Below, piece after piece: positions 1 through 64,000 of a DNA stretch of 64,000 nucleotides. The position numbers were made by a program, and so were the translations under genes. Within the stretch, counting starts at the first letter, position 1; each line of letters begins with the position of its first letter. The notes under the pieces were generated by a model that did no database searches, was not told where the DNA came from, and saw only the letters and a list, made by a program, of their open reading frames with translations. This DNA comes from a phage, in assembly GCA_026066175.1 (NCBI GenBank), contig GCA_026066175.1_4721.2; one strand, given 5' to 3'.

Positions 1-61
1 ATTGCCTCATTTCTGACTCCTCGTATCGTATCAAGGTAAGGCTTCCTTGCCGTTCCTGGGT

Positions 62-2107
62 TTACCCGTTCATTCCTTTCACGTGATGTGCAATTTCTTC
101 AACCATTGCACGCAAAGCACGGAGCTGTTGATCATGTTCGTACCAACCGCCTAACAGAACCCCGCTATACACCATGGTGTCAAGACTTAACAGCCCTTTA
201 TCTGATACGTTGATCATTTCCGGGAACTGTTCTTGAACACGCTGTGCGATAACACCGATCTTCTCGACATCAGGATCGTAGTTGTGACGGAAACGGGCAA
301 GTCCGGTATACGCCATTTCACGTAAACGATCACTGAAAGATTCCGGATGATCTTTCAGATAACGAATGTCATGTTTACTACGTTCATCCGAGCGAATGTA
401 AGCGTTAGGAACATCGATATTGCTGTTGAAGTACAGCGCACTACCACCGCCTGCAGAGTTCCCCCAATAGAAGCGTGTGATCTCACCGCCACCATTCTCC
501 GTGATGATGACATGTTTACCTAAACGCGTACCACCACTACCATCAACGAAGACCAGTTTGTTTCCGCTGTAAGAACCCCAGAACAAACGTGTATCGATGA
601 TGTGCGTTGCAGCGAGGCGGGCGTTACGTGGTGTAGAATACACGGTGTTAACATCTTGCTGCGCTTGCGCATCGGAAGCGATACCATAGTTCTGTACGTT
701 ACCTAACCCAACCTGCGCTTTCGTAACAGCATGTGGGTTGTCTCGACGGTTAGCGTGAGCGTTAACCAGATCACCCGCTAATTTCTGGATTGCCCAGTTG
801 GTAGACTGTGGCGTCATGTAACGGTTCGTCGCAGAACCACCTTGCGCTTCAGCTTGGTTAGCGGTTGGATAGTTCTCAACGCTTCCCAACCCTACTTGTG
901 CCTTAGACACTTGGTGTGGGTTGTTCTTGTCGGCGATGTGCGCATTAAGCGGAACTAACGCAAAGGTCTCAATGGACGCTTTGGTTGTGTTCGGTGCCAT
1001 TAATCGGTTAGCTGCAACACCGGCACGCGCTTCTTCTTCAGAAGCCATCGGATAGTCTTGCACATTCCCTAACCCAACCTGCGCTTTGGTTACTCTGTGT
1101 GGGTTGTTGTAATCGGCTTTATGTGCATTAAGTGGAATCAATGCGAACTGTTCAATCGCTGCAACAGTGCGTAGCGGCGTCATGAAACGGTTGTTCGCTG
1201 TTCCGGCTTTCGCCTCATCATCCGAAGCGGTCGGGAAGTTATCAACGTTCCCAAGGTTAACCTGTGCTTTGGTGACGCTATGCGGGTTGTCTCGACGGTT
1301 AGCGTGAGCGTCGACTAGATCACCCGCCAGTTTAGCAATCGCCCATCCAACCGTTTGTGCCGTCATGTAACGGTCAGGTGCAGTACCGGCTTCTGCCTCC
1401 GCCTTGTTGGCGGTAGGATAGTTCTGTACATTACCTAGTCCGACTTGGGCTTTTGTTACTTCATGCGGGTTATCGGTACGGTTAGCATGTGCGTAATGCA
1501 GATCGGTAAGGTCTTTATCCGCCGCTTGCATGTCTTTACGTAGCTGATCGATTGCCGCCCAGAGACGGTTATCGGACGCAGCATCACCGATGAGTATTGC
1601 GGCTTTTAACGAATAGATCGCTAAGCAAAGATGTTCGGTACCGTAAATCGCGCTAACGTGGTGGATGTGTGGTTCAGGCGGATAAAGTTCCGGTTTGTTC
1701 TTGATGTCGTCCCAGTTGATCGGACGATCGTCAAGTTTGAGTTCTTCGATAGCCTGATATAACGCGTCAATAAGACTTACGTAAACACCACCGATGATAC
1801 GATAGTCGTTAACTAATGTGCCCTCGATATCATCGTTGATGATGGCGATGGCTGCACAGATTTCTTTACCTGCGTAAAGCGTTGCATCCTGATACAAGAA
1901 AATGGGTTTATAATCCACGCCTCGTACCAGTGTCTTACCGGTAAGCTTTTCGGTGATGACCAAGCTTTCGGTGAAGAACGGTCCGCCATCAAGGGCGTAG
2001 CATTTATTCTCGGTTCGTGGAACGGTATGCTCTTCACCAACGATGTGGTTGCTATCGAGTGTACCGGTCCAGTCCTCGGGGTACTTCAGGGTAATTGGTG
2101 TTGACAT
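62..2107 (-). CDS. tail fibre protein with tandem fibre repeats and C-terminal self-cleaving intramolecular-chaperone-like domain
   Basis: 681-aa ORF with ATG start. About five ~60-aa tandem repeats (H-A-x-N-R-x-D-N-P-H-x-V-T-K-A-Q-V-G-L-G-N-V-x-N-Y ... E-A-x-A-G-T-A-x-x-R-Y-M-T-P) typical of phage tail-fibre repeats. C-terminal ~110 aa contains SDERSK, resembling the Ser/Lys autoproteolytic motif of endosialidase/L-shaped-fibre chaperone domains (peptidase S74 type). Confidence 0.75.
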   Translation of the reverse strand: MSTPITLKYPEDWTGTLDSNHIVGEEHTVPRTENKCYALDGGPFFTESLVITEKLTGKTLVRGVDYKPIFLYQDATLYAGKEICAAIAIINDDIEGTLVNDYRIIGGVYVSLIDALYQAIEELKLDDRPINWDDIKNKPELYPPEPHIHHVSAIYGTEHLCLAIYSLKAAILIGDAASDNRLWAAIDQLRKDMQAADKDLTDLHYAHANRTDNPHEVTKAQVGLGNVQNYPTANKAEAEAGTAPDRYMTAQTVGWAIAKLAGDLVDAHANRRDNPHSVTKAQVNLGNVDNFPTASDDEAKAGTANNRFMTPLRTVAAIEQFALIPLNAHKADYNNPHRVTKAQVGLGNVQDYPMASEEEARAGVAANRLMAPNTTKASIETFALVPLNAHIADKNNPHQVSKAQVGLGSVENYPTANQAEAQGGSATNRYMTPQSTNWAIQKLAGDLVNAHANRRDNPHAVTKAQVGLGNVQNYGIASDAQAQQDVNTVYSTPRNARLAATHIIDTRLFWGSYSGNKLVFVDGSGGTRLGKHVIITENGGGEITRFYWGNSAGGGSALYFNSNIDVPNAYIRSDERSKHDIRYLKDHPESFSDRLREMAYTGLARFRHNYDPDVEKIGVIAQRVQEQFPEMINVSDKGLLSLDTMVYSGVLLGGWYEHDQQLRALRAMVEEIAHHVKGMNG
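670..1525 (-). repeat. in-frame ~180-bp coding tandem repeats inside the fibre gene (diverged copies)
   Basis: Repeated NPHxVTKAQVGLGNVxNY peptide units are visible in the translation; the DNA copies are recognisably related but diverged (for example ...gtgtgggttgt...gcattaagcgg/tgg...). Confidence 0.6.
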
Positions 2108-2120
2108 AACCTGGAGGTCC

Positions 2121-4718
2121 TTATAACGTGACTGTACCTAATTTGGTTGTCTTATTGAGATTAATGACAGATATCTGGGTATCGCTGGTCGTGATGGTGC
2201 CAATATTAACGCGCTGTCCTTTATCATCCTCTTGCTTGTGGATGGTTAACTCCAGCTCTAACTGGTTACCGTTAGGAACAACGGAAACGTACCATGTTTT
2301 ATTACCCGGGAAGCTATTATAGTCTTTTAGGTTATAATGGCCTTTAGGTAAGGTCATGACCTTACCGGCAAACAAGCAAGTGATGTCTTCGTTGACGTAA
2401 ACGTCGAAACCGGAAGAAGCGATGACTGTTGAGGTCATTATTCGAGACGTAACCATATCAGTAATGTAGTCATCGATTGTGGTACCTATGACATTGAATA
2501 CTTGCCCACCGTTACCCATAATGGCCGACTCGCTAGTGTTTACGTAGCCGATACCCCAAGTCGGATGAATGTTCCAGCGGTACCCACTGTTTTGTAAATA
2601 TGTATACATGTCCTCATAGGCCGCATTCACCCAACTACCATCACTTTTTCGTCCAGCCCTAAATTGGAATGTGTTGCCATTTCCAGATGTCCCTCGGCCA
2701 AGCGGGACATGTCCCGCTACTAACCAACCATCCGTACTTTGCATATATGCGAACGAACCGTACGCTCTGTTATCAGCCCAAATATTCACGGTATCAACAC
2801 GCTCAACGTAGGCGATTACCTTTTGTACGCCAGTTATAGCGATTGAACCCTTGCGTGCCGACACATTAACTTCTGCGATTACAACACCCATTTTACGCTG
2901 GCTGCCACTAAACCCCAATACAACCATTAAACACGGTGCGTTTGTTGCTTCAGGAGGGATTGTTATCGATTGTTTCCAGTCAGTGATTCCGTTGAGTTTT
3001 GTTCCAGTGTATGCGTTCCAGACGGTTTGTCCAGCCGATTTCAGATTCTGTTCAGAAATAGAAATGCTATCGCCCTCAGGGATTAACGTGTCGTAATTAA
3101 GACCGGTGTTACTGGATAGACGATTGTCATTTAAGTAAGATCCACTGAGTGTGACGTTATTGTTACGATATATTGTCAAGAATGGCGCAGCCAGAGCGTC
3201 TAATACCGTAAAGTTACTTGATGGCATGAAACCATAGACATCGATACCATTACCGCGATAATGGTAGTTTGTCCAACTACCTTGATAACTTACGGTACGC
3301 CCATCGTAGTGACCTTGTCCAGCGCTACTGCTAGACAACGTGTATATCTTGGTTGCTGATAGAAATGCGAGATACCCATGAGCCGCCAAAGCTCCAACAA
3401 CCCTGTCTTTTATCTTTAACCAAGCTGAAGTATATAACGTACTGTCGGGATTCATTTTGGCTATTTCATCGTAAGCTGTGCCTGCGAAGTTTCCGATAGT
3501 GTACGTACGTATATCCGGCTGTCCGTTATTGTCGTTCTGTACAGCAATTACTTGCCCAGAATCATTGATATCGATATTACCGATACAGTTGTGAGCCCCC
3601 CACACCCAATATCCATCTTTATAATTGGATTCTCCTTGTGTGAATGTTGATGGTCCTCGCCACGCGATGCCGTTCGATTCGGCGTAGTAGGTCGCTTGCC
3701 CCGATCCGGGATTCATGGCGTATTTGTTATTGGTTGGGTCAAAATCGATGTAAAAATGATGCATTCCTTGACGTTGATGATTGTTCTGATCATTTGTCCA
3801 CCACGATGAACCGACCAGAATTCGCGCTTTACCATTTTTTACAGTGGACCATAAACGTATTGCAGCGCGCCAGATGATTTGACCGATCCCGTTAGACGGG
3901 AAACTATTCGCACTTATACGGTTACAGACTATGAGTTCGCTGCTATTGTTTACTTGAGTCCCTTCAATTGTAACACCGTTTATGTTAGTGATCAGTGTTG
4001 CCGATACACTACCCCCTGTAGGGGCGATAGAGGAACGTTGAACGGTGTAAATTTTTAGTGATAATTTATAGCCGTCCCTAACAGCAATCCCAATGTAAAT
4101 AGTCCCGTTAATTTCCCAACAACAAACATCGGGCATCGTTTCTTTGAAATCGGATAAAGCACCATCGATATACATTGCAACGTGTTTACTGGCATCGAAT
4201 GTACCATCCGTTAACGCGATGAACATTTTGGCGTTATTACCGTTGATATCAGCCGCTAATCCGAGTAGTATGTTGTTCTGATGACAGTAGATGGCTTTAG
4301 GTGCTAGATCCAACATAGCCGGTTGGTACTGTCGGCTTGTCGGTATTACGCTAGTAACTGCACCATTTTGATCCGTTTTACAAATAACGTAATATACGCC
4401 ATGTATGATGCTGTTTGTCGCCGACCTTAGTAGGACAATCGTCCCGTCAGATTCACGACATATACCGTAATGACGATAGTCGGTGATTAAGCCGATAGCA
4501 CCATCAGCAGAGCCTTCAATTGCCAGAGGAAAATAACTTTGGTCCCCAACCTGTTCGATATCGGTTACGTCGATATCGATGTATTTTTCCATCTCAGTGT
4601 TGAACTCAGCGGTACTGTAGGCACCGAGATCGCTCGCCTTTAGTCCCGTTGGGTTGTCGCGACTGGCGATACGCGTAGTAACGCTACTCACCAGTTCGCT
4701 GAACTTTTTCATTGCCAT
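2121..4718 (-). CDS. large tail fibre/tailspike-like protein (putative receptor-binding protein)
   Basis: 865-aa ORF inside the fibre cassette. N-terminus (SELVSSVTTRIASRDNPTGLKASDLG) carries the same RDNPxxVTxAQ-type motif as the neighbouring fibre genes, followed by a large non-repetitive domain. SD gaggtg 5 nt upstream of ATG. Confidence 0.55.
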   Translation of the reverse strand: MAMKKFSELVSSVTTRIASRDNPTGLKASDLGAYSTAEFNTEMEKYIDIDVTDIEQVGDQSYFPLAIEGSADGAIGLITDYRHYGICRESDGTIVLLRSATNSIIHGVYYVICKTDQNGAVTSVIPTSRQYQPAMLDLAPKAIYCHQNNILLGLAADINGNNAKMFIALTDGTFDASKHVAMYIDGALSDFKETMPDVCCWEINGTIYIGIAVRDGYKLSLKIYTVQRSSIAPTGGSVSATLITNINGVTIEGTQVNNSSELIVCNRISANSFPSNGIGQIIWRAAIRLWSTVKNGKARILVGSSWWTNDQNNHQRQGMHHFYIDFDPTNNKYAMNPGSGQATYYAESNGIAWRGPSTFTQGESNYKDGYWVWGAHNCIGNIDINDSGQVIAVQNDNNGQPDIRTYTIGNFAGTAYDEIAKMNPDSTLYTSAWLKIKDRVVGALAAHGYLAFLSATKIYTLSSSSAGQGHYDGRTVSYQGSWTNYHYRGNGIDVYGFMPSSNFTVLDALAAPFLTIYRNNNVTLSGSYLNDNRLSSNTGLNYDTLIPEGDSISISEQNLKSAGQTVWNAYTGTKLNGITDWKQSITIPPEATNAPCLMVVLGFSGSQRKMGVVIAEVNVSARKGSIAITGVQKVIAYVERVDTVNIWADNRAYGSFAYMQSTDGWLVAGHVPLGRGTSGNGNTFQFRAGRKSDGSWVNAAYEDMYTYLQNSGYRWNIHPTWGIGYVNTSESAIMGNGGQVFNVIGTTIDDYITDMVTSRIMTSTVIASSGFDVYVNEDITCLFAGKVMTLPKGHYNLKDYNSFPGNKTWYVSVVPNGNQLELELTIHKQEDDKGQRVNIGTITTSDTQISVINLNKTTKLGTVTL

Positions 4719-4730
4719 TATTCACCTCGA

Positions 4731-5216
4731 TTAAATAGGCGAGTCGGGAAGCTGACCATCATCGATCTCGATGGCGGCCACCTTACGTGTTGCAGCAAGA
4801 TGCGATGTACCCTGGACTTTGTTCCAGGTACCGATACGCATGGTGTTTTTGTAGCTGCCATCGCTATCATTCAGCGTGTAAACAAAACCACGATCGGTTA
4901 CGGCAAGATAGATCCAGCCCACAGACTCACTGATACCAGACACATCCAAAGTCGTTGCTGGTACTGTCCCTACCATCGTGTTGTATTCCGCTGTACCTTG
5001 ACCAATGCTGATCTGCCCGTTGCTGTAACTGGCTGCCGGAAGCGTTTTATTTCGGCTGAAGAAAAGAAACGGAAGGTAACGCTGAGTAACAAGCGGTGCA
5101 AGTTTAGGAGCCACTTCGGTCTTAACGTAGACATTTGTTTGTGCTGGCGTTACCTCGTGAGGGTTCTTTTGGGTGAGATACGCTCCCCATTCAGAAAGCA
5201 ATGTTGATAGCTTCAT
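4731..5216 (-). CDS. small fibre-module protein (fibre-associated, function unknown)
   Basis: 161-aa ORF; N-terminus LSEWGAYLTQKNPHEVTPAQTNV shares the fibre N-terminal motif; 4-12 nt intergenic spacing with flanking fibre genes. Confidence 0.5.
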   Translation of the reverse strand: MKLSTLLSEWGAYLTQKNPHEVTPAQTNVYVKTEVAPKLAPLVTQRYLPFLFFSRNKTLPAASYSNGQISIGQGTAEYNTMVGTVPATTLDVSGISESVGWIYLAVTDRGFVYTLNDSDGSYKNTMRIGTWNKVQGTSHLAATRKVAAIEIDDGQLPDSPI

Positions 5217-5220
5217 GCGG

Positions 5221-5736
5221 TTACCCCATGTAACGTTTTTGGCCGAGGATGAAGACTTTGTTGAATACCACTGAAGTGATTCCTGATGCGTTACAGCTCA
5301 CCTGCCCGACACGAATTGCTGTTGATGTATCGACCCCAGCACTACTCTGCCAACTCCAATCAATCGATCCGTCTTTCTGACGAATGAAAAGATAACCGGT
5401 TTTGTTCGCCCAGTCAGAAGTAAGATTTTTGATATCTAGCGTTCCTTTCGCCAGAATATAGTCGGTACCCGCAATCATGACAGGTATTTCAGGATACGAG
5501 ATGGTTGTGCCACTGGTGGTAACACCGCTGATGCGATCGGTACGGGTATCGGTGCAGTCACCAAAGTAAGCAACGGGTAATACCCCTTTGGGAAGCTTTT
5601 GGGCGATTCTTGCATCGACGGCGTTTTTGTCGGGTGCGTCAAGCTGGGCAGCGGTAACCTGATTCGGGTTATCCTTTCTTGCGTACCACGCTGTCATGCG
5701 AGCACCCAGTTCACTCATTTTTGTGCCCATTTTCAC
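5221..5736 (-). CDS. small fibre-module protein (fibre-associated, function unknown)
   Basis: 171-aa ORF; N-terminus MSELGARMTAWYARKDNPNQVTAAQLD shares the fibre N-terminal motif; SD aggatg upstream. Confidence 0.5.
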   Translation of the reverse strand: MKMGTKMSELGARMTAWYARKDNPNQVTAAQLDAPDKNAVDARIAQKLPKGVLPVAYFGDCTDTRTDRISGVTTSGTTISYPEIPVMIAGTDYILAKGTLDIKNLTSDWANKTGYLFIRQKDGSIDWSWQSSAGVDTSTAIRVGQVSCNASGITSVVFNKVFILGQKRYMG

Positions 5737-5740
5737 ATCC

Positions 5741-5782
5741 TATCGAAAAATAAAAAGAAGGAAGGGTGGGTAGAACCCACCC
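5741..5782 (-). terminator. intrinsic terminator downstream of fibre gene 5788..7941
   Basis: Hairpin gggtggg-tagaa-cccaccc (5764-5782) followed on the minus strand by a T-rich tract (plus strand aaaaataaaaagaaggaa, 5745-5763), starting 5 nt after the stop codon. Confidence 0.65.
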
Positions 5783-5787
5783 ATCCG

Positions 5788-7941
5788 TTATAGCGTTTCG
5801 AAGTCTTTTGCCTTGATGACCGACTGGAAGTTCGCCAGGAATTCTTTCAACAACGCTTGGAATACCGTGCGGAACGCTGTATTCTTCTGCAGACTGGTTA
5901 GATAATCGTTAGCGAGATAATCGCTAAGCTTACCGATCTTCTGCATCTTCTGACCGTCGTCGTTCTCTCCGGGTTCTTGGCTGTTAACGTTAGCCCATTT
6001 GATCCCTTCGAGATCGCCATCGGCAAGGAAGTTAGCCGGGGTTTCATCATCGTTCAGGATCTTAATCGTATCGCTGGATTCGATGCCACCGTAAGCTTCC
6101 AGAAGCTGGTTAACCGTCAAGGTATTCGTGTTGATGGAACCATTAGCACCATCGATGCCGATACCCGTACCGGTAATCGTGGTTGCAGAAAGATCAATCG
6201 GACCGGTTAACTTACCACCGCTGATGGGTAACGCACCGACCTGCGCAGCCGTGTGGGTGTGGTTAGCCAATGCCGCAAATGCCGCAATAGACTTGTACGT
6301 CGAATACGGCGTCATGTACGCGGTCTGGTTGGTGTTATCAGCAGCTTGAACGTCGGTTGCAACGCTGAAGTTCTGAACATTCCCTAAACCAACCTGATCC
6401 TTCGTGACTTCGTGTGGGTTCGTTTTATCGACAACGTGTGCTGCAAAACCATCCCCAGCCAAAGCGATAATCGCCGCTTTCGTTGCTGCCGGTGTCATGT
6501 AACGATCTGCCGCTGTACCAGCTTGCGCTTCAGCATCCGATGCAACAGGATAGTTACCAACATTCCCTAATCCGACTTGAGTTTTAGTAACCTCGTGCGG
6601 GTTGTTGGTGTTGGCAATGTGACTGCTGAAACCTTGACCCGCCATTTGTTCGATAGCATAACGAACCAACAGTGGTGTCATGTACTTGTTCGTGACCTGA
6701 CCGTCGATAGCTTCCTGAGTGGTTGCGATACCGAAGTTTTGAACGCTTCCTAATCCCACTTGGGTCTTGGTGACGTTATGCGGGTTGTTGGTATCAGCCA
6801 GGTGTTGTGTTACTGTCGGGGTAATCAATGCAGCAATAGCATCCGCCACCAATGCAGGTGTTACGTATTTGTTCGTTGCCGTACCGGCTTTCGCTTCCGC
6901 GCTCGTTGCGATACCGTAGTTTTGGACTGAACCCAATCCTACCTGTGCCTTCGTAACACCGTGAGGGTTACTCTTGTTTTCGGTATGCGAGGTTAACGAG
7001 GTGTTGAGTGCATCAATACGCGCGCTTAAGCCATCGGTGATTGCTTTGATTGCTGCTTTCACCCCTGCTGGGGTTGTGTACAGGTTGGTTGCTGTTCCGG
7101 TAACAGTTGTAGTGCTGTCAGCAACACCATAGTTCTCAACACTCCCCAACCCTACCTGGGCTTTTGTTACCTTGTGTGGGTTGTTAAGGTTACTGATGTG
7201 TGCAGCAGCGCTATCACCGCTCAGGTTAGCGATCATTTTACGGGTCATCGCTAACGTCATGTACAGGTTTTCACCGATGCCGTCAAGATCGCTTTCGGTA
7301 GCCAGACGGTAGTTTAATACGTTTCCTAGCCCCACCTGCTCTTTCGTCACCCCATGGGGATTGTCACGACGTTTCTCGTGTTGCAGCAATGCGGTCATTG
7401 CTTTATTGAACCCTTCTTCCAGGGGTTCTCTCAATGATTCAATTGCAGCAACCACGTCATCCCACGTCATTGTGTCGGTTTCGACATTATGTTGGTGGTT
7501 GATTGGCGGGAATACGGAAGGAACGTCGGCAACCTTTTCCCAGAACGTCACACGGGGATCGTAAAGGTTGTTGGCTAGAACGTTAAGAATTTGTTGTTGA
7601 TCAAGTGTAAACTCACCCCCCAGTGAATAGTAGTTCAGTTGCAACTGTCCACTGAATGCGGTATCCAACAGCATGATGGAACCGTATAATTCCAGGCCGG
7701 TCAGCGCAGCCATGGCACGGAAGGGGTGAGTGCATAAAAAGTCAACGCCTTCTTCCAGATACGCGTTTGTCTCCGGGTTGTAGATCTTTAACCCATTACG
7801 AAAATATGGCGCGTATTTAGGAACGAGAAAGTTAAATCCGGTCCCCGTGGAAGGACGGACAGTGACGAGTTCTTCTGGAACCCATGCGCCATCCAAATTC
7901 CCCTGCGGGTTATACGGAAGGCGTTTAATTTCATCTGTCAT
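5788..7941 (-). CDS. tail fibre protein with tandem fibre repeats
   Basis: 717-aa ORF; at least six copies of the NPHxVTKxQVGLGxVxN(Y/F)...AGTAxxxYxTP repeat. Its N-terminal ~170-aa domain is related to that of 62..2107, and it has a distinct C-terminal domain (HTHTAAQVGALPISGG...). SD-like aaaggg upstream. Confidence 0.75.
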   Translation of the reverse strand: MTDEIKRLPYNPQGNLDGAWVPEELVTVRPSTGTGFNFLVPKYAPYFRNGLKIYNPETNAYLEEGVDFLCTHPFRAMAALTGLELYGSIMLLDTAFSGQLQLNYYSLGGEFTLDQQQILNVLANNLYDPRVTFWEKVADVPSVFPPINHQHNVETDTMTWDDVVAAIESLREPLEEGFNKAMTALLQHEKRRDNPHGVTKEQVGLGNVLNYRLATESDLDGIGENLYMTLAMTRKMIANLSGDSAAAHISNLNNPHKVTKAQVGLGSVENYGVADSTTTVTGTATNLYTTPAGVKAAIKAITDGLSARIDALNTSLTSHTENKSNPHGVTKAQVGLGSVQNYGIATSAEAKAGTATNKYVTPALVADAIAALITPTVTQHLADTNNPHNVTKTQVGLGSVQNFGIATTQEAIDGQVTNKYMTPLLVRYAIEQMAGQGFSSHIANTNNPHEVTKTQVGLGNVGNYPVASDAEAQAGTAADRYMTPAATKAAIIALAGDGFAAHVVDKTNPHEVTKDQVGLGNVQNFSVATDVQAADNTNQTAYMTPYSTYKSIAAFAALANHTHTAAQVGALPISGGKLTGPIDLSATTITGTGIGIDGANGSINTNTLTVNQLLEAYGGIESSDTIKILNDDETPANFLADGDLEGIKWANVNSQEPGENDDGQKMQKIGKLSDYLANDYLTSLQKNTAFRTVFQALLKEFLANFQSVIKAKDFETL
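6339..7389 (-). repeat. in-frame coding tandem repeats inside the fibre gene
   Basis: Repeated ~45-60-aa units are visible in the translation of 5788..7941. Confidence 0.6.
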
Positions 7942-7973
7942 GATGCGCCCTTTACAAGTTGTTAGTAAGTGTG

Positions 7974-7991
7974 GGATACCCTGGGGTATCC
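7974..7991. promoter_or_regulatory. 18-bp near-perfect palindrome GGATACCC-TG-GGGTATCC in a divergent intergenic region
   Basis: 8-bp arms that are exact reverse complements, separated by 2 nt, located between the divergent starts at 7941 (minus) and 8046 (plus). Candidate operator or bidirectional regulatory hairpin. Confidence 0.4.
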
Positions 7992-8045
7992 TGTGTTAAC
8001 AGCGGTAAAATATTACTGTAACTATAAAATAAGGGGGCCTCTCCC

Positions 8046-9323
8046 ATGTATACATTGGTAAAAACTTACGGATTACCCGTAGGTTCCGGCACGGCCTGGA
8101 CAGCACTTGAAGCGGGTGAAAGCGTCCTGAGCACGTTGTTCGCAACGTATCAAAAACTCAAGATCCAGGTCCATGAAAGCTATACTGACCAGCAACAGGT
8201 TATCGATCTTTATACGTTTCAATCCGAGCTTCAAAACAGCAGCGATACGCTTAATGCTTGGCTGAAAGCGAAGTCGGATGCCCACACCAACCTTCGTGGT
8301 CAACCGGGTGAACTCTCGATTAAAGCCCACAAGCTTTATTGTCACGACGTTATCACGGTAGGCTTTCTTCCTAAAGTCGGTAATAGCGGCTATCATCCAA
8401 GCAACGCGATTCCTGAATCGGAACGTACCGATATTCTCCTAACAAAAGCAAACACGAATTACGAGAACATCGGCAAGCACTGCTTGTTCACGGTAGGGGG
8501 TTACGTACACCCTCACGTTTACGGTAAGGATGTTGGTGTCTATATCCAAGGCGGATTCAAGACAGCCCAACGCAGCCAGGAAAACGATATCGGGATGATC
8601 GATTTCAGCCGTATCGGAAGTTTGGAGATTCATGCGATCACAGAAGACATGATTGCGGATTCCACGAAGCTTTTACCGTACAAAGATGAGATGTATTTAC
8701 GCTTACCCCGTAAAGTTGCGGAAGATGAAACGGTTGCATTGGTGTTCGGAGGCTACTTACATCTCCTCGACGACTGTTACACGATCGTTAGCGATACGAC
8801 AGCAAAAATAAACTGCATCAACATGTTCTTGTACGAAAGGTATTTTCGTTCCCGTGAGTATCTTGACTTAACCTCCCTCGGTATTCTCTTGGACGAAGAA
8901 AACCCACAATCGGATATTGTTGCGAACCGTTTGCTGTCCGATAAAGCCTTGAAAGCCTGGGTGACCCATCCTTGCAGCTTTTGGGTTTATATCAAAGCAA
9001 CCTCGATTCAAGTTACGCAAGAACCGTTACCGCGCAGTGGCGTACCAGGACAGTATTTCTTAGGTAAGAAACCGGAAGGATTAATTCGCGCGGATCTTGG
9101 AGAACTGCCCGCGTACGTACAGACTTACGAGAAACCATTATGGGTACTTCATTCACGATGGGGACTTCGTAAGAACATGCTGTTTGAAAACACGTTATAC
9201 AAACACACACGTGTTAAACGCCTCAATGATACACCGTATCTCCATCAGGTGTGGTTGGAAACGCATGCGACGTTACAAACCGTACACAAGCTGGAACTGA
9301 TCGATTCCAGTCAGAAAAAATAA
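8046..9323 (+). CDS. hypothetical protein
   Basis: 425-aa ORF on the plus strand; SD aaggggg 5-6 nt before ATG; tataaaat box about 20 nt upstream; ends 16 nt before hairpin element copy 1. Confidence 0.7.
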   Translation: MYTLVKTYGLPVGSGTAWTALEAGESVLSTLFATYQKLKIQVHESYTDQQQVIDLYTFQSELQNSSDTLNAWLKAKSDAHTNLRGQPGELSIKAHKLYCHDVITVGFLPKVGNSGYHPSNAIPESERTDILLTKANTNYENIGKHCLFTVGGYVHPHVYGKDVGVYIQGGFKTAQRSQENDIGMIDFSRIGSLEIHAITEDMIADSTKLLPYKDEMYLRLPRKVAEDETVALVFGGYLHLLDDCYTIVSDTTAKINCINMFLYERYFRSREYLDLTSLGILLDEENPQSDIVANRLLSDKALKAWVTHPCSFWVYIKATSIQVTQEPLPRSGVPGQYFLGKKPEGLIRADLGELPAYVQTYEKPLWVLHSRWGLRKNMLFENTLYKHTRVKRLNDTPYLHQVWLETHATLQTVHKLELIDSSQKK

Positions 9324-9338
9324 ACAAGACAAACATAA

Positions 9339-9370
9339 CCCTCCTCCAACCCGTAAGGGAAGGAGGAGGG
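9339..9370. terminator. conserved GNRA-capped hairpin element, copy 1 (bidirectional terminator candidate)
   Basis: ccctcctcc-aa-ccc-gtaa-ggg-aa-ggaggaggg with cataa/catatg flanks, between convergent genes (stops at 9323 and 9380). Confidence 0.6.
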
Positions 9371-9379
9371 CATATGCCG

Positions 9380-10285
9380 TCAGGCTACGTATAACGTTAG
9401 ATAACCTTCAATGAGGGTGTTCATTACACTGAGTTGGAGAACGACAGCTTTACTAACATCCGTACGCACCCCGAACGGTAGCGTTTTGAAGTGCTCTGGA
9501 TCCGTAATAACTTTCGCGTTTTGTAGGTTAAGCGATCCTGGTATCGCTGACAATACCCAACGATCGTTAACCGTCAGACCAACGATCTCTTCAGAAAGTC
9601 CTAACTTCAGAGTGTTCATTTCTGCAATCAGGGCTTCTGAATGCGCATCGCCCGATGTTAACGTGTAACCATCGGTTAACGCCGTCAACACCGCATCCGA
9701 TACGAACCAGTTGTACGATACGATTGCACCTGGTAGTTTATCGCTATCCCGGTCGATGATGTAGTTAAGACCCGCCAACATGTTGTTGCGGATGAGGTTG
9801 TTCAGGTCGTTATGACCTGACGTCAACTCAACAAGCAATTGACCGATCCAGACTTGGTTACCGGGTTTCGGTGTTATTACAACCTGTATCGGCTGTTTGG
9901 ATTTGTCCAGATCAGCATCAACGATTTCGGTTTTATTCAGCAGGATGCCGTACGTTGAGGCTAAGACAGGCAATACCTCAGAAACCTTGGTCAGTGTATC
10001 TAAGGTTTCGATTTCTATCGGCCAACGATGTTGCCCACCAGACCAAATACCAAGTTTGCTAAGATCGATACGGTTGTAATAGATGTCGACGGAGTTCACG
10101 AGCCCGGAACCCGGTTGTGGGTGCACGGTTAACATACTGTTGCGTTTGTATCCCGTGCTTTCAGAAGCCTCACCGATAACCAGCTTATCCAGCGTCACAC
10201 CTCGAGCGTCGAAATCGCTATGTTTTCGAATCAGTCGGAAGAGAATCTCCTTTGATTCTAGCCCCAGGATTTCACTGTACTCCAT
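9380..10285 (-). CDS. hypothetical virion-associated protein, paralogue family A
   Basis: 301-aa ORF; shares the LPVLASTYGILL.../...VWIGQL region with 11202..12053 and 12064..12999; SD aagggg upstream. Confidence 0.65.
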   Translation of the reverse strand: MEYSEILGLESKEILFRLIRKHSDFDARGVTLDKLVIGEASESTGYKRNSMLTVHPQPGSGLVNSVDIYYNRIDLSKLGIWSGGQHRWPIEIETLDTLTKVSEVLPVLASTYGILLNKTEIVDADLDKSKQPIQVVITPKPGNQVWIGQLLVELTSGHNDLNNLIRNNMLAGLNYIIDRDSDKLPGAIVSYNWFVSDAVLTALTDGYTLTSGDAHSEALIAEMNTLKLGLSEEIVGLTVNDRWVLSAIPGSLNLQNAKVITDPEHFKTLPFGVRTDVSKAVVLQLSVMNTLIEGYLTLYVA

Positions 10286-10300
10286 TTAACACCCCTTAGG

Positions 10301-11185
10301 TTACGGTAGGATTTCTGCACCGGTTGGACCTGCCTTACGGGCTTCCAACGCACCAAGGTCGTATTTCAACGTTAATGTATCGTTGGTGGTGTAGAGGTTG
10401 TGATACGTTGAAATCAGGTCGGTAACTTGAGCTCCTACGATTTCGTTCATATCGAAGTTGGAACCCAGACCATCATCGGTGCGGACGATTTTATCGCCTG
10501 CGGAAACCATCCCAATCTCAGAGATAACGGCGTACTCCTCACCACCCTCGGTGAGTTTAGCCACATTGAGGTATTCGTTAATGTCCCACGGTGTCCAAAC
10601 CAGAGATACCTTGCAGCTGTAATCGTAATACTCACCTGTCGCCACTAAAATTCCGGTGGTCGGAATATCCGGCCGAGGCGGGTTGAGGTTCGCATCGGTG
10701 GGATGCCATTCGATGGTCTGAGCAACGCCATCAACGTATTTGGTATAACGCATGGAGCGGACAACGTTATCGAAATCGATGCGTCGACCGTAATAACAGA
10801 TATACTTTTTACCGCTTTCCAGTGTCTCAATACGACGTAACCCAAATTTAGCACGTTCGTCCGTGGTTAAATCGTTACCCACTTCACGCATTACAAACGG
10901 CTTGATCTTCCATGGTGAAAGATCGCTTGCTTCATGGGCGATCGGCATCGAGGAAGGGATACCGTTAGCGTTACGGATGAATTCATGACCCAGGTTACCG
11001 ATACAGAAGTAACGGACGGCAGGATTACCTTCAGGGTAGATCTTCGCTTGGATCTGAAGTTTTTCGTTCAGGGTGCTATGTTCTTCCCATACATGAGGAA
11101 GCCCCAACGTCAGGTTGGTTTGTACTTGACCACCGATAATCGTACGAACGATACGATCGGTAGCACGGATTTGTGTAGAAGCCAT
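10301..11185 (-). CDS. hypothetical protein
   Basis: 294-aa ORF with SD aggaaaag; no obvious similarity to its flanking paralogues. Confidence 0.65.
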   Translation of the reverse strand: MASTQIRATDRIVRTIIGGQVQTNLTLGLPHVWEEHSTLNEKLQIQAKIYPEGNPAVRYFCIGNLGHEFIRNANGIPSSMPIAHEASDLSPWKIKPFVMREVGNDLTTDERAKFGLRRIETLESGKKYICYYGRRIDFDNVVRSMRYTKYVDGVAQTIEWHPTDANLNPPRPDIPTTGILVATGEYYDYSCKVSLVWTPWDINEYLNVAKLTEGGEEYAVISEIGMVSAGDKIVRTDDGLGSNFDMNEIVGAQVTDLISTYHNLYTTNDTLTLKYDLGALEARKAGPTGAEILP

Positions 11186-11201
11186 GTCTTTTCCTATTTA
11201 A

Positions 11202-12053
11202 TCAGTTATATTGCATCAACAGGATACCGCCGTAGTTCGTGCAGTAATCTTGACTTAGTGTAACGATAACCGCATTAGCGAATGCTGGGTTAACCGGATA
11301 GCCCTGGGCGATAAGGTCGGTTGTTTTACCGGTTGCAAGCACGGTTGCCCCATACAGGTTGTTTTCGTCCTCACGACCGTTATAAACCCAAGGGGTTGGT
11401 GCAACGTTGTTGAATAAACTCACCAGTGCGCTTAAGTTACCACCAACCTTTAATCCAGCAAGATCAGAACGGATGGCTGTACAATCAATAGCGTAACTGT
11501 AAACCAATGCCTGGATACGGTTGGCTGTGTAGTACGGGAAATTGAGGCCGGTCATTACCGTGGTCCTCATCATCCCCGCAATATCGCGTGCGCTATCGAG
11601 GAGATAAAATTTAACACTCCCCGTCCAGGCTAATCCGGTTGTTTTCAATTCTACGACATGAGGGAACGGATATTCATCACCTCGAACAATCGGAGAATCA
11701 ACGCAGCTTTCCTGATCGATAACGATTCCGTAGGTTGATTGGATCAGCGGGATAAGATCGTGCGTGGTTTTAACCCCAGCATCGATTGCAAGCTTCGGCT
11801 CCATTCCCAAGAAGAAATCCTGGATTGGAATACGATCGTACCATACGTAGCTGCTTTCACGGTACTGCGCTGGTGTCACGGTTGCCGAAGGCGATACTTT
11901 AGCGCGGGTATTTCGATTATACGCGTGGTTTCCGTTTTCAGCAACATCCGTGATATCAAGTGCATCGAAGTTAAAGTCGAAGTCAGGATTGGCTACCTGA
12001 ATAAGTTCGGCGACCAGTACTTTAGGACTTTTGTTTAACAATTTCTGACTCAT
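11202..12053 (-). CDS. hypothetical virion-associated protein, paralogue family A
   Basis: 283-aa ORF; LIPLIQSTYGIVID...LAWTGSV...YCTNYGG motifs shared with the 12064..12999 product; SD aagga. Confidence 0.65.
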   Translation of the reverse strand: MSQKLLNKSPKVLVAELIQVANPDFDFNFDALDITDVAENGNHAYNRNTRAKVSPSATVTPAQYRESSYVWYDRIPIQDFFLGMEPKLAIDAGVKTTHDLIPLIQSTYGIVIDQESCVDSPIVRGDEYPFPHVVELKTTGLAWTGSVKFYLLDSARDIAGMMRTTVMTGLNFPYYTANRIQALVYSYAIDCTAIRSDLAGLKVGGNLSALVSLFNNVAPTPWVYNGREDENNLYGATVLATGKTTDLIAQGYPVNPAFANAVIVTLSQDYCTNYGGILLMQYN

Positions 12054-12063
12054 TGTTTATTCC

Positions 12064-12999
12064 TTAGCCTTGTTCTTTCGGGGAACGGCCCTGAAGGCTT
12101 GCGGTATGCCCGTCGACATTATAATAGAAAATCAACGGACCGCCAACAGCAGTACAGTAGTTTTCATCCAGACTGATTTCGATGCCGTATTGGTAACCTG
12201 CGCGAGCCGGGATACGTTCGCCTAACTCACCGTTGAAATCCACCTTCGCGTTATACAGGTTGTATGGCGCTGTGTTATCGGTTAATACCCAACGATCGGT
12301 GGTCATTTCAGCCAGAAGGTCAGCAACCATCACATCGCTAACAACGGTACCTGTTACCAGCGAAGCCAAAAGCTCACCGTACTCAGACGTATCGCGACTG
12401 TAACTGTAGATTTCACCGCTTGCACGTACACCCTGTCCAAAGAACTTAAGACCGTCCAGCTCTTTGATCGCGATGATATCATCAAGATTCGGTACACGCG
12501 ATTTCATCAGGATACGAACGCTCCCCGTCCAAGCCAGGCAACTAGATACGACGCGAAGCAACTGTCCGTTAACGGTATCCCAGTTAAGTTCATCGTTGAC
12601 GATTTCTTCAGCTGTAAGGCCAAGACCGAAACGTTCCTTGATGATAGGCCAGATATCACGCATCTTGGTGGCGTCTGGCGCATCAATAAGAATAGGCGCT
12701 ACGTTACGCAGATACGCGCCGATATTAATACGATCGTAATACAGCGTCGTCGAACCTTCATAATCGTCTAACTCAGTAAGCTTAGCGGTTGCCGTTGCCG
12801 TAATCTGGGTGTCGCGCTCGTAGGCGCTTTGGTTAGTGGTTGGTGTTCCTAAAACCAATAATTCAGGTGTCAGGACGTGTTCTCCGTTCTGAGGTGGGTT
12901 ATCGTGGTTGATAAGACCGTACACGAGATCGGATGAAGGTAAAGAGACGTCAACCGGGTAAAGTTCGGTGCCGTCAGTAGTTGTTACCGTATCACTCAC
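12064..12999 (-). CDS. hypothetical virion-associated protein, paralogue family A
   Basis: 311-aa ORF, apparently GTG-initiated with a strong SD (gaggagg 6 nt upstream); LAWTGSV and YCTAVGG motifs shared with 11202..12053. Confidence 0.6.
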   Translation of the reverse strand: MSDTVTTTDGTELYPVDVSLPSSDLVYGLINHDNPPQNGEHVLTPELLVLGTPTTNQSAYERDTQITATATAKLTELDDYEGSTTLYYDRINIGAYLRNVAPILIDAPDATKMRDIWPIIKERFGLGLTAEEIVNDELNWDTVNGQLLRVVSSCLAWTGSVRILMKSRVPNLDDIIAIKELDGLKFFGQGVRASGEIYSYSRDTSEYGELLASLVTGTVVSDVMVADLLAEMTTDRWVLTDNTAPYNLYNAKVDFNGELGERIPARAGYQYGIEISLDENYCTAVGGPLIFYYNVDGHTASLQGRSPKEQG

Positions 13000-13058
13000 G
13001 GTGGCCTCCTCGCCAGAAATTAGTTAAAAAAGAGTTTGCGATATGCTGCGCTATCACG

Positions 13059-15470
13059 TTAAGCATCCTCGGTAGGTAATGGTTTCACAATCAAACGATT
13101 GAGCGGATTCGATAGGCGCATACTGATAGGCTTATACGCAGCATGATTCGTTTCGCTCAATACAGCGGATCGGAAGCGACCTTCAACACGTTTATAGATT
13201 GGGTTTATCCAAAGACCCTGAAGACCCGGTTGACGGAAACGTTGTTCGATAGGTTTAATCGGTTTCACGGTCAAACCACGTACCGCTTCTGACGGTATAC
13301 GTTCGCTGATGTCGCGAGGTGCTCGACCTGGGAATGGAGCCAACCAGAGACCATCCAGCGGGTTCTTACGGAAACGCAACGAGATAGGATCGCTGATAAC
13401 CTGCGCCCAGTACTGCGTGCTGAACCGTACCGTCTGGGTATTCTCGTATCCGCTGCAATCGCACCAGGTGGGTTTCGGCGGGGCTTCTAAGCTCTCAACC
13501 GCGGATTCACGCCAGTTCGTCATTGGGTTGTTATCATGGACGAATTTGATAACTTCCGTAGCTTGGTTATCCGTATCGTGAACGTTTGCTTGTGCCCAGT
13601 CCTCCCACAGTTCTTCACTGCCGCTTACCAAACTTGAACCGAGCCGAACGGCAATTTTGTTCAGTGGTTTGATCGGATCGCTGTTGATTGTCTGGATAAA
13701 ATGGATGGTGTAACTGCTCAGTGTTTTAAGCAGTTGTAGCATCCCGTATTGAATATCCTTAAGACTGGTAACGTCTTCCAAGTCTTGACCGGTGGCCTTC
13801 GTGAAGATATCGAGAGCCAGAATCCCCGCTTCTTCTTGACTGATTGCGTCAAGCTCCCAATCCATCGCTAAGAACCATTCCTTGTAAAGCTGTCCAATAC
13901 CGAAATCAACCCCAACGTCCATGTAGAAGTTTTCAACGATAGCCTCAGCCATACCTCGAGCCTGGTAATGCTCCTGAAGCTGATACATGAACTGATGACG
14001 ACGCCATCCCTGATAGATTTCTGTAACGATGTTAAGAAATTCCTCAGTACTGACAATAGGACGTAATGTCACCTGTTTATCTAAACACCACCAGATCAGT
14101 TTGTCAGGAATGATAACCGGATCGGTAATGCTACGAAGATGCTCGAATGTCGGTAACGTTAAAACGCGGACGTGGTTAGCATGGATCTTAGGTACTTCAA
14201 TGAGCGTCATACCCATCGAATAGTTCAGCAAATACAAGAATAGCTTGTAGGCATCTTTCATCGACATGGTCATGGTATCACCCGTCACCGGGTTGGTGGT
14301 GGTTAACCGTGACTGATACATGCCGATGGAACTCAGATGGATCCATTCGTTGAGCAAGAAATCGTATTTCGGGTATAACTCACTGTCGGTAAGATCTTCC
14401 GCTTCACTTTCCAATACCTTGGTTGTTAAGGTATTATTGTCATGCATCGACATCTTCTCTATTGTGCGGTTAAGCTCGGTATAATACTCCGCTTCGTTAT
14501 CCCGCGCTAGAGGGAACTGTTGTTGCATTACGGTGGTGACCTTACGACGTACCGTCCCGTTACCAACGATCTCTTGAAGGTTAAGCGGTTTACGTTCCAT
14601 GTAAACAGTGGGTTTTAACGTCTGAGGTATTTCGGAAGCGTCTTGTTTGATCGAGAACGCACCGATTGGAATACCACGATCGGTGAGTACCTTCTGAATA
14701 AGCTTATCGTAGTTTTCCGTTCTACCCATGTTCCTTTCGACGTAAGCGATGTTACGATAAAACCAGAGCATTTGGGATTCTGTCATGTATCGCTTGAAAC
14801 GATCAAGGCCTTGATGGCTTGCCAGATAGCTCCAGATATGGAAGCTATGGGCATAATGGGTATGACAGTTTTCCCAACGAATACCTTTTATCATCTCAGG
14901 TATTTGTGTGAATAGAATAGCATATAACGCAGGCCAATGAAGCATATCGACGCTTTCATACGCGGGATGTTCCCAGCGCCGGAAGTAGTCGTCGATTTCT
15001 TGCTGTAATCGTGGAATAAGGTTGGCTTCGCGTGATTCAACCTCGCGGGTATCGTACCAGAGAATCTCGTGATTGCGTGCAGCAAGGGCTTTCTCGATAT
15101 CGATGGGGTTAAGGATACCCAGGATTAACATACGTTGTTCTGGGTACCGTGCAATTAGACGATTGAAATAATCTCCGCCGTACGCGTATTCCCTTGCGGT
15201 CATGCGGTGCCGTAGCATGTTTTCCTTGGTGAACTCGATCTCTTCGAGCGTATCCAGGGAATTGACGGTCATCATTGTCTGACAAGGATGATACTCGCCA
15301 GCGAGATTCATGTAGTATAACCACGTGCGTGGGTCGTCCCCGACGGCCATCTGGTAGACTTCGGAAACCTTGAGGTTTAACCGTTCTGCCGTGATGTCGC
15401 TTTTAATAATCAGGGTGTCCGTTAGACGCTGCACGCTTTCCGAATAAAGCTGATAGTCAGTGTTGGACAC
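13059..15470 (-). CDS. large hypothetical protein with C-terminal RFR/GLW short repeats (start uncertain)
   Basis: Long ORF; the track start at 15539 is a TTG with no SD, whereas the in-frame GTG at 15470 is preceded by ggagga (6-nt spacer); the first in-frame ATG is at 15350. C-terminus has repeats SLRFRKNPLDGLWLAP / EQRFRQPGLQGLWINP / EGRFRSAVL. Confidence 0.55.
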   Translation of the reverse strand: MSNTDYQLYSESVQRLTDTLIIKSDITAERLNLKVSEVYQMAVGDDPRTWLYYMNLAGEYHPCQTMMTVNSLDTLEEIEFTKENMLRHRMTAREYAYGGDYFNRLIARYPEQRMLILGILNPIDIEKALAARNHEILWYDTREVESREANLIPRLQQEIDDYFRRWEHPAYESVDMLHWPALYAILFTQIPEMIKGIRWENCHTHYAHSFHIWSYLASHQGLDRFKRYMTESQMLWFYRNIAYVERNMGRTENYDKLIQKVLTDRGIPIGAFSIKQDASEIPQTLKPTVYMERKPLNLQEIVGNGTVRRKVTTVMQQQFPLARDNEAEYYTELNRTIEKMSMHDNNTLTTKVLESEAEDLTDSELYPKYDFLLNEWIHLSSIGMYQSRLTTTNPVTGDTMTMSMKDAYKLFLYLLNYSMGMTLIEVPKIHANHVRVLTLPTFEHLRSITDPVIIPDKLIWWCLDKQVTLRPIVSTEEFLNIVTEIYQGWRRHQFMYQLQEHYQARGMAEAIVENFYMDVGVDFGIGQLYKEWFLAMDWELDAISQEEAGILALDIFTKATGQDLEDVTSLKDIQYGMLQLLKTLSSYTIHFIQTINSDPIKPLNKIAVRLGSSLVSGSEELWEDWAQANVHDTDNQATEVIKFVHDNNPMTNWRESAVESLEAPPKPTWCDCSGYENTQTVRFSTQYWAQVISDPISLRFRKNPLDGLWLAPFPGRAPRDISERIPSEAVRGLTVKPIKPIEQRFRQPGLQGLWINPIYKRVEGRFRSAVLSETNHAAYKPISMRLSNPLNRLIVKPLPTEDA

Positions 15471-15497
15471 GATCGGTCCTCCAAGGAGCCAGTGTAA

Positions 15498-18416
15498 ATG
15501 AACGATATAAATAAAGGGCGCGTCGCCCTCGAACGTCAAATGAGCAATAATGACGTTGCGAAGGCACTCATGAACAAATTTGTCGCTCCTGCTCCGCAGT
15601 CACGTCTTTATAACACACGTGAAGCGGAAGGAGCGAGCGGTCGTTTCGGGTTAGTTGTTCCCGACCAGATGACGATGAACACGGTGACGCGTGCGACCGC
15701 AACAAACGTCGAGGATAATAAAAACATCCTCGAGTTGTTCCCTGAACTTAAACGCGTGATGCAGATCTATGTTGCCGCGTTGACGAACCCTAACGATCTT
15801 AAGACGGTCGAGATGTTCATCGACAGCGAAGATTTCCCCGGCAGAGTCGCAGAAATCGTTCAGCCGATGATCGATACCATCGACACGCATTTTAAGAATA
15901 TCTATAAAATAAAGACGCTTATCCCTCGTATCATCGAAGATGTCTTCTTTATCAAGGGCAGCTATAACTTCGTTGTTCTGCCTGAAAGCACGCTCGATCG
16001 TGCTATTAACGGCAACGGCCAACTGAAACTCGAAGAATACGGATTTAAAAACAATCATTTCGCCAGCTGGGGGCTGCTGGGGAATGACAGCCGTATACGC
16101 AGTCAACATCAGTTACCGACAACGGTTTCGATGGAAGATTATTTTTCAGGCGTTAACGAAACCATCCCGTACGATCCGGTTGTCCGTATCGATAGCATCA
16201 AGTTTACCAACACGATGCTCCGTGATAAAGACGGTAAATTCATTGAAGCGAAGGTCGATATTCCGGATATGGTTACGGTTGTTGATAACCCAGACATCCT
16301 TCGCATGCCGATTTTACACCAACGTCGTGCGTCAACAGCCGTGCAACGTGCATTACGTGCAAACACCTTAGGCGGTAACGGCCTGGTGACGTTATCAGGC
16401 GATCCGACGCAAACCGCGAATCGACGTGAGCTGACACAAGAGCAAGTTAATGAGATCTGGAATAAACTAAACATCCAACGTCATACCAAGGTATCGCCTG
16501 TGTACGCACTAGCAACCCCGGATACCCTTGACCGTCAAAGCGTTGGTCATCCTGGCGTAATGCATGTACCACCTGAGTCATTAGAACCGGTTCATGCGCC
16601 TGGCGATCCAGAGAACCATATCGGTTATCTCGTCCAGCTGGATGAATTCGGTTACCCAGTACGTTTGGTTGAAGATGCTGCGTATTACAAACAGCTGGAA
16701 GGTCGACTGTCGAAGATCACGGCGGATATTGCCGGTACATCAAGCAACGGAATGGCGAGTGAGATGATCGGGGCAGCGAAGAACATGGTTCAAGGTACGT
16801 CGTGTAACCAAGTCGATATGTCAGCGTTTGTCTCGTCGTACGAATCACTGATGCAACGTTATATCGTTGAACGTATCGTTAACGGTTACCTCGGCAGTGC
16901 GGTAGAAATCGGTGCAACGTCGTCGTTCTATCTGTCGATGCTTGCCCGCAGTCTTGCTCACAAGCAAACCCGTGTTTTGTTTATTCCTCGTGAGATGGTG
17001 ACATACATCGCCTACGAATACAACAAATACGGGATTGGACGTTCCTTGCTTGAAAGTACGAAGATGATCTCATCGCAACGCGCGATGCTCATGGTTCAGG
17101 AACTGATGGCGAAAATCAAAAGTTCGTTGAACTATACGACGCTGAGCGTGATGCTCGAAGACACCGATAGAAACCCGGTTGATACCGTTGAGCAGGCATT
17201 GCACAGTTTTGCTCGTGTTTATCAATCTGGTTTCCCGTTGGGTGAAACCAACCCAATGGATATCATCAATGCATACGAACGAAGCTCGATTCGATTGAAG
17301 GTTGAAGGGAACAACCCACGCTTCCCGAAACTGAACACCGACGTTAGCGTTGAACAACGTAACTACCAATCCCCGGATGATGAGCTGATGGATCGTTACC
17401 GTCGTGATCATTTCATGGGTCTGGGTGTTTCTCCAGAGATCGTTGATACGTCCTACCAATCTGAATTCGCGGCGTCGGTGATTACGGCTAACGCGATGCA
17501 AGAGAAACAGTTCACGGTTTGTCGTGAGGTCGTCACGAATGGCTTAACTGATCACATCAAGAAGTATACGGCTTATAGTCCTGTGCTTCTGACGTCGTTA
17601 CGCAATACCGTTCGCGCGAATATGTCAAAGCTCTCTCAAGCGCAGCTGCAACAGCTCTTTGGTAGCGACTTCGAAAACGGTGTTATTCGTAACGTGAACG
17701 CGTATCAGGAGATTGATGATCGATCGGTGACAATGGATCTGGATTACACCAAACCGGAAGTCCAGGAAGTGATTGCTGACGCTTATGTCTCCATGTTCTT
17801 AAACAGCTTGCAGGTACGTTTACCGGATAGCAACGCGCGTCGCCTTGAAGATCAGGTACGTGAATATAATCAGTACAAGGAAGCGATTACAGCACAACTT
17901 GATGATTATTTAACACCGGATTATGTCATGGGTCTGGGTGGGGTCGATGAAACAACCCTGCAGATGATTCGAGCGTGCATCATTGGTACGGCGATGAGGA
18001 CATGGGCGAAAGAAAACAACTTCAATCAGGAGCTGGCCGATCTCTTTAGTCTCGACGATAAGAAGAATGCCGTCCAGGATTGGAAACGTGCATCCATGGA
18101 GCATATTGAAATCATGGGTAAATGCATGGGTGATTTCGCACTCTATATCCAAAACCTGACGAAGCAAATCGAAGAGAAGATGGGCGACCAAGCACAAGAC
18201 GGTAGCGTTTCATCTGACGGCTCATGGTCATCGGATTCCGGTTCGGATAGCGGTTCTTCCGATGATTTCGGTGGTGGTGATGACTTTGGTGGCGACGACG
18301 ATTTCGGAATGGAAGAAACCGAAGAATCCACCGAGGAAACCACTACGGAAGAAACAACCGATGAAACTGGTGATAATGCCGCATCAGAAGACGATACCGC
18401 AGGTGATATTGTCTAA
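15498..18416 (+). CDS. large hypothetical virion protein with acidic DDFGG-repeat C-terminal tail (portal-like size; function unverified)
   Basis: 972-aa ORF; SD aaggag 9 nt before ATG; C-terminus SSDDFGGGDDFGGDDDFGMEETEESTEETTTEETTDE... is low-complexity and acidic. Confidence 0.6.
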   Translation: MNDINKGRVALERQMSNNDVAKALMNKFVAPAPQSRLYNTREAEGASGRFGLVVPDQMTMNTVTRATATNVEDNKNILELFPELKRVMQIYVAALTNPNDLKTVEMFIDSEDFPGRVAEIVQPMIDTIDTHFKNIYKIKTLIPRIIEDVFFIKGSYNFVVLPESTLDRAINGNGQLKLEEYGFKNNHFASWGLLGNDSRIRSQHQLPTTVSMEDYFSGVNETIPYDPVVRIDSIKFTNTMLRDKDGKFIEAKVDIPDMVTVVDNPDILRMPILHQRRASTAVQRALRANTLGGNGLVTLSGDPTQTANRRELTQEQVNEIWNKLNIQRHTKVSPVYALATPDTLDRQSVGHPGVMHVPPESLEPVHAPGDPENHIGYLVQLDEFGYPVRLVEDAAYYKQLEGRLSKITADIAGTSSNGMASEMIGAAKNMVQGTSCNQVDMSAFVSSYESLMQRYIVERIVNGYLGSAVEIGATSSFYLSMLARSLAHKQTRVLFIPREMVTYIAYEYNKYGIGRSLLESTKMISSQRAMLMVQELMAKIKSSLNYTTLSVMLEDTDRNPVDTVEQALHSFARVYQSGFPLGETNPMDIINAYERSSIRLKVEGNNPRFPKLNTDVSVEQRNYQSPDDELMDRYRRDHFMGLGVSPEIVDTSYQSEFAASVITANAMQEKQFTVCREVVTNGLTDHIKKYTAYSPVLLTSLRNTVRANMSKLSQAQLQQLFGSDFENGVIRNVNAYQEIDDRSVTMDLDYTKPEVQEVIADAYVSMFLNSLQVRLPDSNARRLEDQVREYNQYKEAITAQLDDYLTPDYVMGLGGVDETTLQMIRACIIGTAMRTWAKENNFNQELADLFSLDDKKNAVQDWKRASMEHIEIMGKCMGDFALYIQNLTKQIEEKMGDQAQDGSVSSDGSWSSDSGSDSGSSDDFGGGDDFGGDDDFGMEETEESTEETTTEETTDETGDNAASEDDTAGDIV

Positions 18417-18451
18417 CCGTTCGTTAAAAAAAAAAAATAACACATAGTTAA

Positions 18452-18485
18452 CCTTCTCCCCAACCCGGAAGGGAAGGGGAGAAGG
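18452..18485. terminator. conserved GNRA-capped hairpin element, copy 2
   Basis: ccttctcccc-aa-ccc-ggaa-ggg-aa-ggggagaagg between convergent stops (18416 and 18503); preceded on the plus strand by an A12 run (18426-18437), which is a U-tract for the minus-strand transcript. Confidence 0.65.
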
Positions 18486-18502
18486 GCTATGCGCTATTTA
18501 AC

Positions 18503-18778
18503 TTATCTCGAGTTTAACCACGATTCAATTGTGGTGAGGTTGCTTCGCAATACGCGCCAACTAGGGTGTGGTGGGATCACAGCACCTTTGTCGATTACGG
18601 TTAGCTGAGCCTGGTACTTCTGTTTCATACGGGCTACCGTAGCGCTTACCGAAAGGAAAAGCTGGTAACGTTCGTACACCGTCAGTTCATCTTCCCGTCG
18701 AACTGCTCCTGTTGCTAACGTAATTTCGCGTAAGTCCTTTGCGTCCATCGGGACAGTAATGAGTTTATAATGACTCAT
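18503..18778 (-). CDS. small hypothetical protein
   Basis: 91-aa ORF between the hairpin element and the 18799-18820 hairpin. Confidence 0.5.
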   Translation of the reverse strand: MSHYKLITVPMDAKDLREITLATGAVRREDELTVYERYQLFLSVSATVARMKQKYQAQLTVIDKGAVIPPHPSWRVLRSNLTTIESWLNSR

Positions 18779-18798
18779 AGGGGTTTCCTTATCAACCA

Positions 18799-18820
18799 GG
18801 GTATTGCGTTAACAATACCC
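18799..18820. terminator. hairpin gggtattg-cgttaa-caataccc between genes (terminator or operator candidate)
   Basis: 8-bp perfect inverted repeat centred on a gttaac palindrome, 9 nt downstream of the stop of 18829..21420. Confidence 0.35.
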
Positions 18821-18828
18821 ATCGTCAA

Positions 18829-21420
18829 TTACTGTTCGTCGCGTTCCAACAGGTACTCGGAAGCCGTAACACCGTTTACAGTACGGATGGCTTTCAGACG
18901 TGTATCATCGTTCAGAATCACGGTAACAGACTGCAGACCTTTTACCTTGGTTTCGAAGGTTTTGAATACCTGGTCTAACATACGTGCGATGCTTGGGTTG
19001 GTGGCAGCTGATGCGTGGGTATACCCACTCTGATTAAGTTTCAGAATCTTCGCGTTGGTTGGTACACGAACGATAACATGCGGACGCATAGCGAACACGC
19101 TGTGGTTGAACCAGTACGCATCCGGGCTGTCTTCATCGGTCACGAGGTCTGGATGGGTCTGCATATCTTCAGCTGCAGCATCCGCCAAACGACGTTCGAT
19201 TTCGTCAGCATCCAGAGAACCATCTTTCTCCAGCTCAGCACGATACTCATCCATGATTGCCGCGCGACGCTCTTGATTTGCGACCATCTTATCATGAGCC
19301 GCATTCAGGTAATCGTTCATGCTGTAAAGCTCTGCCATGGAAAGACGGATGTTCCACTGACCAACACCGTCACGATTGCAGTAGAGGCATTTCAACATAT
19401 TGCCCCAGGTGTGATAGCAACGGGTGAACTCGTCTTCGATGAACTTCTGATCCATTTTAAGTTCGTTGATCAGCCAGCTATACAGCTCACCGACATCATC
19501 TACGAAGCTTGCAATGGTGGTTTCAGAGAAGTTCTTAGGTACAACACGCTTGATCCATTTGTTGATGTCTTTGGTCATGCTGTCGTTCAGGAAATGCCAG
19601 ATACGCAGAGGGATAACCTCTCTGTGTTGTTGCATGACCTGACGATAGGCTGACACACCTTCAATATGACCTTTATCAATAGACAGGGCATCCAGGAATT
19701 CCTGGATAGCATCAAGCTGTTTATCGGTGTAGGTTCCCAGGTAGGAATTGACTGTGGTCAGGAACGCCAAAGCATCGTTCTGGTTGACGTCGGTATTGGT
19801 CTGCTGGATGATCGCAACCGTCGCTTTGGTTTCAGCGTCTTCGATGCTGGATGCCGGAACCATGTCAGTGACAGTGAACAGTTTCATCTCACGCTGTTCG
19901 CCAACAACAATCGGTTCACGTCTAACCGGTTTGTTCAGGCTAACACGCACAACTTCTGCTTGCGCGATACGATCCCATTCTGCCATTTCCAGCTCCGCCA
20001 TACGACGTGCGGTTGGATCTGTTTCAAGTTGAATGTATTCCATTTCTTCCACCGTAAGTGAGGTAATATCAACAATGGTTTCATGAAGAATTCCGTTTTC
20101 GTCAATGCGAGCGCGACGAGCGAATTGCCTGAAGTCATACGCGGTTGGCCAACGGCTATCAGGCGCGTAGTCTTTGGCCTTCAGACGCATTTGCATGAAT
20201 TCTTCATGGTGAACAACACGACCGTATTGCTTCGCATCTTCGGTCGCATCAAGAGGGTCAACCGTTTTGGTTACCGTCGCAGGACGTACGCTACGTACCG
20301 GCTCAGGTTTTACCTTCACGGTTTCAGGTTGAGTAGGTGCTTTCTGCTCAGCCTTAACATGCCATTTCGGTTCTTCGTACTGCTCAGCGAATTGCTCAGC
20401 TACCGCAAAGATATCGTTGATGCCGCCAATATCTCCATCCGGATGGGTTGAGTAAATACGCGTTTGTGGTGCTTCCTGACGCGTTGCTGCTGGAGCAGGT
20501 TTATCGTCAACTGGGTCATCATCACCAACATCGTACAAACGGTTGAACGCACACTCCTTCGAATCCATATACGAAGGTGCTTGCTGCTGAACAACCGTTG
20601 GTCGAGGTTGTGTGCCGTATCCTGGCATTGTCGGAGCCATACCACGCATAACCGCTGGATTAGGTTGGTACTGCGGCTGAGGATAAGCTCCACCGTACGT
20701 GTTATACACAGGTTGTTGAGGTTGACCGTATCCGGCGTTGACCATCGCGTTTGCTTGCGGTCCGCGATAGGTCATTCCCAACTGCGTTACCTGCGCTTTT
20801 AACGCACGTGTCTTCTGCGCGATTTGATTCAGAGTCCCACCTTGATTCAGTTGTGTATACTTATTCGCTGCTTCCGGGTTAATGCGCGTTAATTCCTTTG
20901 CACGATAATACTCAGGATATTGATTGGCCTCAAAGAGCCACTGTACAAGATGCATAAGTATCGTTGTACGTACCGCGGTGTCGATAATCTGATCGACTGA
21001 TGCATTCTGAGGCGCTGGGTTGATATAAGAGAATACGTTCCAGCAGCAGTCCTCAACAAGTGACTCCATCGCCTCGTTGTTATTGGCGTAACGTGCCACG
21101 AACTGTGTTTGAATATCGTCTTGCTGAGCATGCTCTTTCAGGACATTAAAGATAGCCTGACGGATTTTGACGATATTTCCTTCGTTGGTGATGAACTGGT
21201 AGTTCTGCTGATATGCTGGATTAGGTTGGTATTGCGGTGGTTGTTGGTAACCGCCCCCGTATTGTGGATAAGCCGGTTGCTGGGGTTGGTACGGAGGTTG
21301 TTGATATTGCGGTTGCTGGTACTGTTGTTGACGCACCTGGTCAGCTGCAAATCGAACCGTGCTTGCGTACGGGTTCTCGCTATAGCCCATTTGTTGGTAT
21401 ATGTTGTTACCGTTATACAT
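18829..21420 (-). CDS. hypothetical protein with two Q/Y/P-rich low-complexity (prion-like) segments
   Basis: 863-aa ORF; residues ~28-75 (QQYQQPQYQQPPYQPQQPAYPQYGGGYQQPPQYQPNPAYQQNYQ) and ~225-270 (GYGQPQQPVYNTYGGAYPQPQYQPNP...); SD aaaagga upstream. Confidence 0.7.
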   Translation of the reverse strand: MYNGNNIYQQMGYSENPYASTVRFAADQVRQQQYQQPQYQQPPYQPQQPAYPQYGGGYQQPPQYQPNPAYQQNYQFITNEGNIVKIRQAIFNVLKEHAQQDDIQTQFVARYANNNEAMESLVEDCCWNVFSYINPAPQNASVDQIIDTAVRTTILMHLVQWLFEANQYPEYYRAKELTRINPEAANKYTQLNQGGTLNQIAQKTRALKAQVTQLGMTYRGPQANAMVNAGYGQPQQPVYNTYGGAYPQPQYQPNPAVMRGMAPTMPGYGTQPRPTVVQQQAPSYMDSKECAFNRLYDVGDDDPVDDKPAPAATRQEAPQTRIYSTHPDGDIGGINDIFAVAEQFAEQYEEPKWHVKAEQKAPTQPETVKVKPEPVRSVRPATVTKTVDPLDATEDAKQYGRVVHHEEFMQMRLKAKDYAPDSRWPTAYDFRQFARRARIDENGILHETIVDITSLTVEEMEYIQLETDPTARRMAELEMAEWDRIAQAEVVRVSLNKPVRREPIVVGEQREMKLFTVTDMVPASSIEDAETKATVAIIQQTNTDVNQNDALAFLTTVNSYLGTYTDKQLDAIQEFLDALSIDKGHIEGVSAYRQVMQQHREVIPLRIWHFLNDSMTKDINKWIKRVVPKNFSETTIASFVDDVGELYSWLINELKMDQKFIEDEFTRCYHTWGNMLKCLYCNRDGVGQWNIRLSMAELYSMNDYLNAAHDKMVANQERRAAIMDEYRAELEKDGSLDADEIERRLADAAAEDMQTHPDLVTDEDSPDAYWFNHSVFAMRPHVIVRVPTNAKILKLNQSGYTHASAATNPSIARMLDQVFKTFETKVKGLQSVTVILNDDTRLKAIRTVNGVTASEYLLERDEQ

Positions 21421-21454
21421 CTTCTTACAATCCTTTTATTTATTCGATTAGGTG

Positions 21455-23251
21455 TCAATCGATTATGTCACGATCGTTAATTTCTACAATTTCTTCATCG
21501 AATCGACCGACGTCTTTCTTCAAGCCTGCGTTTGTTGCTGCAACGTCATTTGCGATTTGTGGGGTAACGATTAACCGACCACGATCGTCAATCGGTGCGT
21601 ACATACTGAACTTCTGGCGTCCGGTTGGTTCGGAGTGCGGAAGATTCAGATAGCTCGCGCAGAACGGGATGGAACCGCTCACCAAACGACTCTCGTCAGC
21701 CAATGCGGCCCCGCCCGCATTTTGACTCTGGAGAACAACATGTGTACTTACTTTGAACAGCATGCAGTCACCAGGTGATTGAATCGAGGTTGCCACTTTC
21801 TCGCGTTTATCACGATTGCTCTGGATGTTGAGAATCGCTTCTGTTGCAACTTGATTGCGTAACGCTTTTTGTACATCGCGATTGGTCATCTCTTTCCGGT
21901 TGTTCTGTCGTTTACCACGTTCAGTGGTTTTAAGATGGAACCCCAGTTTAAAGATGCTCTTACGCACATCCTCCATGACGTATTCCAACACCATCAGTTC
22001 CTTACCGAACATCGTCGTGGTGTCGACACGACTCATTTCGATAGTGACGTTATCAATCAAATACGCCATGAATTCGTAGAAGTCGTCGCACGGAATATTT
22101 TCCTGTTTGAACTTCTTCTGTTGAATTTCGTCAACGTAAAGATCGAGGCTGTCGATGTGGTGGTTTACATCACGCAACAAACGCGCATCCGCATTGTTGT
22201 TATTAAAGATAATCAAACCGAGTAGCGTACGCCAGTGGTCTGTCGCATTCGCGAACTCTTCAACCGGATAGTCTTCTGGAAAACGATCGTAATAACGGTC
22301 GATGAGATAGAGGAACGCACCGACAAGACCGAGCACAATACGTTCCGTGCCGCCACGTCTTACCGCGATTTGAATATCAGGATGTTTATAACGTACCGCG
22401 CTAACGCTACGACTCTTACCGCTTTTGCTAATACTAAAGCCTTTAGGAATAACGCCCATGGTGCGATAGATTACCCATTGGTCGCGCGGAAAATCACGTT
22501 CAGCGAGATTCCGTCCGGTTATTGCTTCGACGCCTGCAAAACGCCGGAAACATTCACCCACGCCATATTTCGCAAAGAGATAATGGCCCAACGTGGTTAC
22601 GCTGGTGTGGTTGATGTTGTCCCCGTTCACCTTGCTTTGTTTGGTAAGGTGATAGATTTGCGACCAGGGCAATGACAAGTAATGTCGATAATCATTACCG
22701 GTTGGTGTATCATTGCTCAGGAACTGATACGGCGTACGCTTAACGGTGATTTTGTCACGCGGAAGCATGATGAACGCCATGTCTTTCGTGTAACTGATTA
22801 CCGGGTCAGCAAGCACCGCACTGAGAATGAAGTTCGCACCACGTAGACGCATCTTGCCACCCTGACCTACCGCAGGCAATAGGAGAGGATGCCGGATGAT
22901 GCAGTAATCCTTGCCGGGTTCACGACGGTCACCTGCTTCCATCGCGCCATACCAGCGGAATTCTAACATCACCATGAACACATCGGAAGGCGCAAGGTCG
23001 AACGTCAGCTTACCGCTATCCTTCCCTTTGGTTTTCTTTCCTCCGCTTAAGTAGTGAAACTGTTCGCGGGCCATACAACGACGTAGGCCATGATACACCA
23101 GATCCTTAGGTAAACTATCTTTGCTGTTCCGCCAAAGACGATCGACGTAGGACTCAACATCTTGCATCTTATCGACGACGATGTTGCGTGCTATCTTCTC
23201 GTTCATCTTCGGTGCAAGCTCAGCGACAGCTTTGCAGAATCTAGGATCCAT
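21455..23251 (-). CDS. hypothetical protein
   Basis: ~598-aa ORF; the ATG at 23251 has SD aaggag with a 6-nt spacer (the track start at 23254 is a GTG only 3 nt from the SD). Confidence 0.65.
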   Translation of the reverse strand: MDPRFCKAVAELAPKMNEKIARNIVVDKMQDVESYVDRLWRNSKDSLPKDLVYHGLRRCMAREQFHYLSGGKKTKGKDSGKLTFDLAPSDVFMVMLEFRWYGAMEAGDRREPGKDYCIIRHPLLLPAVGQGGKMRLRGANFILSAVLADPVISYTKDMAFIMLPRDKITVKRTPYQFLSNDTPTGNDYRHYLSLPWSQIYHLTKQSKVNGDNINHTSVTTLGHYLFAKYGVGECFRRFAGVEAITGRNLAERDFPRDQWVIYRTMGVIPKGFSISKSGKSRSVSAVRYKHPDIQIAVRRGGTERIVLGLVGAFLYLIDRYYDRFPEDYPVEEFANATDHWRTLLGLIIFNNNNADARLLRDVNHHIDSLDLYVDEIQQKKFKQENIPCDDFYEFMAYLIDNVTIEMSRVDTTTMFGKELMVLEYVMEDVRKSIFKLGFHLKTTERGKRQNNRKEMTNRDVQKALRNQVATEAILNIQSNRDKREKVATSIQSPGDCMLFKVSTHVVLQSQNAGGAALADESRLVSGSIPFCASYLNLPHSEPTGRQKFSMYAPIDDRGRLIVTPQIANDVAATNAGLKKDVGRFDEEIVEINDRDIID

Positions 23252-23290
23252 CACACACTCCTTACAGAAAGTTGCTTAAGCAGATTAAAG

Positions 23291-24673
23291 TTATTTCTTC
23301 GATGACACCTTCTCAAGAATCTTGAAAAAGGTCATACCTATACCGACAACGGCTGCGGTGATGCTTGCTGCAGCTTTCCAAACATCGACGTTACGTTGAC
23401 GTCGTGCTTCTTCCGCTTCACGTTGTCTTTTTGCCTCTTCATCACGTCGGCGTATTTCAGCAGCGAATTCCTCATGCTTACGTTTCGCGTCTTCGTCTCG
23501 GCGACGCATTTCAGCGATAAGTTCATCGTGCTTACGTTTCGCGTCTTCATCGCGACGTTTGAGTTCAGCCAGATGGTCATCTTGCATTTGTCGCCGAAGT
23601 TCGTCCTGACGTTTCATTTCGGCTCTATGCTGCTCATCACGCAGTTTTGCTTCAGCGCGATGGGTCTCTTGCATCCGTTCGATGATGTCTTTATGTTCAT
23701 CCGCCATACGTCGCATTTCAGCCATCACCCCTTTAAGGGTTTCTTCTGATGACTTACGTTCGTAGCTACGCTGGTCGAAATCATTTTTGTAGGCTTCCTT
23801 CTGGATGGGATCGCGCCAATGCAATGCCGATTCGCGGGTTGGAAAAACATTGTATTTCCACATTTCTTTTTCCAAATCTTCTACCGGTACGAAGACGGAA
23901 TCATTATTCCCGAAGGTAACCAACATCCCTGGAGCACCTGCCCCGTTCGTTGGTTTTATTTCGAACGCTTTCCCCAAGACGTTAACCCATAAGCTGTACG
24001 GATTATGGAAGTCTGGTGGCGTCCAATGGATGGTGAGCTGTGTTCCGAGAATCCGGAACCCCTCTGGTTTTCCTGTTAAACTTCGCGCACATGTTGCGAT
24101 ATAGGGGTGATCAATCCCTTTCGTAACATGGTCAGCGCTTTTGTATTCTCCTTTAACTTTTACGATTGCCACGTTAATTTGCGCGACATACACAGGTTGA
24201 TTAAAATTTAAGGCTGTTAGGTCTATTCGACATATCTCGTCCAAGGTGTCGTACCAATCTTCCTGGTCGAGCAACCTGGGTTTTCTCTCGACGCACGTAA
24301 TGCGTCGGATATGGGGTTTTCTTACCGCATAACCGCTTCGGTTTTTAACGCCCAGTATATCCCGTCGTCTACCGTCGTAGACGAAGTTCTTGAACGCGCC
24401 ATTCGCATTAGATATGTCATGGCTGTCAACTATTACAGGACTACGAAATTTTGAACGTCGTACGATCCTGAATGTGTTACCCTCTTCGACCCTACCTGGA
24501 ATGTATTGGAACATATTGTCGGATGTAATGACCAATACCGTATGCCCAGACTCATTAATACAACCCCACCCTAACTCTAAGTCATATAACGGTTCCTGGT
24601 ATCCGTCGATGCTATACGTGCCTGTGCCATCCCACGGCTCAAACGGCGTATCGCAAACCGGCATAGAGGACAT
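23291..24673 (-). CDS. C-terminally membrane-anchored protein with ER/K-rich charged helical stalk
   Basis: 460-aa ORF with a strong SD (gagggagga). C-terminal third is highly charged and repetitive (RRDEDAKRKHDELIAEMRRRDEDAKRKHEEFAAEIRRRDEEAKRQ), followed by a hydrophobic segment AAASITAAVVGIGMTFF and a basic tail. Confidence 0.65.
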   Translation of the reverse strand: MSSMPVCDTPFEPWDGTGTYSIDGYQEPLYDLELGWGCINESGHTVLVITSDNMFQYIPGRVEEGNTFRIVRRSKFRSPVIVDSHDISNANGAFKNFVYDGRRRDILGVKNRSGYAVRKPHIRRITCVERKPRLLDQEDWYDTLDEICRIDLTALNFNQPVYVAQINVAIVKVKGEYKSADHVTKGIDHPYIATCARSLTGKPEGFRILGTQLTIHWTPPDFHNPYSLWVNVLGKAFEIKPTNGAGAPGMLVTFGNNDSVFVPVEDLEKEMWKYNVFPTRESALHWRDPIQKEAYKNDFDQRSYERKSSEETLKGVMAEMRRMADEHKDIIERMQETHRAEAKLRDEQHRAEMKRQDELRRQMQDDHLAELKRRDEDAKRKHDELIAEMRRRDEDAKRKHEEFAAEIRRRDEEAKRQREAEEARRQRNVDVWKAAASITAAVVGIGMTFFKILEKVSSKK

Positions 24674-24885
24674 TGATTATCCTCCCTCAAACAGACAACA
24701 TACATGCATAATGCACGTCCCTTTTCTTGTTATCATCACAACGACAGTCGACGGTTTCAGCATCATTCTTAGCGCGAGAACGACCTTACGTGTTGTCTAT
24801 GCCTTTTTTCATTGAAGGCTTCTGTCACCTAGGTAATGTAAGCGTCAAATTTTTTCTAATCTAACCCAGCATAACAGCATAATAA

Positions 24886-24915
24886 CCTCCCTCAGCCCGT
24901 AAGGACCGAGGGAGG
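24886..24915. terminator. degenerate copy (3) of the conserved hairpin element, downstream of the capsid-candidate gene
   Basis: cctccctc-agcccgtaaggacc-gagggagg with cataataa and ttatg flanks, inside the 340-bp non-coding stretch after the stop at 25015. Confidence 0.5.
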
Positions 24916-25014
24916 TTGACTTATGTATCACGGTGCCGGATGAATGTCCGGTGTAATGAAACCATCCGCAACGTTGTTTTCAAGAACTTCATCCAACGAA
25001 GCAGCTCCGGTATT

Positions 25015-27237
25015 TCAGTTAGTCTGAACCGGCAGCTTGATGTTTTCAGTGTAGACCTTACGCAGGTTCACAACGTTGATCAGACCCAGCAGCGGGCAGT
25101 TGTTCACGAAACGGCAGCGCGGCTGAACCATGGTTTCTTTAGAAACCTGACCGTTACGAGTAACCTGAGCAACGGATACCAGTTCCGGTACGTACAGGAA
25201 CATACCGAAGGTCAGCGGATCCGGAGAACCCTGGATACCACGAGACAGGGTCACGAAGATCTTGTCGCGCAACATGACGTTCGGGTTGTCTACAACCACG
25301 AAGTTGAAGCTTACACCCACGGTGCGGAAGTCACCATCGGTCTGCAGGAACTGCGGGATGTAGTTGTCGGTTGCTACTACGCAACGCGGTTTCTCATCAG
25401 CGTTGGAAGACAGCAGCTGCAGAGCTGGCTGATAACCAGACTCGGAGTACATGCGGTACGCCATTTCACGAATCACGTTCATGATCGCAGCGGATACTTC
25501 AGCACGACGTTCTGCAGTGGTGGTACCCTGAACGGATTTCTCCAGGTCCAGATCGATTTCTTCGAACCACGGACGAATCAGGTAACGACCGAAACCTTCG
25601 ATCTGAATGTCACCGAACTGACGGAAGCGAGAAGTTGCAACCGCTTTCAGGGCGTCTTTGTAGCTGAACAGTTTCTCAACCATCAGGTTGTCGAAACGTG
25701 CGTTAGCTGCTTGGATCAGAACATCCAGGTCAGCAGCGTTTTCTTCCCAATCCAGCGGACGAGGAATGGAGAACGGAGCCAGCAGGCCGATTGCGTAACG
25801 TTCTTGCTTCATGTTGAAGTCAAGATGTTTACCGCGTTCACGACGGTTGCTGTTGTTACGACGGATACGCAGTTCGTAACCCACCAGTTTGAAGCTCAGG
25901 TCTTCAGCCAGATCTTTGAATTCCTGGCTCTTACGCGGTTGTTCGATGTTGTCCTGGTCAACCAGACGATACAGTTCAGCGGTAGCGCCATTAACACGCA
26001 GACCCGCTTTCTCTACGTTGGAAGAACCGTAAACTTCGATCGCCAGCTGAGCAGCAGATTTCGCATCGATGATGTCCTGCAGCGCTTCAGCTTTCGCACC
26101 TTTAACGTCAACGGTGTTCTCATCAACGAAGATGGAGTGGGTGTCGAACGCCAGGGTCATTTTGCGGAAGTCGCCTTCCAGGGATTTCTGGAAACCGTTG
26201 GTGATCAGACCGGATACGTCGAACGGAACGTAAGAGGTTTTGCTGTGCTTGGTGGATTTAATTTCCACCAGGATTTTGGTCAGCGTGATCTGAGCATCCA
26301 GCGCGTCAGTGTTGTCGCTGTAACCGTTAGCCAGAATGCTATCGTCTTCAGCGATACCGATCATGTCGATCAGTTTATCAACCGCCAGGTAAGACGTTTT
26401 GTAAGTAACGCCTTTGATTTCGATGTCGCGCGGAGCAACGATGGTTTTATCAACGAAGTACTGCGCGTTAGCATCGTCAGCACGGTAGATCGGATGCAGA
26501 TCGGTCACGTCGTTGGACAGAACGTCGTTGTACATGAACGCATCCAGCAGCGGACGACGTACCCAATCAGCCGGAGTACCATCACCGTTACGACGCAGGT
26601 GGTTGAACACCAGCGGACGACGGAAGGAAACGTCATAACCGATCTGGTTCGGAGCCAGAACGATGGTGTTGTACAGTTCGTTACCCATGCGGCTCAGACG
26701 AGACGCCTTCACGTTGAACACAACGGAGTACGGCATCATGTCACGCAGTTCTTTCTGGTCGTAGGACAGCTGAACCAGTTCTTCAGATTCACAACCGCAG
26801 GAATCCGCAGCCATCATGACGAAGTTAGCGCTGTCAACATCACGGCCGGACGGCGAGGTGCTGATGTTCATGGAACGTGCTTGTTTAGCATATTCCACCG
26901 GGTTGCCATGTGCCAGCATGATCAGCGCTGCAGCGCGAGCCTGCTGTGCGTTCATGGTGAACAGCTGTTCTTCAATACGTTGCTTCTCTTCCGGAGTTGT
27001 GGTTTCGAAGCCCAGCATGGACAGAACCGGTTCTTCAGCTTTACGGATGTCGCTGCTGAAGCTCTTAACATCCATTTCGTTAACCAGTTTGTCCATGGAT
27101 TTGAAATCAACCTTAGAAGCAGATTCCATAGACAGGAAGGTGTTTTCCAGACCTTTGTCTGCTGGTTTGCTACCATTAGCGGTCAGGAACTGGCGAGTGG
27201 CCGCGACCTGTTGGCTAAGAAGGGTTTTATCATTCAT
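25015..27237 (-). CDS. putative major capsid protein (highly expressed virion protein)
   Basis: 740-aa ORF with markedly optimised codon usage (CTG, CGT, GGT, AAC, TTC, GAA) compared with its neighbours; size matches jumbo-phage major capsid proteins; SD taaagga. The opposite strand carries a long stop-free antisense ORF, typical of highly biased genes. Identity not verified by similarity search. Confidence 0.5.
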   Translation of the reverse strand: MNDKTLLSQQVAATRQFLTANGSKPADKGLENTFLSMESASKVDFKSMDKLVNEMDVKSFSSDIRKAEEPVLSMLGFETTTPEEKQRIEEQLFTMNAQQARAAALIMLAHGNPVEYAKQARSMNISTSPSGRDVDSANFVMMAADSCGCESEELVQLSYDQKELRDMMPYSVVFNVKASRLSRMGNELYNTIVLAPNQIGYDVSFRRPLVFNHLRRNGDGTPADWVRRPLLDAFMYNDVLSNDVTDLHPIYRADDANAQYFVDKTIVAPRDIEIKGVTYKTSYLAVDKLIDMIGIAEDDSILANGYSDNTDALDAQITLTKILVEIKSTKHSKTSYVPFDVSGLITNGFQKSLEGDFRKMTLAFDTHSIFVDENTVDVKGAKAEALQDIIDAKSAAQLAIEVYGSSNVEKAGLRVNGATAELYRLVDQDNIEQPRKSQEFKDLAEDLSFKLVGYELRIRRNNSNRRERGKHLDFNMKQERYAIGLLAPFSIPRPLDWEENAADLDVLIQAANARFDNLMVEKLFSYKDALKAVATSRFRQFGDIQIEGFGRYLIRPWFEEIDLDLEKSVQGTTTAERRAEVSAAIMNVIREMAYRMYSESGYQPALQLLSSNADEKPRCVVATDNYIPQFLQTDGDFRTVGVSFNFVVVDNPNVMLRDKIFVTLSRGIQGSPDPLTFGMFLYVPELVSVAQVTRNGQVSKETMVQPRCRFVNNCPLLGLINVVNLRKVYTENIKLPVQTN

Positions 27238-27386
27238 TGAAAGTATCCTTTACAGATTTAACTTATATAAGTCGGTCGATAGACCATAGCGTACACGCGT
27301 GCATGCGCCACTATAGTATCAGTAAACACTTACCGTTATTGAGGTTGTGATACAACACTAAAAATGCCGCATAACTTTTCCCTACG

Positions 27387-28007
27387 TCACAAACGACGCA
27401 GGCGATAATGGATGGAACGATTGGTGCAATATGAACGGAACAGCGGTAATTGCGCAACTTCCGCAAGACTCATATTAATTCGCAGATGTTCGATAACCGC
27501 GCTGTAGTTATCGGCGATACGATCGCTCAGTAACTCTTCTGCCAATAAAGGAAGACAATCGACAACGATGGCGATCACATCCTCATTAACATAACGCACC
27601 CGAACATTGAGTGGACGTTTGTCTGGGCCGTAAGTTGGATCCGCCAAACGACGTTCAATATCGCGTGGATAGCTCGTCAGTAAATGGTAATAACCATTGT
27701 CATAACGATTGATGTACTCACACAGCACATCAACATTCTTCTCTGGCGGCAAACCTGTTTCGTCATAGTGATACGCAAACATACCACCAAGCAGGTTGTT
27801 AAGATGAACCGCAGGGTTCGCTTGTTCGTGTTCTTTCGTGATGAAGAAAGGCACGTTCTGGGCTGCGAAATAAAAACCTACATCATTGGGCGATAGTATG
27901 CCGAAAAGACTTTTAGGGTCTAATAACACCTGTAAGTCATCACGCGCATTTCGAATAATCGCGTGTTCTACCCAATTCGGAACGACGAGATATCGGAGTT
28001 CCTTCAT
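27387..28007 (-). CDS. hypothetical protein
   Basis: 206-aa ORF; SD agagg 8 nt upstream. Confidence 0.6.
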   Translation of the reverse strand: MKELRYLVVPNWVEHAIIRNARDDLQVLLDPKSLFGILSPNDVGFYFAAQNVPFFITKEHEQANPAVHLNNLLGGMFAYHYDETGLPPEKNVDVLCEYINRYDNGYYHLLTSYPRDIERRLADPTYGPDKRPLNVRVRYVNEDVIAIVVDCLPLLAEELLSDRIADNYSAVIEHLRINMSLAEVAQLPLFRSYCTNRSIHYRLRRL

Positions 28008-28045
28008 TATGATTACCTCTTTGCAAGTATCGAAAGGATTGAGTC

Positions 28046-29657
28046 GATGGACCCAAAACAGATAGCCATTAAGATTATTACGTTACTGTTTCGTAATGCA
28101 CAATTGAACCATCCCGATCCCAGTACGATCGAACATGTTAAATCCGTCTTAGATAAAATCGAACCCCCGAAAAACCATCTCACCGTTGATGTGGATAGAG
28201 AGGTTTTCAACAACCTGATGAACACCATTCATTGGATGTTGGAACAACCGTTATCGGAACCTTTCGATAAACAACAGTTGCTACAAAGGATACGTTTAGA
28301 TTGCCTGGAACAAAGCCACGTTTACGAAATTCTCGCCGACGGATTGTACGATATCGAAGACGATGCTCATATCAGTAAGGTCTGTTCGCTTTACTACAAT
28401 GAATTACGTAATCTGATTACCCGTCGTCGTGTATTTGAAACCTTTAAAAACACGTACATGGATATCAGTAACGGCCGCCTTGGGGACAAAGAATTTTTCG
28501 ACGCGATGGCGAATTTGAAACTATCGCTAGATACCATCGAAATGGATACTGAAAACCCCGAAGAAATGTCCTGTATGATTGACGGCTTCATCGCTGATAG
28601 TGAAGACGATATTGAAAAAGTCGAACGTATGTTCGTTAAGGCGATGGAGCGTAACAGTCCTGAAGGGGGATTTGTCACCGGCTGGCAGGGGTTTAATAAA
28701 ATGTTGGGGTCGGTCGGCGTATTACGTCGTGGTACTCTAGGATTGATTGGCGCGATGCAACACCGTAATAAATCAGGGGTGTTATTAAAACTTTTCACCC
28801 ACCTGGCGTTGTACAATAAACCCCATTTCTTTTTTCCGGAGCGCGCAAAGAAAGCCTTATTGATTCATCTCTCAACAGAGAACGAAGTTGAAGAAAACAC
28901 GCTTCAAATCTACAAGAACATGCGAGAACAGGAAACAGGTGAATATGTCGATATTCGTAAGATTGACCCACGTGAAGCTTCACGCTATGTACTGAACGTT
29001 TTCAATAATGCGGGGTTCTCTGTCTGCATGCGTCGTGTTGATGGAATGAGCTATAAACAACTTGCTAACCTTATCGACCATTTTGAACGTATGGGTTATG
29101 AAGTTATGGCTTTGTTCATCGACTATCTAAAAATGTTCTCGTCAGAAGGATTAGATAGGAATGGGCCTACGGGCGCTTGGCTGCAAGAACTCTTCAACAA
29201 AGTACGTAACCTCTGTAGCGTTAAACGTATTTTAGGTATGACCGTACACCAGTTGTCTTCTGATGCGAAGATGCGGGCACGTGATGGTAACGATGAAGAA
29301 TTTGTTGACCAAGTCGCCGGTTTAAGTTACTGGGATGGATGTAAAGGGATTGACCGTGAGATTGACCTTGAGGTAATTGTTGATATCGTTAAGGAACCTG
29401 GCAAACGTCAAAGCTGGCAGGTCTTTGCGCTAGGGAAAGACCGTCAACCGGATAACGGCTCAACAAAACCTGAAGATAAACATTTTGCGATGCCGTTCCA
29501 AACCATCGGGATGCTTCCTGACGATTACGGTAAGAAAGCGGTGTATTGCCGCAAGGTTGGCGGACAACCGGTCTCTGAAGGAGGCAAAGGTCCGTGGAAC
29601 AAGTTTGATGAACATGCCGCACCGAGTAATGAACTACAATTTGATTTAGAATTCTAA
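28046..29657 (+). CDS. hypothetical protein
   Basis: The ATG at 28046 (MDPKQIAIK...) is preceded by aaagga; the upstream in-frame extension from 27963 overlaps the divergent minus-strand gene and lacks an SD. Ends 26 nt before hairpin copy 4. Confidence 0.65.
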
Positions 29658-29682
29658 AACGCAAAAAAAAAATCGTACGGTT

Positions 29683-29714
29683 CCCTCCTCCAACCCGGAA
29701 GGGAAGGAGGAGGG
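29683..29714. terminator. conserved GNRA-capped hairpin element, copy 4
   Basis: ccctcctcc-aa-ccc-ggaa-ggg-aa-ggaggaggg between convergent stops (29657 and 29732); an A10 run lies upstream on the plus strand. Confidence 0.65.
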
Positions 29715-29731
29715 TTATGACCGTTATGGTG

Positions 29732-30058
29732 TTAACTTATCGTCATGAATTCCGTAGGTGAGAATTTCCAACCGTTTTCATTGAGAAGCGTGTTAAGTTT
29801 CGCTGCAACGATAAGCCATGCGTGCATGGCTGTCACATCGTATTGGCGATTAACACGGCGTTGGTTTTCGATATCGATTTGCTCCCGTTCGGTGATGTTT
29901 GGGTAGAGCGCGACGGCGCTGGGCTTCCCTAACGCATCACTCATTACCGCCTGACATTCACTGATGATGTTATTGAGATGATAATTGTAAACCGTTCCAC
30001 GCATAACACGATGACGGCATTCAATAATAGCGTCGTAAATAATTTCTCTTGTTGTCAT
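29732..30058 (-). CDS. small hypothetical protein
   Basis: 108-aa ORF with ATG start, 6 nt from the stop of the next gene. Confidence 0.55.
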   Translation of the reverse strand: MTTREIIYDAIIECRHRVMRGTVYNYHLNNIISECQAVMSDALGKPSAVALYPNITEREQIDIENQRRVNRQYDVTAMHAWLIVAAKLNTLLNENGWKFSPTEFMTIS

Positions 30059-30064
30059 GATCGA

Positions 30065-30466
30065 TTAAAACACACGTTCGTTTTTAGCACGGGCATCCAT
30101 AACCAAATCGTAGATACCAGCTGTTCGTAAACATTCTTCGTAATAACGGTGCGTACCTTCCTCCGCCATCCACGATAACCCACGACTATCGGCAACAATA
30201 ACCAGTTTGTTATTGTTGAATGCGCATACCACACGGTAAGTCGCATTGTTGTTTGGATCACGTGTAATCAGTTCGTAAACACCATTAACCGGTTTACTGA
30301 ATTCACCGTTCAGCGGAATAAGTTCCGTTGTACCTTCAGCAAACGTTACATTGATTGATGCTGGCTCTTTAGCAATGACGGTGTATTCCACGTTGTGTTC
30401 TTTACTGGTCATGATACCGAAATAAGAACTTACTGGAGAACGTGGTACACTAAGAATATTAAACAT
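30065..30466 (-). CDS. small hypothetical protein
   Basis: 133-aa ORF with ATG start. Confidence 0.55.
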   Translation of the reverse strand: MFNILSVPRSPVSSYFGIMTSKEHNVEYTVIAKEPASINVTFAEGTTELIPLNGEFSKPVNGVYELITRDPNNNATYRVVCAFNNNKLVIVADSRGLSWMAEEGTHRYYEECLRTAGIYDLVMDARAKNERVF

Positions 30467-30529
30467 GAATGTTGTCCTCTTAATTGGATATAGATTGTTG
30501 GTATGTATTTGAATAAGGTTGGTTTACTT

Positions 30530-31099
30530 TTAGACGATGAGCGTCCAGGTGGTCAGTACACCGCTTGCGAATTCAAGCTTAAGACGTTTACCAATAAGCT
30601 GTTGTTGGATCATCTTTTCCGTGATCCGACGATCGTGTTGAACGGCTTTATCGAATGCCTCTTTTGCTTCGGCTTGATAAAAGTTCGTTTCTTCGTTCTC
30701 GTCGATATCTTCGAATGCATCATCGTCGATATCAGCAAGTTTTACACGGCCGTTTTCATCGGGTTGTTCGGCCGGTTCGTTGTCGTAAGGCGTGTCTTTT
30801 GTCGGTGCGACACGGTGCTGTAGTTCAACCTGGGTTAGCATCACTTCCATCTCACCGTCGATAGGGATGATGTCATCAGCACTACCGTTTTCGGTTAGCT
30901 CTCGACTTTCCAGTAACGTCGTAGTAACAGTGAACACCTCCTCGACAGGAACCTCATCATCGTCGATGGTGTTAACCGTACCGCTGGTCACTTCGGCAAC
31001 AACCATCAAATCGAATGCGTGAGGGTCGCCGGGCATTTTGATCCCAGGAAGTTTGTTGAGATACCAAGGATCAAGAATCATGATTTCGGGATTAAACAT
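30530..31099 (-). CDS. acidic hypothetical protein
   Basis: 189-aa ORF, D/E-rich (DIDDDAFEDIDENEE); SD aaaagg. Confidence 0.55.
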   Translation of the reverse strand: MFNPEIMILDPWYLNKLPGIKMPGDPHAFDLMVVAEVTSGTVNTIDDDEVPVEEVFTVTTTLLESRELTENGSADDIIPIDGEMEVMLTQVELQHRVAPTKDTPYDNEPAEQPDENGRVKLADIDDDAFEDIDENEETNFYQAEAKEAFDKAVQHDRRITEKMIQQQLIGKRLKLEFASGVLTTWTLIV

Positions 31100-31174
31100 C
31101 GTATTTACCTTTTTATGTTAGGTGGGTTGCGGATGGAAGAATCAATGCATAGTCTGATTTAAGTTTGTTAAGAC

Positions 31175-32008
31175 TTACTTAGCTTTCGGATTATACGGAC
31201 TAACATGTTGTTGCATTCGTTGGATTGTTTCGTAGTACGGGTTATAATGAGTGAACATATTGTTGTATGGATGGTAGCCGTAAAGCGCATTTTGCCTTGC
31301 CGGTGAGAAACCTTTTTGAGAAGGACGATTTGAATTTACTGCGAGCACGTAGTAAACCAAATTTTGATGGTCGAATGTTCCTTCGTTTTTGAAGGTGTCA
31401 GCATAGGCGCTTACCGCAGGAGCAAGTCTATCACCATCGGTTGTAATGATCGTACCATCCGGGTAAACTTCTCGAACGATACACCATGTTCCGATGAGAA
31501 CATCTTCGGGTGTCTTATTACTGTATCCGACTGTAACGGTAAGGTAAGTATCGAATCCTCCTGAGCGCTGCGGATGTCGATAAATTGGGCCAGTCGTTTC
31601 TGCTTTATCGGTTACGGTTTTTTCGTAAGGACACTTCTTGATTGCTTTGATGTAAATATCGGGAATCTCTAATACCGCCTTATCAGGATGAATTCTAAAA
31701 TGATTCTTGAGTAAGCCCAAAAGGTTGGTTGCTACCACGTCGTGAGGTAGTACCCAATAACTGGTAGGGGAGTCATCGCCGTCTCTCTTGGAGAAGATGA
31801 CTGCCTTGTTATCGTCGTCTGGTAGACTGAAGAAAACGATTGACTCAATAGGCATAGCCAGCTCACCACAACAGGGGTCAGCGGATAACACCCAATTGTA
31901 TTTGTTGTCCGTTTCGTATAAATGTTCTGTTCTGTCGATACTACGATCCTTCAATTGGATGTAGCGTTCACGTTGTTTCTTGGTTAATTTACGGTAGATA
32001 GTGGTCAT
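31175..32008 (-). CDS. hypothetical protein, paralogue family B
   Basis: 277-aa ORF with SD aaggag; shares the N-terminal MT(D/T)(I/V)Y(R/T)KL and the PIY(R/V)HP...YPDG(T/R)I motifs with 32094..32867. Confidence 0.65.
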   Translation of the reverse strand: MTTIYRKLTKKQRERYIQLKDRSIDRTEHLYETDNKYNWVLSADPCCGELAMPIESIVFFSLPDDDNKAVIFSKRDGDDSPTSYWVLPHDVVATNLLGLLKNHFRIHPDKAVLEIPDIYIKAIKKCPYEKTVTDKAETTGPIYRHPQRSGGFDTYLTVTVGYSNKTPEDVLIGTWCIVREVYPDGTIITTDGDRLAPAVSAYADTFKNEGTFDHQNLVYYVLAVNSNRPSQKGFSPARQNALYGYHPYNNMFTHYNPYYETIQRMQQHVSPYNPKAK

Positions 32009-32093
32009 GTTAAGCTCCTTGATTACGGTAAGGATGATTTCGGTTTTGTGATGATGGTAGGACCACTTTGTTTAGGATCCTACCAGTACGGGA

Positions 32094-32867
32094 TTATTCA
32101 TGATCAGTGTAGAAATGGTGAGGATAGCCGGAGTACGATCCTGCGTTACCGGCTATGGATTCTTTCTGGGAATCGACGACGAGCGCGTAGAACTGTCGGG
32201 AATTTGTTAACGTTGAGAAATAAGAGGAAAGGACTTTTTCGTTCAACGCATCGCACGGTAGACAGGTACGCCCACAGAACGTCGTAATACGGCCATCCGG
32301 ATAGATCTCACGGATCATACGCCATTCACCGATATCAACCGGCGATGGCGCTGCTACACCACCTGTTATCGTTAAATAACGATCATACGTGGTATGACAT
32401 TCTGGATGTACGTAAATTGGCTTATTGGCCTCAACTTCTTCAGGAGCATAGCGTCGACCGAGAAGTTCAATAACCTCCAGATAGATTGTAGGCAGATCGC
32501 AAAGAACCCCTTCCTCTTTACGTTTCTTCGTGATTCGAGGACGAACCTCATTGATAACGTAGGCGAGTTCATTCAGCGCTTCTTGCGCTGGTAGCACGAA
32601 TAAACGGTCCGGTTTGTCGGACAAGTCTTCATTTACGTAAACGTAACAAACATCGTCTTTAGGCGCGTAGAAGAAGCGAGAGACCTTAAAGGTTTCCGTA
32701 GTACGATAACCGAGACGCGTTTGGTCCTGCACCAGAGAAAATATCCAGCGACGTCCTTCGTCCTGTTCAATGATATCATTGAACATCTTTGTTTGATCAG
32801 GAAGTTGATATTCTTCCTGTAATTTAGCAAGTGCTTCATTATCCAGTTTGGTGTAAACATCAGTCAT
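32094..32867 (-). CDS. hypothetical protein, paralogue family B
   Basis: 257-aa ORF; related to the 31175..32008 product over its full length. Confidence 0.65.
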   Translation of the reverse strand: MTDVYTKLDNEALAKLQEEYQLPDQTKMFNDIIEQDEGRRWIFSLVQDQTRLGYRTTETFKVSRFFYAPKDDVCYVYVNEDLSDKPDRLFVLPAQEALNELAYVINEVRPRITKKRKEEGVLCDLPTIYLEVIELLGRRYAPEEVEANKPIYVHPECHTTYDRYLTITGGVAAPSPVDIGEWRMIREIYPDGRITTFCGRTCLPCDALNEKVLSSYFSTLTNSRQFYALVVDSQKESIAGNAGSYSGYPHHFYTDHE

Positions 32868-32894
32868 GATAGTATCCTCGATTAGTAAGGTTGG

Positions 32895-33299
32895 CTAGTC
32901 TATCTTAAGCCAGATTGATGGTAAATGGAAATAGACACCGTCGTCTATTTGTTTTTGTGTTAACGGGGTTGGAAGTTTAGTGATGATGTTGTCGATCGAT
33001 TCCTCAATGTCACTTGTTAGAACGTCGATGTGGTAATAGCGAGCGATGCGTCCGTTACGTTCTAGCCAAAACAGACGAACGAAATCACTATTTTTATTAA
33101 TCGCATTCATAAACACGATTTGATGAAGCAGGATCATTCTTGACGAGGGGTAATCGTCAGGACGCGGAGTCATCACCAGTTCCCAACGTTTCCGTCGCAC
33201 GCCTTTTTTGAATTGACTCGTTACATTTGAACCACTTTTACCTAAGTTTATAACAAATTGCTTTAGACGATACGGTGTGTTTCTGTAAATATCGGTCAT
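32895..33299 (-). CDS. hypothetical protein, paralogue family B (N-terminal-domain-only member)
   Basis: 134-aa ORF; N-terminus MTDIYRNTPYRLKQF and C-terminal ...HLPSIWLKID align with the first ~130 aa of the two longer paralogues and stop at the LP(S/T/D)IY(L/I)K domain boundary. Confidence 0.55.
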   Translation of the reverse strand: MTDIYRNTPYRLKQFVINLGKSGSNVTSQFKKGVRRKRWELVMTPRPDDYPSSRMILLHQIVFMNAINKNSDFVRLFWLERNGRIARYYHIDVLTSDIEESIDNIITKLPTPLTQKQIDDGVYFHLPSIWLKID

Positions 33300-33383
33300 T
33301 GATTATAGCTCCAGGTTATTATCACTAAGGTAATATAGTCGTGAAATAAACTGGAGTAATAGAAATAATAAGACGGCATAAGA

Positions 33384-33414
33384 CCCTCTCCCAACCCGGA
33401 AGGGAAGGGAGAGG
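33384..33414. terminator. conserved GNRA-capped hairpin element, copy 5
   Basis: gcataaga-ccctctccc-aa-ccc-ggaa-ggg-aa-gggagagg, 6 nt downstream of the stop of 33420..34787; identical over ~39 nt to copy 7. Confidence 0.6.
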
Positions 33415-33419
33415 AAGTA

Positions 33420-34787
33420 TTAAACGGTTGGACGAACGGTGTTGTCTTTTTCCGGTGCAAGCCAGAGTGTGACGGTACCGTGGCAGGTCCATTGGGGTTC
33501 ACGTACAGAAGAACCCGCCATCGTAACAGCGCAATCGGTACGCATAACAACGCCGTAAGCTTCGCAAAGGTTATTGTCTTGCATCCAAACAACTTTAGCA
33601 GGCATGCCAGGATACAGTAAATCCATGTTGGCATGTTCCCATACCAACTGCATCGTTCGACCGCGTAACCCAGCAGTATTACTTAATTCCCGCCAACGGT
33701 TATCCGTTACCCGGCCCATCCCTTTTGCTACCTTCACGTTATCACTACGTTCTTCCGTCACATACTCGCTTACGTTCACGGTACGACTGATGATCGTATC
33801 ACCGCCCTTCGATAACGTCATTCCCTGGCTCATCTGACTCGCTGAAACAAAGCGTCCACCCGCATTACCTAACAATGAAGCTGCGTTGCTGATATCGCTG
33901 ACCGACGCACCTCGTGTACACGCGATCTCCACGTATTTGTCACGATTGATCCAGGTATTTTCCATGCCGGGAAACATATCGGCCGGATAATTGTAAAAAA
34001 TCGCCGTACGTCGACCGTCGGAGAAACGGGTTTCGTCATACAGAGGGTAGATATACAAATACGGTGATTGGTAATAGCAACCAACGTCCGCTGAATAAAT
34101 ACCGACCTGGTTCTGGATCTTATCAACAAGATCCATCGCGTTGGTACCATGAGGAAGAATCAATAACTTGAACAAATCATTGTTATTCGGTGCGACAATA
34201 TCAACACCCTGCATTTTGAAGCCGGTATCCGCTTCAACAGCAGAAAGGATTTTACTGAATTCGAGTCGCAGTACATCCAGAACTTTCGATCCAGTATAGT
34301 TCTCACCGGTTTCTGACTGCATGAAGCTTTCAAGAACAGGATCGAACAACTGGAATTGAAGATCGACCATCTGCTCGTAATCTTTCTTCGCAGAATCGGT
34401 TGCAGTACGTTCATCGGTTGCGGACATACGACTGTCTACGGTGGTTAAACAAACTGCCCGATAGACATAAGCTTGTGCGGCATCGTCTACGGTTTGGCGT
34501 TGTCCACGCATCAGACTGTACGCCTGCACGATGACGCGCATTTTAAGTTGTTGCTGGTACGGTAAAATGTATTTTCCGTAACTGCCCGGAGGGAACTTTA
34601 CAGAGATATAAAGTTCATCTCCTGCGTTACGTTCATAGTCTCGATACGTGTGGACTTGAGTCACTAAAGGAACAGACACCGTCATTGACGGCGTGATTAA
34701 TTCCGCGGTGACTTTATACGCAACAGCAACTGCTTCCTGCGCAAATGTACCGATATACCGTCCTAACGGCGTCTGTTTGTAATCCAT
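33420..34787 (-). CDS. hypothetical virion protein
   Basis: 455-aa ORF with ATG start, followed by the hairpin element. Confidence 0.65.
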   Translation of the reverse strand: MDYKQTPLGRYIGTFAQEAVAVAYKVTAELITPSMTVSVPLVTQVHTYRDYERNAGDELYISVKFPPGSYGKYILPYQQQLKMRVIVQAYSLMRGQRQTVDDAAQAYVYRAVCLTTVDSRMSATDERTATDSAKKDYEQMVDLQFQLFDPVLESFMQSETGENYTGSKVLDVLRLEFSKILSAVEADTGFKMQGVDIVAPNNNDLFKLLILPHGTNAMDLVDKIQNQVGIYSADVGCYYQSPYLYIYPLYDETRFSDGRRTAIFYNYPADMFPGMENTWINRDKYVEIACTRGASVSDISNAASLLGNAGGRFVSASQMSQGMTLSKGGDTIISRTVNVSEYVTEERSDNVKVAKGMGRVTDNRWRELSNTAGLRGRTMQLVWEHANMDLLYPGMPAKVVWMQDNNLCEAYGVVMRTDCAVTMAGSSVREPQWTCHGTVTLWLAPEKDNTVRPTV

Positions 34788-34789
34788 GT

Positions 34790-35395
34790 TTAACGACCCC
34801 GTTGCTGTTGTTGAATGATGAATTCTTCGATCTTCGTACCACGGAATTCGCTGTGACGAACCGCTTGCAGTTGCTCTTCAACGGTTGGGCCTGCATTGAG
34901 ACCACCACGACGTGCACGGTGGATACCGATTTTACGTCGCTGACCGATTTCACGTAAACGTGAGGTTAACCCGCTCATTTCCGTCGGATCTTTAATACGT
35001 CCACGTGCAACGTTCCATAGACCACCCATGAACTCTTCGAGGATACGACTTGCTTCAAGCGAAGGCGCACGTGCGTTAGGATCGTTTTCAAGATTGTACT
35101 TTACATACTCCGTGTGCTCCAGAAGAAGCGTGAACATTTTCATCGCGTTGACATCAGGATTAGCGATACGCATCGGAACACCACGAGAGTGCTTTTCAGC
35201 GGCTTGTGGGATGGTAAGCTGTGCCGGTACCTCTTCGTTCATCGTCATATCGTCGATTTCTGCAACCCCTGACGAGTAGACACCACTGACTTCGTTGGTA
35301 TAGTTATCCACCATGAATTTACGGGGGATCCAGAATTCGAATTTACGTTCGAAAAGACGTTTGGTTGGGGTATCTTTAACGTGTTGTAGACTCAT
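34790..35395 (-). CDS. hypothetical protein
   Basis: 201-aa ORF; its start overlaps the upstream stop (ATGA), suggesting translational coupling. Confidence 0.6.
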   Translation of the reverse strand: MSLQHVKDTPTKRLFERKFEFWIPRKFMVDNYTNEVSGVYSSGVAEIDDMTMNEEVPAQLTIPQAAEKHSRGVPMRIANPDVNAMKMFTLLLEHTEYVKYNLENDPNARAPSLEASRILEEFMGGLWNVARGRIKDPTEMSGLTSRLREIGQRRKIGIHRARRGGLNAGPTVEEQLQAVRHSEFRGTKIEEFIIQQQQRGR

Positions 35396-36708
35396 GGTTC
35401 AATAGCTCCTGCTCGTAACAGCATAATAACGAACGGTGTGAAATAATAACGATCTAACGGAGAAAGCAGTGGTATAGCGTCAACCATCTGCTTCAGTGCC
35501 GGATGACTGATTGCCTTTTCATCAATCATGTCGCGCACCATACTTTCAATAATCGTCATTGGTGCTTGGTTGCGATAGAACGCCTCGGTGAAAACGTAGT
35601 ACGGGTCATCGGCGACCGACGGGAATAACGGAATGCCGTCATACTCCATTGAGGTAAGGTTGGTCACCAATGGGTTCGTCGGTGGTGTGCTTTCAGGAAC
35701 AGCCAACGTTTTACCTACATCCTCACCCAGCGACGTGGTCGCAGGCCATATACAGAACCGTGCGCCACTAAAACGAATTCCACCCGCCGCCGGATACTGA
35801 TAGAAACGCTTTGTTGACAACAGCGTGAATTTCACCGTCAACCGCGCCTCGTCTTCCCGACGTCCGTCCATTACCCATTCAAAGACAGAAATCGCATTCG
35901 CTTCCTGGCTGTCGTCTACGTTAAGACGTCCGAAGTTCCATGAAGGTTTTCCTTCAAGCGACGACCATAATTTCGTAAACGCGTTAACACACCAGGGATC
36001 GTAGGTTGCAGCATCTTGACCAGGAACAAGCAGTGTGTTGAGTTCACGGCTGTAGAATTCATGGTAATACGCGTGACAAAGTCCCAGTGCACGACGGAGA
36101 TAATCGTACTTACGATTGTATTTCTCCGTTGCCATTACGGGATGTTTTCCGTGCTTTAACTGGTCTTGGTCGTATAGCGTATCCTCAACGATTTTTGCTT
36201 CCAGTTCGATAAGCTGTTTTTCGTCAAGAATACGTTGGAAGGAAATATCGCATTCGTAAGCCGGTGCTAAGCTGATGTTCTTCGGCGTGATTCGGGTGAT
36301 CGTGTACACCGCGATACGATGATCGAGACCGGAGATTAACAGCATGTTACCTAAAAGAGGAACCGATACCGCCGGAAGTATACACGTACCCTCTGATTGA
36401 AAACGTGCGGTCCCGTTGTCGTACGACGGCGTCAATGATGACATTAACTTGATAGGGTAATGTCTGATGCGACGGTACTGCTGTTCAGCGATGTCTCGGT
36501 TAGCTTGAAAACTGCTTTGTTCATCATCGCGACCGAGAATCTGTTCGTAATAATCACATTCTACGGAATAACCGGATGCGTAATTCACTAACCCGATTTG
36601 ACTATTGTATTGCTCATCTACCACCGCAGAACGATAAACATCGTCGCGAGCCTTCGCGGGTTGTTGGGGGTTGATGATGGGTTTCGCGGGCTTCTTAGCG
36701 AGCGCCAT
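35392..36708 (-). CDS. hypothetical virion protein
   Basis: 438-aa ORF with ATG start; overlaps the upstream gene by 14 nt. Confidence 0.65.
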   Translation of the reverse strand: MALAKKPAKPIINPQQPAKARDDVYRSAVVDEQYNSQIGLVNYASGYSVECDYYEQILGRDDEQSSFQANRDIAEQQYRRIRHYPIKLMSSLTPSYDNGTARFQSEGTCILPAVSVPLLGNMLLISGLDHRIAVYTITRITPKNISLAPAYECDISFQRILDEKQLIELEAKIVEDTLYDQDQLKHGKHPVMATEKYNRKYDYLRRALGLCHAYYHEFYSRELNTLLVPGQDAATYDPWCVNAFTKLWSSLEGKPSWNFGRLNVDDSQEANAISVFEWVMDGRREDEARLTVKFTLLSTKRFYQYPAAGGIRFSGARFCIWPATTSLGEDVGKTLAVPESTPPTNPLVTNLTSMEYDGIPLFPSVADDPYYVFTEAFYRNQAPMTIIESMVRDMIDEKAISHPALKQMVDAIPLLSPLDRYYFTPFVIMLLRAGAIEP

Positions 36709-38260
36709 AGCGTTTCACTCCTACGATGGTACCGACAAGGATTCTCGGTACGAATAAACTACGATGTTTGAACCACGAAGCGGTTGTTGGGATACGTTTG
36801 ATGGCTTCGATAAGCCCGATTAGCGTATAGCACCCCCGACTGTTCTTCTTAGGCCAGTACTTTTTATCTAGACCTAATACTGCAAACAGTTCATCCACCA
36901 GATTGGGATAACAACACAACGCTTCAAGTGTTTCAACCTGTAACTGACTTAAATCTAACAGTATCGCTAGACGAACGTGGTAATCACTCCGTAGGTCTAA
37001 TGGATCTTTCGCTTCAAGATCACCAACGTCGGTTAATGTCCACGCGTCTCTTGCGTAGCGGTATTTACCCTTCCAAACCTCAAGGAAAAAAGGAGACCGG
37101 TAATGACATTTTGACCATTCTGGGTACTCACGGAACCACCGAACAAGATCGGGATGGAATTCACCTTCTTCGGCTAACGAGTCCAACGTCACCAACAGGT
37201 TAGGTTGTTCAGGATCGATGGCAAGCAGCGCGGTGAAAAGCGTGCTTGATGGAAGTTCGGTTTCCACACTTGATGGCGGTAGCCATTCATCCAGATCAGG
37301 ATACCGATACGCTTGAATCGATGCACCCTGCTCGGGCAAGAACGAATCACGAAGAATGTCCTGATACTGCACCACCATACCACCACGACGCGCACGGGAT
37401 TTATCACGCACCGAAAGGCTCGGTTTGTAAAGGTACTCTTCGGGGAGTATCTGTTGGTGTACTTGAACAGGATACCGCGCTACGATGTGTGTTGGCGTGT
37501 CGTATGTGTAACGGTAAGAGAAGGTTGCGTTGTACGAAGAACTGTTCTCATTCTTCTCGGGTTTCGGAGCGTCGGTGAAATCAAATTGACCAGAGATCTC
37601 TTCTTGCATTTCCCTGATAACCAATTTAACGCTCTTACCGTCACCTGCAACCGTCGTCATGGTGGTTGCGCGGTTGTCGAACCCGTCTCTAAGGTATTCG
37701 CTGAACTTATCCCCGTAACCCGCTATTGCTTCCCGGTGTGTATGAATAACTTTTAACAACATGAGAAACTGTGTTGGGATCGCATAGCTGTATTCGGCGC
37801 TAAGGAAGGCAGCGACGTGCTGACTTGTCAGCAAACGTTTCATGTCGTACCACCAACGTTCGGCGGTGACCTGATCCTCGAAACGTTTGGTGATTTGCAT
37901 GGTCGCAACCATCGTACTGTAAACAGGCACTAACGACACACCAAGGTTACGGTCTTCAAATACTGGAAGACTGTTTCGTTTGTAAACGGTATCGTACATG
38001 GACGCCTGTTCTTCAGGGACAACGTTAAGCTCGATTTGGATAAACCCGTCAGCAGGCCCCTTTACATCCTGATCAACAACTTGCGGTGGTTGCTCGTTCG
38101 CGGCGCTCATTTTAGCGTGAAGCGCTTCCCCTCGAAAAAGAATGTTCTCCCGACTATAATCCCACCCGCAAAGCTCGCTGATCTGCCGTAACACCGCGAT
38201 TGCAACCGGACGTGTTACCGTCGCGTATACGTCATTGATTTTTCGATCAAGTTTAGGCAT
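36695..38260 (-). CDS. hypothetical virion protein (start uncertain)
   Basis: The ATG at 38260 (MPKLDRK...) has SD gagga with a 9-nt spacer; the track start at 38287 is a GTG placed directly against an aaggag. Confidence 0.6.
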   Translation of the reverse strand: MPKLDRKINDVYATVTRPVAIAVLRQISELCGWDYSRENILFRGEALHAKMSAANEQPPQVVDQDVKGPADGFIQIELNVVPEEQASMYDTVYKRNSLPVFEDRNLGVSLVPVYSTMVATMQITKRFEDQVTAERWWYDMKRLLTSQHVAAFLSAEYSYAIPTQFLMLLKVIHTHREAIAGYGDKFSEYLRDGFDNRATTMTTVAGDGKSVKLVIREMQEEISGQFDFTDAPKPEKNENSSSYNATFSYRYTYDTPTHIVARYPVQVHQQILPEEYLYKPSLSVRDKSRARRGGMVVQYQDILRDSFLPEQGASIQAYRYPDLDEWLPPSSVETELPSSTLFTALLAIDPEQPNLLVTLDSLAEEGEFHPDLVRWFREYPEWSKCHYRSPFFLEVWKGKYRYARDAWTLTDVGDLEAKDPLDLRSDYHVRLAILLDLSQLQVETLEALCCYPNLVDELFAVLGLDKKYWPKKNSRGCYTLIGLIEAIKRIPTTASWFKHRSLFVPRILVGTIVGVKRYGAR

Positions 38261-38636
38261 CGATGTCGTCCTCGCTAATTTCCTCACCTCCTTGTTGTCG
38301 ATATCCGGTATAATGAATCAGACTGCTCTGTAGAAGCTCTTTAACGAGCCCTAGACGCGTTTTATCTGTTTCATTGGACGTTTCCATTAATGTTTCTATT
38401 TCGTTGTTTAAAACAGCGTATAGCGCTTCTAACGGCAATCCTTGGATGATTGGTTTGATGGTACCTTCCGGTAGTGCCGCAACAGGAATCTGCACGACGG
38501 TTTCGTGTGCGGTATGTGGGTTAATACGGCAAATATACATACCGGGTACTGAATGTCGCGGGCACGCCGCTACCAAGCATGTCTGTTGCTGCGCACCGTT
38601 AAGTGCGAGTGAAAGAAATTTTGCTTCACGTGTCAT
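38253..38636 (-). CDS. small hypothetical protein
   Basis: 127-aa ORF with ATG start; ends in an acidic tail EEISEDDIDA. Confidence 0.55.
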   Translation of the reverse strand: MTREAKFLSLALNGAQQQTCLVAACPRHSVPGMYICRINPHTAHETVVQIPVAALPEGTIKPIIQGLPLEALYAVLNNEIETLMETSNETDKTRLGLVKELLQSSLIHYTGYRQQGGEEISEDDIDA

Positions 38637-38682
38637 CGCAGATTCCTGTTTGAAAGATAAGATATCACATGATGGTCGACAG

Positions 38683-38716
38683 CATAAAGCCCACCCCGAA
38701 GGGCGGGCTGTTTATG
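38683..38716. terminator. hairpin cataa-agcccaccc-cgaa-gggcgggct-g-tttatg downstream of the 1127-aa gene
   Basis: 9-bp GC-rich stem (one mismatch) plus 5-bp A/T flanks that extend the stem, 9 nt after the stop at 38725; it has the same CATAA...TTATG flanks as the conserved element family. Confidence 0.5.
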
Positions 38717-38724
38717 CGTACGGA

Positions 38725-41700
38725 TTACTTGTAGGCACCGCAATGGGCTTTGATGAGGAAAAGCACCGCTTGCATCGGTTTATTGAACTGTTGCCATAAC
38801 GTTAATGCCGGATGGAACAGCCAATCTTCCAGGCCGAGAACAATACCGTAGTTAACGACATTATTAACATCGTTCTCAACGTTGAGTTCGCTATCCAGGA
38901 ATTTATCGATTGAACGCAGGGTCTGCATGGCGTTGTCAGCAATAAGCCAAGCTTCATGCGCTTCACGAGCCGCACGCAGCACTGCCTCCAGTTCGCTGAT
39001 AGTAGCTACCGGTAATTCCTCACTGGTGAGGTCGTCAGAAACCGTAAACTGGCGATTGATACCGGTGTAGATCCACTGCATCAGTTTCGCTGCTTCCTCG
39101 TTCGGGTTGTTACGCGTTGTCGCATAGGTCGCGCTCATCTTCACGATATGCGTTTCACCAAGATACGCTTTGGACCCAACGCCTTTACGATCGCTGTCTT
39201 TCCACGGTTGTACGGTAGCGACCATGAGCTTATCCCATTTCTGAATAGGAATACGCTTCAGACCAACAACCGATCCGGCCGATGTTTCGGACTGGTTGCT
39301 CTTCCGCACTTCGCTGAGCTCGCGATCGATAGCAACGATTAATTCACGCGTCATGTTACCAAGCATTTTGATTTCACCCAACGCAGCGATGAGCTTCTTC
39401 ACATCGGTAATAGGTTCACCACCGATGGTAAGATGACGGATGAAACGTTTCAGAATAATCCGTTCTGCTGCTGGGTTACCACGACGCGCTTTAGCCAACG
39501 CTTGCTGTGTTTCGGCGAACAGCTTATCCCATGGAGCCGTAGCGGCGGTATAGTAACGGTGGTTGGTTTCAATCCAGTTACCGATACGGTTGACCGCACT
39601 CTTAACGGTATCCATGAACCCTTCCATCGCAATTTCGGTGGCTTCGACGTTACCCTGGAAGTTATCAGGACCGATCTCACGCGCCGCCACCAGAATACCT
39701 TCCACCGCACTCACCGCATGCCGACCGATAGCCAGATTTCGCTGCGCTTCTTCAGCACGCTCAACGAATTCTACAACCGCAGGATCGTCAACGATTTCCG
39801 CCTCAGCAACAACACGAGTACCAGCATCGCCTTCCAGTGTCTCGATGGTGACAACCGGATCGTTTTCACCAGCAACATCCTGGTACTCTTCCTGTTTGAG
39901 ATCGCCGTTATCAGCCGCTGCGACAGCGGTGAGTATACGGACGGTAACATCACCGAGTTCTTTCGCAGCGAATCCGTAGACGGTACATGCTGTTGTCGCA
40001 AAGTTCATCAGTGTGCGCGTGCGTTTAACGATGTAACCAACATCGTAATCGTTGCCGCTCTTATCGATGTCGCGGATTAACCGTTCAGCTGTCTCCTGAA
40101 GCTGTGTAGCTGCTTTCAGAAGGTCTTCGTTAAACAGTTTCGTTGACGCATCGATCAGCATATCAACACTAACGTTAGACGGTACGGCATCATCCTGCTG
40201 TTTCATGGCGCTAAGTTCGTCACGGAACTTACGAATACCGTCTAAAGCGGCGTCGGCGCTATGTCCGAACGCGGCCACGCCAGACATTGTTGTTGCTGTC
40301 AGCATGTCCGTATCAGCGTTTGGACTTTCGCCTTCTTTAAGATCCTTCAGCTGGTCGAAGAACTTACGGGATGCTTCAGCGATACGTTTGCTGTCTTTGA
40401 CTGCGTTTACGATTTTATCAACCGATTTAGCATCGTTCGCAAGCAGCGTATCGAGTTTGTTCCATTCGACGTTGACTTTCTTTTCATCCGAAGTATTACT
40501 CGGCGGAGGAAGCAGTTTCATCACCGGTGCTGTGCGTTGTTCTTTGGTCAGCTTGTTGGCCTTCCCTTCGATTTTTTTCTTATTAACACCAAAGAGATTT
40601 TTCAAACGCGCCACGAGGGCTTTTAAGAACTTCGCGACCGCTTCGTAAACCGATTTCAGAATCTGTTTAAAGCGACCCGGCTGCTTTTCCCCGTCTTCCA
40701 GATTAAGATCGCTGTTCAGCGCGACATCAAGCTGTTTGTACGATTCCATGATGTATTCGTCTTTGATTTCAGGACGAATCTCGAAGCTTTCCATCGGACC
40801 TTCAGCCGGACGGAATTCCATTTTCAGTTCGCCTTGCAGAGTAGGGTCGACAATGGCGATCGCTTCACCCTGACCATCAGCGTTAAAGCGTTCAGCGTAA
40901 CGAGTACGGCGAACAATAACACTCTTATCCCCATCAAGACGACGTACCACCATGGTGCCAGGAATGTATGGTTGTTCTGTTTCAATGACGGTTACATCTG
41001 CCTCACCTTCGCCGAGAATAACCGATGCACGCTGTTCAACAACAGGAACATCTAATACGCCACGTGCTTCCAGCTCTTGATGAATTTCGAACGACTCTTG
41101 TTTCAGATCTTCATCTTCTTCGTTTTCGTCTTCATCACCGTCACCTTTGGTGTCTTCATTACCCTCGGTGGTTTTGGTGTCGGTAGCATCAGCGTCGGCG
41201 TCTGTGTTGGTAGGTTCTTCGGACGCGGGTTCGGTGGTGCTATCCTCGGTGGACGTTTCGTCGGCGTTATCGACGTCAACATCACCTTGCAGCTCCGTTT
41301 CTTGAGCAACGGCGTCGGCTTTCTGCTCACCAGTATTGCCGTCATTAGCGTCGACAACAGGTTGTTCGTCAGCGACGGTATCTTCAACCTTTTCTACTTT
41401 CTCCACAACACGTTTAATCACGGTGACTTTGATGGGTTCTTCCGTCGTTTTGGTTTCTGGCGTCGCCTCGGCTACCTCAGCTGCTGTTTCAGCAACAGGT
41501 TCTGCTTTTTCCGGTTCGACGACATTGCCTTTAACACCTTCGGTGGTTTCTGCAGGTTGCGTCGCCTGTTCGATTTGTGCCGGATTGGTTGGATCGATGG
41601 CGTTAGCCGCATCCTGAATCTTGTTCTTCAGGTTGTCACGGTCAGCGTTAACGGTCGGATCATTGGTCACTTTCGGTGCCGGTGTTTCGGTCGGTGCGTT

Positions 41701-42108
41701 TGCTGGATATGGGTTCTTCGGCTCTTCACCAGGTGCGGTCGGTACGGCGATCAGCACGAACGGCTGCACGTCGTTACCGTCTTCCATGGTAACGCCACCG
41801 TTGCTCGGTGTGAAACGAATTCGTAAACTACCATCGATAGGACGGGTCACAATAACAGCACGTACGACATCCTCGCCGTTCTCATCCGTGCTACGAATTA
41901 CGCGAACGGCATCATCAACAGTAGCCCCTTCCTCGAGCGTATCTGATTCGATCGTCGCTTCGATGCTGTCTGGCCGTGCCGCTGTAGGTAATGCGATCAC
42001 CTGCTCTTCTTTATCAGTAGAAAGCGTTGCTTTGACTTCGATCGGTGTATCGCCGCTTTCCAGGTTAAGATGCGACTTACGCATCAAATCAGCTAACGAT
42101 TTTTTCAT
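38725..42108 (-). CDS. large virion protein with long acidic low-complexity region and internal duplication
   Basis: 1127-aa ORF with SD gagga. Residues ~130-330 are T/E/D/A/P-rich (...TEDSTTEPASEEPTNTDADADATDTKTTEGNEDTKGDGDEDENEEDED...). Two related segments (VVRAVIVTRPIDGSLRIRFTPSNGG and MVVRRLDGDKSVIVRRTRYAERFNADG) flank the acidic region. Confidence 0.65.
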   Translation of the reverse strand: MKKSLADLMRKSHLNLESGDTPIEVKATLSTDKEEQVIALPTAARPDSIEATIESDTLEEGATVDDAVRVIRSTDENGEDVVRAVIVTRPIDGSLRIRFTPSNGGVTMEDGNDVQPFVLIAVPTAPGEEPKNPYPANAPTETPAPKVTNDPTVNADRDNLKNKIQDAANAIDPTNPAQIEQATQPAETTEGVKGNVVEPEKAEPVAETAAEVAEATPETKTTEEPIKVTVIKRVVEKVEKVEDTVADEQPVVDANDGNTGEQKADAVAQETELQGDVDVDNADETSTEDSTTEPASEEPTNTDADADATDTKTTEGNEDTKGDGDEDENEEDEDLKQESFEIHQELEARGVLDVPVVEQRASVILGEGEADVTVIETEQPYIPGTMVVRRLDGDKSVIVRRTRYAERFNADGQGEAIAIVDPTLQGELKMEFRPAEGPMESFEIRPEIKDEYIMESYKQLDVALNSDLNLEDGEKQPGRFKQILKSVYEAVAKFLKALVARLKNLFGVNKKKIEGKANKLTKEQRTAPVMKLLPPPSNTSDEKKVNVEWNKLDTLLANDAKSVDKIVNAVKDSKRIAEASRKFFDQLKDLKEGESPNADTDMLTATTMSGVAAFGHSADAALDGIRKFRDELSAMKQQDDAVPSNVSVDMLIDASTKLFNEDLLKAATQLQETAERLIRDIDKSGNDYDVGYIVKRTRTLMNFATTACTVYGFAAKELGDVTVRILTAVAAADNGDLKQEEYQDVAGENDPVVTIETLEGDAGTRVVAEAEIVDDPAVVEFVERAEEAQRNLAIGRHAVSAVEGILVAAREIGPDNFQGNVEATEIAMEGFMDTVKSAVNRIGNWIETNHRYYTAATAPWDKLFAETQQALAKARRGNPAAERIILKRFIRHLTIGGEPITDVKKLIAALGEIKMLGNMTRELIVAIDRELSEVRKSNQSETSAGSVVGLKRIPIQKWDKLMVATVQPWKDSDRKGVGSKAYLGETHIVKMSATYATTRNNPNEEAAKLMQWIYTGINRQFTVSDDLTSEELPVATISELEAVLRAAREAHEAWLIADNAMQTLRSIDKFLDSELNVENDVNNVVNYGIVLGLEDWLFHPALTLWQQFNKPMQAVLFLIKAHCGAYK

Positions 42109-42123
42109 AAAACGTTGTTCCTC

Positions 42124-43227
42124 TTAAAAGTAATATTTCAGCGCCTCGCGAGAGACGTCAAGCATAGCCGCCGTTGAGTTCGTGAAGAACTCGGCATAGC
42201 CCACAAGCGGCACCTTGATCCACGCGGTATACGCTGTAAGGTATCGAGAAAGGGCTACCATAGCATCATCAGAAGCTGTAATGGATAACTGACCTTGTTG
42301 ACGATACACATCGTTCAGTTTTGCTTGCAGGTTCCCTGCGATCTCAAGTAATTCGTTGGCGTACTTTTTACGATGGTACGTAATAAGCAGATCAACACCG
42401 GTATTTACCGATTCGAGTAAAACGCCAATCTGCTCCAACGACGGCATGGTTACAACCATATCACGCTCAACAGACACGACGTCCTGAACTTCAAATCGTG
42501 CTGATTGAATCGCGAGAGATTGTTGGATTGCTCCAGAACCCGTTGCGGTAACCTGATCAAGTCGTAGCATCCGGTTACCTAACAACGTCGTGTTAACCAG
42601 CCGCGATTCATTCAACGCACTGTACACCTTGTTCAACAGCGTGTGTGCATCACGATTAATCACATCGATTAATGCGGTATCCGTCTGTTTTAAGATGATG
42701 TCAAGCGCTCTGTCTAACGTGTTTGCGAACTGTTTGAAGTCATCACGGAACGACGTTGACAACAGGTATTCTGCGATCTTCAGGTTTTGTTTGTATAACG
42801 TGTTTCCGGTGGTGAAGTCGAACCCGAAACTGTTTCCATAACGCAAATGTGGTGCGAGCGTGGGTGAGGCTTCAAAACTTTGCGCGATGGGTTTATGTCC
42901 AACCGCTTTCGTGTATTGACGACGGATATTACTCAGCTCGATTTGCAACGCACGACTGCGGTCGATATACCGTGCGATGAAAGCAGTGATATTCCGCAAC
43001 GTTGTCCAAATCGCATCGATGATCGCTTTGATGATTTTCATCGCAAGCTGGTTGTATGATTCCAGGGTAAGGAGATCAGCGCTTTCTGTAGCATAACCGG
43101 TTGCCAGAGCGCCGCCCGCTTGCTGATAAATAAGCTGATGGATTTGTCGTTGTGTTGCCGTCTCAGGTAGAGGTAAGGTTTTTAACAAGCTTAAGGCTTG
43201 GATTTGTCCATCATTGGTCTGCAGCAT
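42124..43227 (-). CDS. virion protein, paralogue family C (head-internal/ejection-type protein candidate)
   Basis: The ATG at 43227 (MLQTNDGQ...) has SD gagga with an 8-nt spacer; the track start at 43290 would overlap the upstream gene by 80 nt. Shares the central A..A(L)..W....I helix region with 43211..48721 genes. Confidence 0.55.
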   Translation of the reverse strand: MLQTNDGQIQALSLLKTLPLPETATQRQIHQLIYQQAGGALATGYATESADLLTLESYNQLAMKIIKAIIDAIWTTLRNITAFIARYIDRSRALQIELSNIRRQYTKAVGHKPIAQSFEASPTLAPHLRYGNSFGFDFTTGNTLYKQNLKIAEYLLSTSFRDDFKQFANTLDRALDIILKQTDTALIDVINRDAHTLLNKVYSALNESRLVNTTLLGNRMLRLDQVTATGSGAIQQSLAIQSARFEVQDVVSVERDMVVTMPSLEQIGVLLESVNTGVDLLITYHRKKYANELLEIAGNLQAKLNDVYRQQGQLSITASDDAMVALSRYLTAYTAWIKVPLVGYAEFFTNSTAAMLDVSREALKYYF

Positions 43228-44512
43228 TGCGGGTTTCCTCAAGTTCGAGATGTGCATCAAGGTAATCGTTAAGACCATCGATGACGTCACAGACCGTTAA
43301 CAGGAATCGAGCAAAAGCAACGGCCTGGAAGCCAACGACATTACGAGCAATGCTAACACGTTGCACAATGGCGGTTGAAGCCGCTTGGTCATCGTAGATC
43401 TGATGCAACAAACGTTCGTAGGGCTGAATCCATTCATCTTGATCAGCGAGGCTTGCCTCAAGACAACGTTTAAATTCCAATTGACGTAGCGTTGACCATA
43501 AGGTGCTTAATGCGCCGATGATGGCGTTGGTTCCATCAAGAACATCGTTCAAGGGCAGGAAACGGAATCCGTCCTTCGCTGACTGGAAAGGAATGGCTTC
43601 CCATACAACGCTAAACTGTGCGCCAGTATAATCATCGACGTTCAGTACTTTTAACTGCGAAGCGCCAACCGGTGCGTTTATGATGACGTCATTGGTTTCA
43701 GTGTTCTCCAACGGCTTTTCACACAACGCGTCGTTGATCGCCTTAAGGATGTTTTCCCAACATGCCTCATTTTCAGCCGCGATGTTATCTTTGTTCTCCA
43801 ACACCGGTGCTTTTAATAACCGCATCAGTAACGGATCAAGCTGACGATGCCATGCCGCCAGTATCCCGGTATTTGTCATGATGTTTTCTGCGGTCTGTTG
43901 TAAATCCGCAACGCTGCTTACCGCACCGCCTCTTGGATGGAGATATCGCCAGTTATACGGGAAGTTCTCCCAGAAGGCATTATCTTCGTTAACCGTATAT
44001 GCAGGAAGATTTTTCAGTTTTACGGCTTTCTTCAGCAACGGTTTTACTTGACGCACAAAACGACGATAACTGCGGTTGCAAATATCAATGGCGTAGCGAT
44101 ACAACTCGTTCATGTAAAGCCATAACGCTCGGGTTGCCTCTTTCGCGGTTTTGTCAAAACTTTCCATGTTAAGACTCATCCCACCTGAGGTTTCCTCTTC
44201 CATCCCATCGATGATCTGATTGGGATCCATTCCCATCCCAGCCGCTGCGGTTGAAGCGATATGTTTGATGGTATTAATATCACGTTCTTCAACTTCGGTC
44301 ATGTTAGGGACAATATCTAACCGGAGTTTGTTTAATGTTTGAAGGTGTTGTTCACCTTCCTTCATGACGGTGTTCGTTTCATCGAGTGAGCGAAGCTGAT
44401 TTTCGATATTACCGACATCGAGGATGTTGCCAGCGACACCGAATGATTCTACAGGTTCATCATCTATCCCTTGAAACAACGCGGTCATGGGTTGTTGCAA
44501 CACGTTTTCCAT
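43211..44512 (-). CDS. virion protein, paralogue family C
   Basis: 433-aa ORF with SD aggag; DINTIKHIASTAAAGMGMDPNQ...TAKEATRALWLYMNEL aligns with DVALIRQIASTSAANLGMSDED...KERAAQALYAVWVTI in 44666..45958. Confidence 0.65.
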   Translation of the reverse strand: MENVLQQPMTALFQGIDDEPVESFGVAGNILDVGNIENQLRSLDETNTVMKEGEQHLQTLNKLRLDIVPNMTEVEERDINTIKHIASTAAAGMGMDPNQIIDGMEEETSGGMSLNMESFDKTAKEATRALWLYMNELYRYAIDICNRSYRRFVRQVKPLLKKAVKLKNLPAYTVNEDNAFWENFPYNWRYLHPRGGAVSSVADLQQTAENIMTNTGILAAWHRQLDPLLMRLLKAPVLENKDNIAAENEACWENILKAINDALCEKPLENTETNDVIINAPVGASQLKVLNVDDYTGAQFSVVWEAIPFQSAKDGFRFLPLNDVLDGTNAIIGALSTLWSTLRQLEFKRCLEASLADQDEWIQPYERLLHQIYDDQAASTAIVQRVSIARNVVGFQAVAFARFLLTVCDVIDGLNDYLDAHLELEETRNAADQ

Positions 44513-44568
44513 TTAGGACTCCTACGTAGGAAAGATCATGGTGGGTGATCATGTCCACCATTGTGCGC

Positions 44569-44591
44569 GGTATGGAGCGTGGCTCCATACC
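44569..44591 (-). promoter_or_regulatory. perfect 10-bp stem / 3-nt loop hairpin in the 5' leader of 43211..44512
   Basis: ggtatggagc-gtg-gctccatacc, about 60 nt upstream of the start codon. Confidence 0.4.
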
Positions 44592-44626
44592 CAAGTCAAA
44601 AGATAACCGGATATTAACGGCATATA

Positions 44627-44658
44627 CCCTCCTCCTTCCCTTCCGGGTTGGAGGAGGG
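44627..44658. terminator. conserved GNRA-capped hairpin element, copy 6 (canonical sequence on the minus strand)
   Basis: Plus strand reads ccctcctcc-tt-ccc-ttcc-ggg-tt-ggaggaggg, the reverse complement of the canonical element; 8 nt downstream of the stop of 44666..45958. Confidence 0.6.
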
Positions 44659-44665
44659 ATTTAGC

Positions 44666-45958
44666 TTATTTTGCTTTCTCGGTTACCGCGTTGAAGTATT
44701 TCGCTGCAGCAAATACCGCCTCCGCATACTGACGGACAGAGGCACGGAGGATCTTGGTTCCTAATACCGAGCTTAAACGAGCCATTTCTGTTACAGCCGC
44801 GATATAAGGACGTACGGTTTCACGATCGGCCTCAGGTAACTTGTCGAGCATTTCGCCCCACTTCGTTTTGATTTTCATTCCGTTGAGTTTAGCATCTCGT
44901 CCTACAGTGCTTGCCAAACTTTCAACTTTATGCAAATATGTCGGCTCCACCCTATGGAATGCCTTCAGATATGCCGTCAATGCGCTTTTCAGCTCATTCC
45001 CATCGTGGAAAATATTCACATTTTCGATATTATCTGTTACGGTGTCAACAACTTCGATATGAACATCCTTCACCAAAGCACATGCTTTAATGACATCTTT
45101 CTCTTTTTCTAACGCATCCAGCCCTTTAACGACATATTGTTTTCCGCCGCTTTCTGGAAGTCTGAACGCTCTCAGCGCAGCTTTAGTGGTCTGAAGATAC
45201 TTATCTAGAACACTATCGAGCGTTGTTAAATCAGTTAGGACATTGATGTCGTAGTTGATGTCACCGATCATAGTAAATAGGAAATCTGACGTCGCCGCAC
45301 TTGCAGCTAATTGTTCGATATGTTTGCTAACGGATGTTGCATTAACCGATTTTGCGTTCGGGAACATATTAACCATATTCCCGGTAGGCTTCTCTAGCTG
45401 CTTGATCTGACGTTCCCCTTTATTGACTTCGGATGCGATTTTGGTGATCTCAGCATAAGCCAGAACGAGATTCTTGAAAAGCGTCTGGAGCAACTTAAAC
45501 AATTGTTCAGCAATATTCGCGATGGTGACCCAGACCGCATACAGTGCTTGCGCTGCACGTTCCTTGAAGCCTTCCAGCACGATAGCTTGGCCTTCGACTA
45601 ACTTATCATTAGCCTGGAACATGTCTTCATCAGACATACCCAGGTTAGCTGCCGATGTTGATGCGATTTGGCGGATAAGCGCAACGTCGCTGGCGCGGGC
45701 TTCTGTGATCGTTGATGCGATTACGTAGGCGGTATCTTCCAACGTTGCTGATGTCCGTACAGCGATTTCAGCCAGTTCGCTGTTCTCGTCGATGCTGTCG
45801 TCGGTATGTCGAATCACCAACTCAACTTCATCTTCCTCAATTTCTGCGTTGGGGTCTTGTTGCTCGGGTGAAATCGATGCAAGAACATCTTCAGCGCTGA
45901 GTAGTGCGAGTTCAAAAGCGTTTTTATTGATGTTATCAAAAAGAGAAATACGGGCCAT
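44666..45958 (-). CDS. virion protein, paralogue family C
   Basis: 430-aa ORF with SD aaggaa; acidic N-terminal region (PEQQDPNAEIEEDEVELV...) followed by the conserved family core. Confidence 0.65.
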   Translation of the reverse strand: MARISLFDNINKNAFELALLSAEDVLASISPEQQDPNAEIEEDEVELVIRHTDDSIDENSELAEIAVRTSATLEDTAYVIASTITEARASDVALIRQIASTSAANLGMSDEDMFQANDKLVEGQAIVLEGFKERAAQALYAVWVTIANIAEQLFKLLQTLFKNLVLAYAEITKIASEVNKGERQIKQLEKPTGNMVNMFPNAKSVNATSVSKHIEQLAASAATSDFLFTMIGDINYDINVLTDLTTLDSVLDKYLQTTKAALRAFRLPESGGKQYVVKGLDALEKEKDVIKACALVKDVHIEVVDTVTDNIENVNIFHDGNELKSALTAYLKAFHRVEPTYLHKVESLASTVGRDAKLNGMKIKTKWGEMLDKLPEADRETVRPYIAAVTEMARLSSVLGTKILRASVRQYAEAVFAAAKYFNAVTEKAK

Positions 45959-45967
45959 GTGGGTTCC

Positions 45968-47287
45968 TTAACCTTTAGTATAGGCTTTAACGAGGGTGTT
46001 AATAAAAGAAGTTAATGCACGAAGGTACTGATAAGCGAATTGGTTTTCAATACGTTGCTCTTTACTGCAGAGCATGATCGCCCGTTTCACCAGTTTGGGA
46101 TATATTTCAACGTACGGTTTATAACTGTCGTCGTATTGCTGCGTATCGAATTTTTTCATGGCTTCATACTGCAGCTTTTCCATCTGACGAACACGAGCAC
46201 GATCGAAGATCTTGGAGAACGCACGTCCGCGTTGGGTGATCGCAATCAGATCTTTCGCTAACGAAAGCGGTTTAACGCTACGGAAATCATCCGGTGTGGG
46301 TAGCGTGTAGTTTTCTGGATCGCTATCCCATTCGGTCGCTGCGTCTTCAACCACGACATCCAATTTCAGATAATTTTCAATCGCGGCAAGAACGTTGTCT
46401 TTTGCCGCATTGAATTCTTTTAAGAACACAGCAGCATTAACATAACGAATACGTTTACCAGAAACCGCCGGTGTAACCACATCACTCCCGTCAACGGAAC
46501 CTCTGTTCTCCAATGCGGTTTTCAGTGTATCCAGAAACGACATGTAGTCCACAGGAAGTTGGTCAACACGATCTAAACGAAAATCGAATGTCTTCACACC
46601 AAGACCGGTGGTAAGGTCGTAACGTGCACCGCCTGCCATGATTCGGTTATAGTTCTCAAGGTTCTTCTTGATTTCGTCAACACCACCGACATGATTGCGA
46701 TTGGAAAAGAGGATACGCCAACCGGCTTTGAACGGCACGGTAACCGTTTCTTCTTTACCTTTCGGAAGTTTTTCTAACGCTTTGATCGCATTCTGGAAAT
46801 TGCGGGTTTCATCATAGATGATCCGCGTTAATCCTTCCAGGACAGCAGCCAGTTGCAGAACAATATCAACAATGATATCCCAGATCTTTTTCAACGCTCG
46901 AACGACGGTGTCTTTGAACCCTTCAACAACCAACGCTTCACCCACGGTGATGTTGTCAGTAGGACGAAGCATTGCATCGGAAGGCAGACCTAAAGCGATT
47001 GAGGCGGATTCTTGAACGTTACGTACCAATGCAACGTCGCTGTAGTTAGCCGTCTCAATCGTTGGTGCAACATCAAAACTGATTTCTCGTAATGCTTCAA
47101 CAGCAGGGAAAGCACGATCGAGCGCCTCTTCATGTTCATCGATGTTCGCTAAACGGAGTTCAACCCCATCAGCGTCAATGACTTCGGTGGTAGGCTCTGC
47201 TGCAAGCGCCTCGGCAACGATGGGATCCTTCTCAAAAGCTTCAAGGCTAATATCGCCTTGTGTAGCAAATAGTGGTATACGTACCAT
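45968..47287 (-). CDS. virion protein, paralogue family C
   Basis: The ATG at 47287 (MVRIPLFATQGDISLEAF...) is preceded by tggaga; the track start at 47311 is a TTG with no SD. Collinear with 44666..45958 (RI(S/P)LF...DVAL(I/V)R...EGFK(E/D)). Confidence 0.65.
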   Translation of the reverse strand: MVRIPLFATQGDISLEAFEKDPIVAEALAAEPTTEVIDADGVELRLANIDEHEEALDRAFPAVEALREISFDVAPTIETANYSDVALVRNVQESASIALGLPSDAMLRPTDNITVGEALVVEGFKDTVVRALKKIWDIIVDIVLQLAAVLEGLTRIIYDETRNFQNAIKALEKLPKGKEETVTVPFKAGWRILFSNRNHVGGVDEIKKNLENYNRIMAGGARYDLTTGLGVKTFDFRLDRVDQLPVDYMSFLDTLKTALENRGSVDGSDVVTPAVSGKRIRYVNAAVFLKEFNAAKDNVLAAIENYLKLDVVVEDAATEWDSDPENYTLPTPDDFRSVKPLSLAKDLIAITQRGRAFSKIFDRARVRQMEKLQYEAMKKFDTQQYDDSYKPYVEIYPKLVKRAIMLCSKEQRIENQFAYQYLRALTSFINTLVKAYTKG

Positions 47288-47335
47288 GTGATGTCTCCAG
47301 TAATAATTCAAAAGATAAATCAGCGCAGCATAAGA

Positions 47336-47367
47336 CCCTCTCCCAACCCGGAAGGGAAGGGAGAGGG
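47336..47367. terminator. conserved GNRA-capped hairpin element, copy 7
   Basis: gcataaga-ccctctccc-aa-ccc-ggaa-ggg-aa-gggagaggg-aatatg, 23 nt downstream of the stop of 47390..48721. Confidence 0.6.
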
Positions 47368-47389
47368 AATATGTCAGTTTACTAACTGA

Positions 47390-48721
47390 TTATTTCTGTG
47401 CTGCGTCAGCCGGTTTTTCAGCCGCCTGGCCGCTGTACTCTTTCAGCATTTTAGCAACGCCGTCCAGTACTGCGTTACCCGCCTGAACACCGTACTTCAT
47501 CAGGCTAACCTGCGGGTTGATGTAGCAAGAACGTGCGTCTTTCAGTGCAGACAGCACAGTTTTAACACGCTGTTTCTCTTGAGCAGAAACTTCGCCTTTC
47601 TTAGCCAGTTCAGCTTCCATATCGTCGCCGAATTTAACAGCGTCTTTGAAGCCCTGGGATTTCTTACCGATGTTACCTTTCGCAGCCAGCAGTTTATCGG
47701 CCAGCGCTTCAACGCTGTTGATCACCGCAGCCATCTGGTTCGGGGACAGTACATCGGCTTCCTGTTCCATCACGGTGATTGCGTTATTGCCGCGTTCCCA
47801 GGTCACTTTACCGTCGGTGGTTTTGAATCCCCAACCGTTCGGACCTTTCACATCAGCGATCGCAGGCGCGTTCAGTTTGTCGGTGTACTCAGTATGTGAT
47901 TTAGACTTAACGAGTTCAACGAATTTATCCGCACGATCGTCAGCCGCCTTCATTGCTTTCTCGAAGGTATCTGCGATTTTGCTTGATGCACCAGCGATAT
48001 CGATATCGCCAATATAACCGGTAACAGTGGTGCCCAGTTTAACTTTCGCGTTCTTCGGAGAGCCTTTACGTTTGGCGATCATTTCTTTCAGTTTAGCCGC
48101 ACGTGCTTTCAGTTTGGTTGCACCGTCGAAGATACGATCGATGAACTTCACGAAGTTGTCCCAGGTGGATTTCAGGAAGTTCTTAATTGCAGTCCACAGT
48201 TTCTGCCACCATTTCTGTTCTTCCAGGAAGATCATGTTGGTTGCATCATAACGGGAAGCGGAACCGCCGAAGCTTTCGAAGGAAGGCATGGTTTCCGGCA
48301 GTTTGAAGCCGATAGTACCACACAGACGTTTCAGATTACGCATGTGTTCTTGCGCGGTCTGTGCAGACATACCACCGTCTTTCAGATAGCTTTCGGTCGC
48401 AACAACGGTTTCCGTCATTTCGTCCATGGCTTCGTCCATGGCTTCAGCGGTTTCGTCGTCTTTTGCGATTTCGATAACAACAGCATCAACCTGCTCGATG
48501 TCACCACGGACTTCGATAGCCAGTTCGGTTTCAGCAGCGGTGTCTTCAGCGATTTCAGCACGTTCGGTCAGTTCAGCCACAACGGTTTCATCGCCTGCAG
48601 CAGCATCGGCTGCCGGTTCTGCTTCAACGGTTGCCGCAGCTTCCGGATCGATCTCAGCAGCCAGTTGAACCAGCTGTGCGTTAGATGGATTTGCGACAAG
48701 ACGATCAAAAATAGAAGGCAT
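47390..48721 (-). CDS. abundant virion protein, paralogue family C, with acidic AxE-rich N-terminal region (propeptide-like)
   Basis: 443-aa ORF with SD taaagga; strongly optimised codon usage; N-terminal ~100 aa are acidic and alanine-rich with many A-x-E triplets (AAEIDPEAAATVEAEPAADAAAGDETVVAELTERAEIAEDTAAETELAIE...). Confidence 0.65.
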   Translation of the reverse strand: MPSIFDRLVANPSNAQLVQLAAEIDPEAAATVEAEPAADAAAGDETVVAELTERAEIAEDTAAETELAIEVRGDIEQVDAVVIEIAKDDETAEAMDEAMDEMTETVVATESYLKDGGMSAQTAQEHMRNLKRLCGTIGFKLPETMPSFESFGGSASRYDATNMIFLEEQKWWQKLWTAIKNFLKSTWDNFVKFIDRIFDGATKLKARAAKLKEMIAKRKGSPKNAKVKLGTTVTGYIGDIDIAGASSKIADTFEKAMKAADDRADKFVELVKSKSHTEYTDKLNAPAIADVKGPNGWGFKTTDGKVTWERGNNAITVMEQEADVLSPNQMAAVINSVEALADKLLAAKGNIGKKSQGFKDAVKFGDDMEAELAKKGEVSAQEKQRVKTVLSALKDARSCYINPQVSLMKYGVQAGNAVLDGVAKMLKEYSGQAAEKPADAAQK

Positions 48722-48764
48722 AATTTTGTTTCCTTTACAATAAATTGCACATTAGCTAATGCGG

Positions 48765-48791
48765 CTTAAGCAAGGCTAAAGCTTGCTTAAA
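48765..48791. terminator. hairpin cttaagcaag-gctaaag-cttgcttaa overlapping the stop codon of 48787..49317
   Basis: 9-bp inverted repeat with a 7-nt loop, lying between the stop of the 176-aa gene and the start of the highly expressed 47390..48721 gene. Confidence 0.4.
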
Positions 48792-49317
48792 AGCCCTTAA
48801 AACCCGGTGCCATAGGTTGCCCAAACACCGCATTTAAAGTACATATGATGTCCTGGATGCCATTGTCCCAATGGAGCCAAGTACGCACCATCTCTTCGTC
48901 TGACAACGTGATATAACTCATAAGTTTACCGCTGCTTTCCAGACGTTGGTGTGAACTTAACGACTGACGATCTGACCAGTTATCGATCAGCTGTCCTGCA
49001 ATCTGAACGTTCGTGTCCCGTCGACCCGTGTGAATGAACCGTAATGTATCACGGATAAACTCCAGGCTCGCGAAGTTCAGGTTGGGGTTATGGCTGTTCA
49101 TTTCCACCCAATCGGTGATGGGGTACATCAAACGATAAAGGGTAGAAAGTACCTGACGTTCATATTTCCAGTCATCCAGAGGAGTACCATCGACCAGACG
49201 CTGATACAAACTTACCACGTCACGGTCGTAGTTCTCCTGCCGCTTTACACCGTTAACCGGGAAACCAAAGAACCCAGTACCGTATAAAGTTAAAGGTACG
49301 TCACGGAGTGCACTCAT
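48787..49317 (-). CDS. hypothetical protein
   Basis: 176-aa ORF; ATGA start/stop overlap with the upstream gene. Confidence 0.6.
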   Translation of the reverse strand: MSALRDVPLTLYGTGFFGFPVNGVKRQENYDRDVVSLYQRLVDGTPLDDWKYERQVLSTLYRLMYPITDWVEMNSHNPNLNFASLEFIRDTLRFIHTGRRDTNVQIAGQLIDNWSDRQSLSSHQRLESSGKLMSYITLSDEEMVRTWLHWDNGIQDIICTLNAVFGQPMAPGFKGF

Positions 49318-50213
49318 ACAGCCGCCTCTTCTTTTCGTTTGATGTTGTAACGAAGTGTCTTCAGACGGTCTTCATGATATTCGATCTGTTGTTGGATCTT
49401 CGGATCGTTACCCGCGTTCTGTTGCTGTTGCTTCAACGAAAGAATCCAGTATTCCAGCGCTTGCGCTTCTTCTTTAGCCACCTGTAATGCGGCTTCTTCT
49501 TTCTCGCTACGATAGATGCGGAAACGATAAATCCATGAGTTGGTCATCTGTGGGTTCCACATCCCCAGACGCATCGGGTCGGTATTACCTGCGTTGTATA
49601 ATCCGTTACCCACACCGTCTTCATCAGAAACGATGACGTCAGGGATTTTATCCAGACCGGCAAGGATCTGTTGTTTCTGCCCACACAACACTTCGGTAGC
49701 GGTGGCGAAACCGTACATATTCGCTGTCAGGTAAGCGATGTCGTTTTTGGTGAAGAATTCACCAAGGGCTTTATCCCCACCAGGCATACTTTCACAGATG
49801 ATTGTTGCGCGTAGCAGTGTACGAGCATAGCCGACGTAGAAACTCAAAGATTCAACAAGACGTACCAACGCGGCTTCTTTGAAGCTCAACCCGTCAGCGG
49901 CAACATCGATCTCCAGGTTTTTATTCACACGTTTAACGATTTCTGGAATCAGATCAACCGCGTTACGTAACGCGAGATGAACGTTTTCAACCCAGCTGCC
50001 AGAACGCACACGTGTTAAACGTTGATGGAGGTCTTTATCCGCCAGTTTCCATAAGGCGCTTTCCCCTTTCTGAAGAAGGGGTGCGGATGTTTCGTAGTAA
50101 GGGATGGCGGTGTTGCTGATTTCGTCGCGAATCGACTCCAGTGCGTCAGCAACGCCGTTGCGTTTAAACAGCGGTTTTAAACCGCGAATGAATTCTTTAA
50201 AATCGATCGCCAT
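49314..50213 (-). CDS. hypothetical protein
   Basis: 299-aa ORF with ATG start. Confidence 0.6.
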   Translation of the reverse strand: MAIDFKEFIRGLKPLFKRNGVADALESIRDEISNTAIPYYETSAPLLQKGESALWKLADKDLHQRLTRVRSGSWVENVHLALRNAVDLIPEIVKRVNKNLEIDVAADGLSFKEAALVRLVESLSFYVGYARTLLRATIICESMPGGDKALGEFFTKNDIAYLTANMYGFATATEVLCGQKQQILAGLDKIPDVIVSDEDGVGNGLYNAGNTDPMRLGMWNPQMTNSWIYRFRIYRSEKEEAALQVAKEEAQALEYWILSLKQQQQNAGNDPKIQQQIEYHEDRLKTLRYNIKRKEEAAV

Positions 50214-50251
50214 GGATAAGCACCTATGCTATTTCAAAACGGTTTTGTATA

Positions 50252-51358
50252 TCAACGGATCTGTGGGATGTTTCCGGTGCGTAAAGCCTGAAGAATCGCC
50301 AACAAATCGGAACCTGAGGTTGAAGAACTGTTGGCTTTCTCCAGCTGTTTGAAGCTGACGGTGGTTCCCTGATCCATGCTGTGGAAATAGAAGGTCGCCA
50401 TCTCTTCTGCTTCATCGATGATGATCAGCTGCATCGCAAGGGCTTCAGCCATGACTTTCTGACGCACGCTGTAATCCGATAAACGACGTCCGATCTTACG
50501 CTCGATGGCTTCTTGGTTAGCCTTAGAGATGATATAGGTGGAGGCGATGGCTCCAGAAGAAGGGATCTTTGTGCTGGCTGCGGCTTTTGCTGCGTTGATA
50601 CGCGCCGCGTTAACCGCTTTGCGAATACCTTCTTTATCCATACGCGAAATGCGTTTATGCTCACGAACCAGATCACTCAACAGAATGATGTCACTCCAGA
50701 AGGACAGTTCACCCGCCATCATGCGATGCCAGCGTGCACGCCAGGTGTTCTGTGGGCCACCAATCGCGAGAATAGAGGCGAGCACTTCTGCTGGGGAGCT
50801 TGCGATACGCATGCTGATGTTCAACGGCATTTTCATCGTGGCCTGACCATCGGTCAACGTAACCGTCAGGAACTTCCCGGTCACCGCGTTCGCATCTTTG
50901 TTCAGCATTTCAATGGCGGCATCGCTAGCACCGACATCAAGGCTATTTTTCTGTTTTCCTTGTAAGTTAAAGCCTTTCTCATCAAGGAAGACAAGACTTT
51001 TGCTATCCGCGCTTTCGAATGCGATTTTTGCGGCTTTACCGAACAGATCGGCGTTACGATTTGGGTTAACACGACCCAGGGTTTTATCCACGCTGATGTT
51101 ACCGACCTGCATGATGGTATTCAACGCCAACAGATAAAAACCGGTATACATGTTTTCGGCGGTACGCATGCAGTTGCCTAACGCATTGCGTGCGTCGCTG
51201 TAGTACAGTTCACGTTCGAAAATAAGCGGAGCAATGACACGTGACGGTTGCGAGAGTTCAACCAGCGAACCCGGCTGGATAAGTTTATTGACTTCGTAGA
51301 CTTTAGCGATACCGGACGCAACAACGTTAACGGCGTCGGCAATTTCTGATGCTACCAT
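50252..51358 (-). CDS. hypothetical protein
   Basis: 368-aa ORF; SD aaggat; only 35 bp separate its start from the divergent plus-strand gene. Confidence 0.6.
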   Translation of the reverse strand: MVASEIADAVNVVASGIAKVYEVNKLIQPGSLVELSQPSRVIAPLIFERELYYSDARNALGNCMRTAENMYTGFYLLALNTIMQVGNISVDKTLGRVNPNRNADLFGKAAKIAFESADSKSLVFLDEKGFNLQGKQKNSLDVGASDAAIEMLNKDANAVTGKFLTVTLTDGQATMKMPLNISMRIASSPAEVLASILAIGGPQNTWRARWHRMMAGELSFWSDIILLSDLVREHKRISRMDKEGIRKAVNAARINAAKAAASTKIPSSGAIASTYIISKANQEAIERKIGRRLSDYSVRQKVMAEALAMQLIIIDEAEEMATFYFHSMDQGTTVSFKQLEKANSSSTSGSDLLAILQALRTGNIPQIR

Positions 51359-51393
51359 ATTGAAATCCTTAGTTACAAATAAAGGAAAGAAGA

Positions 51394-52602
51394 ATGTCTA
51401 ATTACTACGACCAAGCTATTCAAACCATTCAGGAGAATAATGCGTCGTTAACACCCGAAGCGGTGGAGGCGGCGGGCAACACAGCGTTATTCACTGATTC
51501 GGATTGGGCAATAGCGCGGAAGAATATTCGTACCAGTGTCGGTCAGGGGACATACGAGGACAGTATCGCCAGACGGTATCGAAATGTCTCCCCGATTCCA
51601 GGGAACAGCCCGATTCCGATCAACCGCGATCATGCCGGTATCACCTTCTTTACACGACCCAATTTAAATCTTACCGACGCGAATTTAAAACGCGATCGTC
51701 GCTTATGGTCGTTACGTACGGATAACCCCAATAGTATCCAGGCGGTTGTCCGTGACTATTTAGACCCTGTAGGAGCCAGAAAGCGTAACCATCGAGGACG
51801 TGCCATCGTCGACGAGCGCAATCCATTCATAAGTATACTGACGGATAACCTGACGGATATCAGTGGTTTTAACGACATGGAGATGCAGGTTTATCAAGGT
51901 AAACCCGGATTACGGCAAGAAACCGTGGTGATGGCCGACGGTTCGGTGGATATGTTTCAGCCTTATAATCTTAACGCGACGTTCAAGAACATCATGGGTA
52001 ACCCCATCATGTTCCTTCATTATATTTGGCTGATTTACATTGCAGGCGTGCATAACGGTGAATTGTCGCCAAGCCCGCAGGCCATCATCGATAACGAGAT
52101 GGATTATTGGACACGGTGCTATCGCATCATTCTCGATCCTACTGGCATGTATGTTCGTTACATCTTTGCACCAACAGCGATGTTCCCTGTGGGGCTACCG
52201 ATTGGTAACATGGCCAACTACAGCATTGATAAGCCATTCACGCAGGATAACGAACGTATCACCATTCCGTATCAAGCGGTGGGGAACAACGCGTTCGATG
52301 AAATCCTGAAGGACGAATTCAACCGTTTGGTGTTGATGTTCTATTACGGTGATAATGATACCCGTACGTTCCTTGAGGACGAAGAGGTCGTCCCGATTTC
52401 ACCCTACGAACGTCGGATTATGTCCTATCGTGTCGATATGTATCCCTTCATCCATCCATTAACCTCGGAGCTGCTCTGGTTTGTTCCGGCTGATGACTAT
52501 AATGAATTCTATCTGGATCTTGAACCATCTGCATTACCGCCGGATACGTTCAGTCGCGATCTTGTCCGTACCACTATTCCGCAAAGTTACGAGGGAGAAT
52601 AA
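51394..52602 (+). CDS. hypothetical virion protein
   Basis: 402-aa ORF with SD aaagga; its stop is immediately followed by the ATG of the next gene (taaATG). Confidence 0.65.
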   Translation: MSNYYDQAIQTIQENNASLTPEAVEAAGNTALFTDSDWAIARKNIRTSVGQGTYEDSIARRYRNVSPIPGNSPIPINRDHAGITFFTRPNLNLTDANLKRDRRLWSLRTDNPNSIQAVVRDYLDPVGARKRNHRGRAIVDERNPFISILTDNLTDISGFNDMEMQVYQGKPGLRQETVVMADGSVDMFQPYNLNATFKNIMGNPIMFLHYIWLIYIAGVHNGELSPSPQAIIDNEMDYWTRCYRIILDPTGMYVRYIFAPTAMFPVGLPIGNMANYSIDKPFTQDNERITIPYQAVGNNAFDEILKDEFNRLVLMFYYGDNDTRTFLEDEEVVPISPYERRIMSYRVDMYPFIHPLTSELLWFVPADDYNEFYLDLEPSALPPDTFSRDLVRTTIPQSYEGE

Positions 52603-55596
52603 ATGAGCGTAACCAACAAAGATCTTGCCGAACAGCTCAATCGCTATATGCTCTCACCGATTGAGATGCAAGCTGTTGCAAGTGATATGATTCGCCTGGC
52701 CTCCGACGGAGAATTAACTTTGGTTGACCCAAGCTGTCCGTTTGTGTATCTGTTGGAAGTTGCCACCGCCACAGCCGCCAACCAGAATGCGCGTGATGAG
52801 TCACGGGTGCGCGAACTGTATCCGAAGTTAGCAACGACCTGGAGCCAACTCTACCGTTGGATGTACGATGAGTCTTACGTGGGCCGGTTCGCAACACCCG
52901 GCAAAACCGAAATCATCTATTCATTAGGTTACCAGGAAATCCTTGATCGCGCTGTTGAAATCCCAAGCACCGCCGCATCGAACGATTTAAGTCGTTCTTA
53001 TAGCCGTAAGTTGGTGATTCCACGTACCACGGTGTTTACGGTTGCCGGTATGGATTTTGGGGTGCATTACCCGATTGAGATTCAGGTACAAGCGCACGAT
53101 CAAATACGTGCTGTATATAACACGGATACCATCAGCCCGTTACAAACCCTGGAAAGCAACCAGGTTGAATACGGTGTTGTTCGTGTAAAAGCAGGTAAAG
53201 TGCTGGTGATGCGTATTCCGTTATACCAGTTTAAGACGTTAACGAAAGATGTGCCGTTTAACAGCGTTCACGGGATGAACAGCAGTATCACCTTTGAGGA
53301 TCAATTCTATCATTGTCGTGCGTATATGTCATCGAACAACGATACCTGGACGGAAATCGCAACGACACACAGCCAGCAGATTTACGATCCATTAACACCA
53401 ACCATCGCATTACAGGTTGAAGGCAATACCCTGAACTGGCGCGTACCTGAAATCTACCTTTCTCAAGGGACGATGGATAAAAGCACGATACGGCTTGAAG
53501 TTCTCACCACGAAAGGTAAGATAAGTGTCGATCCGTCCGATTACGATGTAACGGATTGGAAAGATAACTACATCGATCTGTCGCCAAAAGCAGAGCAGAA
53601 ATACAGTGCGCCGTTAAGCGCATTCAACATTAAGGGTATTTACAGCGAAGGTGCGTTGTCAGGTGGGCGATCGGCGCTGACTTTTGAAGAACAGCGCGAA
53701 CGCGTTATGGCGGGTGTGAACAAAACCAAGGTACCGATTACAGGAACGCAGGTGGAACTGGTGTTGCAAGACGCCGGTTACGGGATGGTCACCACGATCG
53801 ATAACGTCACGAATCGTTCGTTCCTGGCAACGCGAGATCTTCCGCAGCTGAGCGACAGCGTACCGCAGGCAGGTTCGTTGATGGGATCTTTCTATACATC
53901 GGCTGCTGCGTTGGTGAAAAGCAAATTCGTTGCGGATAATGGCGATCGTATTACGATTAAACCGGATTGCCTGTACCGGGATAGTAACGGTAACATCACG
54001 TTAATGACAGATGACGAGATCGACCGTATTAATGCCGGGAACTCCGACGTCAAACTGAACGCGGTTAATAATGCGATGGTCATGTATAGCCCGTTCCATT
54101 ACGTGTTGGACGCAACAAGTGATTTTGATATCCATGCTTATTACTTAGACGCACCGAAAATTGGTACGCAAGCGTTTCTTGATGCGAACGAAACCATCCC
54201 ATTAACGGCGATGGTAACCGGTTATCGCCTCGATCGTAATGCTGAAGGATACCGTTTAAATCTTATCGTTGAAGGTAACGACGCGTGGAAAGCGCTTGAC
54301 GATAAGAACGTGCACGTGCAGCTTGCGTTCAACCCGCGCGGTGAAGGTGATTATGCAACGATGGTTGCATCGCCAACCACGGATGAACAGGGTCGTCGTT
54401 TGTTTACGTTTGATATCACGACGAACTACGACTTCACACGGGTGTTGGCTGATGACTCTACAGCGTACGAGCCGTATATCGCATTGACGTCTTTCTCGAT
54501 GTATGAATCCACACCACGCGATTACTGGGCGTCATTACAACAGTACCTGGAAATCTTCCATGTGGTGACGGATTACGCGCCGGAGGACGTTGATGGTATT
54601 CTGCATAGTGCTTCCGACAATTACCTGGTTAAGAAACTGACGCTTCAGAATGGTTATTGCTTCTATCGTGAACGCCTCACCGCAACCTTCGGTTACGATT
54701 TGGACGGTCTCTGGATGCGCTCAAGAACGGTGGCTTCGGAAATCACGTATAAGCGTTACACCGAGAACATTCCGTGGGTATACGAAGAAGATATTCCAGC
54801 TACGGATGAAACAGGTTCGGTGATCATCGAACAAGGTGATGGTGGTACGTTGTCAGTGAAATACCTGCACCGTAAAGGGGATCCGAAATTAAACAGTGAT
54901 GGTAGCCAAGCGTATCGTTATTTGAAAGGCGACATCATGAGAGATAATTACGGGAATCCTATTCCGGTCGATGAACGTGAGGTTCTGCGTAATCTGGATA
55001 TGTTCTTTATTGACGCGTCGTATCTCCTGGCGAACGATACCGACGTTGCAGATTACCGTAACGCGATCCCCACACAACTGATTGAATGGATCCAAAACGA
55101 TATCAGTACCTTCAGAACGTTCTGTTACGAAGAGACCGAGATCTCACTGTATCCGAAACAATCGTTGGGTTACGTCGATGTTATCGTTGAAAACGGGTTG
55201 GAAACCACACTGCCTGCTGCTTTGTCGTTCAACGTGACGTTGTATTTACCGGCGAAGCAATACGCTGACCTGGATTTACGTCAGGTACTACAATCGATGG
55301 TTTCTAAAGTCATCAATGAGTGCTTAACGTCGCGTACGGTAGCAAAAGCAGAGATGATTGCAATGATCCGTGAAGAAGGTGGGGAAGATATCCTGAACGT
55401 TGAAATCGATGATTTCGGTCCAGGTAGGAACCTCAGTGTGTATACGGCGAAGAACGACGGTGTTCGTTGTGCGGTGAAGAAAGAGCTTTACGTGAAAGCA
55501 GATGGTATCTTATCTGTACGTGAAGCGATTGACGTGAGCTTTGTAAAACACGCACAAAGCAACAGTTCTGCATTAGCACAGGGTCTTCGTATCTAA
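52603..55596 (+). CDS. large hypothetical virion protein
   Basis: 997-aa ORF tightly coupled to the upstream gene; ends 20 nt before hairpin copy 8. Confidence 0.65.
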   Translation: MSVTNKDLAEQLNRYMLSPIEMQAVASDMIRLASDGELTLVDPSCPFVYLLEVATATAANQNARDESRVRELYPKLATTWSQLYRWMYDESYVGRFATPGKTEIIYSLGYQEILDRAVEIPSTAASNDLSRSYSRKLVIPRTTVFTVAGMDFGVHYPIEIQVQAHDQIRAVYNTDTISPLQTLESNQVEYGVVRVKAGKVLVMRIPLYQFKTLTKDVPFNSVHGMNSSITFEDQFYHCRAYMSSNNDTWTEIATTHSQQIYDPLTPTIALQVEGNTLNWRVPEIYLSQGTMDKSTIRLEVLTTKGKISVDPSDYDVTDWKDNYIDLSPKAEQKYSAPLSAFNIKGIYSEGALSGGRSALTFEEQRERVMAGVNKTKVPITGTQVELVLQDAGYGMVTTIDNVTNRSFLATRDLPQLSDSVPQAGSLMGSFYTSAAALVKSKFVADNGDRITIKPDCLYRDSNGNITLMTDDEIDRINAGNSDVKLNAVNNAMVMYSPFHYVLDATSDFDIHAYYLDAPKIGTQAFLDANETIPLTAMVTGYRLDRNAEGYRLNLIVEGNDAWKALDDKNVHVQLAFNPRGEGDYATMVASPTTDEQGRRLFTFDITTNYDFTRVLADDSTAYEPYIALTSFSMYESTPRDYWASLQQYLEIFHVVTDYAPEDVDGILHSASDNYLVKKLTLQNGYCFYRERLTATFGYDLDGLWMRSRTVASEITYKRYTENIPWVYEEDIPATDETGSVIIEQGDGGTLSVKYLHRKGDPKLNSDGSQAYRYLKGDIMRDNYGNPIPVDEREVLRNLDMFFIDASYLLANDTDVADYRNAIPTQLIEWIQNDISTFRTFCYEETEISLYPKQSLGYVDVIVENGLETTLPAALSFNVTLYLPAKQYADLDLRQVLQSMVSKVINECLTSRTVAKAEMIAMIREEGGEDILNVEIDDFGPGRNLSVYTAKNDGVRCAVKKELYVKADGILSVREAIDVSFVKHAQSNSSALAQGLRI

Positions 55597-55616
55597 AACA
55601 AATAGCGCAAACATAA

Positions 55617-55648
55617 CCCTCCTCCAACCCGTAAGGGAAGGAGGAGGG
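55617..55648. terminator. conserved GNRA-capped hairpin element, copy 8
   Basis: acataa-ccctcctcc-aa-ccc-gtaa-ggg-aa-ggaggaggg-aatatg between convergent stops (55596 and 55658); identical to copy 1 over ~40 nt. Confidence 0.6.
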
Positions 55649-55657
55649 AATATGCTG

Positions 55658-58600
55658 TTATCTTACGTTATTGCTATTCTGCTGTTCACTGAACCAACCA
55701 TAGACTTTGAGATCGGTACCGTATCTCAGTGCAAGGTATGCGTTCATCGCAGCACAGAACAACGTCGCGTAGTGCCATAAGAGCTCAACATCCATGTCAT
55801 CGGGAGTCTTGGTAAAACCAGCACCTGGTACAAAGCGTGACGGTTCATGCATGAACGTGCGGTACCAGTCGTGCTGTTGTTGTTTCGTCGTGAAATCACG
55901 GTGTGGTTCTAACGCTTCTCTTGCAAGACGACGATACTCGAGAAGATGGTGATTAGCCCGATTATTGCGAGGGTAACTGACTTCGTAGTTAGGATCGACA
56001 GCTTGGCATAGCGCTGTTGAGTCTAATAACTCGATGGCTTTGACTAACTTATCGCTCGCGTTGGTGATGAGCGCCGATCTGTAATACTCGATCGAATTAG
56101 CAAGTTGCGAATAGAAGTCATCTAAGGCATCTGGATTTGATACCTGCAGATCAAGACCTAATGTCCACGGATAGCTGCTTTCATCATTGAGTTGCGGTAC
56201 GACACCCAGGAGATGTTGGCAGATAGCTGCGTGATTATTGAACTGATCGTGGAAAATAGCTCGTGCAACTTCAATCGCATGATGATAACTCAAACGCCGT
56301 TCCTGACGTGTCGTCCTAAATGAGTTAACGGCGAGCAGTCCCGCGGTAGCCGCGCAAACATCAGTGTCGTTGACGTTGTTAAGCACATAGTTACTAAGCT
56401 GGAAAGATTCTTGCTTCAACGTTCCATTGGTCGCCGTTGCTTCGCTATTCGCTTTATCAACGATGGTGCTTAGCGCGTTAATATAACGTTTAGCGCGAAC
56501 TTCCAACCACTGTGCGATCCCAAGCACATCCACAGCCGCTTTAGCAAGGTCACGTGCGTTCACGATTTCGTTCTTCAATGCACCCAGCCCTTTATTTTCA
56601 GGTGAGGAGGCTTGTTGTCGAATCATGCTGTTCAACATGGTAAGCAGGTTATCCAGCTCGTGTCCGCTGACCTTGTTACGTGCGTCAGTAATCGGCCCTT
56701 GCAGGAATTTACGACAACCGTCATTATACCGAATCAGTTTATCCACGTCGATGGATTCGTTCGCGGTTTCCTTGAACTGATTCTTTAATTCTTCACGGTA
56801 GTCGTGTATCTCGCTTGTAAGATTATCAACGGTGATACCATTGTGACCAAGAAGAACTTTACTGAAGTTGCCCTTCTCGAACGCCAGTGCGATGCCTTCA
56901 CGAATCTTAGCCAGCTTATCCTGATCTAACTCACGACCGTTTGACAGTTCTTTCACTTCAGCGCTGATTATTGCTGCAACTGTTCCAAGGTTATCGGTAA
57001 CCCCTTTGAACGTGCTTGACCAAACACTTCCCGCTTCAGCGTATTTTGCGATGGTCTGGATACCGACGCTATGTAGCGACGCTAAACGTTTCTTCGTACC
57101 TTCGGTAAGCAATGCATCTTTAGCTCGCGTAAGTTGACTGTTATTGGCTTCCGCTTGCTGGATGGCCGCTTTCGCATTCCCGTTACGCCAGCTCTTAACC
57201 AACCAATCGACTAAACGTTTCAGGATATTGATGGTATATTCCATCGTACGTCGTAACGTTTCCCACGCGCTTTCAGCGGTATAGATCCCACCAACAGTGT
57301 ACCCTTCCATCTTCAGCGCTTTGGTATCGGTTTGACGTGCCAACCATTCTACCGTCGCAGAACAAACGTTTACGAACGCCTCCAGGTAGTTGTAATAGGC
57401 CTCTGTTGCGGAGGTTTCGTTGAGCTTGGAATGCAGATAAAACTGTTCGTATAGCTCGTCGTCATCACCGAAGGCGTCGTAGTTCCACAGTTCGGTATCG
57501 CAGCCGGTACCACAGAAGACATCCGCCGTTGTAAACTCCTTAAGTGCTTTCGTTGCGTCGTTGGTCAGGAATTTACCTGTCTCAAGTACGTCGTCAACAT
57601 TAAGTCTCGGGAGTTCGTCAGTAATTGGGTTTTCCAGCATCAACGTATTGAAGAACACGCTGTACTTGTATCCAAGCCATTTTGGATAACTGTTTTCAGA
57701 TATCGTAGACGCCGGTTTGATTTTCTTGGCTTCAGCCAACGTGTCTTCTGCAACCTGATATTGGTTTTCCCCAGCTTTGATACGTCGTAATGCTTTTTCT
57801 TCCAACTGTTTGAGTTTGGTGTGCCGTGCTTGAGCTGGAGCCTCAACCAGTTTTTGTACCGACCGCATGGCGGAAATCGCTTCTTTCAATGTGGTGATCG
57901 GCATACGAACTTTACCGTCATCGAAACTCAGCGCGCGAGCAATACGTCGACTTACAACAGGTTCGGTATGGATGTTTCTTTCTACCCACGATTTGTTTGC
58001 GTAGGTTTGCGTGATTTGCTGCTGGATCTTTTCAAGATAGCCCCAGCTTTTGGATGCTTTGCCGTCCAAAAGCGGATTAGGTCCTTTCTTATCAAAAAGC
58101 TTTTTGATAGGATCAAAGAAACCTTCTTGCACGAGATCGATACGGGTGTAACCATCAGCTGCTTCGATTTCTTCTTGGGTTTTATCCCAGAAGTCGTCGC
58201 TCTTTGCAGCAACCGCTGTATCTTTAATGTCCAGGATGATCTGACCCACCGTTTGCGCAAACAGCAAGGCCGCACGTACCGATTGTGCGAACATCCGCTG
58301 ATATTTGATTCGAACGCATTGCATCTGGGTTAGCAGATTCAGTTGCGCGATCCCATCCAAGGTGCTATCTTGAGCAAGTCCTTCAGCCTTAGCGATAACC
58401 TGTTTTACACGTTCAGCGACATCAACGTATTGCTGGCATACATCCCGCAGAATACGTGCTGCGAAGACCCCGGTACCGATATAGTTCAACAGGTCTTTTA
58501 ATGACCATTCAGACGGACAATCGGCTGGTGCGGTAGGGAGTAAGCAACCATCACCGTCCATGAATCGCTCTAATGCGCTAATATCCTGATTTTCTACGCT

Positions 58601-59263
58601 CATGGGGATATCGACATCAGCCGCTTGCAGATCCAGCATCTGTTGTAGGATGTTGGTGTCGGCTTGTACGAGCGTTGCAAGCGCTCGGCTGTGTGAGATT
58701 ATTGGTAACGCTGGTGACCATACTGCAGCAAGCTTGTCGGCGTGACGTTGAATGGCATACCCCATATCCTCGATCACATCGGGATGCTCGATAACCCCCT
58801 GAAGCGTTTGATGCAGCTCACCGAGTTGCTGAGACAGATCGACCATCATGGTGTTGAAGGTTTCGCCATCCTCTTTGTGGTTGTCCAGACGCTCGAGTTC
58901 ATGTTGCAGCAATGCGACGAGCTGTCCGTTGCCTTCTTGCTTCAGCTTGCTTTCCATTAATGTAATGGCTTTATCGACGATCTGACGCGCTTCACGAAAA
59001 CCGGTTGTGGAAGGAAGCTCTGTCCATAACGCCAGCGGTTTACCGTCAAGGGCTTCCGGCATCGATAACGAAAGCATAGTCAGTTGTTGGCGTGATACTT
59101 GCTGTTCACGGTGTAATGTTTCTTTTAACGCCAGGAGATCGTCAAGAAACGCGCCGTTAAGGGCGGTCGTACGCGGTGTTGAATTAATACCGTCAGTTAA
59201 TGATTCAAGCACCAGGAGACCGTTATCAGCTGAAGAGAGTCCCGCGGCAAGATATTTGTTCAT
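55658..59263 (-). CDS. very large, mostly alpha-helical hypothetical virion protein (start revised)
   Basis: ~1201-aa ORF; the ATG at 59263 (MNKYLAAGL...) has SD ggag with an 8-nt spacer. The track start at 59320 would translate through a perfect 12-bp-stem hairpin (59279-59309) and gives a P/G-rich leader. Confidence 0.6.
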   Translation of the reverse strand: MNKYLAAGLSSADNGLLVLESLTDGINSTPRTTALNGAFLDDLLALKETLHREQQVSRQQLTMLSLSMPEALDGKPLALWTELPSTTGFREARQIVDKAITLMESKLKQEGNGQLVALLQHELERLDNHKEDGETFNTMMVDLSQQLGELHQTLQGVIEHPDVIEDMGYAIQRHADKLAAVWSPALPIISHSRALATLVQADTNILQQMLDLQAADVDIPMSVENQDISALERFMDGDGCLLPTAPADCPSEWSLKDLLNYIGTGVFAARILRDVCQQYVDVAERVKQVIAKAEGLAQDSTLDGIAQLNLLTQMQCVRIKYQRMFAQSVRAALLFAQTVGQIILDIKDTAVAAKSDDFWDKTQEEIEAADGYTRIDLVQEGFFDPIKKLFDKKGPNPLLDGKASKSWGYLEKIQQQITQTYANKSWVERNIHTEPVVSRRIARALSFDDGKVRMPITTLKEAISAMRSVQKLVEAPAQARHTKLKQLEEKALRRIKAGENQYQVAEDTLAEAKKIKPASTISENSYPKWLGYKYSVFFNTLMLENPITDELPRLNVDDVLETGKFLTNDATKALKEFTTADVFCGTGCDTELWNYDAFGDDDELYEQFYLHSKLNETSATEAYYNYLEAFVNVCSATVEWLARQTDTKALKMEGYTVGGIYTAESAWETLRRTMEYTINILKRLVDWLVKSWRNGNAKAAIQQAEANNSQLTRAKDALLTEGTKKRLASLHSVGIQTIAKYAEAGSVWSSTFKGVTDNLGTVAAIISAEVKELSNGRELDQDKLAKIREGIALAFEKGNFSKVLLGHNGITVDNLTSEIHDYREELKNQFKETANESIDVDKLIRYNDGCRKFLQGPITDARNKVSGHELDNLLTMLNSMIRQQASSPENKGLGALKNEIVNARDLAKAAVDVLGIAQWLEVRAKRYINALSTIVDKANSEATATNGTLKQESFQLSNYVLNNVNDTDVCAATAGLLAVNSFRTTRQERRLSYHHAIEVARAIFHDQFNNHAAICQHLLGVVPQLNDESSYPWTLGLDLQVSNPDALDDFYSQLANSIEYYRSALITNASDKLVKAIELLDSTALCQAVDPNYEVSYPRNNRANHHLLEYRRLAREALEPHRDFTTKQQQHDWYRTFMHEPSRFVPGAGFTKTPDDMDVELLWHYATLFCAAMNAYLALRYGTDLKVYGWFSEQQNSNNVR

Positions 59264-59278
59264 AAAACACTCCGTTGG

Positions 59279-59309
59279 CCTAGGGGAAGGCTGAAAACCT
59301 TCCCCTAGG
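59279..59309 (-). promoter_or_regulatory. perfect 12-bp-stem hairpin cctaggggaagg-ctgaaaa-ccttcccctagg between two large genes
   Basis: Exact 12-bp inverted repeat with a 7-nt loop, 13 nt after the stop of 59323..62118 and 15 nt before the ATG at 59263; the SD lies 4 nt downstream of the stem. Confidence 0.55.
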
Positions 59310-59322
59310 GTTATAAACACAA

Positions 59323-62118
59323 TTAAGCTAATTTACCGAAACCGGCTTTCTGCAGTTTCTCGTTGATGATTTTCGCTTCAGCGAAGACGTAATCGCGGTA
59401 GGCGGTCACTAACGCATCCACGCGTGAACGCAAGGCTTCTTCGAAGCTATACCAGGCGGCGATTTCACGAATCTGCACGCTGATATAATCAACGGTTGAG
59501 CGAAGCTCGGTTGCGTTTTCTTGCGGGATGGCTTTCACTTGGCGAGCAACATCGCTTAAACGGCGGAACTGTGTTTCGATTTCTTTAAACTTACTGTCGG
59601 CAAGTTTGCTGAATTCGTCACCAGAACGGGTAAATAACAGATAGCTGTTGCCGTCAAGTGCGGTCGCTAACTGCTGAAGTACGTTGGTGTCCGGATACAC
59701 AGGAGTACCGCTTTGCAGTACTTTCTCACCGAATTCCGCGAAGTCCTTCGGTGGTAAGTGTGCAGACGTTGTCAATTCGTTGAAACGGAAAGTCAGCGAA
59801 TTATCATACAGCATCCGGTACGCTTCCATACCCTGTTTCATGGTACCGGCCAGGTTAGCCAGACGCGGAGCAATCTCGCCTTCTTTAGCGCGTTTCTGGT
59901 CTTCTAACGCCCCTTCGAGTTCTTTACACTGGTCGTTCAGATACACGATACGATCAGGACGTAGACGACGCATCTCACGAAGAATAGTATCCAGCTTACC
60001 TTCCTGGAAATAACCCAACGTTAAAGACGTACACGCTTGCTGAAGACGATCGAACACCGGTAAGGTTACCATCTCCTTACGGATACCATCAACAATCGCA
60101 GAAACAGCCGAAAGTTTCTGTTCTGTAGTCAATGGAACATCAGAGGCCGACTTGCTGGGTGCACCAACAACGTTACGCATTGCGTCGGTATCCTCGGTTT
60201 TATCAACCTCTTTACGAACATGCTCATCAGGAACATAAACGTTCGCGTTACGTTTCGCCTGCTTGATGGCGTCGTTGGCCGCTTTTTCGGTGGCCGCTAC
60301 GCTATCGGCACGTTTCTTCAAGAGTTCAATAATCCAGAGCAACAGACGACGAATCGCAGTGTAGGCTGTCGTGATGATGACACCGATAACAGCCATCTTC
60401 ATGATACCGAACGATTCCATGGTCGGCTCTAACGCTTGGTCTGGCATATACCGTTCACGCAGCTCCAGATAGATCTGCTCATCTGGTTTGCTGACCTCAC
60501 CACGATGCGAAGTCCGATAAATGGCTTCGTCAATCTCAACAAGATCTTTGCGTGCCTGACGGTCAGATTCTGTTAGGTAAGCACAACCGGATACGTCGTC
60601 TTCGAAGCTTAAGAATTTGAAAAAGTCACTGACGTCGATCTTGATCTTCTTCGCTTCATTATCGACATCGATAACATCTTTTTTCTGTGCCTGATATTCC
60701 GCTTTGATGTCGTTCACCGGCTTCAACGCACGTTCTTTTAATACCTGCACGATCTGTTTCCAGTCGGCGTCACGCTCAAGAACAAGGAAGTAATTCTTGA
60801 GTTCAAAAGCACGGTAACGCGCAACGAGTTGTTCTACCTGAATATGAGCGAGTTGCACATCCATCAGCCAACGCGACATTGCTGAGATCAAACGGCTATA
60901 AGCAAGCAATGTCTGATATGTTAGCTTCATGTGCTTTTCGTACAGCTCAATATCGCCGTCTTGAATATCAGCCGTTGGGTTCATTTCCTTCGTTGCTTTG
61001 AAGATCTGTTCGGCCTCATTTAACGTTTGTTCGAATTTGACTTCATTAAACGTGTCAAACGGTTCAGCCAACTCCATCATTCGATCGTGAAGCTCACGAA
61101 CCCAGGCTTCCTTATTGTTGCGAATAGCTGCGTCATCGTGAAGTTCAGTTTGATGTTTCTGTACCCATTCTTCGACGATATCAGCGGCGGCAACAATTCC
61201 TGTACCATCGGAAACTAACGGAACAACTCCAGCAAGTACGCCTACACACGCCGGGGTTTTCCAATAATCGTTCAAAGCGTTTCTGAATTCAACGATGGAT
61301 TGTACGTTTGGTACCGTATCCAAAAACGTACTGCCGTTACGGCTCATTGTCGTTACGATATCAGCGAATTCCTTCTGCTTAGCGGTAACAAAAGGAACCA
61401 GGACCATAAGCCATTCAGCAACCGACTTCGCTTTCTCTTTCAGATTTTTGTCAGCGATTTCCTTAAGGTTTATCGCACCACCGTAACCTGCAAGCTCTTT
61501 ATATACGTCGCTAAGGGTCATCTGTTTATCCAACATTTCTTTGAAACGTGGGTAATCAGCACCTAACGCATCGACAATATCGTTGATTACGTCATCAGTT
61601 GTTGCGATAAACTTCTTCGTATCAACGTTTGAATATTTCCAGACGTATCGTACTGCTTTCTTGATTCCTGCAAAGATAAACGCCCAGATACGCTTGATGA
61701 GTTCCCAGACTTTCTTCGCGCCATCGACAAACAGTTTAGAGACCTTGGCAACGAATCCTTCCTGCACCAATTCAACGCCGTTACGTGATGGGATTTCCGT
61801 GAAGAAAGCATCCGGCAGTTGTTTCGGGAATGCGTCACCAAGACGCATACGCAGTTCCGGTACATCAGCACGAGAAATACCGCGTGTTACTAATTGTTCG
61901 TGAAGACGAACGTTTTCTTCACCAGAGGTCACGAATTCGTCAACATCGAAGGAGACCATTGTTTCCTGATCTTCGGTGGTAACGACGCTTGAACCATCAC
62001 TGGTTTGGATGTCTTCGTCAGGGAATGCCATGAGCATACCGTGACGCATTTCAACCACCCCGTAATCGGTTGCTAAACCGAATTCGTTGTGGTCTGGGGT
62101 AATAACTGGGATACTCAT
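59323..62118 (-). CDS. large hypothetical virion protein with internal hydrophobic segment
   Basis: 931-aa ORF with ATGA overlap to the upstream gene; hydrophobic stretch MKMAVIGVIITTAYTAIRRLLLWIIELL; predicted largely helical. Confidence 0.6.
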   Translation of the reverse strand: MSIPVITPDHNEFGLATDYGVVEMRHGMLMAFPDEDIQTSDGSSVVTTEDQETMVSFDVDEFVTSGEENVRLHEQLVTRGISRADVPELRMRLGDAFPKQLPDAFFTEIPSRNGVELVQEGFVAKVSKLFVDGAKKVWELIKRIWAFIFAGIKKAVRYVWKYSNVDTKKFIATTDDVINDIVDALGADYPRFKEMLDKQMTLSDVYKELAGYGGAINLKEIADKNLKEKAKSVAEWLMVLVPFVTAKQKEFADIVTTMSRNGSTFLDTVPNVQSIVEFRNALNDYWKTPACVGVLAGVVPLVSDGTGIVAAADIVEEWVQKHQTELHDDAAIRNNKEAWVRELHDRMMELAEPFDTFNEVKFEQTLNEAEQIFKATKEMNPTADIQDGDIELYEKHMKLTYQTLLAYSRLISAMSRWLMDVQLAHIQVEQLVARYRAFELKNYFLVLERDADWKQIVQVLKERALKPVNDIKAEYQAQKKDVIDVDNEAKKIKIDVSDFFKFLSFEDDVSGCAYLTESDRQARKDLVEIDEAIYRTSHRGEVSKPDEQIYLELRERYMPDQALEPTMESFGIMKMAVIGVIITTAYTAIRRLLLWIIELLKKRADSVAATEKAANDAIKQAKRNANVYVPDEHVRKEVDKTEDTDAMRNVVGAPSKSASDVPLTTEQKLSAVSAIVDGIRKEMVTLPVFDRLQQACTSLTLGYFQEGKLDTILREMRRLRPDRIVYLNDQCKELEGALEDQKRAKEGEIAPRLANLAGTMKQGMEAYRMLYDNSLTFRFNELTTSAHLPPKDFAEFGEKVLQSGTPVYPDTNVLQQLATALDGNSYLLFTRSGDEFSKLADSKFKEIETQFRRLSDVARQVKAIPQENATELRSTVDYISVQIREIAAWYSFEEALRSRVDALVTAYRDYVFAEAKIINEKLQKAGFGKLA

Positions 62119-62555
62119 GCATTCTCTCCTTGCAGTGCGTTAGCGAAAGCCGTTGCGAGTTGCGCAACCAGCTTAGGATCAACACCTTCGATAACGTCGG
62201 GCAGCCCTGCGGTTTCTTGGTCACGAACGGCGGAGGCTAATAACAGCATGGTTTCAGGTGCGGTCGGCTCATGCACCATGCGGTAACGCAGGCACCAGAA
62301 GTAGCGGGCAACGTCTAACGCATCGGCCAGCCCAATAACCAGTACCTTGTTCAGCTTATCCAGCCCTTCACGGATTTTAGGGAGATGTTCGCGAACGAAA
62401 ATGCTATCTGCGGTCAGATCTTCTTTTTCAGCGAATACGGGCATGCTGTAACCAGCGATATAACCTGCGGCAATACTTAGCGCACGGGTCTGTTGTTCGG
62501 CTGGGAAATCACGTACCAGGTCTTTCAGTTGAACAGCGAAATCAGAAATATTCAT
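62115..62555 (-). CDS. hypothetical protein
   Basis: 146-aa ORF with SD taaaggaat. Confidence 0.6.
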   Translation of the reverse strand: MNISDFAVQLKDLVRDFPAEQQTRALSIAAGYIAGYSMPVFAEKEDLTADSIFVREHLPKIREGLDKLNKVLVIGLADALDVARYFWCLRYRMVHEPTAPETMLLLASAVRDQETAGLPDVIEGVDPKLVAQLATAFANALQGENA

Positions 62556-62588
62556 GTTAAATTCCTTTATAGTAGAAGGTGAATTAGG

Positions 62589-63899
62589 TTACGCGATGAT
62601 GGAGTCGAGTTTCGCTGACGCTTTGAACAGATCGTTGTTCATTGTTGAAGAAAGGACTTGCTGAATCTCTTCCTGTTTAACGGCTTTACGAACCCCAGGA
62701 CGAAGGATAAGCGTAACCATCTGCGAGAAGGTACGATTATTGTTCATCACACTCAGTGTTTCATCGATTGTTTTGATGGTATCCAACGTCATGGAACGAA
62801 CATCGCTTGGGATATCACGATCTTTCAGGCGTATGATTAAATCTTGTTTGATTTTACGGAATCGTTCCATGTCGTTATCGTAAATGTTGTATGTTGGATC
62901 TAACCAAACCGAAAGCGCGGTTACCGCTACAACAACTAACACGCCGATAGCACCAACAGAAGCTAAACCTATCGCCATCATGGAGACGATAGTAGCATCC
63001 ATGATGAAGGAGAGCCAGAACATCGTTTTGGACTTCATGGAGTTGGTACCATAAAGTCGAAACATTTTAGCAAGCCCGCTAACGAGATACTCCCCACCAC
63101 CATGACGCGTAGCGAACTGATCAGCCATGAATTCGGAAGAAACGTCGGTATAGCGTCCAGCGTTGTTGACATTTCTTAACTGCATCGCTTTGTTAGAAAC
63201 ATAAACCGTGTACCAGACATTACCATCGTCTGAATCGCTGATTTTGTTTACGTCGACGTTAGTATCCAGCGTTTTGTTTAACGCCTTAGCCAGTTCAATA
63301 CGTTTTACCTTATCGGTTGTCCCTAGCAGTTCACGCTGTACAGTCATGATTGAGGCTTCAACACGAACCGTTTCCGATAATGTTTCAAGGAAAGTAAATG
63401 CGTGCCCGATTTCATGCAGCATTATGGCCGCTTTTTCTTCCGGAATAAATGGTTCTGTCGCTGTTAGCAATTCATACGTGATGGCGGAACGAATCTTCAA
63501 TTCCTCAAAGATACCGTAAACACGACCTTTTTCTAAATCGACATAACCGACAGGCGTATCTTTAATCTTCTTAAGGAGTGTGACACCATCGGCACCGCGC
63601 ATCCATAATCGATGATAGTCTGCCATGATCGTGTTGTTTGTCGAAATATCCGGCGGGTACACGTAGGCGTTCATCTGGCCCATTTTCACATCAACCGAAA
63701 ATTCGATGTTCAACCCCGTATAGCGTTTAACCATCTCGGTTAAATGACCGTCCTTGAAAACGTTTAAAACCTCTTTTTTATCCAGTCCTTGTTTGCTTCT
63801 GAAGAACTCGGTCATTTCCTTGAACAAAGAACCATCCTGGAATTTGATGGCCTCCATCGTTAACTCGTCATGACCATACACACGTTGTAGTAATGACAT
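62589..63899 (-). CDS. putative membrane-associated zinc metallopeptidase (M48/HtpX-like motifs)
   Basis: 436-aa ORF with HEIGH (HExxH zinc-binding motif) at ~152, a downstream SSEFMADQFA (ExxAD-type third-ligand motif as in M48 peptidases) at ~245, and a ~40-residue hydrophobic region (MFWLSFIMDATIVSMMAIGLASVGAIGVLVVVAVTALSVWL) consistent with two TM helices. Confidence 0.5.
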   Translation of the reverse strand: MSLLQRVYGHDELTMEAIKFQDGSLFKEMTEFFRSKQGLDKKEVLNVFKDGHLTEMVKRYTGLNIEFSVDVKMGQMNAYVYPPDISTNNTIMADYHRLWMRGADGVTLLKKIKDTPVGYVDLEKGRVYGIFEELKIRSAITYELLTATEPFIPEEKAAIMLHEIGHAFTFLETLSETVRVEASIMTVQRELLGTTDKVKRIELAKALNKTLDTNVDVNKISDSDDGNVWYTVYVSNKAMQLRNVNNAGRYTDVSSEFMADQFATRHGGGEYLVSGLAKMFRLYGTNSMKSKTMFWLSFIMDATIVSMMAIGLASVGAIGVLVVVAVTALSVWLDPTYNIYDNDMERFRKIKQDLIIRLKDRDIPSDVRSMTLDTIKTIDETLSVMNNNRTFSQMVTLILRPGVRKAVKQEEIQQVLSSTMNNDLFKASAKLDSIIA

Positions 63900-63910
63900 T
63901 TTACACTCTC

Positions 63911-63928
63911 TAAATTTACGTAAATTTA
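63911..63928. promoter_or_regulatory. perfect 18-bp AT-rich palindrome TAAATTTACGTAAATTTA upstream of the metallopeptidase gene
   Basis: Exact reverse-complement symmetry, 12-29 nt upstream of the ATG at 63899; candidate operator or promoter element. Confidence 0.45.
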
Positions 63929-64000
63929 AGGGTTGGTTAAAAGCAGGTTGGCTGGCCTCGCCAATCTGTCACAGCCGTTGTGCTGCAACGGCATTCATAG

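Follow-up and report, generated by a model that had tools for sequence, protein, structure and literature searches.

The stretch of phage DNA analysed here (the window, 64,000 nucleotides) contains a cassette of five minus-strand open reading frames (ORFs), and we confirmed all five of the original prediction at their coordinates. By megablast, the cassette is ~88% identical to positions 18467-26409 (gp25-gp29) of E. coli phage Goslar. The genes and features, with the Goslar orthologues and their identities, are as follows.

62..2107, minus strand: F1, long fibre, 681 aa; ORF, orthologue of Goslar gp25 (98% identical).
65..391, minus strand: C-terminal Peptidase_S74 (self-cleaving chaperone) region of F1, aa ~573-681 (PF13884).
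2121..4718, minus strand: B, large anchor-less fibre protein, 865 aa; orthologue of Goslar gp26 (65%).
2469..4466, minus strand: variable central region of B, aa ~85-750, presumed receptor-binding part (windowed identity).
4731..5216, minus strand: S1, small anchor-less fibre protein, 161 aa; orthologue of Goslar gp27 (94%).
5221..5736, minus strand: S2, small anchor-less fibre protein, 169-171 aa; orthologue of Goslar gp28 (88%).
5764..5782, minus strand: putative terminator, a GC-rich hairpin and T-run located between F2 and S2 (gap of 51 nt).
5788..7941, minus strand: F2, long fibre, 717 aa; ORF, orthologue of Goslar gp29 (88%).
6304..7419, minus strand: F2 shaft, six ~61-aa NPH repeats (aa 175-546), core (R/K)xNPHxVTKxQVGLGxVxNY.
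7444..7941, minus strand: gp131-like N-terminal baseplate-docking domain of F2, aa 1-166 (tblastn, blastp and HMM domain map).
8046..9323, plus strand: gp130 homologue (Goslar gp30), divergently transcribed (blastp to phiKZ gp130, E 1e-28, 343 aa).

The two lengths given for S2 reflect its start: homologues begin two codons later, at ATG 5730, which gives 169 aa, while the ORF as listed has 171 aa.

The cluster is homologous to phiKZ gp130-gp135, and the gene layout is the same in phiKZ. In blastp searches against phiKZ, F2 matches gp131 (E 3e-44, aa 4-334), the phiKZ protein closest to it, F1 matches gp135 and gp131 (E 1e-30), and the ORF at 10301-11185 matches the spoke protein gp139 (E 1e-49). 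A gp130-type gene adjoins the fibre cluster in both phages; phiKZ gp130 is a peripheral-baseplate protein, beneath which the phiKZ fibres dock (PMC13250141). PCH45, SPLA10, Xoo-sp14 and five metagenomic contigs of jumbo phages have the same order F, S, B, F. Taking our explanation as a whole, we consider it probable that the five genes, in a Goslar-like jumbo phage of E. coli, are the Goslar-type version of the gp131-family tail-fibre cluster of chimalliviruses (phiKZ-like phages), set beside a gp130-like platform gene. The multi-component tail-fibre cassette of the original prediction is borne out.

That the five ORFs share a motif also stands. Translated in all six frames, the whole 64 kb contains 11 matches to the strict pattern NP[HNT]x[VL][TSK]x[AES][QD], against ~0.003 expected (mean of residue shuffles), and all 11 lie inside the five ORFs. 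A relaxed pattern yields 14 copies, every one within these same minus-strand ORFs: five in F1 (residues 213-457, with a period of exactly 61), six in F2 (residues 194-508, spaced by 60, 71, 61, 61 and 61 residues) and one each in B, S1 and S2 (residues 22, 18 and 23, respectively). A profile of the N-termini of the B/S1/S2 families aligned with the repeat-unit profile in hhalign (probability 95%, E 4e-8). A phmmer search with S2 against 1.8 billion proteins matched repeat fibres four to six times each through S2 residues ~5-50 (E 2e-8), and the S-family N-terminus aligned with the junction of phiKZ gp133-135 over 38 columns (probability 96%, E 8e-9). By these alignments, the likeness among the five proteins is due to homology and not to chance. 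The motif is the best conserved stretch of the S-type proteins across phages, and R20, D22, N23, P24, V27, T28, A29 and Q31 are invariant in nine sequences 25-42% identical to S2. No PDB entry matching by sequence was found, and the motif-bearing N-termini are of low confidence in monomer models (pLDDT 30-55).

Two forms of the motif can be distinguished. In F1 and F2 it is the core of a 61-residue shaft repeat, and the repeats follow an N-terminal domain of ~165 residues and a helical neck, whereas B, S1 and S2 carry a single shaft-to-head junction variant. The junction form sits between shaft and distal domain in phiKZ gp131 (residue 321), in gp133, gp134 and gp135 (residues ~273-279) and in other jumbo-phage fibres, and Xoo-sp14 gp147 has a junction-type motif where its shaft ends. 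The description of the motif as N-terminal therefore holds for B, S1 and S2, with one copy near the N-terminus, but not for F1 and F2.

F1 and F2 are paralogous fibres. In each, a helical neck joins a gp131-like docking domain to a shaft in which a 61-residue repeat with the common core (K/R)xNPHxVTKAQVGLGNVxNY occurs five or six times; the distal ends of the two are unlike each other. In F1, the gp131-like N-domain takes up aa 1-163 and the five NPH repeats of 61 aa span aa 193-494; a short distal tip leads on to the Peptidase_S74 region, which scores 26.6 bits against a Pfam cutoff of 22 and has a putative cleavage motif, IRS|DERSK, at S573/D574. Two Goslar gp25 tryptic peptides from the S74 region are absent among the virion peptides listed and an upstream gp25 peptide is present, which is consistent with, though only suggestive of, cleavage of an F1-type fibre. 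The distal part of F2 opens with the junction-like motif HTHTAAQVGALP and closes in a helical C-terminus (HMM domain map). By tblastn, F2 aa 1-185 matches PhiPA3 gp150, 201phi2-1 and SL2, and the F2 N-domain matches 287 jumbo-phage records. In phiKZ, each fibre attachment site under gp130 consists of six gp131-type N-domains and a six-helix bundle (PMC13250141). The true anchor of F1 and F2 is thus predicted to be the ~165-residue gp131-like N-terminal domain, a separate element from the motif, and the idea of the motif as a common N-terminal anchor of all five proteins has to be given up.

B, S1 and S2 are without the gp131-like domain and begin directly with one copy of the junction form, embedded in a ~40-residue N-terminal module (an amphipathic helix, (R/K)DNPxxVTxAQ and an AYxKxE helix). 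At the other end, all three have a beta-sandwich of ~100 residues, of the type known from the "shoulder" of phage receptor-binding proteins and from TssK. In S2, the N-terminal helix and junction motif (aa ~5-51, RKDNPNQVTAAQ) are followed by the shoulder-like beta-sandwich (aa ~70-160), and in S1 the junction motif reads QKNPHEVTPAQ (aa 17-27, NPH at aa 18). The S1 and S2 families align over 150 columns (hhalign probability 98.8%, E 1e-16), and S1 is a diverged paralogue of S2. B contains the junction motif (aa ~5-46, SRDNPTGLKASDLGAYS) and an insertion of ~690 aa, in which a beta-propeller (glycosidase/lectin-like) is accompanied by another beta domain. Its C-terminal part (aa ~751-865) is a beta-sandwich of S type; the model of this last domain itself is poor (pLDDT 45-73), and its assignment to the shoulder type comes through homology to S2. 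B is an S-type scaffold carrying a ~690-residue insertion, and S1 and S2 are head-less paralogues of B instead of the alternative receptor-binding modules they had been taken for.

The insertion of B is the only part varying between close relatives. In windowed comparison with Goslar gp26, the centre of B is 38-74% identical and both ends are 96-100% identical; against a Salmonella-associated relative (L008), the values are 22-46% and 92-100%. F1, F2, S1 and S2 remain 84-98% identical in both comparisons. Since the centre of B diverges while its two ends stay 92-100% identical, the host-range hot-spot that had been predicted for the cassette can be located to this centre. The sugar-binding-type variable head of B is the likely host-range determinant.

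Virion mass spectrometry of Goslar detects all five orthologues at ~6:6:1:1:1 (bioRxiv 10.64898/2026.04.21.720040, Table S4). The LFQ area/mass values are 9.26 for gp25, 8.04 for gp29, 1.52 for gp28, 1.47 for gp27 and 1.37 for gp26, and the LFQ estimates of copies per virion (gp25 ~87, gp29 ~75 (median), gp27 ~14), which are those of the Goslar orthologues and not of the window phage, are rough, with proteins of known six copies giving medians of 3 to 17 (10.64898/2026.04.21.720040). N-terminal peptides of gp26 and gp28, the latter bearing the motif, and the C-terminal peptide ATDFETL of gp29 were also detected (10.64898/2026.04.21.720040). Because the S1 and S2 orthologues are found in virions, at the level of gp26, the small proteins are virion parts and not chaperones left behind. 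Given also their kinship to fibre proteins, the possibility that they are unrelated chaperones absent from virions falls away. The Goslar preprint names only gp25 and gp29 as tail-fibre candidates and lists gp26-28 uncommented (10.64898/2026.04.21.720040). Cryo-EM of Goslar and phiKZ resolves the fibres no further than their N-domains (10.64898/2026.04.21.720040; PMC13250141). Along the Goslar cluster, virion abundance is high for F2, lower for the downstream genes and high again for F1.

We propose the following model for assembly. The motif would serve to fold the three chains of a fibre and to keep them in register, and not to anchor them to the baseplate. F1 and F2 would be the main fibres, seated at docking sites of gp131 type on the peripheral baseplate, and S2, S1 and B would make up a low-copy accessory fibre unit. 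Two modules, both at the conserved ends of B, may hold this unit together and attach it to the main fibres or the platform: the conserved junction module at the N-terminus and the shoulder-like domain at the C-terminus. The B propeller would bind or cleave surface polysaccharide and set host specificity, and it could be exchanged through recombination between the conserved ends.

It is tempting to go further and speculate that S2, S1 and B co-fold as an obligate 1:1:1 heterotrimer, a pseudo-trimeric "one-headed" fibre in which each chain gives one junction strand and one subunit of a shoulder-like trimer and the propeller comes from B alone, but we regard this as rather unlikely. There are exactly three paralogues with both terminal modules in common, their Goslar virion levels are equal within 10% at ~1/6 of those of the main fibre proteins, and their genes follow one another closely, only 4 and 12 nt apart. 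A distant relative with a relocated F1 still has S, S and B together as a unit, and in SPLA10 the S and B of one pair agree in the NPT or NPH variant and in the presence or absence of a C-terminal tail. Mixed-paralogue fibre bases have a precedent in phiKZ, and the heterotrimer would parallel the single-copy gp133/gp134/gp135 set of each phiKZ fibre base (PMC13250141). However, the ratio of S to B genes is inconstant across phages (1:1 in PCH45 and L014, 2:2 in SPLA10, 1:2 in Xoo-sp14 and L017, 2:1 here), the S-type and B-type C-domains fall into separate orthologous groups with a mutual identity of only ~20%, and Erwinia phage RAY has the S and B modules on separate proteins, each fused to a gp131-like N-domain of its own. 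Equal abundance, moreover, fits one homotrimer of each protein per site equally well.

Less probable still is the original proposal of a universal docking peg, in which the motif would plug five alternative receptor-binding modules into a common socket of a branched, multi-specificity fibre. The conservation of the motif in S-type proteins, its position right at the N-terminus of B, S1 and S2 and the detection of all five orthologues in virions would suit such a peg, yet F1 and F2 repeat it five to six times in the shaft, downstream of a dedicated gp131-homologous docking domain, S1 and S2 have no receptor-binding head, and no T4 gp10-like or other known branching domain was found. Assembly chaperones or adhesin-like helpers of B (cf. 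T4 gp38/gp57A, Mu or P2 Tfa), a role that the small size of S1 and S2, their genes beside that of a large receptor-binding protein and the lack of any family annotation found for them might suggest, are a very improbable identity and one already largely refuted, in that both orthologues are in purified Goslar virions at the molar level of gp26, the two terminal modules are common to S1/S2, B and bona fide fibre proteins, the S module of RAY is the distal end of a gp131-like baseplate-domain protein annotated as a virion structural protein, the S1 and S2 genes lie upstream of B and not downstream, and Pfam, PHROGs and NCBIfam give no chaperone-family match.

The reading we favour, main fibres of F1 and F2 with an accessory unit of S2, S1 and B, can be compared with known systems. 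T4 gp34-gp35-gp36-gp37 likewise has consecutive genes for long and short fibre parts of one appendage with unequal stoichiometry. No sequence or fold relation of the cassette to the T4 long tail fibre was found, however, and T4 differs in having neither the shared junction motif nor the S/B paralogy, and in parts that are joined end to end in a known order. F1 resembles endosialidase and T5 pb1-type fibres in its C-terminal PF13884 domain, above the Pfam cutoff, and its S|D-x-R-x-K-like site; this likeness is limited to F1, and in L009, a more distant relative, the F1-like fibre lacks the S74 domain. The shoulder-like fold of S2, S1 and B recalls the receptor-binding proteins of lactococcal phages p2 and 1358 and TssK of the T6SS, without sequence similarity (8-11% identity), but the domain here is C-terminal, or split around the large insertion in B. 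Goslar gp25-gp29 (NC_048170) is an orthologous cassette with identical gene order, and differs in the replaced centre of B.

The phiKZ gp130-gp135 cluster, with its hetero-hexameric fibre base (PMC13250141), resembles the cassette in the gp131-like N-domain of F1 and F2 (E 1e-30 to 3e-44), in the helical neck and in both kinds of motif, the NPH repeat and the junction form: gp131 has both, and gp133-135 have one junction copy each. It also has the adjoining divergent gp130-like platform gene, the gp139-like spoke gene nearby and several paralogues used together in one virion. In phiKZ, however, gp131 and gp133-135 retain the N-domain and only the small single-repeat gp132 (110 aa) is without it, whereas here B, S1 and S2 all are. 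The distal domains are unlike, the C-termini of gp133-135 showing no detectable similarity to the S/B C-domain; the propeller here lies inside the anchor-less B between two conserved modules instead of at a main-fibre C-terminus, and F1 has the S74 chaperone. Together, these comparisons suggest that the Goslar-type cassette is a variant of the known gp131-family fibres, with three anchor-less proteins instead of the one of phiKZ.

The five fibre genes all lie on the minus strand and are separated, in transcription order, by intergenic gaps of 51, 4, 12 and 13 nt. At the DNA level the cluster is 88% identical to Escherichia phage vB_EcoM_Goslar, one of the nucleus-forming jumbo phages. Next to it lie peripheral-baseplate genes, and the layout of the fibre, gp130 and gp139 genes equals that of phiKZ 133101-141381.

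Fibre cluster in transcription order, followed by its neighbours in the window
5788-7941, minus strand: F2, long fibre protein, 717 aa, first gene (Goslar gp29)
5764-5782, minus strand: GC-rich hairpin (GGGTGGGTTCTACCCACCC) then a T-run, inside the 51-nt F2-S2 gap
5221-5736, minus strand: S2, small protein, 171 aa as called, second gene (Goslar gp28)
4731-5216, minus strand: S1, small protein, 161 aa, third gene (Goslar gp27)
2121-4718, minus strand: B, large protein, 865 aa, fourth gene (Goslar gp26)
62-2107, minus strand: F1, long fibre protein, 681 aa, last gene (Goslar gp25)
8046-9323, plus strand: homologue of the phiKZ fibre platform gp130 (blastp E 1e-28), divergent from the fibre genes
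9380-10285, minus strand: DUF7941 protein, from the family that the Goslar preprint calls "fibre cloud"
10301-11185, minus strand: DUF7208 spoke protein, phiKZ gp139 / Goslar gp32 (E 1e-49)
11202-12053, minus strand: a second DUF7941 ("fibre cloud") protein

The mechanical S2 ORF opens at GTG 5736 (171 aa); the start supported by homologues is ATG 5730 (169 aa), and MGTKMSELG is the N-terminus of every S2 homologue, Goslar gp28 included. Both the genome and the proteome data of Goslar already contain the cassette, with gp26-gp28 carrying no earlier interpretation.

The five proteins are linked by a motif of the (K/R)DNPxxVTxAQ type. A six-frame translation of the whole window contains 11 copies of NP[HNT]x[VL][TSK]x[AES][QD], all within the five cluster ORFs, and the strict motif pattern has a mean of 0.003 in residue shuffles. 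The relaxed pattern occurs five times in F1, with a period of exactly 61 residues, six times in F2, and once each in B (residue 22), S1 (residue 18) and S2 (residue 23). The profile of the B/S1/S2-type N-terminus aligned with the repeat-unit profile at 95% probability (E 4e-8), and the S-type N-terminus aligned with a segment of phiKZ gp133-135 over 38 columns (E 8e-9). When S2 was searched with phmmer against 1.8 billion representative proteins, its residues ~5-50 matched repeat fibres 4-6 times each (E 2e-8). Among S-type proteins 25-42% identical to S2, the motif stretch holds 8 of the 12 invariant residues. Judged by these alignments, the likeness among the five proteins is homology and not a short chance match. 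The original prediction of a shared motif in all five proteins is thus borne out, by 11 copies against 0.003 in shuffles and by the profile alignments. Its N-terminal placement holds for B, S1 and S2 but not for F1 and F2, where the motif is the core of a shaft repeat starting near residue 190.

Tandem Repeats Finder returned no rows for the DNA under the protein repeats (626-1531 and 6304-7419). A strict 61-residue protein period with no tandem repeat at the DNA level argues that the copies are ancient and that selection on the protein has maintained them. We infer that the motif would not be a baseplate anchor but would help a multi-chain fibre to fold and to keep its chains in register; in F1 and F2 it would act as a unit of the shaft, and in B, S1 and S2 as the junction from shaft to head. 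Residues 319-394 of F2 (6760-6985) show a weak match to NCBIfam CIS13_fam (E 7e-4); at 18.8 bits this is far below the cutoff of 370, and suggests that the same repeat may occur in some contractile injection system proteins.

F1 and F2 open with ~165 residues homologous to the N-terminal domain that phiKZ gp131 has in common with its paralogues gp133-135. In blastp, F2 matched gp131 at E 3e-44 (aa 4-334 against 5-330) and F1 matched gp135/gp131 at E 1e-30. An HMM of the domain covers aa 1-163 of F1 and aa 1-166 of F2, followed by a helix, and tblastn with the domain retrieved 287 jumbo-phage records, PhiPA3 gp150 and 201phi2-1 among them. Sequence comparison places both proteins in the gp131-like fibre family. 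In the phiKZ virion, six N-domains and a six-helix bundle form each fibre attachment site, at twelve sites beneath gp130 (PMC13250141). F1 and F2 may fill gp131-type docking sites of this kind, whose geometry is known for phiKZ only.

F1 ends in a Peptidase_S74 domain (PF13884, 26.6 bits vs a cutoff of 22), with a putative cleavage site between IRS and DERSK at residues 573/574. Among the Goslar virion peptides listed, which are those starting with about A to E, two tryptic peptides from the gp25 S74 region (the equivalent of window 62-391) are absent, and an upstream gp25 peptide and the gp29 C-terminal peptide are present. This is consistent with, and does not prove, removal of the gp25 S74 chaperone by autoproteolysis. 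The distal part of F2 (5788-6300, aa ~548-717) carries a second junction-like motif (ANHTHTAAQVGALPISGGKLTG) after the last repeat, and its terminal tail is predicted to be amphipathic and helical. In PCH45 and SPLA10 the F2-like proteins lack this tail and finish in a different globular domain.

The other three proteins form a group of their own. S1 and S2 are paralogous along their whole length (hhalign of the two families 98.8%, E 1e-16, 150 columns), and B has its first ~65 and last ~100 residues in common with them. The B C-terminus aligned with the S2 family (hhalign 96.6%, E 5e-10) and gave no significant alignment when compared directly with the S1 family. Since both of its ends are common to S1/S2, B can be described as an S-type scaffold with an insertion of ~690 residues. 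The gp131-like N-domain HMM found no match in B, S1 or S2, and their overlap with the gp131-like family is limited to a junction element of ~24-38 residues, so the three are best called an anchor-less branch of the gp131 system. Each starts with an amphipathic helix, (R/K)DNPxxVTxAQ and an AYxKxE-type helix, which is the junction form of the motif, the variant found between shaft and distal domain. In hhalign comparisons, the C-domains of gp133-135 showed no similarity to the S/B C-domain; the junction alone aligned. The C-domain of S2, S1 and B may have the fold of the phage receptor-binding-protein shoulder and the TssK N-domain, in which a beta-sandwich preceded by a helix forms trimers and docks onto a partner in the baseplate.

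Annotation resources say little about this branch. PDB sequence searches with F2, B and the S-family profile gave chance-level matches only, and Pfam and NCBIfam gave nothing for B, S1 and S2. PHROGs returned nothing for S1 and unannotated families for B and S2, with an additional weak tail-fibre match for S2. Word-indexed searches with S1 and S2 recovered close Goslar-like relatives only, S1 tblastn against the phage collection recovered Goslar only, and a literature search for YomR and tail fiber found nothing. The S/B family comprises 86 clusters at 50% identity in the representative library, and neither it nor the junction module has a solved structure; the S family has two size classes, one of 158-249 aa (small) and one of ~950 aa (large). 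One metagenomic S-type protein lies on a 1.8-kb contig, too short for context. The phiKZ protein gp132 (L007 14811-15143, 110 aa, annotated as structural) has a helix and one shaft-type repeat (GNPHNLQPSDIGLGNVANY) with no N-domain; it is a counterpart of an anchor-less motif protein and was left unplaced in the phiKZ structure.

Cryo-EM of Goslar and of phiKZ virions has left the tail fibres unresolved. In the Goslar preprint (10.64898/2026.04.21.720040) this holds for the peripheral baseplate and the fibres, and gp25, gp29 and gp90 are the only proteins named as likely fibre/baseplate components. Its Table S4 contains all five orthologues in purified virions.

Orthologues in Goslar virions: LFQ area/mass and median copy estimate
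gp25 (F1): 9.26; 87
gp29 (F2): 8.04; 75
gp28 (S2): 1.52; 14
gp27 (S1): 1.47; 14
gp26 (B): 1.37; 13

The F1:F2:S2:S1:B ratio is roughly 6:6:1:1:1, with copy estimates that are themselves rough, as proteins with 6 or 12 known copies spread from 3 to 26. The virion peptides of gp28 and gp26 include some that span the N-terminal motif region, and the mature proteins thus keep the motif element. The small proteins had been taken for fibre parts, the counter-case being chaperones absent from virions; the presence of gp27 and gp28 in Goslar virions upholds the former and removes the latter. S1 and S2 are very unlikely to be assembly chaperones of the Tfa/gp38/gp57A type: they have no chaperone match in Pfam, PHROGs or NCBIfam, their genes lie upstream of B and not downstream, and their orthologues are in virions. 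A branched system with a T4 gp10-like adaptor was rejected, as Pfam, PHROGs and NCBIfam searches found that domain in none of the five proteins.

The hairpin in the F2-S2 gap could attenuate transcription into S2-S1-B, and the ~6-fold lower abundance of S2, S1 and B in Goslar virions would fit attenuation at 5764-5782. F1, downstream of the hairpin and of S2-S1-B, is abundant again, which the hairpin does not explain. The Goslar annotation marks no terminator at the F2-S2 gap. A scan for sigma-70 promoters, which turned up fewer sites than shuffled sequence did, carried no information.

The same gene grammar recurs in other jumbo phages.

Order of fibre (F), small (S) and large (B) genes
Serratia phage PCH45: F, S, B, extra gene, F with S74
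Salmonella phage SPLA10: F, S, B, S, B, F
Xanthomonas phage Xoo-sp14 and two metagenomic contigs: F, F, S, B, B
Other contigs: F, S, B, F and F, S, B, B, F
A more distant metagenomic Goslar relative (L009, 821-8595): F2-like, F1-like, S, S, B

In the last of these, the F1-like fibre has a different C-terminus with no S74 domain, so the chaperone-bearing F1 tip is itself exchangeable. The C-domains of S-type and B-type proteins form separate orthologous groups across phages, and S is thus an old lineage that did not arise from its neighbour by a recent deletion. In Erwinia phage RAY, gp18 and gp19 (L003 6074-10881) carry S and B modules, each behind its own gp131-like N-domain and one repeat; these fusions indicate that the S and B modules are distal fibre parts. 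The next gene, gp20, encodes an anchor-less B-type protein. In the Xoo-sp14 fibre, the junction-form motif comes last in a run of eight copies, with the distal domain following it. SPLA10 has two consecutive S-B pairs (L004 4760-11174). The members of a pair agree in their motif variant (NPT/NPT vs NPH/NPH) and in whether they carry a conserved C-terminal tail, G-x-S-I-P-V-S-x-G-x-P...W; this matching hints at co-assembly or gene conversion inside a pair.

We propose that S2, S1 and B would form a low-copy accessory unit, held together and attached by their conserved N- and C-terminal modules. It is tempting to go further and build from them an obligate asymmetric 1:1:1 heterotrimer, in which the N-terminal junction motif and shoulder-like C-terminal domains zip the chains together with one propeller head, the N-terminal element attaches non-covalently to gp131-type fibres or the gp130 platform, and this element descends from the shaft repeat of a fibre that lost its anchor domain. 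The three proteins are paralogues, their orthologues are equimolar in Goslar virions, their genes are tightly coupled, the trio is kept as a unit, and phiKZ provides a precedent in single-copy gp133/134/135. However, the S:B gene ratio varies in other phages and S and B are separately anchored in RAY, and we regard this combination of proposals, taken jointly, as rather unlikely. If true, the receptor-binding fibre would be one-headed and pseudo-symmetric, a design with no documented case among phage fibres. The analysis yields a fibre parts list, two gp131-type main fibres and an equimolar low-copy trio of anchor-less paralogues, whose defined chains and stoichiometries are available for fitting unassigned peripheral-baseplate density.

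Identity to Goslar is 98% for F1, 94% for S1, 88% for S2 and F2, and 65% for B. Against Goslar gp26, the first 50 and last 100 residues of B are 96-100% identical and the centre 38-74%. The contrast is sharper against a Salmonella-associated relative (L008): B is 48% identical over its length, with 92-100% at the ends and 22-46% in the centre, and the remaining four proteins are 84-97% identical. Homologues of B in the large protein database descend in identity steps of 98, 89, 80, 66, 48 and 34%. The identity drop is confined to the B centre, and the variable unit is thus the B insertion, bounded by two conserved modules. The cassette had been marked as a likely host-range hot-spot; a variability hot-spot does exist in it, at the B centre (22-74%, against 92-100% for the B ends and 84-98% for the other four proteins). 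The B propeller may recognise or cleave a surface glycan. As a variable head protein with a carbohydrate-type propeller, gp26/B offers a concrete target for host-range engineering, and its conserved end modules mark where heads would be swapped.

Branched fibres with a T4 gp10-like docking domain in the primary fibre are known from G7C, CBA120 and phiKp24 (PMC9700779). The phiKp24 fibres belong to that gp10-like system, unlike the cluster described here (PMC9700779). The closer comparison is phiKZ. Its gp131 has one shaft-type motif copy (NPHRVTKAQVGLSLVPNY) and one junction-type copy (NPHVVTADQVNAYTKTQVD), and gp133-135 have a single junction-type copy each. The phiKZ gp131 C-terminus is a seven-bladed propeller, whereas F1 has S74 at that end and F2 has a helical C-terminus of unrelated kind. 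The sole propeller of this cluster sits in B, which has no N-domain.

Follow-up and report, generated by a model that had tools for sequence, protein, structure and literature searches.

Predicted autoproteolytic S74 chaperone on one of two paralogous tail fibres of a Goslar-like jumbo phage

How do two phage fibres built from the same repeat come to have such different ends, and what would this mean for their maturation? The question is raised by a 64,000-nt stretch of phage DNA (GCA_026066175.1, contig GCA_026066175.1_4721.2; hereafter the window) that encodes two such fibres near its start. One of them, here called fibre A, was originally predicted to end in a self-cleaving intramolecular chaperone, and the other, fibre B, to lack it. 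Positions 1-8000 of the window match the nucleus-forming jumbo phage Escherichia phage vB_EcoM_Goslar at 88% nucleotide identity over 81% coverage, and no other entry matched among the 50,697 phage records searched with this region. The answer proposed here is that fibre A is very probably a homotrimeric tail or baseplate fibre of a Goslar-like chimallivirus, made with an S74 chaperone and matured by its release, and that fibre B has no cleavable cap.

The fibre A gene (62..2107, minus strand, as are all fibre A features given below) is an intact ORF of 681 aa plus a stop codon at 62..64. It is the orthologue of Goslar gp025 and falls into PHROG tail and virion structural families. The protein begins with an A-type N-terminal domain. 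Five 61-aa (183-nt) repeats follow in tandem (629..1507), with H..x..NPHxVTKAQVGLGNVxNY as their head, and then come a tip and the S74 chaperone. The tip module of the mature fibre (residues ~494-572; 392..628) is G-rich with beta-strands and is joined to the S74 domain as one cassette. The Peptidase_S74, or C-terminal intramolecular chaperone, domain spans S573-G681 (109 aa, 12.6 kDa; 65..391) and is predicted to be released by self-cleavage. Within it, the predicted nucleophile and P1' residue is Ser573 (389..391), and the predicted general base is Lys578 (374..376), five residues further on. The role of Ser573 is assigned by analogy with Ser1264 of the T5 fibre pb1; there, the Ser1264/Lys1269 pair has the same i/i+5 spacing, and S1264A abolishes cleavage (PMC4690869). 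The scissile bond is predicted to be Arg572-Ser573. A conserved G-V-I-A(-Q) core motif of S74 (G618...A621; 245..256) aligns with GliAQ in S16 gp37 and GviAQ in MyRF. The domain closes with a long alpha-helix (residues ~644-680; 68..178), modelled by AF2 as helix 148-184 of the fragment with pLDDT 83-97, which is presumed from the pb1 and endoNF structures to be a trimeric coiled-coil element.

Is the C-terminus of fibre A genuinely an S74 domain? The string on which the original prediction was based, ...NAYIR|SDERSKHDIRYLKDH..., is present, and the ~100 residues said to follow the Ser number 109, Ser573 counted. With Ser573 at 389..391 and the stop codon at 62..64, the interval 62..400 put forward for the feature therefore correctly brackets a real S74 domain. 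Sequence, profile and fold evidence agree that this C-terminus belongs to the family of Ser-Lys autoproteolytic intramolecular chaperones, as had been proposed. First, Pfam Peptidase_S74 (PF13884) matches residues 573-631 over profile positions 1-56 of 58 (E=7.7e-6, 26.6 bits), above the curated gathering cut-off of 22 bits, and S16 gp37 (6f45) is matched in a single-sequence phmmer search of the PDB (E=0.0044), with SDERSK aligned to SDRRIK. Second, an alignment was made of C-termini from 16 divergent homologues found in a full-length A-type search (15-24% identity to the query); word-indexed searches with either C-terminal module alone returned Goslar-like fragments only and were unfit for alignment building. 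S573, D574, K578, G618 and A621 are invariant (17/17 aligned A-type C-termini), and the catalytic pattern S-D-x-R-x-K reads S573-D-E-R-S-K578 in fibre A. When the profile of the 17 C-termini was run against the PDB, strong matches were found to S16 gp37 (6f45, E=4.2e-25), the MyRF ICA (7dc3, 1.3e-9), a tail fibre (8jov, 8e-9) and the GA-1 neck-appendage chaperone (3gud, 3.7e-6). Third, AF2 modelling from this alignment gave pLDDT 80-97 for most of the domain and predicts a mixed alpha/beta fold that closes with a long helix, here of 37 residues, like 3gw6, 4uw8, 3gud and 7dc3. The Ser-to-end span is 98-121 residues in 20 homologues versus 109 in fibre A, and the extreme C-terminal location is as the family expects (~100-135). 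At the level of sequence and modelled structure, the domain identity, the catalytic residues, the fold and the difference from fibre B can be regarded as established for fibre A.

How much of this is new? The S74 call on fibre A is correct and was already known, because Goslar gp025 (YP_009820710.1, HOV27_gp025), which shares 98% amino acid identity with full-length fibre A, the same SDERSK and the same neighbourhood, carries the GenBank note "conserved domain Peptidase_S74 pfam13884". The corresponding NCBI protein cluster is named "tail fiber domain-containing protein", with PF13884 precomputed. Both the S74 family and the way it works are textbook knowledge for phage fibres, and what is added below, a conserved A/B split and a cassette boundary, is incremental. 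Korf et al. 2019, who reported the Goslar genome, name Peptidase_S74 for other phages only, and gp25 and gp29 are absent from their peptide-fingerprint table. Self-cleavage is discussed neither there nor in the 2026 Goslar cryoEM preprint (10.64898/2026.04.21.720040). Between fibre A and Goslar gp025 there are 12 substitutions, of which four lie in the chaperone domain; the last three residues also differ. Codon changes relative to Goslar in the S74 domain are 10 synonymous versus 4 non-synonymous, and the domain is under purifying selection. Across the cluster, fibre A is 95-97% nucleotide-identical to Goslar against an average of 88% over the 8-kb region, and protein identity is only ~90% in the C-terminal module of fibre B, so the fibre cluster is mosaic in its divergence. 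This mosaic pattern is consistent with host-range selection on fibre B and the genes that lie between the two fibres.

Fibre B, the orthologue of Goslar gp029, is encoded at 5788..7941 (minus strand; 717 aa). Its N-terminal domain is B-type, and the 61-aa (183-nt) repeat occurs six times, versus five in fibre A. The original prediction described it as a paralogue sharing the fibre A repeat and lacking the chaperone, and both points hold: it is 37-48% identical to fibre A across the N-terminal domain and repeats, and S74 is absent, with no match in Pfam at E<=0.1 and none with a custom S74 HMM. A recent tandem duplication can be rejected as the origin of the pair; the repeat copies are only 62-73% DNA-identical, and the A/B split is older than the Goslar-PCH45 divergence. 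The C-terminal module of fibre B (residues 559-717; 5791..6267, minus strand) opens with a degenerate repeat head, NHTHTAAQVG, which is followed by the motif ALPISGGKLTGPIDL, then a stretch rich in G and T, and finally a helix-prone tail. This end had been called "HTH-containing, G/T-rich". The letters H-T-H-T are indeed there (residues 560-563), and a 67-residue stretch contains 16% G and 16% T versus 8% and 10% protein-wide, but there is no helix-turn-helix: N-H-T-H-T-A-A-Q-V-G aligns as a degenerate N-P-H-x-V-T-K-A-Q-V-G repeat head. In homologue searches the module is confined to Goslar-like sequences, and searches of the PDB and NCBIfam with fibre B gave only noise. An AF2 model of the module from a three-sequence alignment had pLDDT 36 and was unusable.

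Is the asymmetry between the two fibres peculiar to this phage? When the best 120 homologues were sorted by N-terminal domain into A-type (85) and B-type (33) fibres, S74 was found in 21 of the 85 A-type fibres, with 64 lacking it, versus none of the 33 B-type fibres. Six A/B pairs each seem to come from a single contig, and in all six it is the A-type fibre that carries S74. Adjacent genes were verified for two of these pairs (L002 and L004): the A-type gene with S74 follows immediately after the B-type gene, and a divergent ~415-aa gene lies in front. The gene order in Serratia phage PCH45 (gp30-like, B-type, gp28-like, gp26-like, one extra gene, A-type with S74) matches that of the window. 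On these comparisons, the A/B asymmetry in S74 is ancient and conserved.

Where does the exchangeable part of fibre A begin? The closest non-Goslar A-type fibres are 61-64% identical to fibre A up to residue ~493 and unrelated beyond it. The tip and S74 domain are found together again in the jumbo phages PCH45 and SPLA10 (38% identity) and, among T-even-like phages, in the gp37 distal fibres of CC31, Slopekvirus and others (26-31% identity). The gp37 alignments begin at fibre A residue ~504, and the similarity to the gp37 proteins of S16, CC31 and Slopekvirus thus extends well upstream of Ser573. Judged by these alignments, the tip and S74 domain form a swappable cassette that starts near residue 494 and is common to T-even-like gp37 fibre tips. 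Other jumbo-phage A-type fibres (e.g. P0070, P0017, P0079 and P0116) carry other C-terminal modules, including the GP38 adhesin (PF05268), PF19388, PF22337 and PF21722. The A-type scaffold appears to serve as a general carrier on which receptor-binding tips are swapped. One homologue, P0035 (NCBI N5V60_23390, a partial protein on a 1.4-kb contig of an E. coli assembly), is chimeric: its start is near-identical to fibre A residues ~103-352, and from within a repeat (...GLGNVQD|FAVATD...) it continues as the final repeat and C-terminal module of fibre B. Either A and B recombined naturally to produce it, or short reads were misassembled across the repeats.

How might fibre A mature? Trimerisation, chaperone action and cleavage are what the S74 family would predict for it by analogy. 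Fibre A would be made with its 109-residue C-terminal S74 chaperone behind the N-terminal attachment domain, the five-repeat shaft and the short G-rich tip. Three chaperone domains would associate via their long C-terminal helices, as in K1F endosialidase, T5 pb1 and S16 gp37, and this association would nucleate and register the folding of an interdigitated trimeric tip. Once the tip has folded, Ser573, activated by Lys578, would cut the Arg572-Ser573 bond. The cut would free a 12.6-kDa fragment and leave a mature chain of 62.1 kDa, with the tip exposed for binding to a receptor or partner. Fibre B would use the same repeat scaffold with an unrelated, lineage-specific end module. Because that module is unrelated and would stay on the virion, fibre B must presumably trimerise without a cleavable S74 cap. 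It is reasonable to infer, as did the original prediction, that the two fibres differ in their routes of trimerisation and maturation.

Is the chaperone released from the virion protein? An improbable alternative is that the S74 domain of fibre A is genuine but remains in place as a permanent C-terminal cap, acting as a non-cleaving chaperone or a structural knob. The proteomics table for Goslar virions, in which gp25 is labelled "Tail fiber", would agree with a retained cap in that it gives a full-length mass for gp25, with 59% coverage, but the mass is theoretical (10.64898/2026.04.21.720040). A retained cap would also agree with the lack of an obvious folding sensor. In endoNF and pb1, an Arg/Asp sensor has been described upstream of the cleavage site; the Arg comes from the neighbouring subunit, doubles as the oxyanion hole and sits within a triple-beta-helix or interdigitated tip. 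In fibre A, no upstream Arg is invariant in the S74 alignment, and the pre-cleavage part of the monomer AF2 model has pLDDT <50. Weighing against a retained cap, Ser573 and Lys578 are both invariant across the family alignment, and as far as is generally known, an intact Ser/Lys dyad accompanies cleavage in every characterised S74 protein (endoNF, pb1, GA-1, S16 gp37 and MyRF).

The virion peptides would also weigh, though not significantly, against a retained cap, within the part of Table S4 that covers peptides A..ELK. In the range A..ELK, gp25 could contribute 2 possible chaperone-domain peptides and 19 expected mature-region peptides. Eight of the 19 mature-region peptides are present in that range, and neither chaperone-domain peptide, DHPESLSER or AM(ox)VEEIAHHVK, was found there; because only 8/19 of the former were seen, 0/2 of the latter is not significant. 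The extreme C-terminal gp29 peptide ATDFETL is present in Goslar virions in the same part of the table. These peptides fit a trimmed fibre A and an untrimmed fibre B, in a comparison that is statistically weak. Tryptic data cannot reveal the neo-C-terminus of fibre A because the P1 residue is Arg572.

A second alternative accepts cleavage and concerns the function of the tip. In T2/S16-type fibres, gp38 docks on processed gp37, and the cleaved tip of fibre A might likewise not be a receptor binder itself but a platform for a separate adhesin. The closest solved relative of fibre A is S16 gp37, with similarity that runs upstream into the gp38-docking tip; the A-type homologue P0070 carries the GP38 adhesin domain; and the mature tip of fibre A has only ~79 residues per chain. 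However, a sequence search found no gp38-type adhesin gene in the 64-kb window (tblastn with CC31 gp38, best E=0.95), a difference from the gp37 and gp38 system, and the next gene downstream of gp025 in Goslar encodes an endolysin. A docked adhesin on fibre A is quite unlikely. The last alternative, that the fibre A C-terminus is an unrelated coiled-coil tail matched by chance or low complexity, could draw on the modest single-sequence Pfam and phmmer scores given above and on the single close homologue from a word-indexed search, but it has almost no probability left and is refuted by the alignment, profile and fold results. Release of the S74 chaperone from a trimeric fibre A is the preferred reading.

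What lies between and beside the fibres? Three intervening genes (2121..5736, minus strand) are co-directional with the fibre genes, and the N-terminus of each corresponds to half a fibre-repeat copy. They encode proteins of 865 aa (2121..4718; Goslar gp026; half-repeat TRIASRDNPTGLKASDLG), 161 aa (4731..5216; Goslar gp027; half-repeat AYLTQKNPHEVTPAQ) and 171 aa (5221..5736; Goslar gp028; half-repeat AWYARKDNPNQVTAAQ). The C-terminal ~85 aa of the 171-aa protein and the C-terminus of the 865-aa protein match one and the same PHROG region. Genes like gp28 and gp26 hold the same position in PCH45. Upstream of fibre B lies a divergent gene on the plus strand (8046..9323; 425 aa, PHROG 3337), which corresponds to Goslar gp030. 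A gp030-like gene is placed likewise in PCH45 and in two metagenomic jumbo-phage contigs, and is therefore a conserved partner of the fibre cluster. In the Goslar virion, gp25 and gp29 are present at ~87 and ~75 copies, respectively, versus ~13-14 copies for gp026, gp027 and gp028; gp030 is present at ~18 copies (10.64898/2026.04.21.720040). In the same preprint, gp25 and gp29 are counted among the unmodelled proteins of the peripheral baseplate or tail fibres, and no chaperone is mentioned.

The half-repeats could be docking adaptors onto the fibres. A broader proposal, possible if unlikely, is that the two fibres and the three intervening genes encode one conserved, branched host-recognition assembly in the unmodelled peripheral baseplate of chimalliviruses, in which the half-repeats (..DNPxxVTxAQ..) insert into the A or B shaft and S74 maturation unmasks a T-even-like tip. 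If this proposal is true, the A-type scaffold would be a general "socket" for receptor-binding cassettes that jumbo phages swap, with or without a chaperone.

What are the practical implications? First, mature fibre A should be modelled as residues 1-572 (62 kDa), not 681. Second, the chaperone should be kept in constructs for recombinant receptor studies. Third, host-range engineering and the reading of unmodelled peripheral baseplate density may both benefit from the conserved A/B split and from a cassette boundary placed near residue 494. The practical value lies in annotation and structural work on Goslar-like phages, and the result would not surprise a specialist in phage tail fibres.

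How does fibre A compare with known systems? In PCH45, the 576-aa A-type protein YP_011108443.1 aligns with fibre A along its entire length at 34% identity, tip and S74 domain (YIRSDIRVK) included. It lies at the end of the same cluster and is shorter, with fewer repeats than fibre A; the PCH45 cluster has one extra 353-aa gene, and all of its genes are annotated "hypothetical protein". The chaperone of the T5 L-shaped tail fibre pb1 (4uw8) is larger, at 133 aa versus 109 aa in fibre A. The domains upstream of the chaperone in pb1 and in the K1F endosialidase CIMCD (3gw6) are unrelated to fibre A, in which no Arg sensor was found. The MyRF ICA (7dc3) is part of a eukaryotic membrane-tethered transcription factor, and its likeness to fibre A is limited to the chaperone and autoprocessing module. 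The gp37 proteins of S16 (6f45), CC31 and Slopekvirus share more with fibre A, S16 gp37 being its best solved relative. Here the homology takes in both the tip strands before the cleavage site and the complete S74 domain, whereas the T-even gp37 shaft and N-terminus are wholly unlike the chimallivirus 61-aa repeat scaffold on which fibre A carries them.

Follow-up and report, generated by a model that had tools for sequence, protein, structure and literature searches.

The locus and its flanking genes

The DNA analysed here is a stretch of 64,000 nucleotides of phage sequence, referred to as the window. It belongs to a close relative of the E. coli jumbo phage vB_EcoM_Goslar (Chimalliviridae, 237,307 bp). 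The entire window is collinear with the Goslar genome at 87.6% identity, and the segment 5700-9400 is matched over its full length at 85%. Two genes start divergently at 7941 and 8046, as originally predicted, and are separated by a 104-bp gap (7942-8045). This gap corresponds to Goslar 26351-26454, between gp029 (minus) and gp030 (plus).

The product of the minus-strand gene matches PHROG families of tail proteins and of tail fibres (phrog_13857 tail protein, E 2e-130), and the gene occupies, by synteny, the position of the phiKZ gp131 family. Goslar gp29 has been detected in virions and is likely a peripheral baseplate or fibre component. Pfam searches with the four ORFs neighbouring the gap returned no match and no recognisable DNA-binding protein. 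Likely ribosome-binding sites can be read upstream of both start codons (Table 1). Given the position of the plus-strand site, the transcript of the plus-strand gene should start at or before ~8030.

Table 1. Features of the divergent gap, its flanking genes and related sites in the window and in Goslar
Feature	Position	Strand	Remark
gp029 homologue, tail or tail-fibre-like virion protein	5788-7941	minus	Goslar homology, phrog_13857, synteny
AAAGGG, likely ribosome-binding site of the fibre-like gene	7948-7953	minus	inferred from letters
Variable positions	7970-7971		loci L007, L022, L024 and L025
TGTG	7970-7973	plus	window; TATG (phiKZ late start motif) in Goslar and two metagenomic relatives
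18-bp palindrome GGATACCC-TG-GGGTATCC	7974-7991		near-perfect
Short perfect palindrome TGTTAACA	7994-8001		read from letters; between two larger palindromes
12-bp palindrome GTAAAATATTAC, GTAA-N4-TTAC family	8005-8016		best candidate promoter-associated site of the gap
tataaaat box TATAAAAT	8023-8030	plus	
AAGGGGG, likely ribosome-binding site of the plus-strand gene	8031-8037	plus	inferred from letters
gp030 homologue, phiKZ gp130 / 201phi2-1 gp215 virion structural protein family	8046-9323	plus	phrog_3337
Second GTAA-N4-TTAC match GTAAAAACTTAC	8058-8069		codons 5-8 of the plus-strand gene
Recurrent hairpin sites (approximate)	9340-9371, 18455-18490, 29685-29716, 33385-33419, 44630-44660, 47340-47372, 55620-55650		
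Capsid 12-mer in the window	27322-27333		TATG G at 27285, minus strand
TATG-linked or family 12-mer sites	Goslar 16758, 45746, 197141, 202818		and 8 further sites
Early-type promoter with palindrome	Goslar 2547-2563, ~113760-113790, 226665-226688		loci L002, L004, L006

Anatomy of the 18-bp palindrome

The near-perfect palindrome that had drawn attention to the gap is indeed present. It reads GGATACCCTGGGGTATCC, in which two perfect 8-bp inverted arms flank a non-symmetric TG. The half-site centres are 10 bp apart (8-bp arms, 2-bp spacer), which is about one helical turn. The element is GC-rich and lies on the fibre-gene side, 13 nt past the 12-bp palindrome at 8005-8016 (the 12-mer) and 32 nt before the fibre start codon.

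Further copies, for which the original prediction proposed a genome-wide search, were not found. A search of the window at up to three mismatches retrieved the 18-mer itself and nothing else (0.02 matches expected), and the complete 237-kb Goslar genome, joined from five pieces, contains no further copy at up to four mismatches. A repressor regulon is therefore not supported. The 8-bp half-sites occur 14 times in Goslar versus ~7 expected; these matches are scattered in coding DNA and are not clearly enriched.

As RNA, the palindrome folds on either strand into a stem of 7-8 bp with a 4-nt loop (-11.2 kcal/mol for the minus strand, with a 7-bp stem, and -11.4 kcal/mol for the plus strand). Its z-score is -3.4 for the isolated 34-nt piece and about -1 against the best hairpin of shuffled 104-nt gaps, a comparison in which the energy is unremarkable. 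Rfam 15 covariance models gave no match at E <=1 in 7700-8300. A terminator scan did not call the palindrome. The hairpin lacks a U-rich or TTAT tail, since TGTGTTAA comes after it on the plus strand and CACACTTA on the minus strand. We rejected an intrinsic or phiKZ-type terminator on account of the missing tail and of the location between two gene starts.

Palindromes as a class

We counted perfect palindromes (arms of 8 bp or more, spacers of up to 6 nt) and compared the numbers with those in shuffled sequences. The window contains 19 (5.9 in shuffles) and Goslar 54 (19.7 in shuffles). In Goslar, 23 of the 54 touch intergenic DNA, which makes up 7.6% of the genome. The 20 divergent gaps of Goslar hold seven palindromes with arms of at least 7 bp, compared with 1.45 expected and a maximum of six in 300 shuffles. 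Since palindromes are enriched in intergenic DNA and in divergent gaps, the one at 7974-7991 is, as a member of this class, unlikely to be due to pure chance.

Most intergenic palindromes are located between co-directional genes, with TTATG after them. With their GC-rich stems and loops of 3-6 nt, most of those in the Goslar-like phage look like RNA hairpins. A conserved terminator hairpin plus TTAT has been described for phiKZ (Putzeys 2024, PMC10914365) and matches the intergenic hairpins with TTATG seen here. One near-identical GC-rich hairpin, CCCTC(C/T)(T/C)CCAACCCG(G/T)AAGGGAAGG(A/G)GAGGG, is flanked by (T)TATG and recurs between genes of the window, often convergent ones (Table 1); it matches the conserved phiKZ hairpin plus TTAT.

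Two general links between hairpins and transcription starts were considered and rejected. Hairpins at +1 are not a general feature of late transcripts, as they occur at 30% of TATG sites and at 27% of other G positions. Furthermore, TATG does not reside preferentially in extruded DNA hairpins, as in N4-like hairpin promoters: it is found in or near palindromes in 10% of cases, versus a median of 15% for all 4-mers. The Goslar gaps likewise show no association of TATG with palindromes.

A separate palindrome, GGGTATTG-N6-CAATACCC, is found at 18799-18820 (Goslar 37193-37214), ~20 nt upstream of the gp037 homologue. Its 8-bp arms are identical to those of Goslar and its loop differs at four of six positions (CGTTAA versus CAAATA), a pattern which is typical of a conserved stem-loop.

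Conservation of the gap

The gap is identical to that of Goslar at 103 of 104 positions, compared with 83-86% identity in the flanking genes. Nine further Goslar-like contigs also carry an identical or near-identical gap, and the 18-mer is identical, with invariant arms, in 10 Goslar-like genomes. Scans for relatives with single proteins yielded only those with a 96-100% identical protein.

This conservation is shared by a larger block. From ~7400 to 8100 the window is 93-100% identical to Goslar, synonymous sites included, and ~75-85% identical on either side. Third codon positions are 96% identical in fibre codons 1-100, versus 54-70% further in, and 61% identical in most of gp030. Because the block is near-identical even at synonymous sites, the conservation of the gap is uninformative on selection, and we discarded it as functional evidence for the palindrome: a recently shared block explains the near-identity. 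The block is centred on the divergent gap and looks like a recombination or mosaic block in which a conserved fibre N-terminus is joined to a divergent C-terminus.

Among the 10 genomes, substitutions in the gap are confined to 7970 and 7971, directly 5′ of the palindrome. Positions 7970-7973 read TATG in Goslar, L022 and L025 (A at 7971, a G-to-A difference), TGTG in the window and five other relatives, and AGTG in L024. One relative (L022) carries an additional A within the 12-mer (GTAAAAATATTAC).

Elsewhere in the window, blastn gave no Goslar counterpart for a segment of ~2.2 kb at ~31159-33318, which holds three minus-strand ORFs of 277, 257 and 134 aa. An early-promoter-like sequence, TTTCACGACTATATTACCTTAGTGA, is located just upstream of this segment, at ~33336 on the minus strand.

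Promoter signals in the gap

The tataaaat box had been pointed out ahead of the plus-strand gene, and the letters are as described. As a -10 element, it has no -35 partner, and no sigma-70-type site, with -10 and -35 hexamers spaced by 16-18 bp, exists in 7600-8400. In view of the missing hexamer pair around the gap, the box is unlikely to be a promoter.

Transcription in phiKZ-type phages is independent of the host RNA polymerase and relies on two phage-encoded multisubunit polymerases (PMC7598289, PMC4666361). By analogy, we assume that Goslar-like phages also transcribe with their own RNA polymerases; early transcription of Goslar occurs within the infection vesicle. Three promoter types are known in phiKZ (PMC4666361). 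An AT-rich motif near -10 marks the early promoters and AAanTTACc near -24 the middle ones, and late promoters consist of TATG only, in which the G is +1 and each position is needed in vitro.

An early-type consensus, tttCACGGCTATATTACttaNGTGA, was recovered in Goslar. One copy lies ~79 nt upstream of chmA and is compatible with the start region given for chmA. The gap does not hold a Goslar early promoter of this kind: AATATTAC matches seven of the eight core positions and comes without the upstream CACGGCT or the downstream GTGA. TATG is absent from both strands of the gap in the window; the Goslar gap has one, on the plus strand. At several early-type promoters of Goslar (TATATTAC), short palindromes follow a few nucleotides on, for example GGTGAAGC...GCTTCACC and CCTTCATGA...TCATGAAGG (Table 1); these may be hairpins in the transcript or DNA elements that overlap the start.

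The palindrome had been proposed to control a bidirectional promoter. One half of this proposal stands, in that the gap must hold two divergent start signals; the other half, an operator role, is not borne out for a palindrome that is a singleton.

The GTAA-N4-TTAC family

The palindrome of the gap that does recur across the genome is the 12-mer GTAAAATATTAC and not the 18-bp one. GTAA-N4-TTAC occurs 16 times in Goslar, compared with 4.45 times in shuffles, and the peak is specific to a spacer of 4. About 11-12 of the copies are intergenic and five are in divergent gaps, including those between chimallin and gp245 and between gp219 and the tail sheath gene.

Four exact 12-mers of Goslar are located 33-34 nt upstream of a TATG, an arrangement for which chance predicts ~0.2 cases. 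The genes they face are gp023, gp041 (major capsid protein), gp218 (tail sheath) and gp213, whose predicted leaders measure 31-56 nt. GTAA-N4-TTAC is a candidate upstream element of a late-promoter subclass. In the direction of the fibre gene, the copy in the gap reads GTAATATTTTAC, identical in sequence and orientation to the copy at the sheath promoter. The second match, within the plus-strand gene, is probably a coding coincidence. Beside the 12-mer of the gap stands the short palindrome TGTTAACA, and GTTAACA also adjoins the 12-mer at Goslar 188961.

The 12-mer invites comparison with the middle motif of phiKZ. Like AAanTTACc, the sequence AAAATATTAC of the window (8007-8016, which resembles AAAATTACC) is AT-rich, ends in TTAC and is located upstream of structural genes in a nucleus-forming jumbo phage. 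In contrast to the phiKZ motif, which is centred near -24, the Goslar 12-mer is a strict 12-bp palindrome, and its four TATG-linked copies are 33-34 nt upstream of TATG, versus ~20 nt for the phiKZ motif. The likeness belongs to this neighbouring 12-mer, whose role is a prediction, and not to the 18-bp palindrome.

Two further places deserve mention. A perfect 16-bp palindrome, AAATTTACGTAAATTT, at 63912-63927 of the window (Goslar 79481-79496), is separated by 12 nt from the gp067 homologue's start. The half-sites of this palindrome, TTTAC/GTAAA, are in reversed order with respect to the 12-mer, and its Goslar copy occupies the divergent gap that precedes the DNA polymerase gene. Moreover, 850 bp between gp021 and gp022 (Goslar 14972-15825, locus L002) carry no annotated gene and hold a GTAAACTTTTAC 12-mer together with terminator-like hairpins; this region may contain an unannotated small gene or non-coding RNA.

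The same gap in other genera

The arrangement of a tail-protein gene (minus) and a gp130-like gene (plus) around a gap of 66-136 bp is kept in all 11 other chimallivirus genera examined, represented by the phages 201phi2-1, pVa-21, pEa_SNUABM_54, pEa_SNUABM_6, RSF1, Proteus phage 10, Noxifer, Xoo-sp14, Eowyn, Kwan and RTH11. Every one of the 11 has a TATG on the tail-gene strand, where 3.5 would be expected (P<0.001). Among the 12 orthologues, only the Goslar-like fibre gene lacks TATG on its own strand.

Six of the 11 orthologous gaps hold a perfect palindrome whose arms measure 6 bp or more (1.7 expected, P=0.003). These palindromes are unrelated in sequence, have spacers of 1 to 8 nt and share no half-site. 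The predicted tail-gene leader contains the palindrome in pVa-21, Proteus phage 10 and RTH11, at a distance of 6-22 nt downstream from the TATG of that strand. The palindromes of RSF1 and Eowyn are just upstream of the gp130-like start codon, and that of 201phi2-1 overlaps TATG. A structure which recurs without its sequence speaks for a role of the hairpin type rather than for a conserved site of protein binding. An excess of RNA structure over the 12 orthologous gaps was not significant (mean z of only -0.5 to -0.9).

A possible stem-loop in the fibre leader and its alternatives

We tentatively favour the reading of the 18-bp palindrome as a transcribed stem-loop in the leader of the fibre mRNA, which would act after transcription. 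The gap would then be a short region from which the RNA polymerases of the phage start in both directions, with the 12-mer as its recurring signal. The fibre transcript is presumed to start upstream of 7991, which would place the palindrome in the leader. In the leader RNA, a 7-bp stem closed by a 4-nt loop is predicted (-11 kcal/mol); this stem-loop might protect the 5′ end, direct its processing or modulate translation.

Several observations count for this reading. Palindromes are enriched in divergent gaps, where terminators are not expected, and the palindrome at 18799-18820 retains both 8-bp arms between the window and Goslar while its loop differs. Also in favour are the hairpin-like look of most intergenic palindromes, the unrelated palindromes in six of the 11 orthologous gaps, the tail-strand TATG of all 11 with the palindrome inside the predicted leader in three of them, and the want of further copies that a repressor regulon would need. 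Other observations count against it. The hairpin is no more stable than the best hairpins of shuffled gaps (z about -1), the mean z over the 12 orthologous gaps is likewise low, and the arms are invariant among the 10 genomes, which leaves no covariation to score. Furthermore, the perfect 8+8 symmetry fits a DNA site slightly better, because the innermost C-G cannot pair across a 2-nt loop. The position of the start is also critical: if the fibre gene used the spacing of the sheath promoter (12-mer, N33, start), transcription would begin near 7968, and the palindrome would be an untranscribed spacer at -24 to -7.

The palindrome could also have no specific function and be a chance or mutational by-product within a recently exchanged block, which is possible though not probable. 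The identity of block 7400-8100 accounts for the conservation, the palindrome is a singleton with an ordinary hairpin energy, and chance alone would give the 64-kb window ~6 palindromes of this kind. However, only ~0.01-0.02 are expected per 104-bp gap, palindromes are 3-5 times enriched in the divergent gaps of Goslar, and the orthologous gaps of other genera are enriched too (P=0.003).

A DNA operator, to which a dimeric phage-encoded protein would bind in order to repress or time the fibre-gene promoter, is unlikely. The dyad is perfect over 8+8 bp, including the innermost pair that is useless to an RNA hairpin, and it is situated within a two-way promoter gap. With the 12-mer-N33-start spacing of the four late promoters, it would even occupy -24 to -7, a classic repressor position. 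On the other hand, the site remains alone in 237 kb even at four mismatches, its half-sites are not clearly enriched (14 versus ~7 expected), Pfam is empty for the four neighbouring ORFs, and the palindromes of the orthologous gaps have variable spacers of 1-8 nt and no shared half-site. To our knowledge, the phiKZ/Goslar phage family offers no described case of a late fibre gene with an operator of its own.

It is similarly improbable that the palindrome is a part of the fibre promoter itself, namely a GC-rich symmetric spacer which the non-virion RNA polymerase or a specificity subunit would read in place of TATG. The Goslar-like fibre gene is alone among the 12 orthologues in having no TATG on its own strand, its 12-mer has the sequence and orientation of the sheath promoter's, and the capsid and sheath promoters hold short GC palindromes (CACGTG, GCATGC, ACGCGT) in the same spacer. 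Against this, the five spacers have no sequence similarity, the start near 7968 is a predicted position only, and late promoters of the non-virion polymerase family have no known upstream determinant (PMC7618050). An extended version likens the gap to the capsid, sheath, gp023 and gp213 promoters and describes it as an unusual late promoter: the 12-mer would be bound by a dimeric phage-encoded factor or be a symmetric upstream element for the non-virion polymerase, transcription would start 37 nt off, and the GC palindrome would replace the otherwise universal TATG, as a control or initiation element specific to the fibre gene. We give this version a small chance.

Least probable, with a slim chance, is a role on the plus strand, either as a 5′-terminal stem-loop or start-site element of the gp030 transcript or as a stop for plus-strand antisense transcription before the 12-mer: a start at the TATG G (7973) would yield a transcript which opens with an 8-bp hairpin in a 73-nt leader, Goslar, L022 and L025 do read TATG followed by GGATACC, flanking G-U pairs lengthen the plus-strand stem, and the order of hairpin, 12-mer and gene is that of the Goslar gp212/gp213 gap, but the window and five relatives have TGTG and L024 has AGTG where phiKZ needs all TATG positions (PMC4666361), +1 hairpins are not enriched at TATG (30% versus 27%), TATG and palindromes are not associated in Goslar gaps, and the hairpin has no U-rich or TTAT tail.

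Relation to known systems and significance

Among characterised elements, the phiKZ-type terminator hairpin plus TTAT (PMC10914365) is also a GC-rich intergenic stem-loop and comes from the same phage family. The window itself holds many CCCTCCTCC...GGAGGAGGG hairpins with TTATG behind them. The palindrome of the gap differs from this terminator in sequence, has no TTAT or U tail, and is located between divergent starts with nothing upstream to terminate.

A second likeness concerns the stabilising stem-loops in the 5′ leaders of bacterial and phage mRNAs, such as the E. coli ompA leader. As in ompA-type leaders, a short stable hairpin would precede the ribosome-binding site of a highly expressed structural gene by a few tens of nucleotides. 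Protection by a leader needs the hairpin to be at the 5′ end or a few nucleotides from it.

With classical phage repressor operators, the palindrome shares perfect inverted repeats, half-sites one helical turn apart and a location in a divergent promoter region. Unlike these operators, it exists as a single copy, and no cognate regulator was found in the searches described above. A further difference is the setting: the phage DNA is within a protein shell, and non-canonical polymerases are expected by analogy with phiKZ.

Taken alone, the palindrome matters little, being one more intergenic stem-loop or dyad, with no regulon, in a phage whose intergenic DNA abounds in such elements. The 12-mer-N33-TATG architecture is the most useful product of the analysis, and it defines a small, directly testable promoter set. 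RNA-seq data for Goslar exist and can be re-read for 5′ ends (bioRxiv 10.1101/2023.09.20.558163). The 4-nt TATG is far too short to explain how the non-canonical polymerases of nucleus-forming jumbo phages select their middle and late promoters (PMC7598289, PMC7618050). The fibre gene, which is without TATG, carries a 12-bp upstream element common, at fixed spacing, to the capsid and sheath promoters. If the gap were an unusual late promoter, this would supply a missing determinant of late-promoter specificity for the Goslar/phiKZ-type family.

Follow-up and report, generated by a model that had tools for sequence, protein, structure and literature searches.

The terminator motif of phage phiKZ was described by Putzeys et al. 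in Microlife in 2024. It reads BCCYCCCCHWWDGGGRRGGBYTTATKYYGT and marks 61 terminator regions, the transcript 3′ ends of which were determined by ONT-cappable-seq (PMC10914365), and most of its members are classed as intrinsic terminators by ARNold. Motif A of phage 201phi2-1, represented by 59 terminators, resembles the phiKZ motif, and its combination with motif B produces elongated hairpins (PMC11512511). Fifteen bidirectional terminators have been described between convergent genes of 201phi2-1, and eight terminators of this phage, chosen for motif variety, brought about strong termination in a two-reporter trap in uninfected Pseudomonas (PMC11512511), from which it follows that the host RNA polymerase terminated at these sites.

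The DNA analyzed here, a stretch of 64,000 nucleotides of a phage (assembly GCA_026066175.1) which is referred to below as the window, shares approximately 86 to 89% identity with Escherichia phage Goslar. This jumbo phage forms a nucleus and possesses RNA polymerases of its own; it encodes split subunits of multisubunit RNA polymerase, several homologs of the beta and beta′ subunits being listed in its record. The carrier is a member of the phiKZ-like group which encodes multisubunit RNA polymerases, and four genomes were compared, these being the window, Goslar, and the IMG/VR contigs A and B. The eight hairpins of the window are the Goslar-like version of the terminator motif known from phiKZ and 201phi2-1 and are, in this respect, largely ordinary; we consider it probable that they act as RNA-level terminators, or as hairpins which define transcript 3′ ends, and that they form part of a class conserved in this phage group.

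The preliminary description had placed eight GC-rich hairpins of shared architecture in the window, and all eight were recovered with that architecture and at those positions, far above chance expectation. The exact pattern CCCTCCTCCNNCCCNNNNGGGNNGGAGGAGGG was matched four times, against 0.00 matches expected (100 shuffles), and a covariance model derived from these eight copies returned exactly the same eight in the 64-kb window, each with at least 56 bits, the next-best match, at 12.5 bits, being an unrelated hairpin. Read as minus-strand mRNA, the element is CCCUCCUCC-UU-CCC-UUMC-GGG-UU-GGAGGAGGG-(Y)UUAUGYYGU. A search of the whole window against Rfam 15 gave no matches at the gathering threshold, and the family went undetected in a generic terminator scan, a result which is uninformative because the internal loop lies beyond what such a scan can model. 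The copies, together with a one-tier member of the class, are as follows.

Copy 1, 9339..9370, no strand assigned: two-tier hairpin between the convergent genes 8046..9323(+) and 9380..10285(-), a candidate bidirectional terminator (67.2 bits; minus-strand RNA at -35.8 kcal/mol including a flank extension); its 32-nt core is identical in Goslar, where the record gives a "putative transcriptional terminator."
Copy 2, 18452..18485, no strand assigned: variant whose outer stem, CCTTCTCCCC/GGGGAGAAGG, measures 10 bp, lying between the convergent genes 15498..18416(+) and 18503..18778(-) (58.3 bits; minus-strand RNA with flanks at -43.3 kcal/mol), with a T12 run 14 nt downstream in the minus sense; the stems are identical in Goslar, and the loop is GGAA here versus GATGA there.
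Copy 3, 24886..24915, minus strand: degenerate on the plus strand, following the major capsid gene 25015..27237(-) at a distance of 99 nt; the minus-strand RNA forms a continuous 13-bp stem with G-U pairs at -25.5 kcal/mol, compared with -17.9 kcal/mol for the plus strand; central part inverted relative to Goslar and contig B.
Copy 4, 29683..29714, no strand assigned: between the convergent genes 27963/28046..29657(+) and 29732..30058(-) (63.6 bits); central 14 nt inverted in contig B.
Copy 5, 33384..33414, minus strand: 5 nt downstream of 33420..34787(-), between co-directional minus-strand genes (60.7 bits); contigs A and B carry an extra gene of approximately 243 amino acids between the upstream gene and the hairpin.
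Copy 6, 44627..44658, minus strand: 7 nt downstream of 44666..45958(-), in the orientation opposite to that of the other seven (minus-strand score, 71.9 bits); reverse complementing copy 4 gives its 32 nt exactly, and its orthologs in Goslar and contigs A and B are oriented the other way and differ in the outer stem, which there is CCTTCCTCC/GGAGGAAGG.
Copy 7, 47336..47367, minus strand: 22 nt downstream of 47390..48721(-), between co-directional minus-strand genes (66.0 bits); central part inverted in contig A, the orthologous loops being GGAA, GTGA, GTCA, and TTAC.
Copy 8, 55617..55648, no strand assigned: between the convergent genes 52603..55596(+) and 55658..(-) (66.7 bits).
One-tier class member, 38679..38708, minus strand: GCCCGCCC-TTCG-GGGTGGGC-TTTATGCTGT, downstream of 38725..42108(-) (-31.6 kcal/mol with flanks); the corresponding Goslar positions 55080-55101 are annotated as a putative terminator.

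With core folding energies of -21 to -26 kcal/mol, compared with a mean of -6.2 kcal/mol (standard deviation, 3.2) for sliding 40-nt windows, the eight hairpins rank near the top in stability among the local structures of the window. Across 53 distinct copies from the four genomes, 98.9% of cells are paired, against 59 to 69% in slid controls, and 8 of the 12 pairs have changed on both sides, so that the covariation analysis proposed at the outset bears out the fold. All nonterminal mispairs are C.A on the plus strand and U.G in the minus-strand RNA, and the terminal pair of copy 5 behaves in the same manner (plus strand, C.A; mRNA strand, U.G). These mispairs and the more stable minus-strand fold of copy 3 point to selection at the RNA level and in the mRNA sense. 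The earlier designation of the hairpins as GNRA capped did not survive, given that GNRA is the plus-strand reading; the loop of the minus-strand mRNA is UUCC or UUAC, and GGAA is present in the mRNA of copy 6 only. Conservation of a GNRA loop was absent among the orthologs and paralogs in relatives, where GTCA, ATCA, AACA, AGCA, and GATGA are found instead. A reader specific for the loop is unlikely, since GNRA belongs to the plus-strand reading and the loop varies in relatives.

Several features are shared with the mapped terminators of phiKZ: one arm is rich in C and U and the other in G and A, the tail is (Y)TTATKYYGT, AAC-N-CATAA lies upstream as a mirror flank, the elements are placed at gene ends and convergent junctions, and the phages which carry them belong to a group of jumbo phages that form a nucleus and encode RNA polymerases of their own. 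All eight copies possess the pyrimidine-rich (CCYCC..) 5′ arm and purine-rich (GGRGG..) 3′ arm of the phiKZ-type motif. A model built from the eight window copies only (R1) retrieves phiKZ terminators, including their flanks, with up to 29.5 bits (E value, 7e-8); one such match, AACAACATAATG-CCCTCCC-ATTAC-GGGAGGG-CTTATGACGTTA, occupies the convergent gp129/gp130 junction, and another lies approximately 90 nt past the major head gene, mirroring the position of copy 3 behind the capsid gene of the window. The phiKZ stem, of 7 to 9 bp, is capped directly by a loop of 4 to 5 nt, whereas the window family has a stem of 9 to 10 bp, a 2x2 AA/AA (UU/UU) internal loop, and a CCC-N4-GGG helix; none of the eight copies bears a 4-nt loop (HWWD) directly on the stem, the place of which is taken by a 14-nt insert (AA-CCC-N4-GGG-AA) folding as a second tier. 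The element at 38679-38708, the sole window match to the published phiKZ consensus (three mismatches; none expected), is the only member of the window with the simple loop-capped form. By its description, 201phi2-1 differs in genus and host, and its hairpins are elongated by a second flanking motif rather than by an apical insertion. Transcript ends have been mapped in phiKZ, and literature searches found no such data for Goslar-like phages; by analogy with the relatives, RNA 3′ ends would be expected to form at the window hairpins.

Members of the class have a very stable hairpin, the 5′ arm of which is rich in C and U and the 3′ arm in G and A, and then, in the direction of transcription, the tail (Y)UUAUG(Y)(Y)GU(U); the simple tetraloop has presumably been replaced in the Goslar lineage by the 2x2 internal loop and the CCC-N4-GGG mini-helix. 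In the transcription sense the stem is followed by (B)(Y)TTATKYYGT, although weakly in copies 2 and 4. Among the four co-directional copies, the mRNA side matches TTATKYYGT at 9 (copy 3, TTATGCTGT), 9 (copy 5, TTATGCCGT), 8 (copy 6, ATATGCCGT), and 8 (copy 7, TTATGCTGC) of 9 positions, and the other side at 6 of 9, the background level; only 0.7% of positions score at least 8 of 9. Convergent copies 1 and 8 match at 7 of 9 positions in the minus sense and at 8 of 9 in the plus sense. Copy 2 matches at 6 of 9, and copy 4 at 5 of 9 in the minus sense, where TATG is lacking and a T10 run begins 11 nt downstream, and at 6 of 9 in the plus sense, where the tail is TTATG-A-CCGT. All copies except copy 4 have a stem-proximal TATG on the mRNA side, located no more than 6 nt away in six of them and at +6 to +9 in copy 2. 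The tail tracks the direction of transcription, even in copy 6, where it remains on the mRNA side of the flipped hairpin.

All eight copies are intergenic, at gene 3′ ends or convergent junctions and 5 to 99 nt past stop codons, and the occurrence within coding regions which the preliminary description held would speak against it was not observed in the window, approximately 96% of which is covered by open reading frames. The distances to minus-strand stop codons, measured as 5, 7, 9, 9, 17, 17, and 22 nt, with copy 3 at 99 nt, agree with those given earlier, 6 to 25 nt with one of approximately 100 nt. Each of the four plus-to-minus convergent junctions of the window carries a copy, as had been claimed, and in Goslar a copy is present at approximately 12 of 20 convergent junctions compared with approximately 7 of some 225 co-directional ones. 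Because the arms are all pyrimidine and all purine, respectively, both strands yield the same stem, and with a TATG tail on both sides a copy could therefore stop transcription in both directions, which would account for the presence of the family at every convergent gene junction of the window; the distributions in both phages fit bidirectional termination.

In this arrangement, as a GC-rich hairpin between convergent genes which is usable on both strands, the family is akin to canonical bidirectional Rho-independent terminators, and copies 1, 8, and 3 share with canonical intrinsic terminators a U-rich minus-sense tail. It departs from them in lacking an uninterrupted U-tract/A-tract pair, in its specific tail UUAUGYYGU, and in the near identity of its stems across loci. 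The statement that most copies lack a U-tract holds for five of them, which have fewer than 5 U in the first 8 nt in the mRNA sense, and not for copies 1, 8, and 3, which have 6, 6, and 5, respectively. A canonical tract (at least 5 U in 8 nt) is present on three of eight minus-sense sides and on none of the four plus-sense sides at convergent junctions. Since most tails are noncanonical, the efficiency of classical intrinsic termination is uncertain, especially for plus-strand genes. The one canonical intrinsic terminator of the window is located at 5760-5786(-). Phage T4 reportedly carries intercistronic C(UUCG)G hairpins (Tuerk et al., 1988), which likewise are extra-stable and conserved in sequence and recur behind numerous genes of this large lytic phage; in T4 it is the tetraloop that is conserved, whereas in the window family the loop varies and the stem and tail are conserved.

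The proposal of a dedicated transcript-end signal of conserved sequence, as opposed to a haphazard set of terminators, is supported by the architecture and flanking motif, which are those of the mapped phiKZ motif, and by the retrieval of phiKZ terminators with R1. Its contrast with generic intrinsic terminators was too strong, as ARNold assigns most phiKZ members to that class and independently called three Goslar copies, the only ones annotated in the GenBank record, and as host polymerase terminates at the eight 201phi2-1 sites. That a phage polymerase or an RNA-binding factor might read the element is hinted at solely by the conservation of TTATGYYGT(T) across genera. There is a small chance that the arrangement AAC-N-CATAA ... 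TTATG-YY-GTT, which is kept from phiKZ to Goslar despite almost no shared nucleotide similarity, is read by the phage transcription machinery rather than merely substituting for a U-tract. It might then serve as a polymerase-specific release signal which dispenses with the U-tract for the sigma-less phage polymerases or, given that TATG is the whole of the known late-promoter consensus, hairpin plus TATG might be the missing context by which late re-initiation is coupled to termination; under both readings gene conversion would keep the copies uniform.

The hairpins evolve in concert, a new observation. Comparison of the window with Goslar shows a conservation of approximately 97% for the stems and of 86 to 89% overall. 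As claimed, identity extends over 40 nt between copies 1 and 8 and over 39 nt between copies 5 and 7; copy 8 also matches the Goslar ortholog of copy 1 over 67 nt with 97% identity. The central part is inverted between orthologs at four of the eight loci, which is likewise newly observed. Near-identical copies, concerted evolution, and orientation flips point to recombination at the DNA level and might suggest a selfish or neutral dispersed palindrome (REP/MITE-like, a DNA cruciform, or a protein-binding site) of intergenic location and without a role in transcription. This we regard as very improbable indeed, given that each copy immediately follows a stop codon, that the G-U mispairs occur only on the mRNA strand, that the tail follows the direction of transcription, and that the same flanks are present at mapped phiKZ terminators. 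A REP/MITE-like mobile repeat was rejected in the absence of presence/absence polymorphism, all eight loci being syntenic and occupied in Goslar and, where sequenced, in contigs A and B. A role as 3′-end protectors, whereby transcripts would be read through and then trimmed by 3′-5′ exonucleases to a stable hairpin which sets mRNA stability, appears unlikely but is compatible with termination at the same element. Core stems of -21 to -26 kcal/mol would suit such protectors, as would U-tracts which are weak or missing, on the plus-sense side above all, and the ONT-cappable-seq 3′ ends of phiKZ would look alike under both processes and cannot by themselves separate termination from trimming. The sense-linked tail TTATGYYGT, however, has no obvious role in a pure exonuclease barrier, and the eight 201phi2-1 terminators chosen for motif variety terminate strongly in the two-reporter trap (PMC11512511).

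We also hold it to be very unlikely that the hairpins are combined terminator-promoter modules, in which the stem-adjacent TATG would be the late promoter and start site of the non-virion RNA polymerase (T-3 A T G+1 in phiKZ), allowing transcription to restart past the hairpin. The phiKZ late consensus is indeed just TATG, overlapping the start, with the source of its specificity acknowledged to be open (PMC7618050; PMC7598289); seven of eight minus-sense sides have a TATG no more than 12 nt from the stem, against a background of 1.9%, and the genes downstream are virion structural genes, which are presumably late. Convergent junctions, however, have TATG on both sides, where a promoter would drive only antisense RNA; the best-studied phiKZ late promoter, p119L, has TATG without an upstream hairpin, and the YYGT which follows TATG is part of the published terminator motif and not of the promoter consensus (PMC10914365).

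These findings leave the current picture of jumbo-phage transcription unchanged. The wider count across relatives which had been envisaged now covers Goslar, and the resulting terminator map for Goslar-like phages, with 8 sites in the window and approximately 19 in Goslar, delimits the transcription units of a model nucleus-forming phage of E. coli. The two-tier hairpins are compact (approximately 60 nt) candidate bidirectional terminators for synthetic biology in E. coli, and their concerted evolution and repeated core inversion offer a small, clean example of short-patch recombination among dispersed phage palindromes. The phiKZ terminator motif, including its tail, reaches a distant genus with a different host, which argues that the tail is functional.

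The window shares 86-89% identity along its length with Escherichia phage vB_EcoM_Goslar (237 kb, Goslarvirus), and no other record was matched when a phage collection was searched with it. Goslar, a phiKZ-like jumbo phage that forms a nucleus, has genes for several split beta and beta' subunits of RNA polymerase.

All eight GC-rich hairpins of the preliminary description were recovered where it had placed them and with the architecture it had claimed, at 9339-9370, 18452-18485, 24886-24915, 29683-29714, 33384-33414, 44627-44658, 47336-47367, and 55617-55648 (copies 1 to 8). Copies 1, 2, 4, and 8 are located at convergent gene junctions, and copies 3, 5, 6, and 7 lie among co-directional minus-strand genes. 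Exact matches to CCCTCCTCCNNCCCNNNNGGGNNGGAGGAGGG number four in the window and zero in 100 shuffles, and a search of the window with a covariance model trained on the eight copies (A1/R1, here R1) returned exactly these eight, with at least 56 bits each, and nothing else above 12.5 bits. Although ORFs occupy approximately 96% of the window, all eight copies are intergenic; their reported siting beyond minus-strand stop codons was borne out by measured distances of 5 to 22 nt, copy 3 being located 99 nt past the major capsid gene, and each of the four plus-to-minus convergent junctions carries one, as had been asserted. Core folding energies range from -21 to -26 kcal/mol (sliding 40-nt windows: mean, -6.2; sd, 3.2), and RNAalifold and pair counting back a two-tier structure consisting of a 9- to 10-bp outer stem, a 2x2 internal loop, a 3-bp inner stem, and a 4-nt loop.

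Because seven of the eight hairpins, all in one orientation, follow minus-strand genes, the mRNA carries a UU(C/A)C loop, and the mRNA-sense reading of these seven copies is CCCUCCUCC-UU-CCC-UU(C/A)C-GGG-UU-GGAGGAGGG. The earlier designation "GNRA-capped" thus applies to the plus strand and not to the minus-strand mRNA, and the loops vary among Goslar-like genomes. Rfam yielded no matches at the gathering threshold. A generic terminator/promoter scan returned terminator-like sites at chance level and did not detect the two-tier family, as the tool requires an uninterrupted stem.

The mRNA-sense sequence 3' of the stem reads (Y)UUAUG(Y)(Y)GU (UCUUAUGCCGUC in copy 5 and UUAUUAUGCUGUU in copy 3). 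Together with this tail, the window hairpins display the same architecture as the conserved phiKZ terminator motif, 5'-BCCYCCCCHWWDGGGRRGGBYTTATKYYGT-3', which was drawn from 61 regions where ONT-cappable-seq mapped terminators (PMC10914365). The 201phi2-1 counterpart of the phiKZ motif is motif A (n = 59). Hairpins of that phage are elongated where motifs combine, 15 of its terminators are bidirectional, and the eight that were assayed with a reporter trap proved active without infection of the host (PMC11512511). The published phiKZ consensus matches one window site with three mismatches (none expected), and R1, for which the two-tier window copies were the sole training set, retrieves terminators from the 100- to 150-kb region of phiKZ with up to 29.5 bits (E value, 7e-8), in alignments that cover the stem and both flanks. 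These sites include the following:

Window 38679-38708, minus strand: simple one-tier terminator, the phiKZ consensus match
phiKZ, convergent gp129/gp130 junction: terminator retrieved by R1, AACAACATAATG-CCCTCCC-ATTAC-GGGAGGG-CTTATGACGTTA
phiKZ, approximately 90 nt past the major head gene: terminator retrieved by R1, CCCTCCC-TTCG-GGGAGGG-CTTTATGTTGT

The last of these parallels copy 3 in its position past the capsid gene. At the four co-directional copies, TTATKYYGT is matched at 9, 9, 8, and 8 of its nine positions on the transcribed side and at 6/9 on the other, where 6/9 is the mode of the background and 8 is reached by 0.7% of random positions. Even in the inverted copy 6, the tail is on the mRNA side. 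The convergent copies 1 and 8 match on both sides (7/9 and 8/9), the pattern expected if both directions are used. Matches to the tail are poor in copies 2 and 4, but each of these has a long T run 11 to 14 nt downstream in the minus sense. The classical terminator previously put forward for comparison was confirmed at 5760-5786 on the minus strand (GGGUGGGU-UCU-ACCCACCC, then UUCCUUCUUUUUAUUUUU); it represents the sole canonical Rho-independent terminator in the window and falls outside the TTATG-tailed class.

Covariation was assessed in four Goslar-like genomes, which together gave 53 distinct copies: the window, Goslar, and two IMG/VR contigs obtained by motif scan, 3300011560_000001 (contig A, 237.5 kb) and 3300045988_173921 (contig B, 182.9 kb). 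This check, proposed in the preliminary description, upheld the stem: 98.9% of pair cells are Watson-Crick (59 to 69% in slid controls), and 8 of the 12 pairs have changed on both sides. Mispairs at non-terminal positions are few and without exception C.A on the plus strand, equivalent to a U.G wobble in minus-strand RNA, and the minus-strand RNA of copy 3 forms an uninterrupted 13-bp stem (-25.5 kcal/mol, versus -17.9 for the plus strand). As the independent mispair events are few (approximately four), this pattern is suggestive, rather than decisive, of selection at the RNA level.

Across the Goslar genome, the covariance model identified approximately 19 strong family members, which, when tabulated against the annotation, occupy approximately 12 of some 20 plus-to-minus convergent junctions and approximately 7 of some 225 co-directional junctions; several other convergent junctions bear different hairpins with the same flanks. 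Based on this distribution, the two-tier form seems to be the variant that the terminator class favors for bidirectional use. The Goslar GenBank record, whose terminator labels originate from ARNold, carries the label "putative transcriptional terminator" at the copy 1 orthologue. A family hairpin also spans the arbitrary start and end of this circularly permuted record (L002 1-35; L006 37235-37287): the first 35 nt of the record repeat the last hairpin, which indicates that the boundary cuts through one terminator located between Goslar_00249(+) and Goslar_00001(-).

Since CCAACCCNNNNGGGAAGG alone was too loose for scanning viral contigs, purine and pyrimidine flanks were added for counts. 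Of the public viral contigs scanned, only Goslar (14 matches), contig A (15), and contig B (13) carry the two-tier pattern in multiple copies, and in this form it is a trait of the Goslarvirus lineage. Approximately 55 unrelated, AT-rich IMG/VR contigs each harbor a single, near-identical two-tier hairpin, CCCCCC-AA-CCC-AAAA-GGG-AA-GGGGGG (e.g., L053 8552-8577, L104 949-974, and L049 5636-5661), preceded by an A-run that would be read from the other strand as a U-run following the stem. This hairpin looks like a canonical terminator of the same two-tier design, an architecture which thus recurs outside jumbo phages.

Between the window and Goslar, the outer stems are approximately 97% conserved at an overall identity of 86-89%. 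The loop variants (GTAA, GGAA, GTGA, GTCA, ATCA, and GATGA) follow the genome and not the locus: GGAA occupies five window loci whose orthologues carry GTAA, GTGA, or GTCA, and contig A has ATCA at copies 1 and 8 alike. Copies 1 and 8 moreover align with each other at 97% identity along 67 nt, including when the two come from different genomes. Genome-specific loops and this cross-match indicate concerted evolution, which we infer to proceed via short-patch gene conversion. At four of the eight loci, orthologues differ by an inversion of the central 14 nt (copy 3; copy 4 in contig B; copy 6 in the window; and copy 7 in contig A). Stem, loop, and orientation all set window copy 6 apart from its own orthologues, and its sequence is exactly that of window copy 4 after reverse complementation; the most likely origin is therefore replacement by a paralogue that annealed the other way round, as the palindromic arms allow. 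In-situ inversion with compensatory mutation was rejected as less parsimonious than paralogue replacement in view of this exact reverse complementarity. Core inversions and free loop variation imply that function depends on neither core orientation nor loop sequence, and so speak against a reader specific for the loop.

Further elements were observed near the hairpins:

Window 24827-24840 and 33324-33337, minus strand: conserved intergenic motif, (T-rich)TTCACGnc-TA(C/T)ATTAC-CTnnGTGA, with approximately 14 sites in Goslar
Window 44538-44561 and 44569-44592: two stem-loops in the 5' leader of gene 43211..44512, between copy 6 and the gene start

The intergenic motif lies approximately 45 nt downstream (mRNA sense) of copies 3 and 5, upstream of the next gene, and its Goslar sites (e.g., 43266, 49732, 86705, 113797, 142800, and 172978) are all on the minus strand. 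It looks like a phage promoter, and TATATTAC presumably resembles the AT-rich phiKZ early-promoter core; the exact 14-mer alone is not enriched in the window (5 matches versus 3.4 expected at three mismatches). The first leader stem-loop (GGTGG..CCACC) remains paired in Goslar (GGCGG..CCGCC), where T-A has become C-G by compensatory change. In place of the second, Goslar and contigs A and B have an unrelated sequence that likewise forms a hairpin and is annotated in Goslar as a terminator (60927-60948).

In contigs A (L134) and B (L151 12823-13554, minus strand), an extra ORF of approximately 243 aa separates copy 5 from the orthologue of gene 33420..34787 (window equivalent, ~33415-33420). 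It ends 6 nt before the hairpin, and the terminator is thus the boundary of a gained or lost gene. The opposite flank of copy 5 differs as well, with a 134-aa ORF in the window versus the 63-aa Goslar_00047. A perfect 12-bp hairpin, CCTAGGGGAAGG-N7-CCTTCCCCTAGG (59279-59309, minus strand), is located 14 nt past the stop of gene 59323..62118(-), with no TTATG tail directly 3' of its stem. As GGAG-N7-ATG follows at ~59262, the next gene probably starts there and not at the GTG (59320) chosen by the ORF finder. This virion-region ORF, 55658-59320(-), encodes approximately 1,200 aa, versus 930 aa for Goslar_00064 (72031-74823), and has gained or lost some 0.8 kb between the two phages; Goslar covers window positions 40000-64000 by megablast at 92%, in five pieces.

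Homology of the hairpins to mapped terminators supports the proposal that they constitute a signal dedicated to termination or to the transcript 3' end. On the best-supported reading, a very stable hairpin would form in the nascent RNA, the polymerase would halt or release inside the UUAUG tail, and the hairpin left on the RNA would shield its 3' end. By analogy with phiKZ and 201phi2-1, RNA 3' ends would be expected at the window hairpins; a literature search found no transcript-end mapping for Goslar-like phages. The suggested non-intrinsic behavior did not find support, given the activity of the eight 201phi2-1 terminators without infection, and the phage-specific reader that was also suggested would be hypothetical. 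The tail itself may be a degenerate U-tract, a phage-polymerase-specific signal, or an overlap with a late start site, the phiKZ late consensus being T-3 A T G+1 (PMC7618050, PMC7598289). A promoter role of the latter kind is, however, difficult to reconcile with tails on both sides of the hairpin at convergent junctions and with the phiKZ late promoter p119L, which has no hairpin.

A Shine-Dalgarno sequence with start codon (GGAGGAGGG-N2-4-ATG) was dismissed, as the flanking ATGs open only ORFs of 3 to 42 aa and of inconsistent length, some antisense to real genes. Recognition by the phage RNA-binding protein ChmC gained no support from an eCLIP study in PhiPA3, which placed binding near start codons and gave no motif, and a mobile repeat was discounted because the loci are all syntenic, sense-linked, and just past stop codons. 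The terminator class to which the hairpins belong is of a kind already described in phiKZ and 201phi2-1 and partly annotated in Goslar, of which the window hairpins are a lineage-specific, two-tier member.
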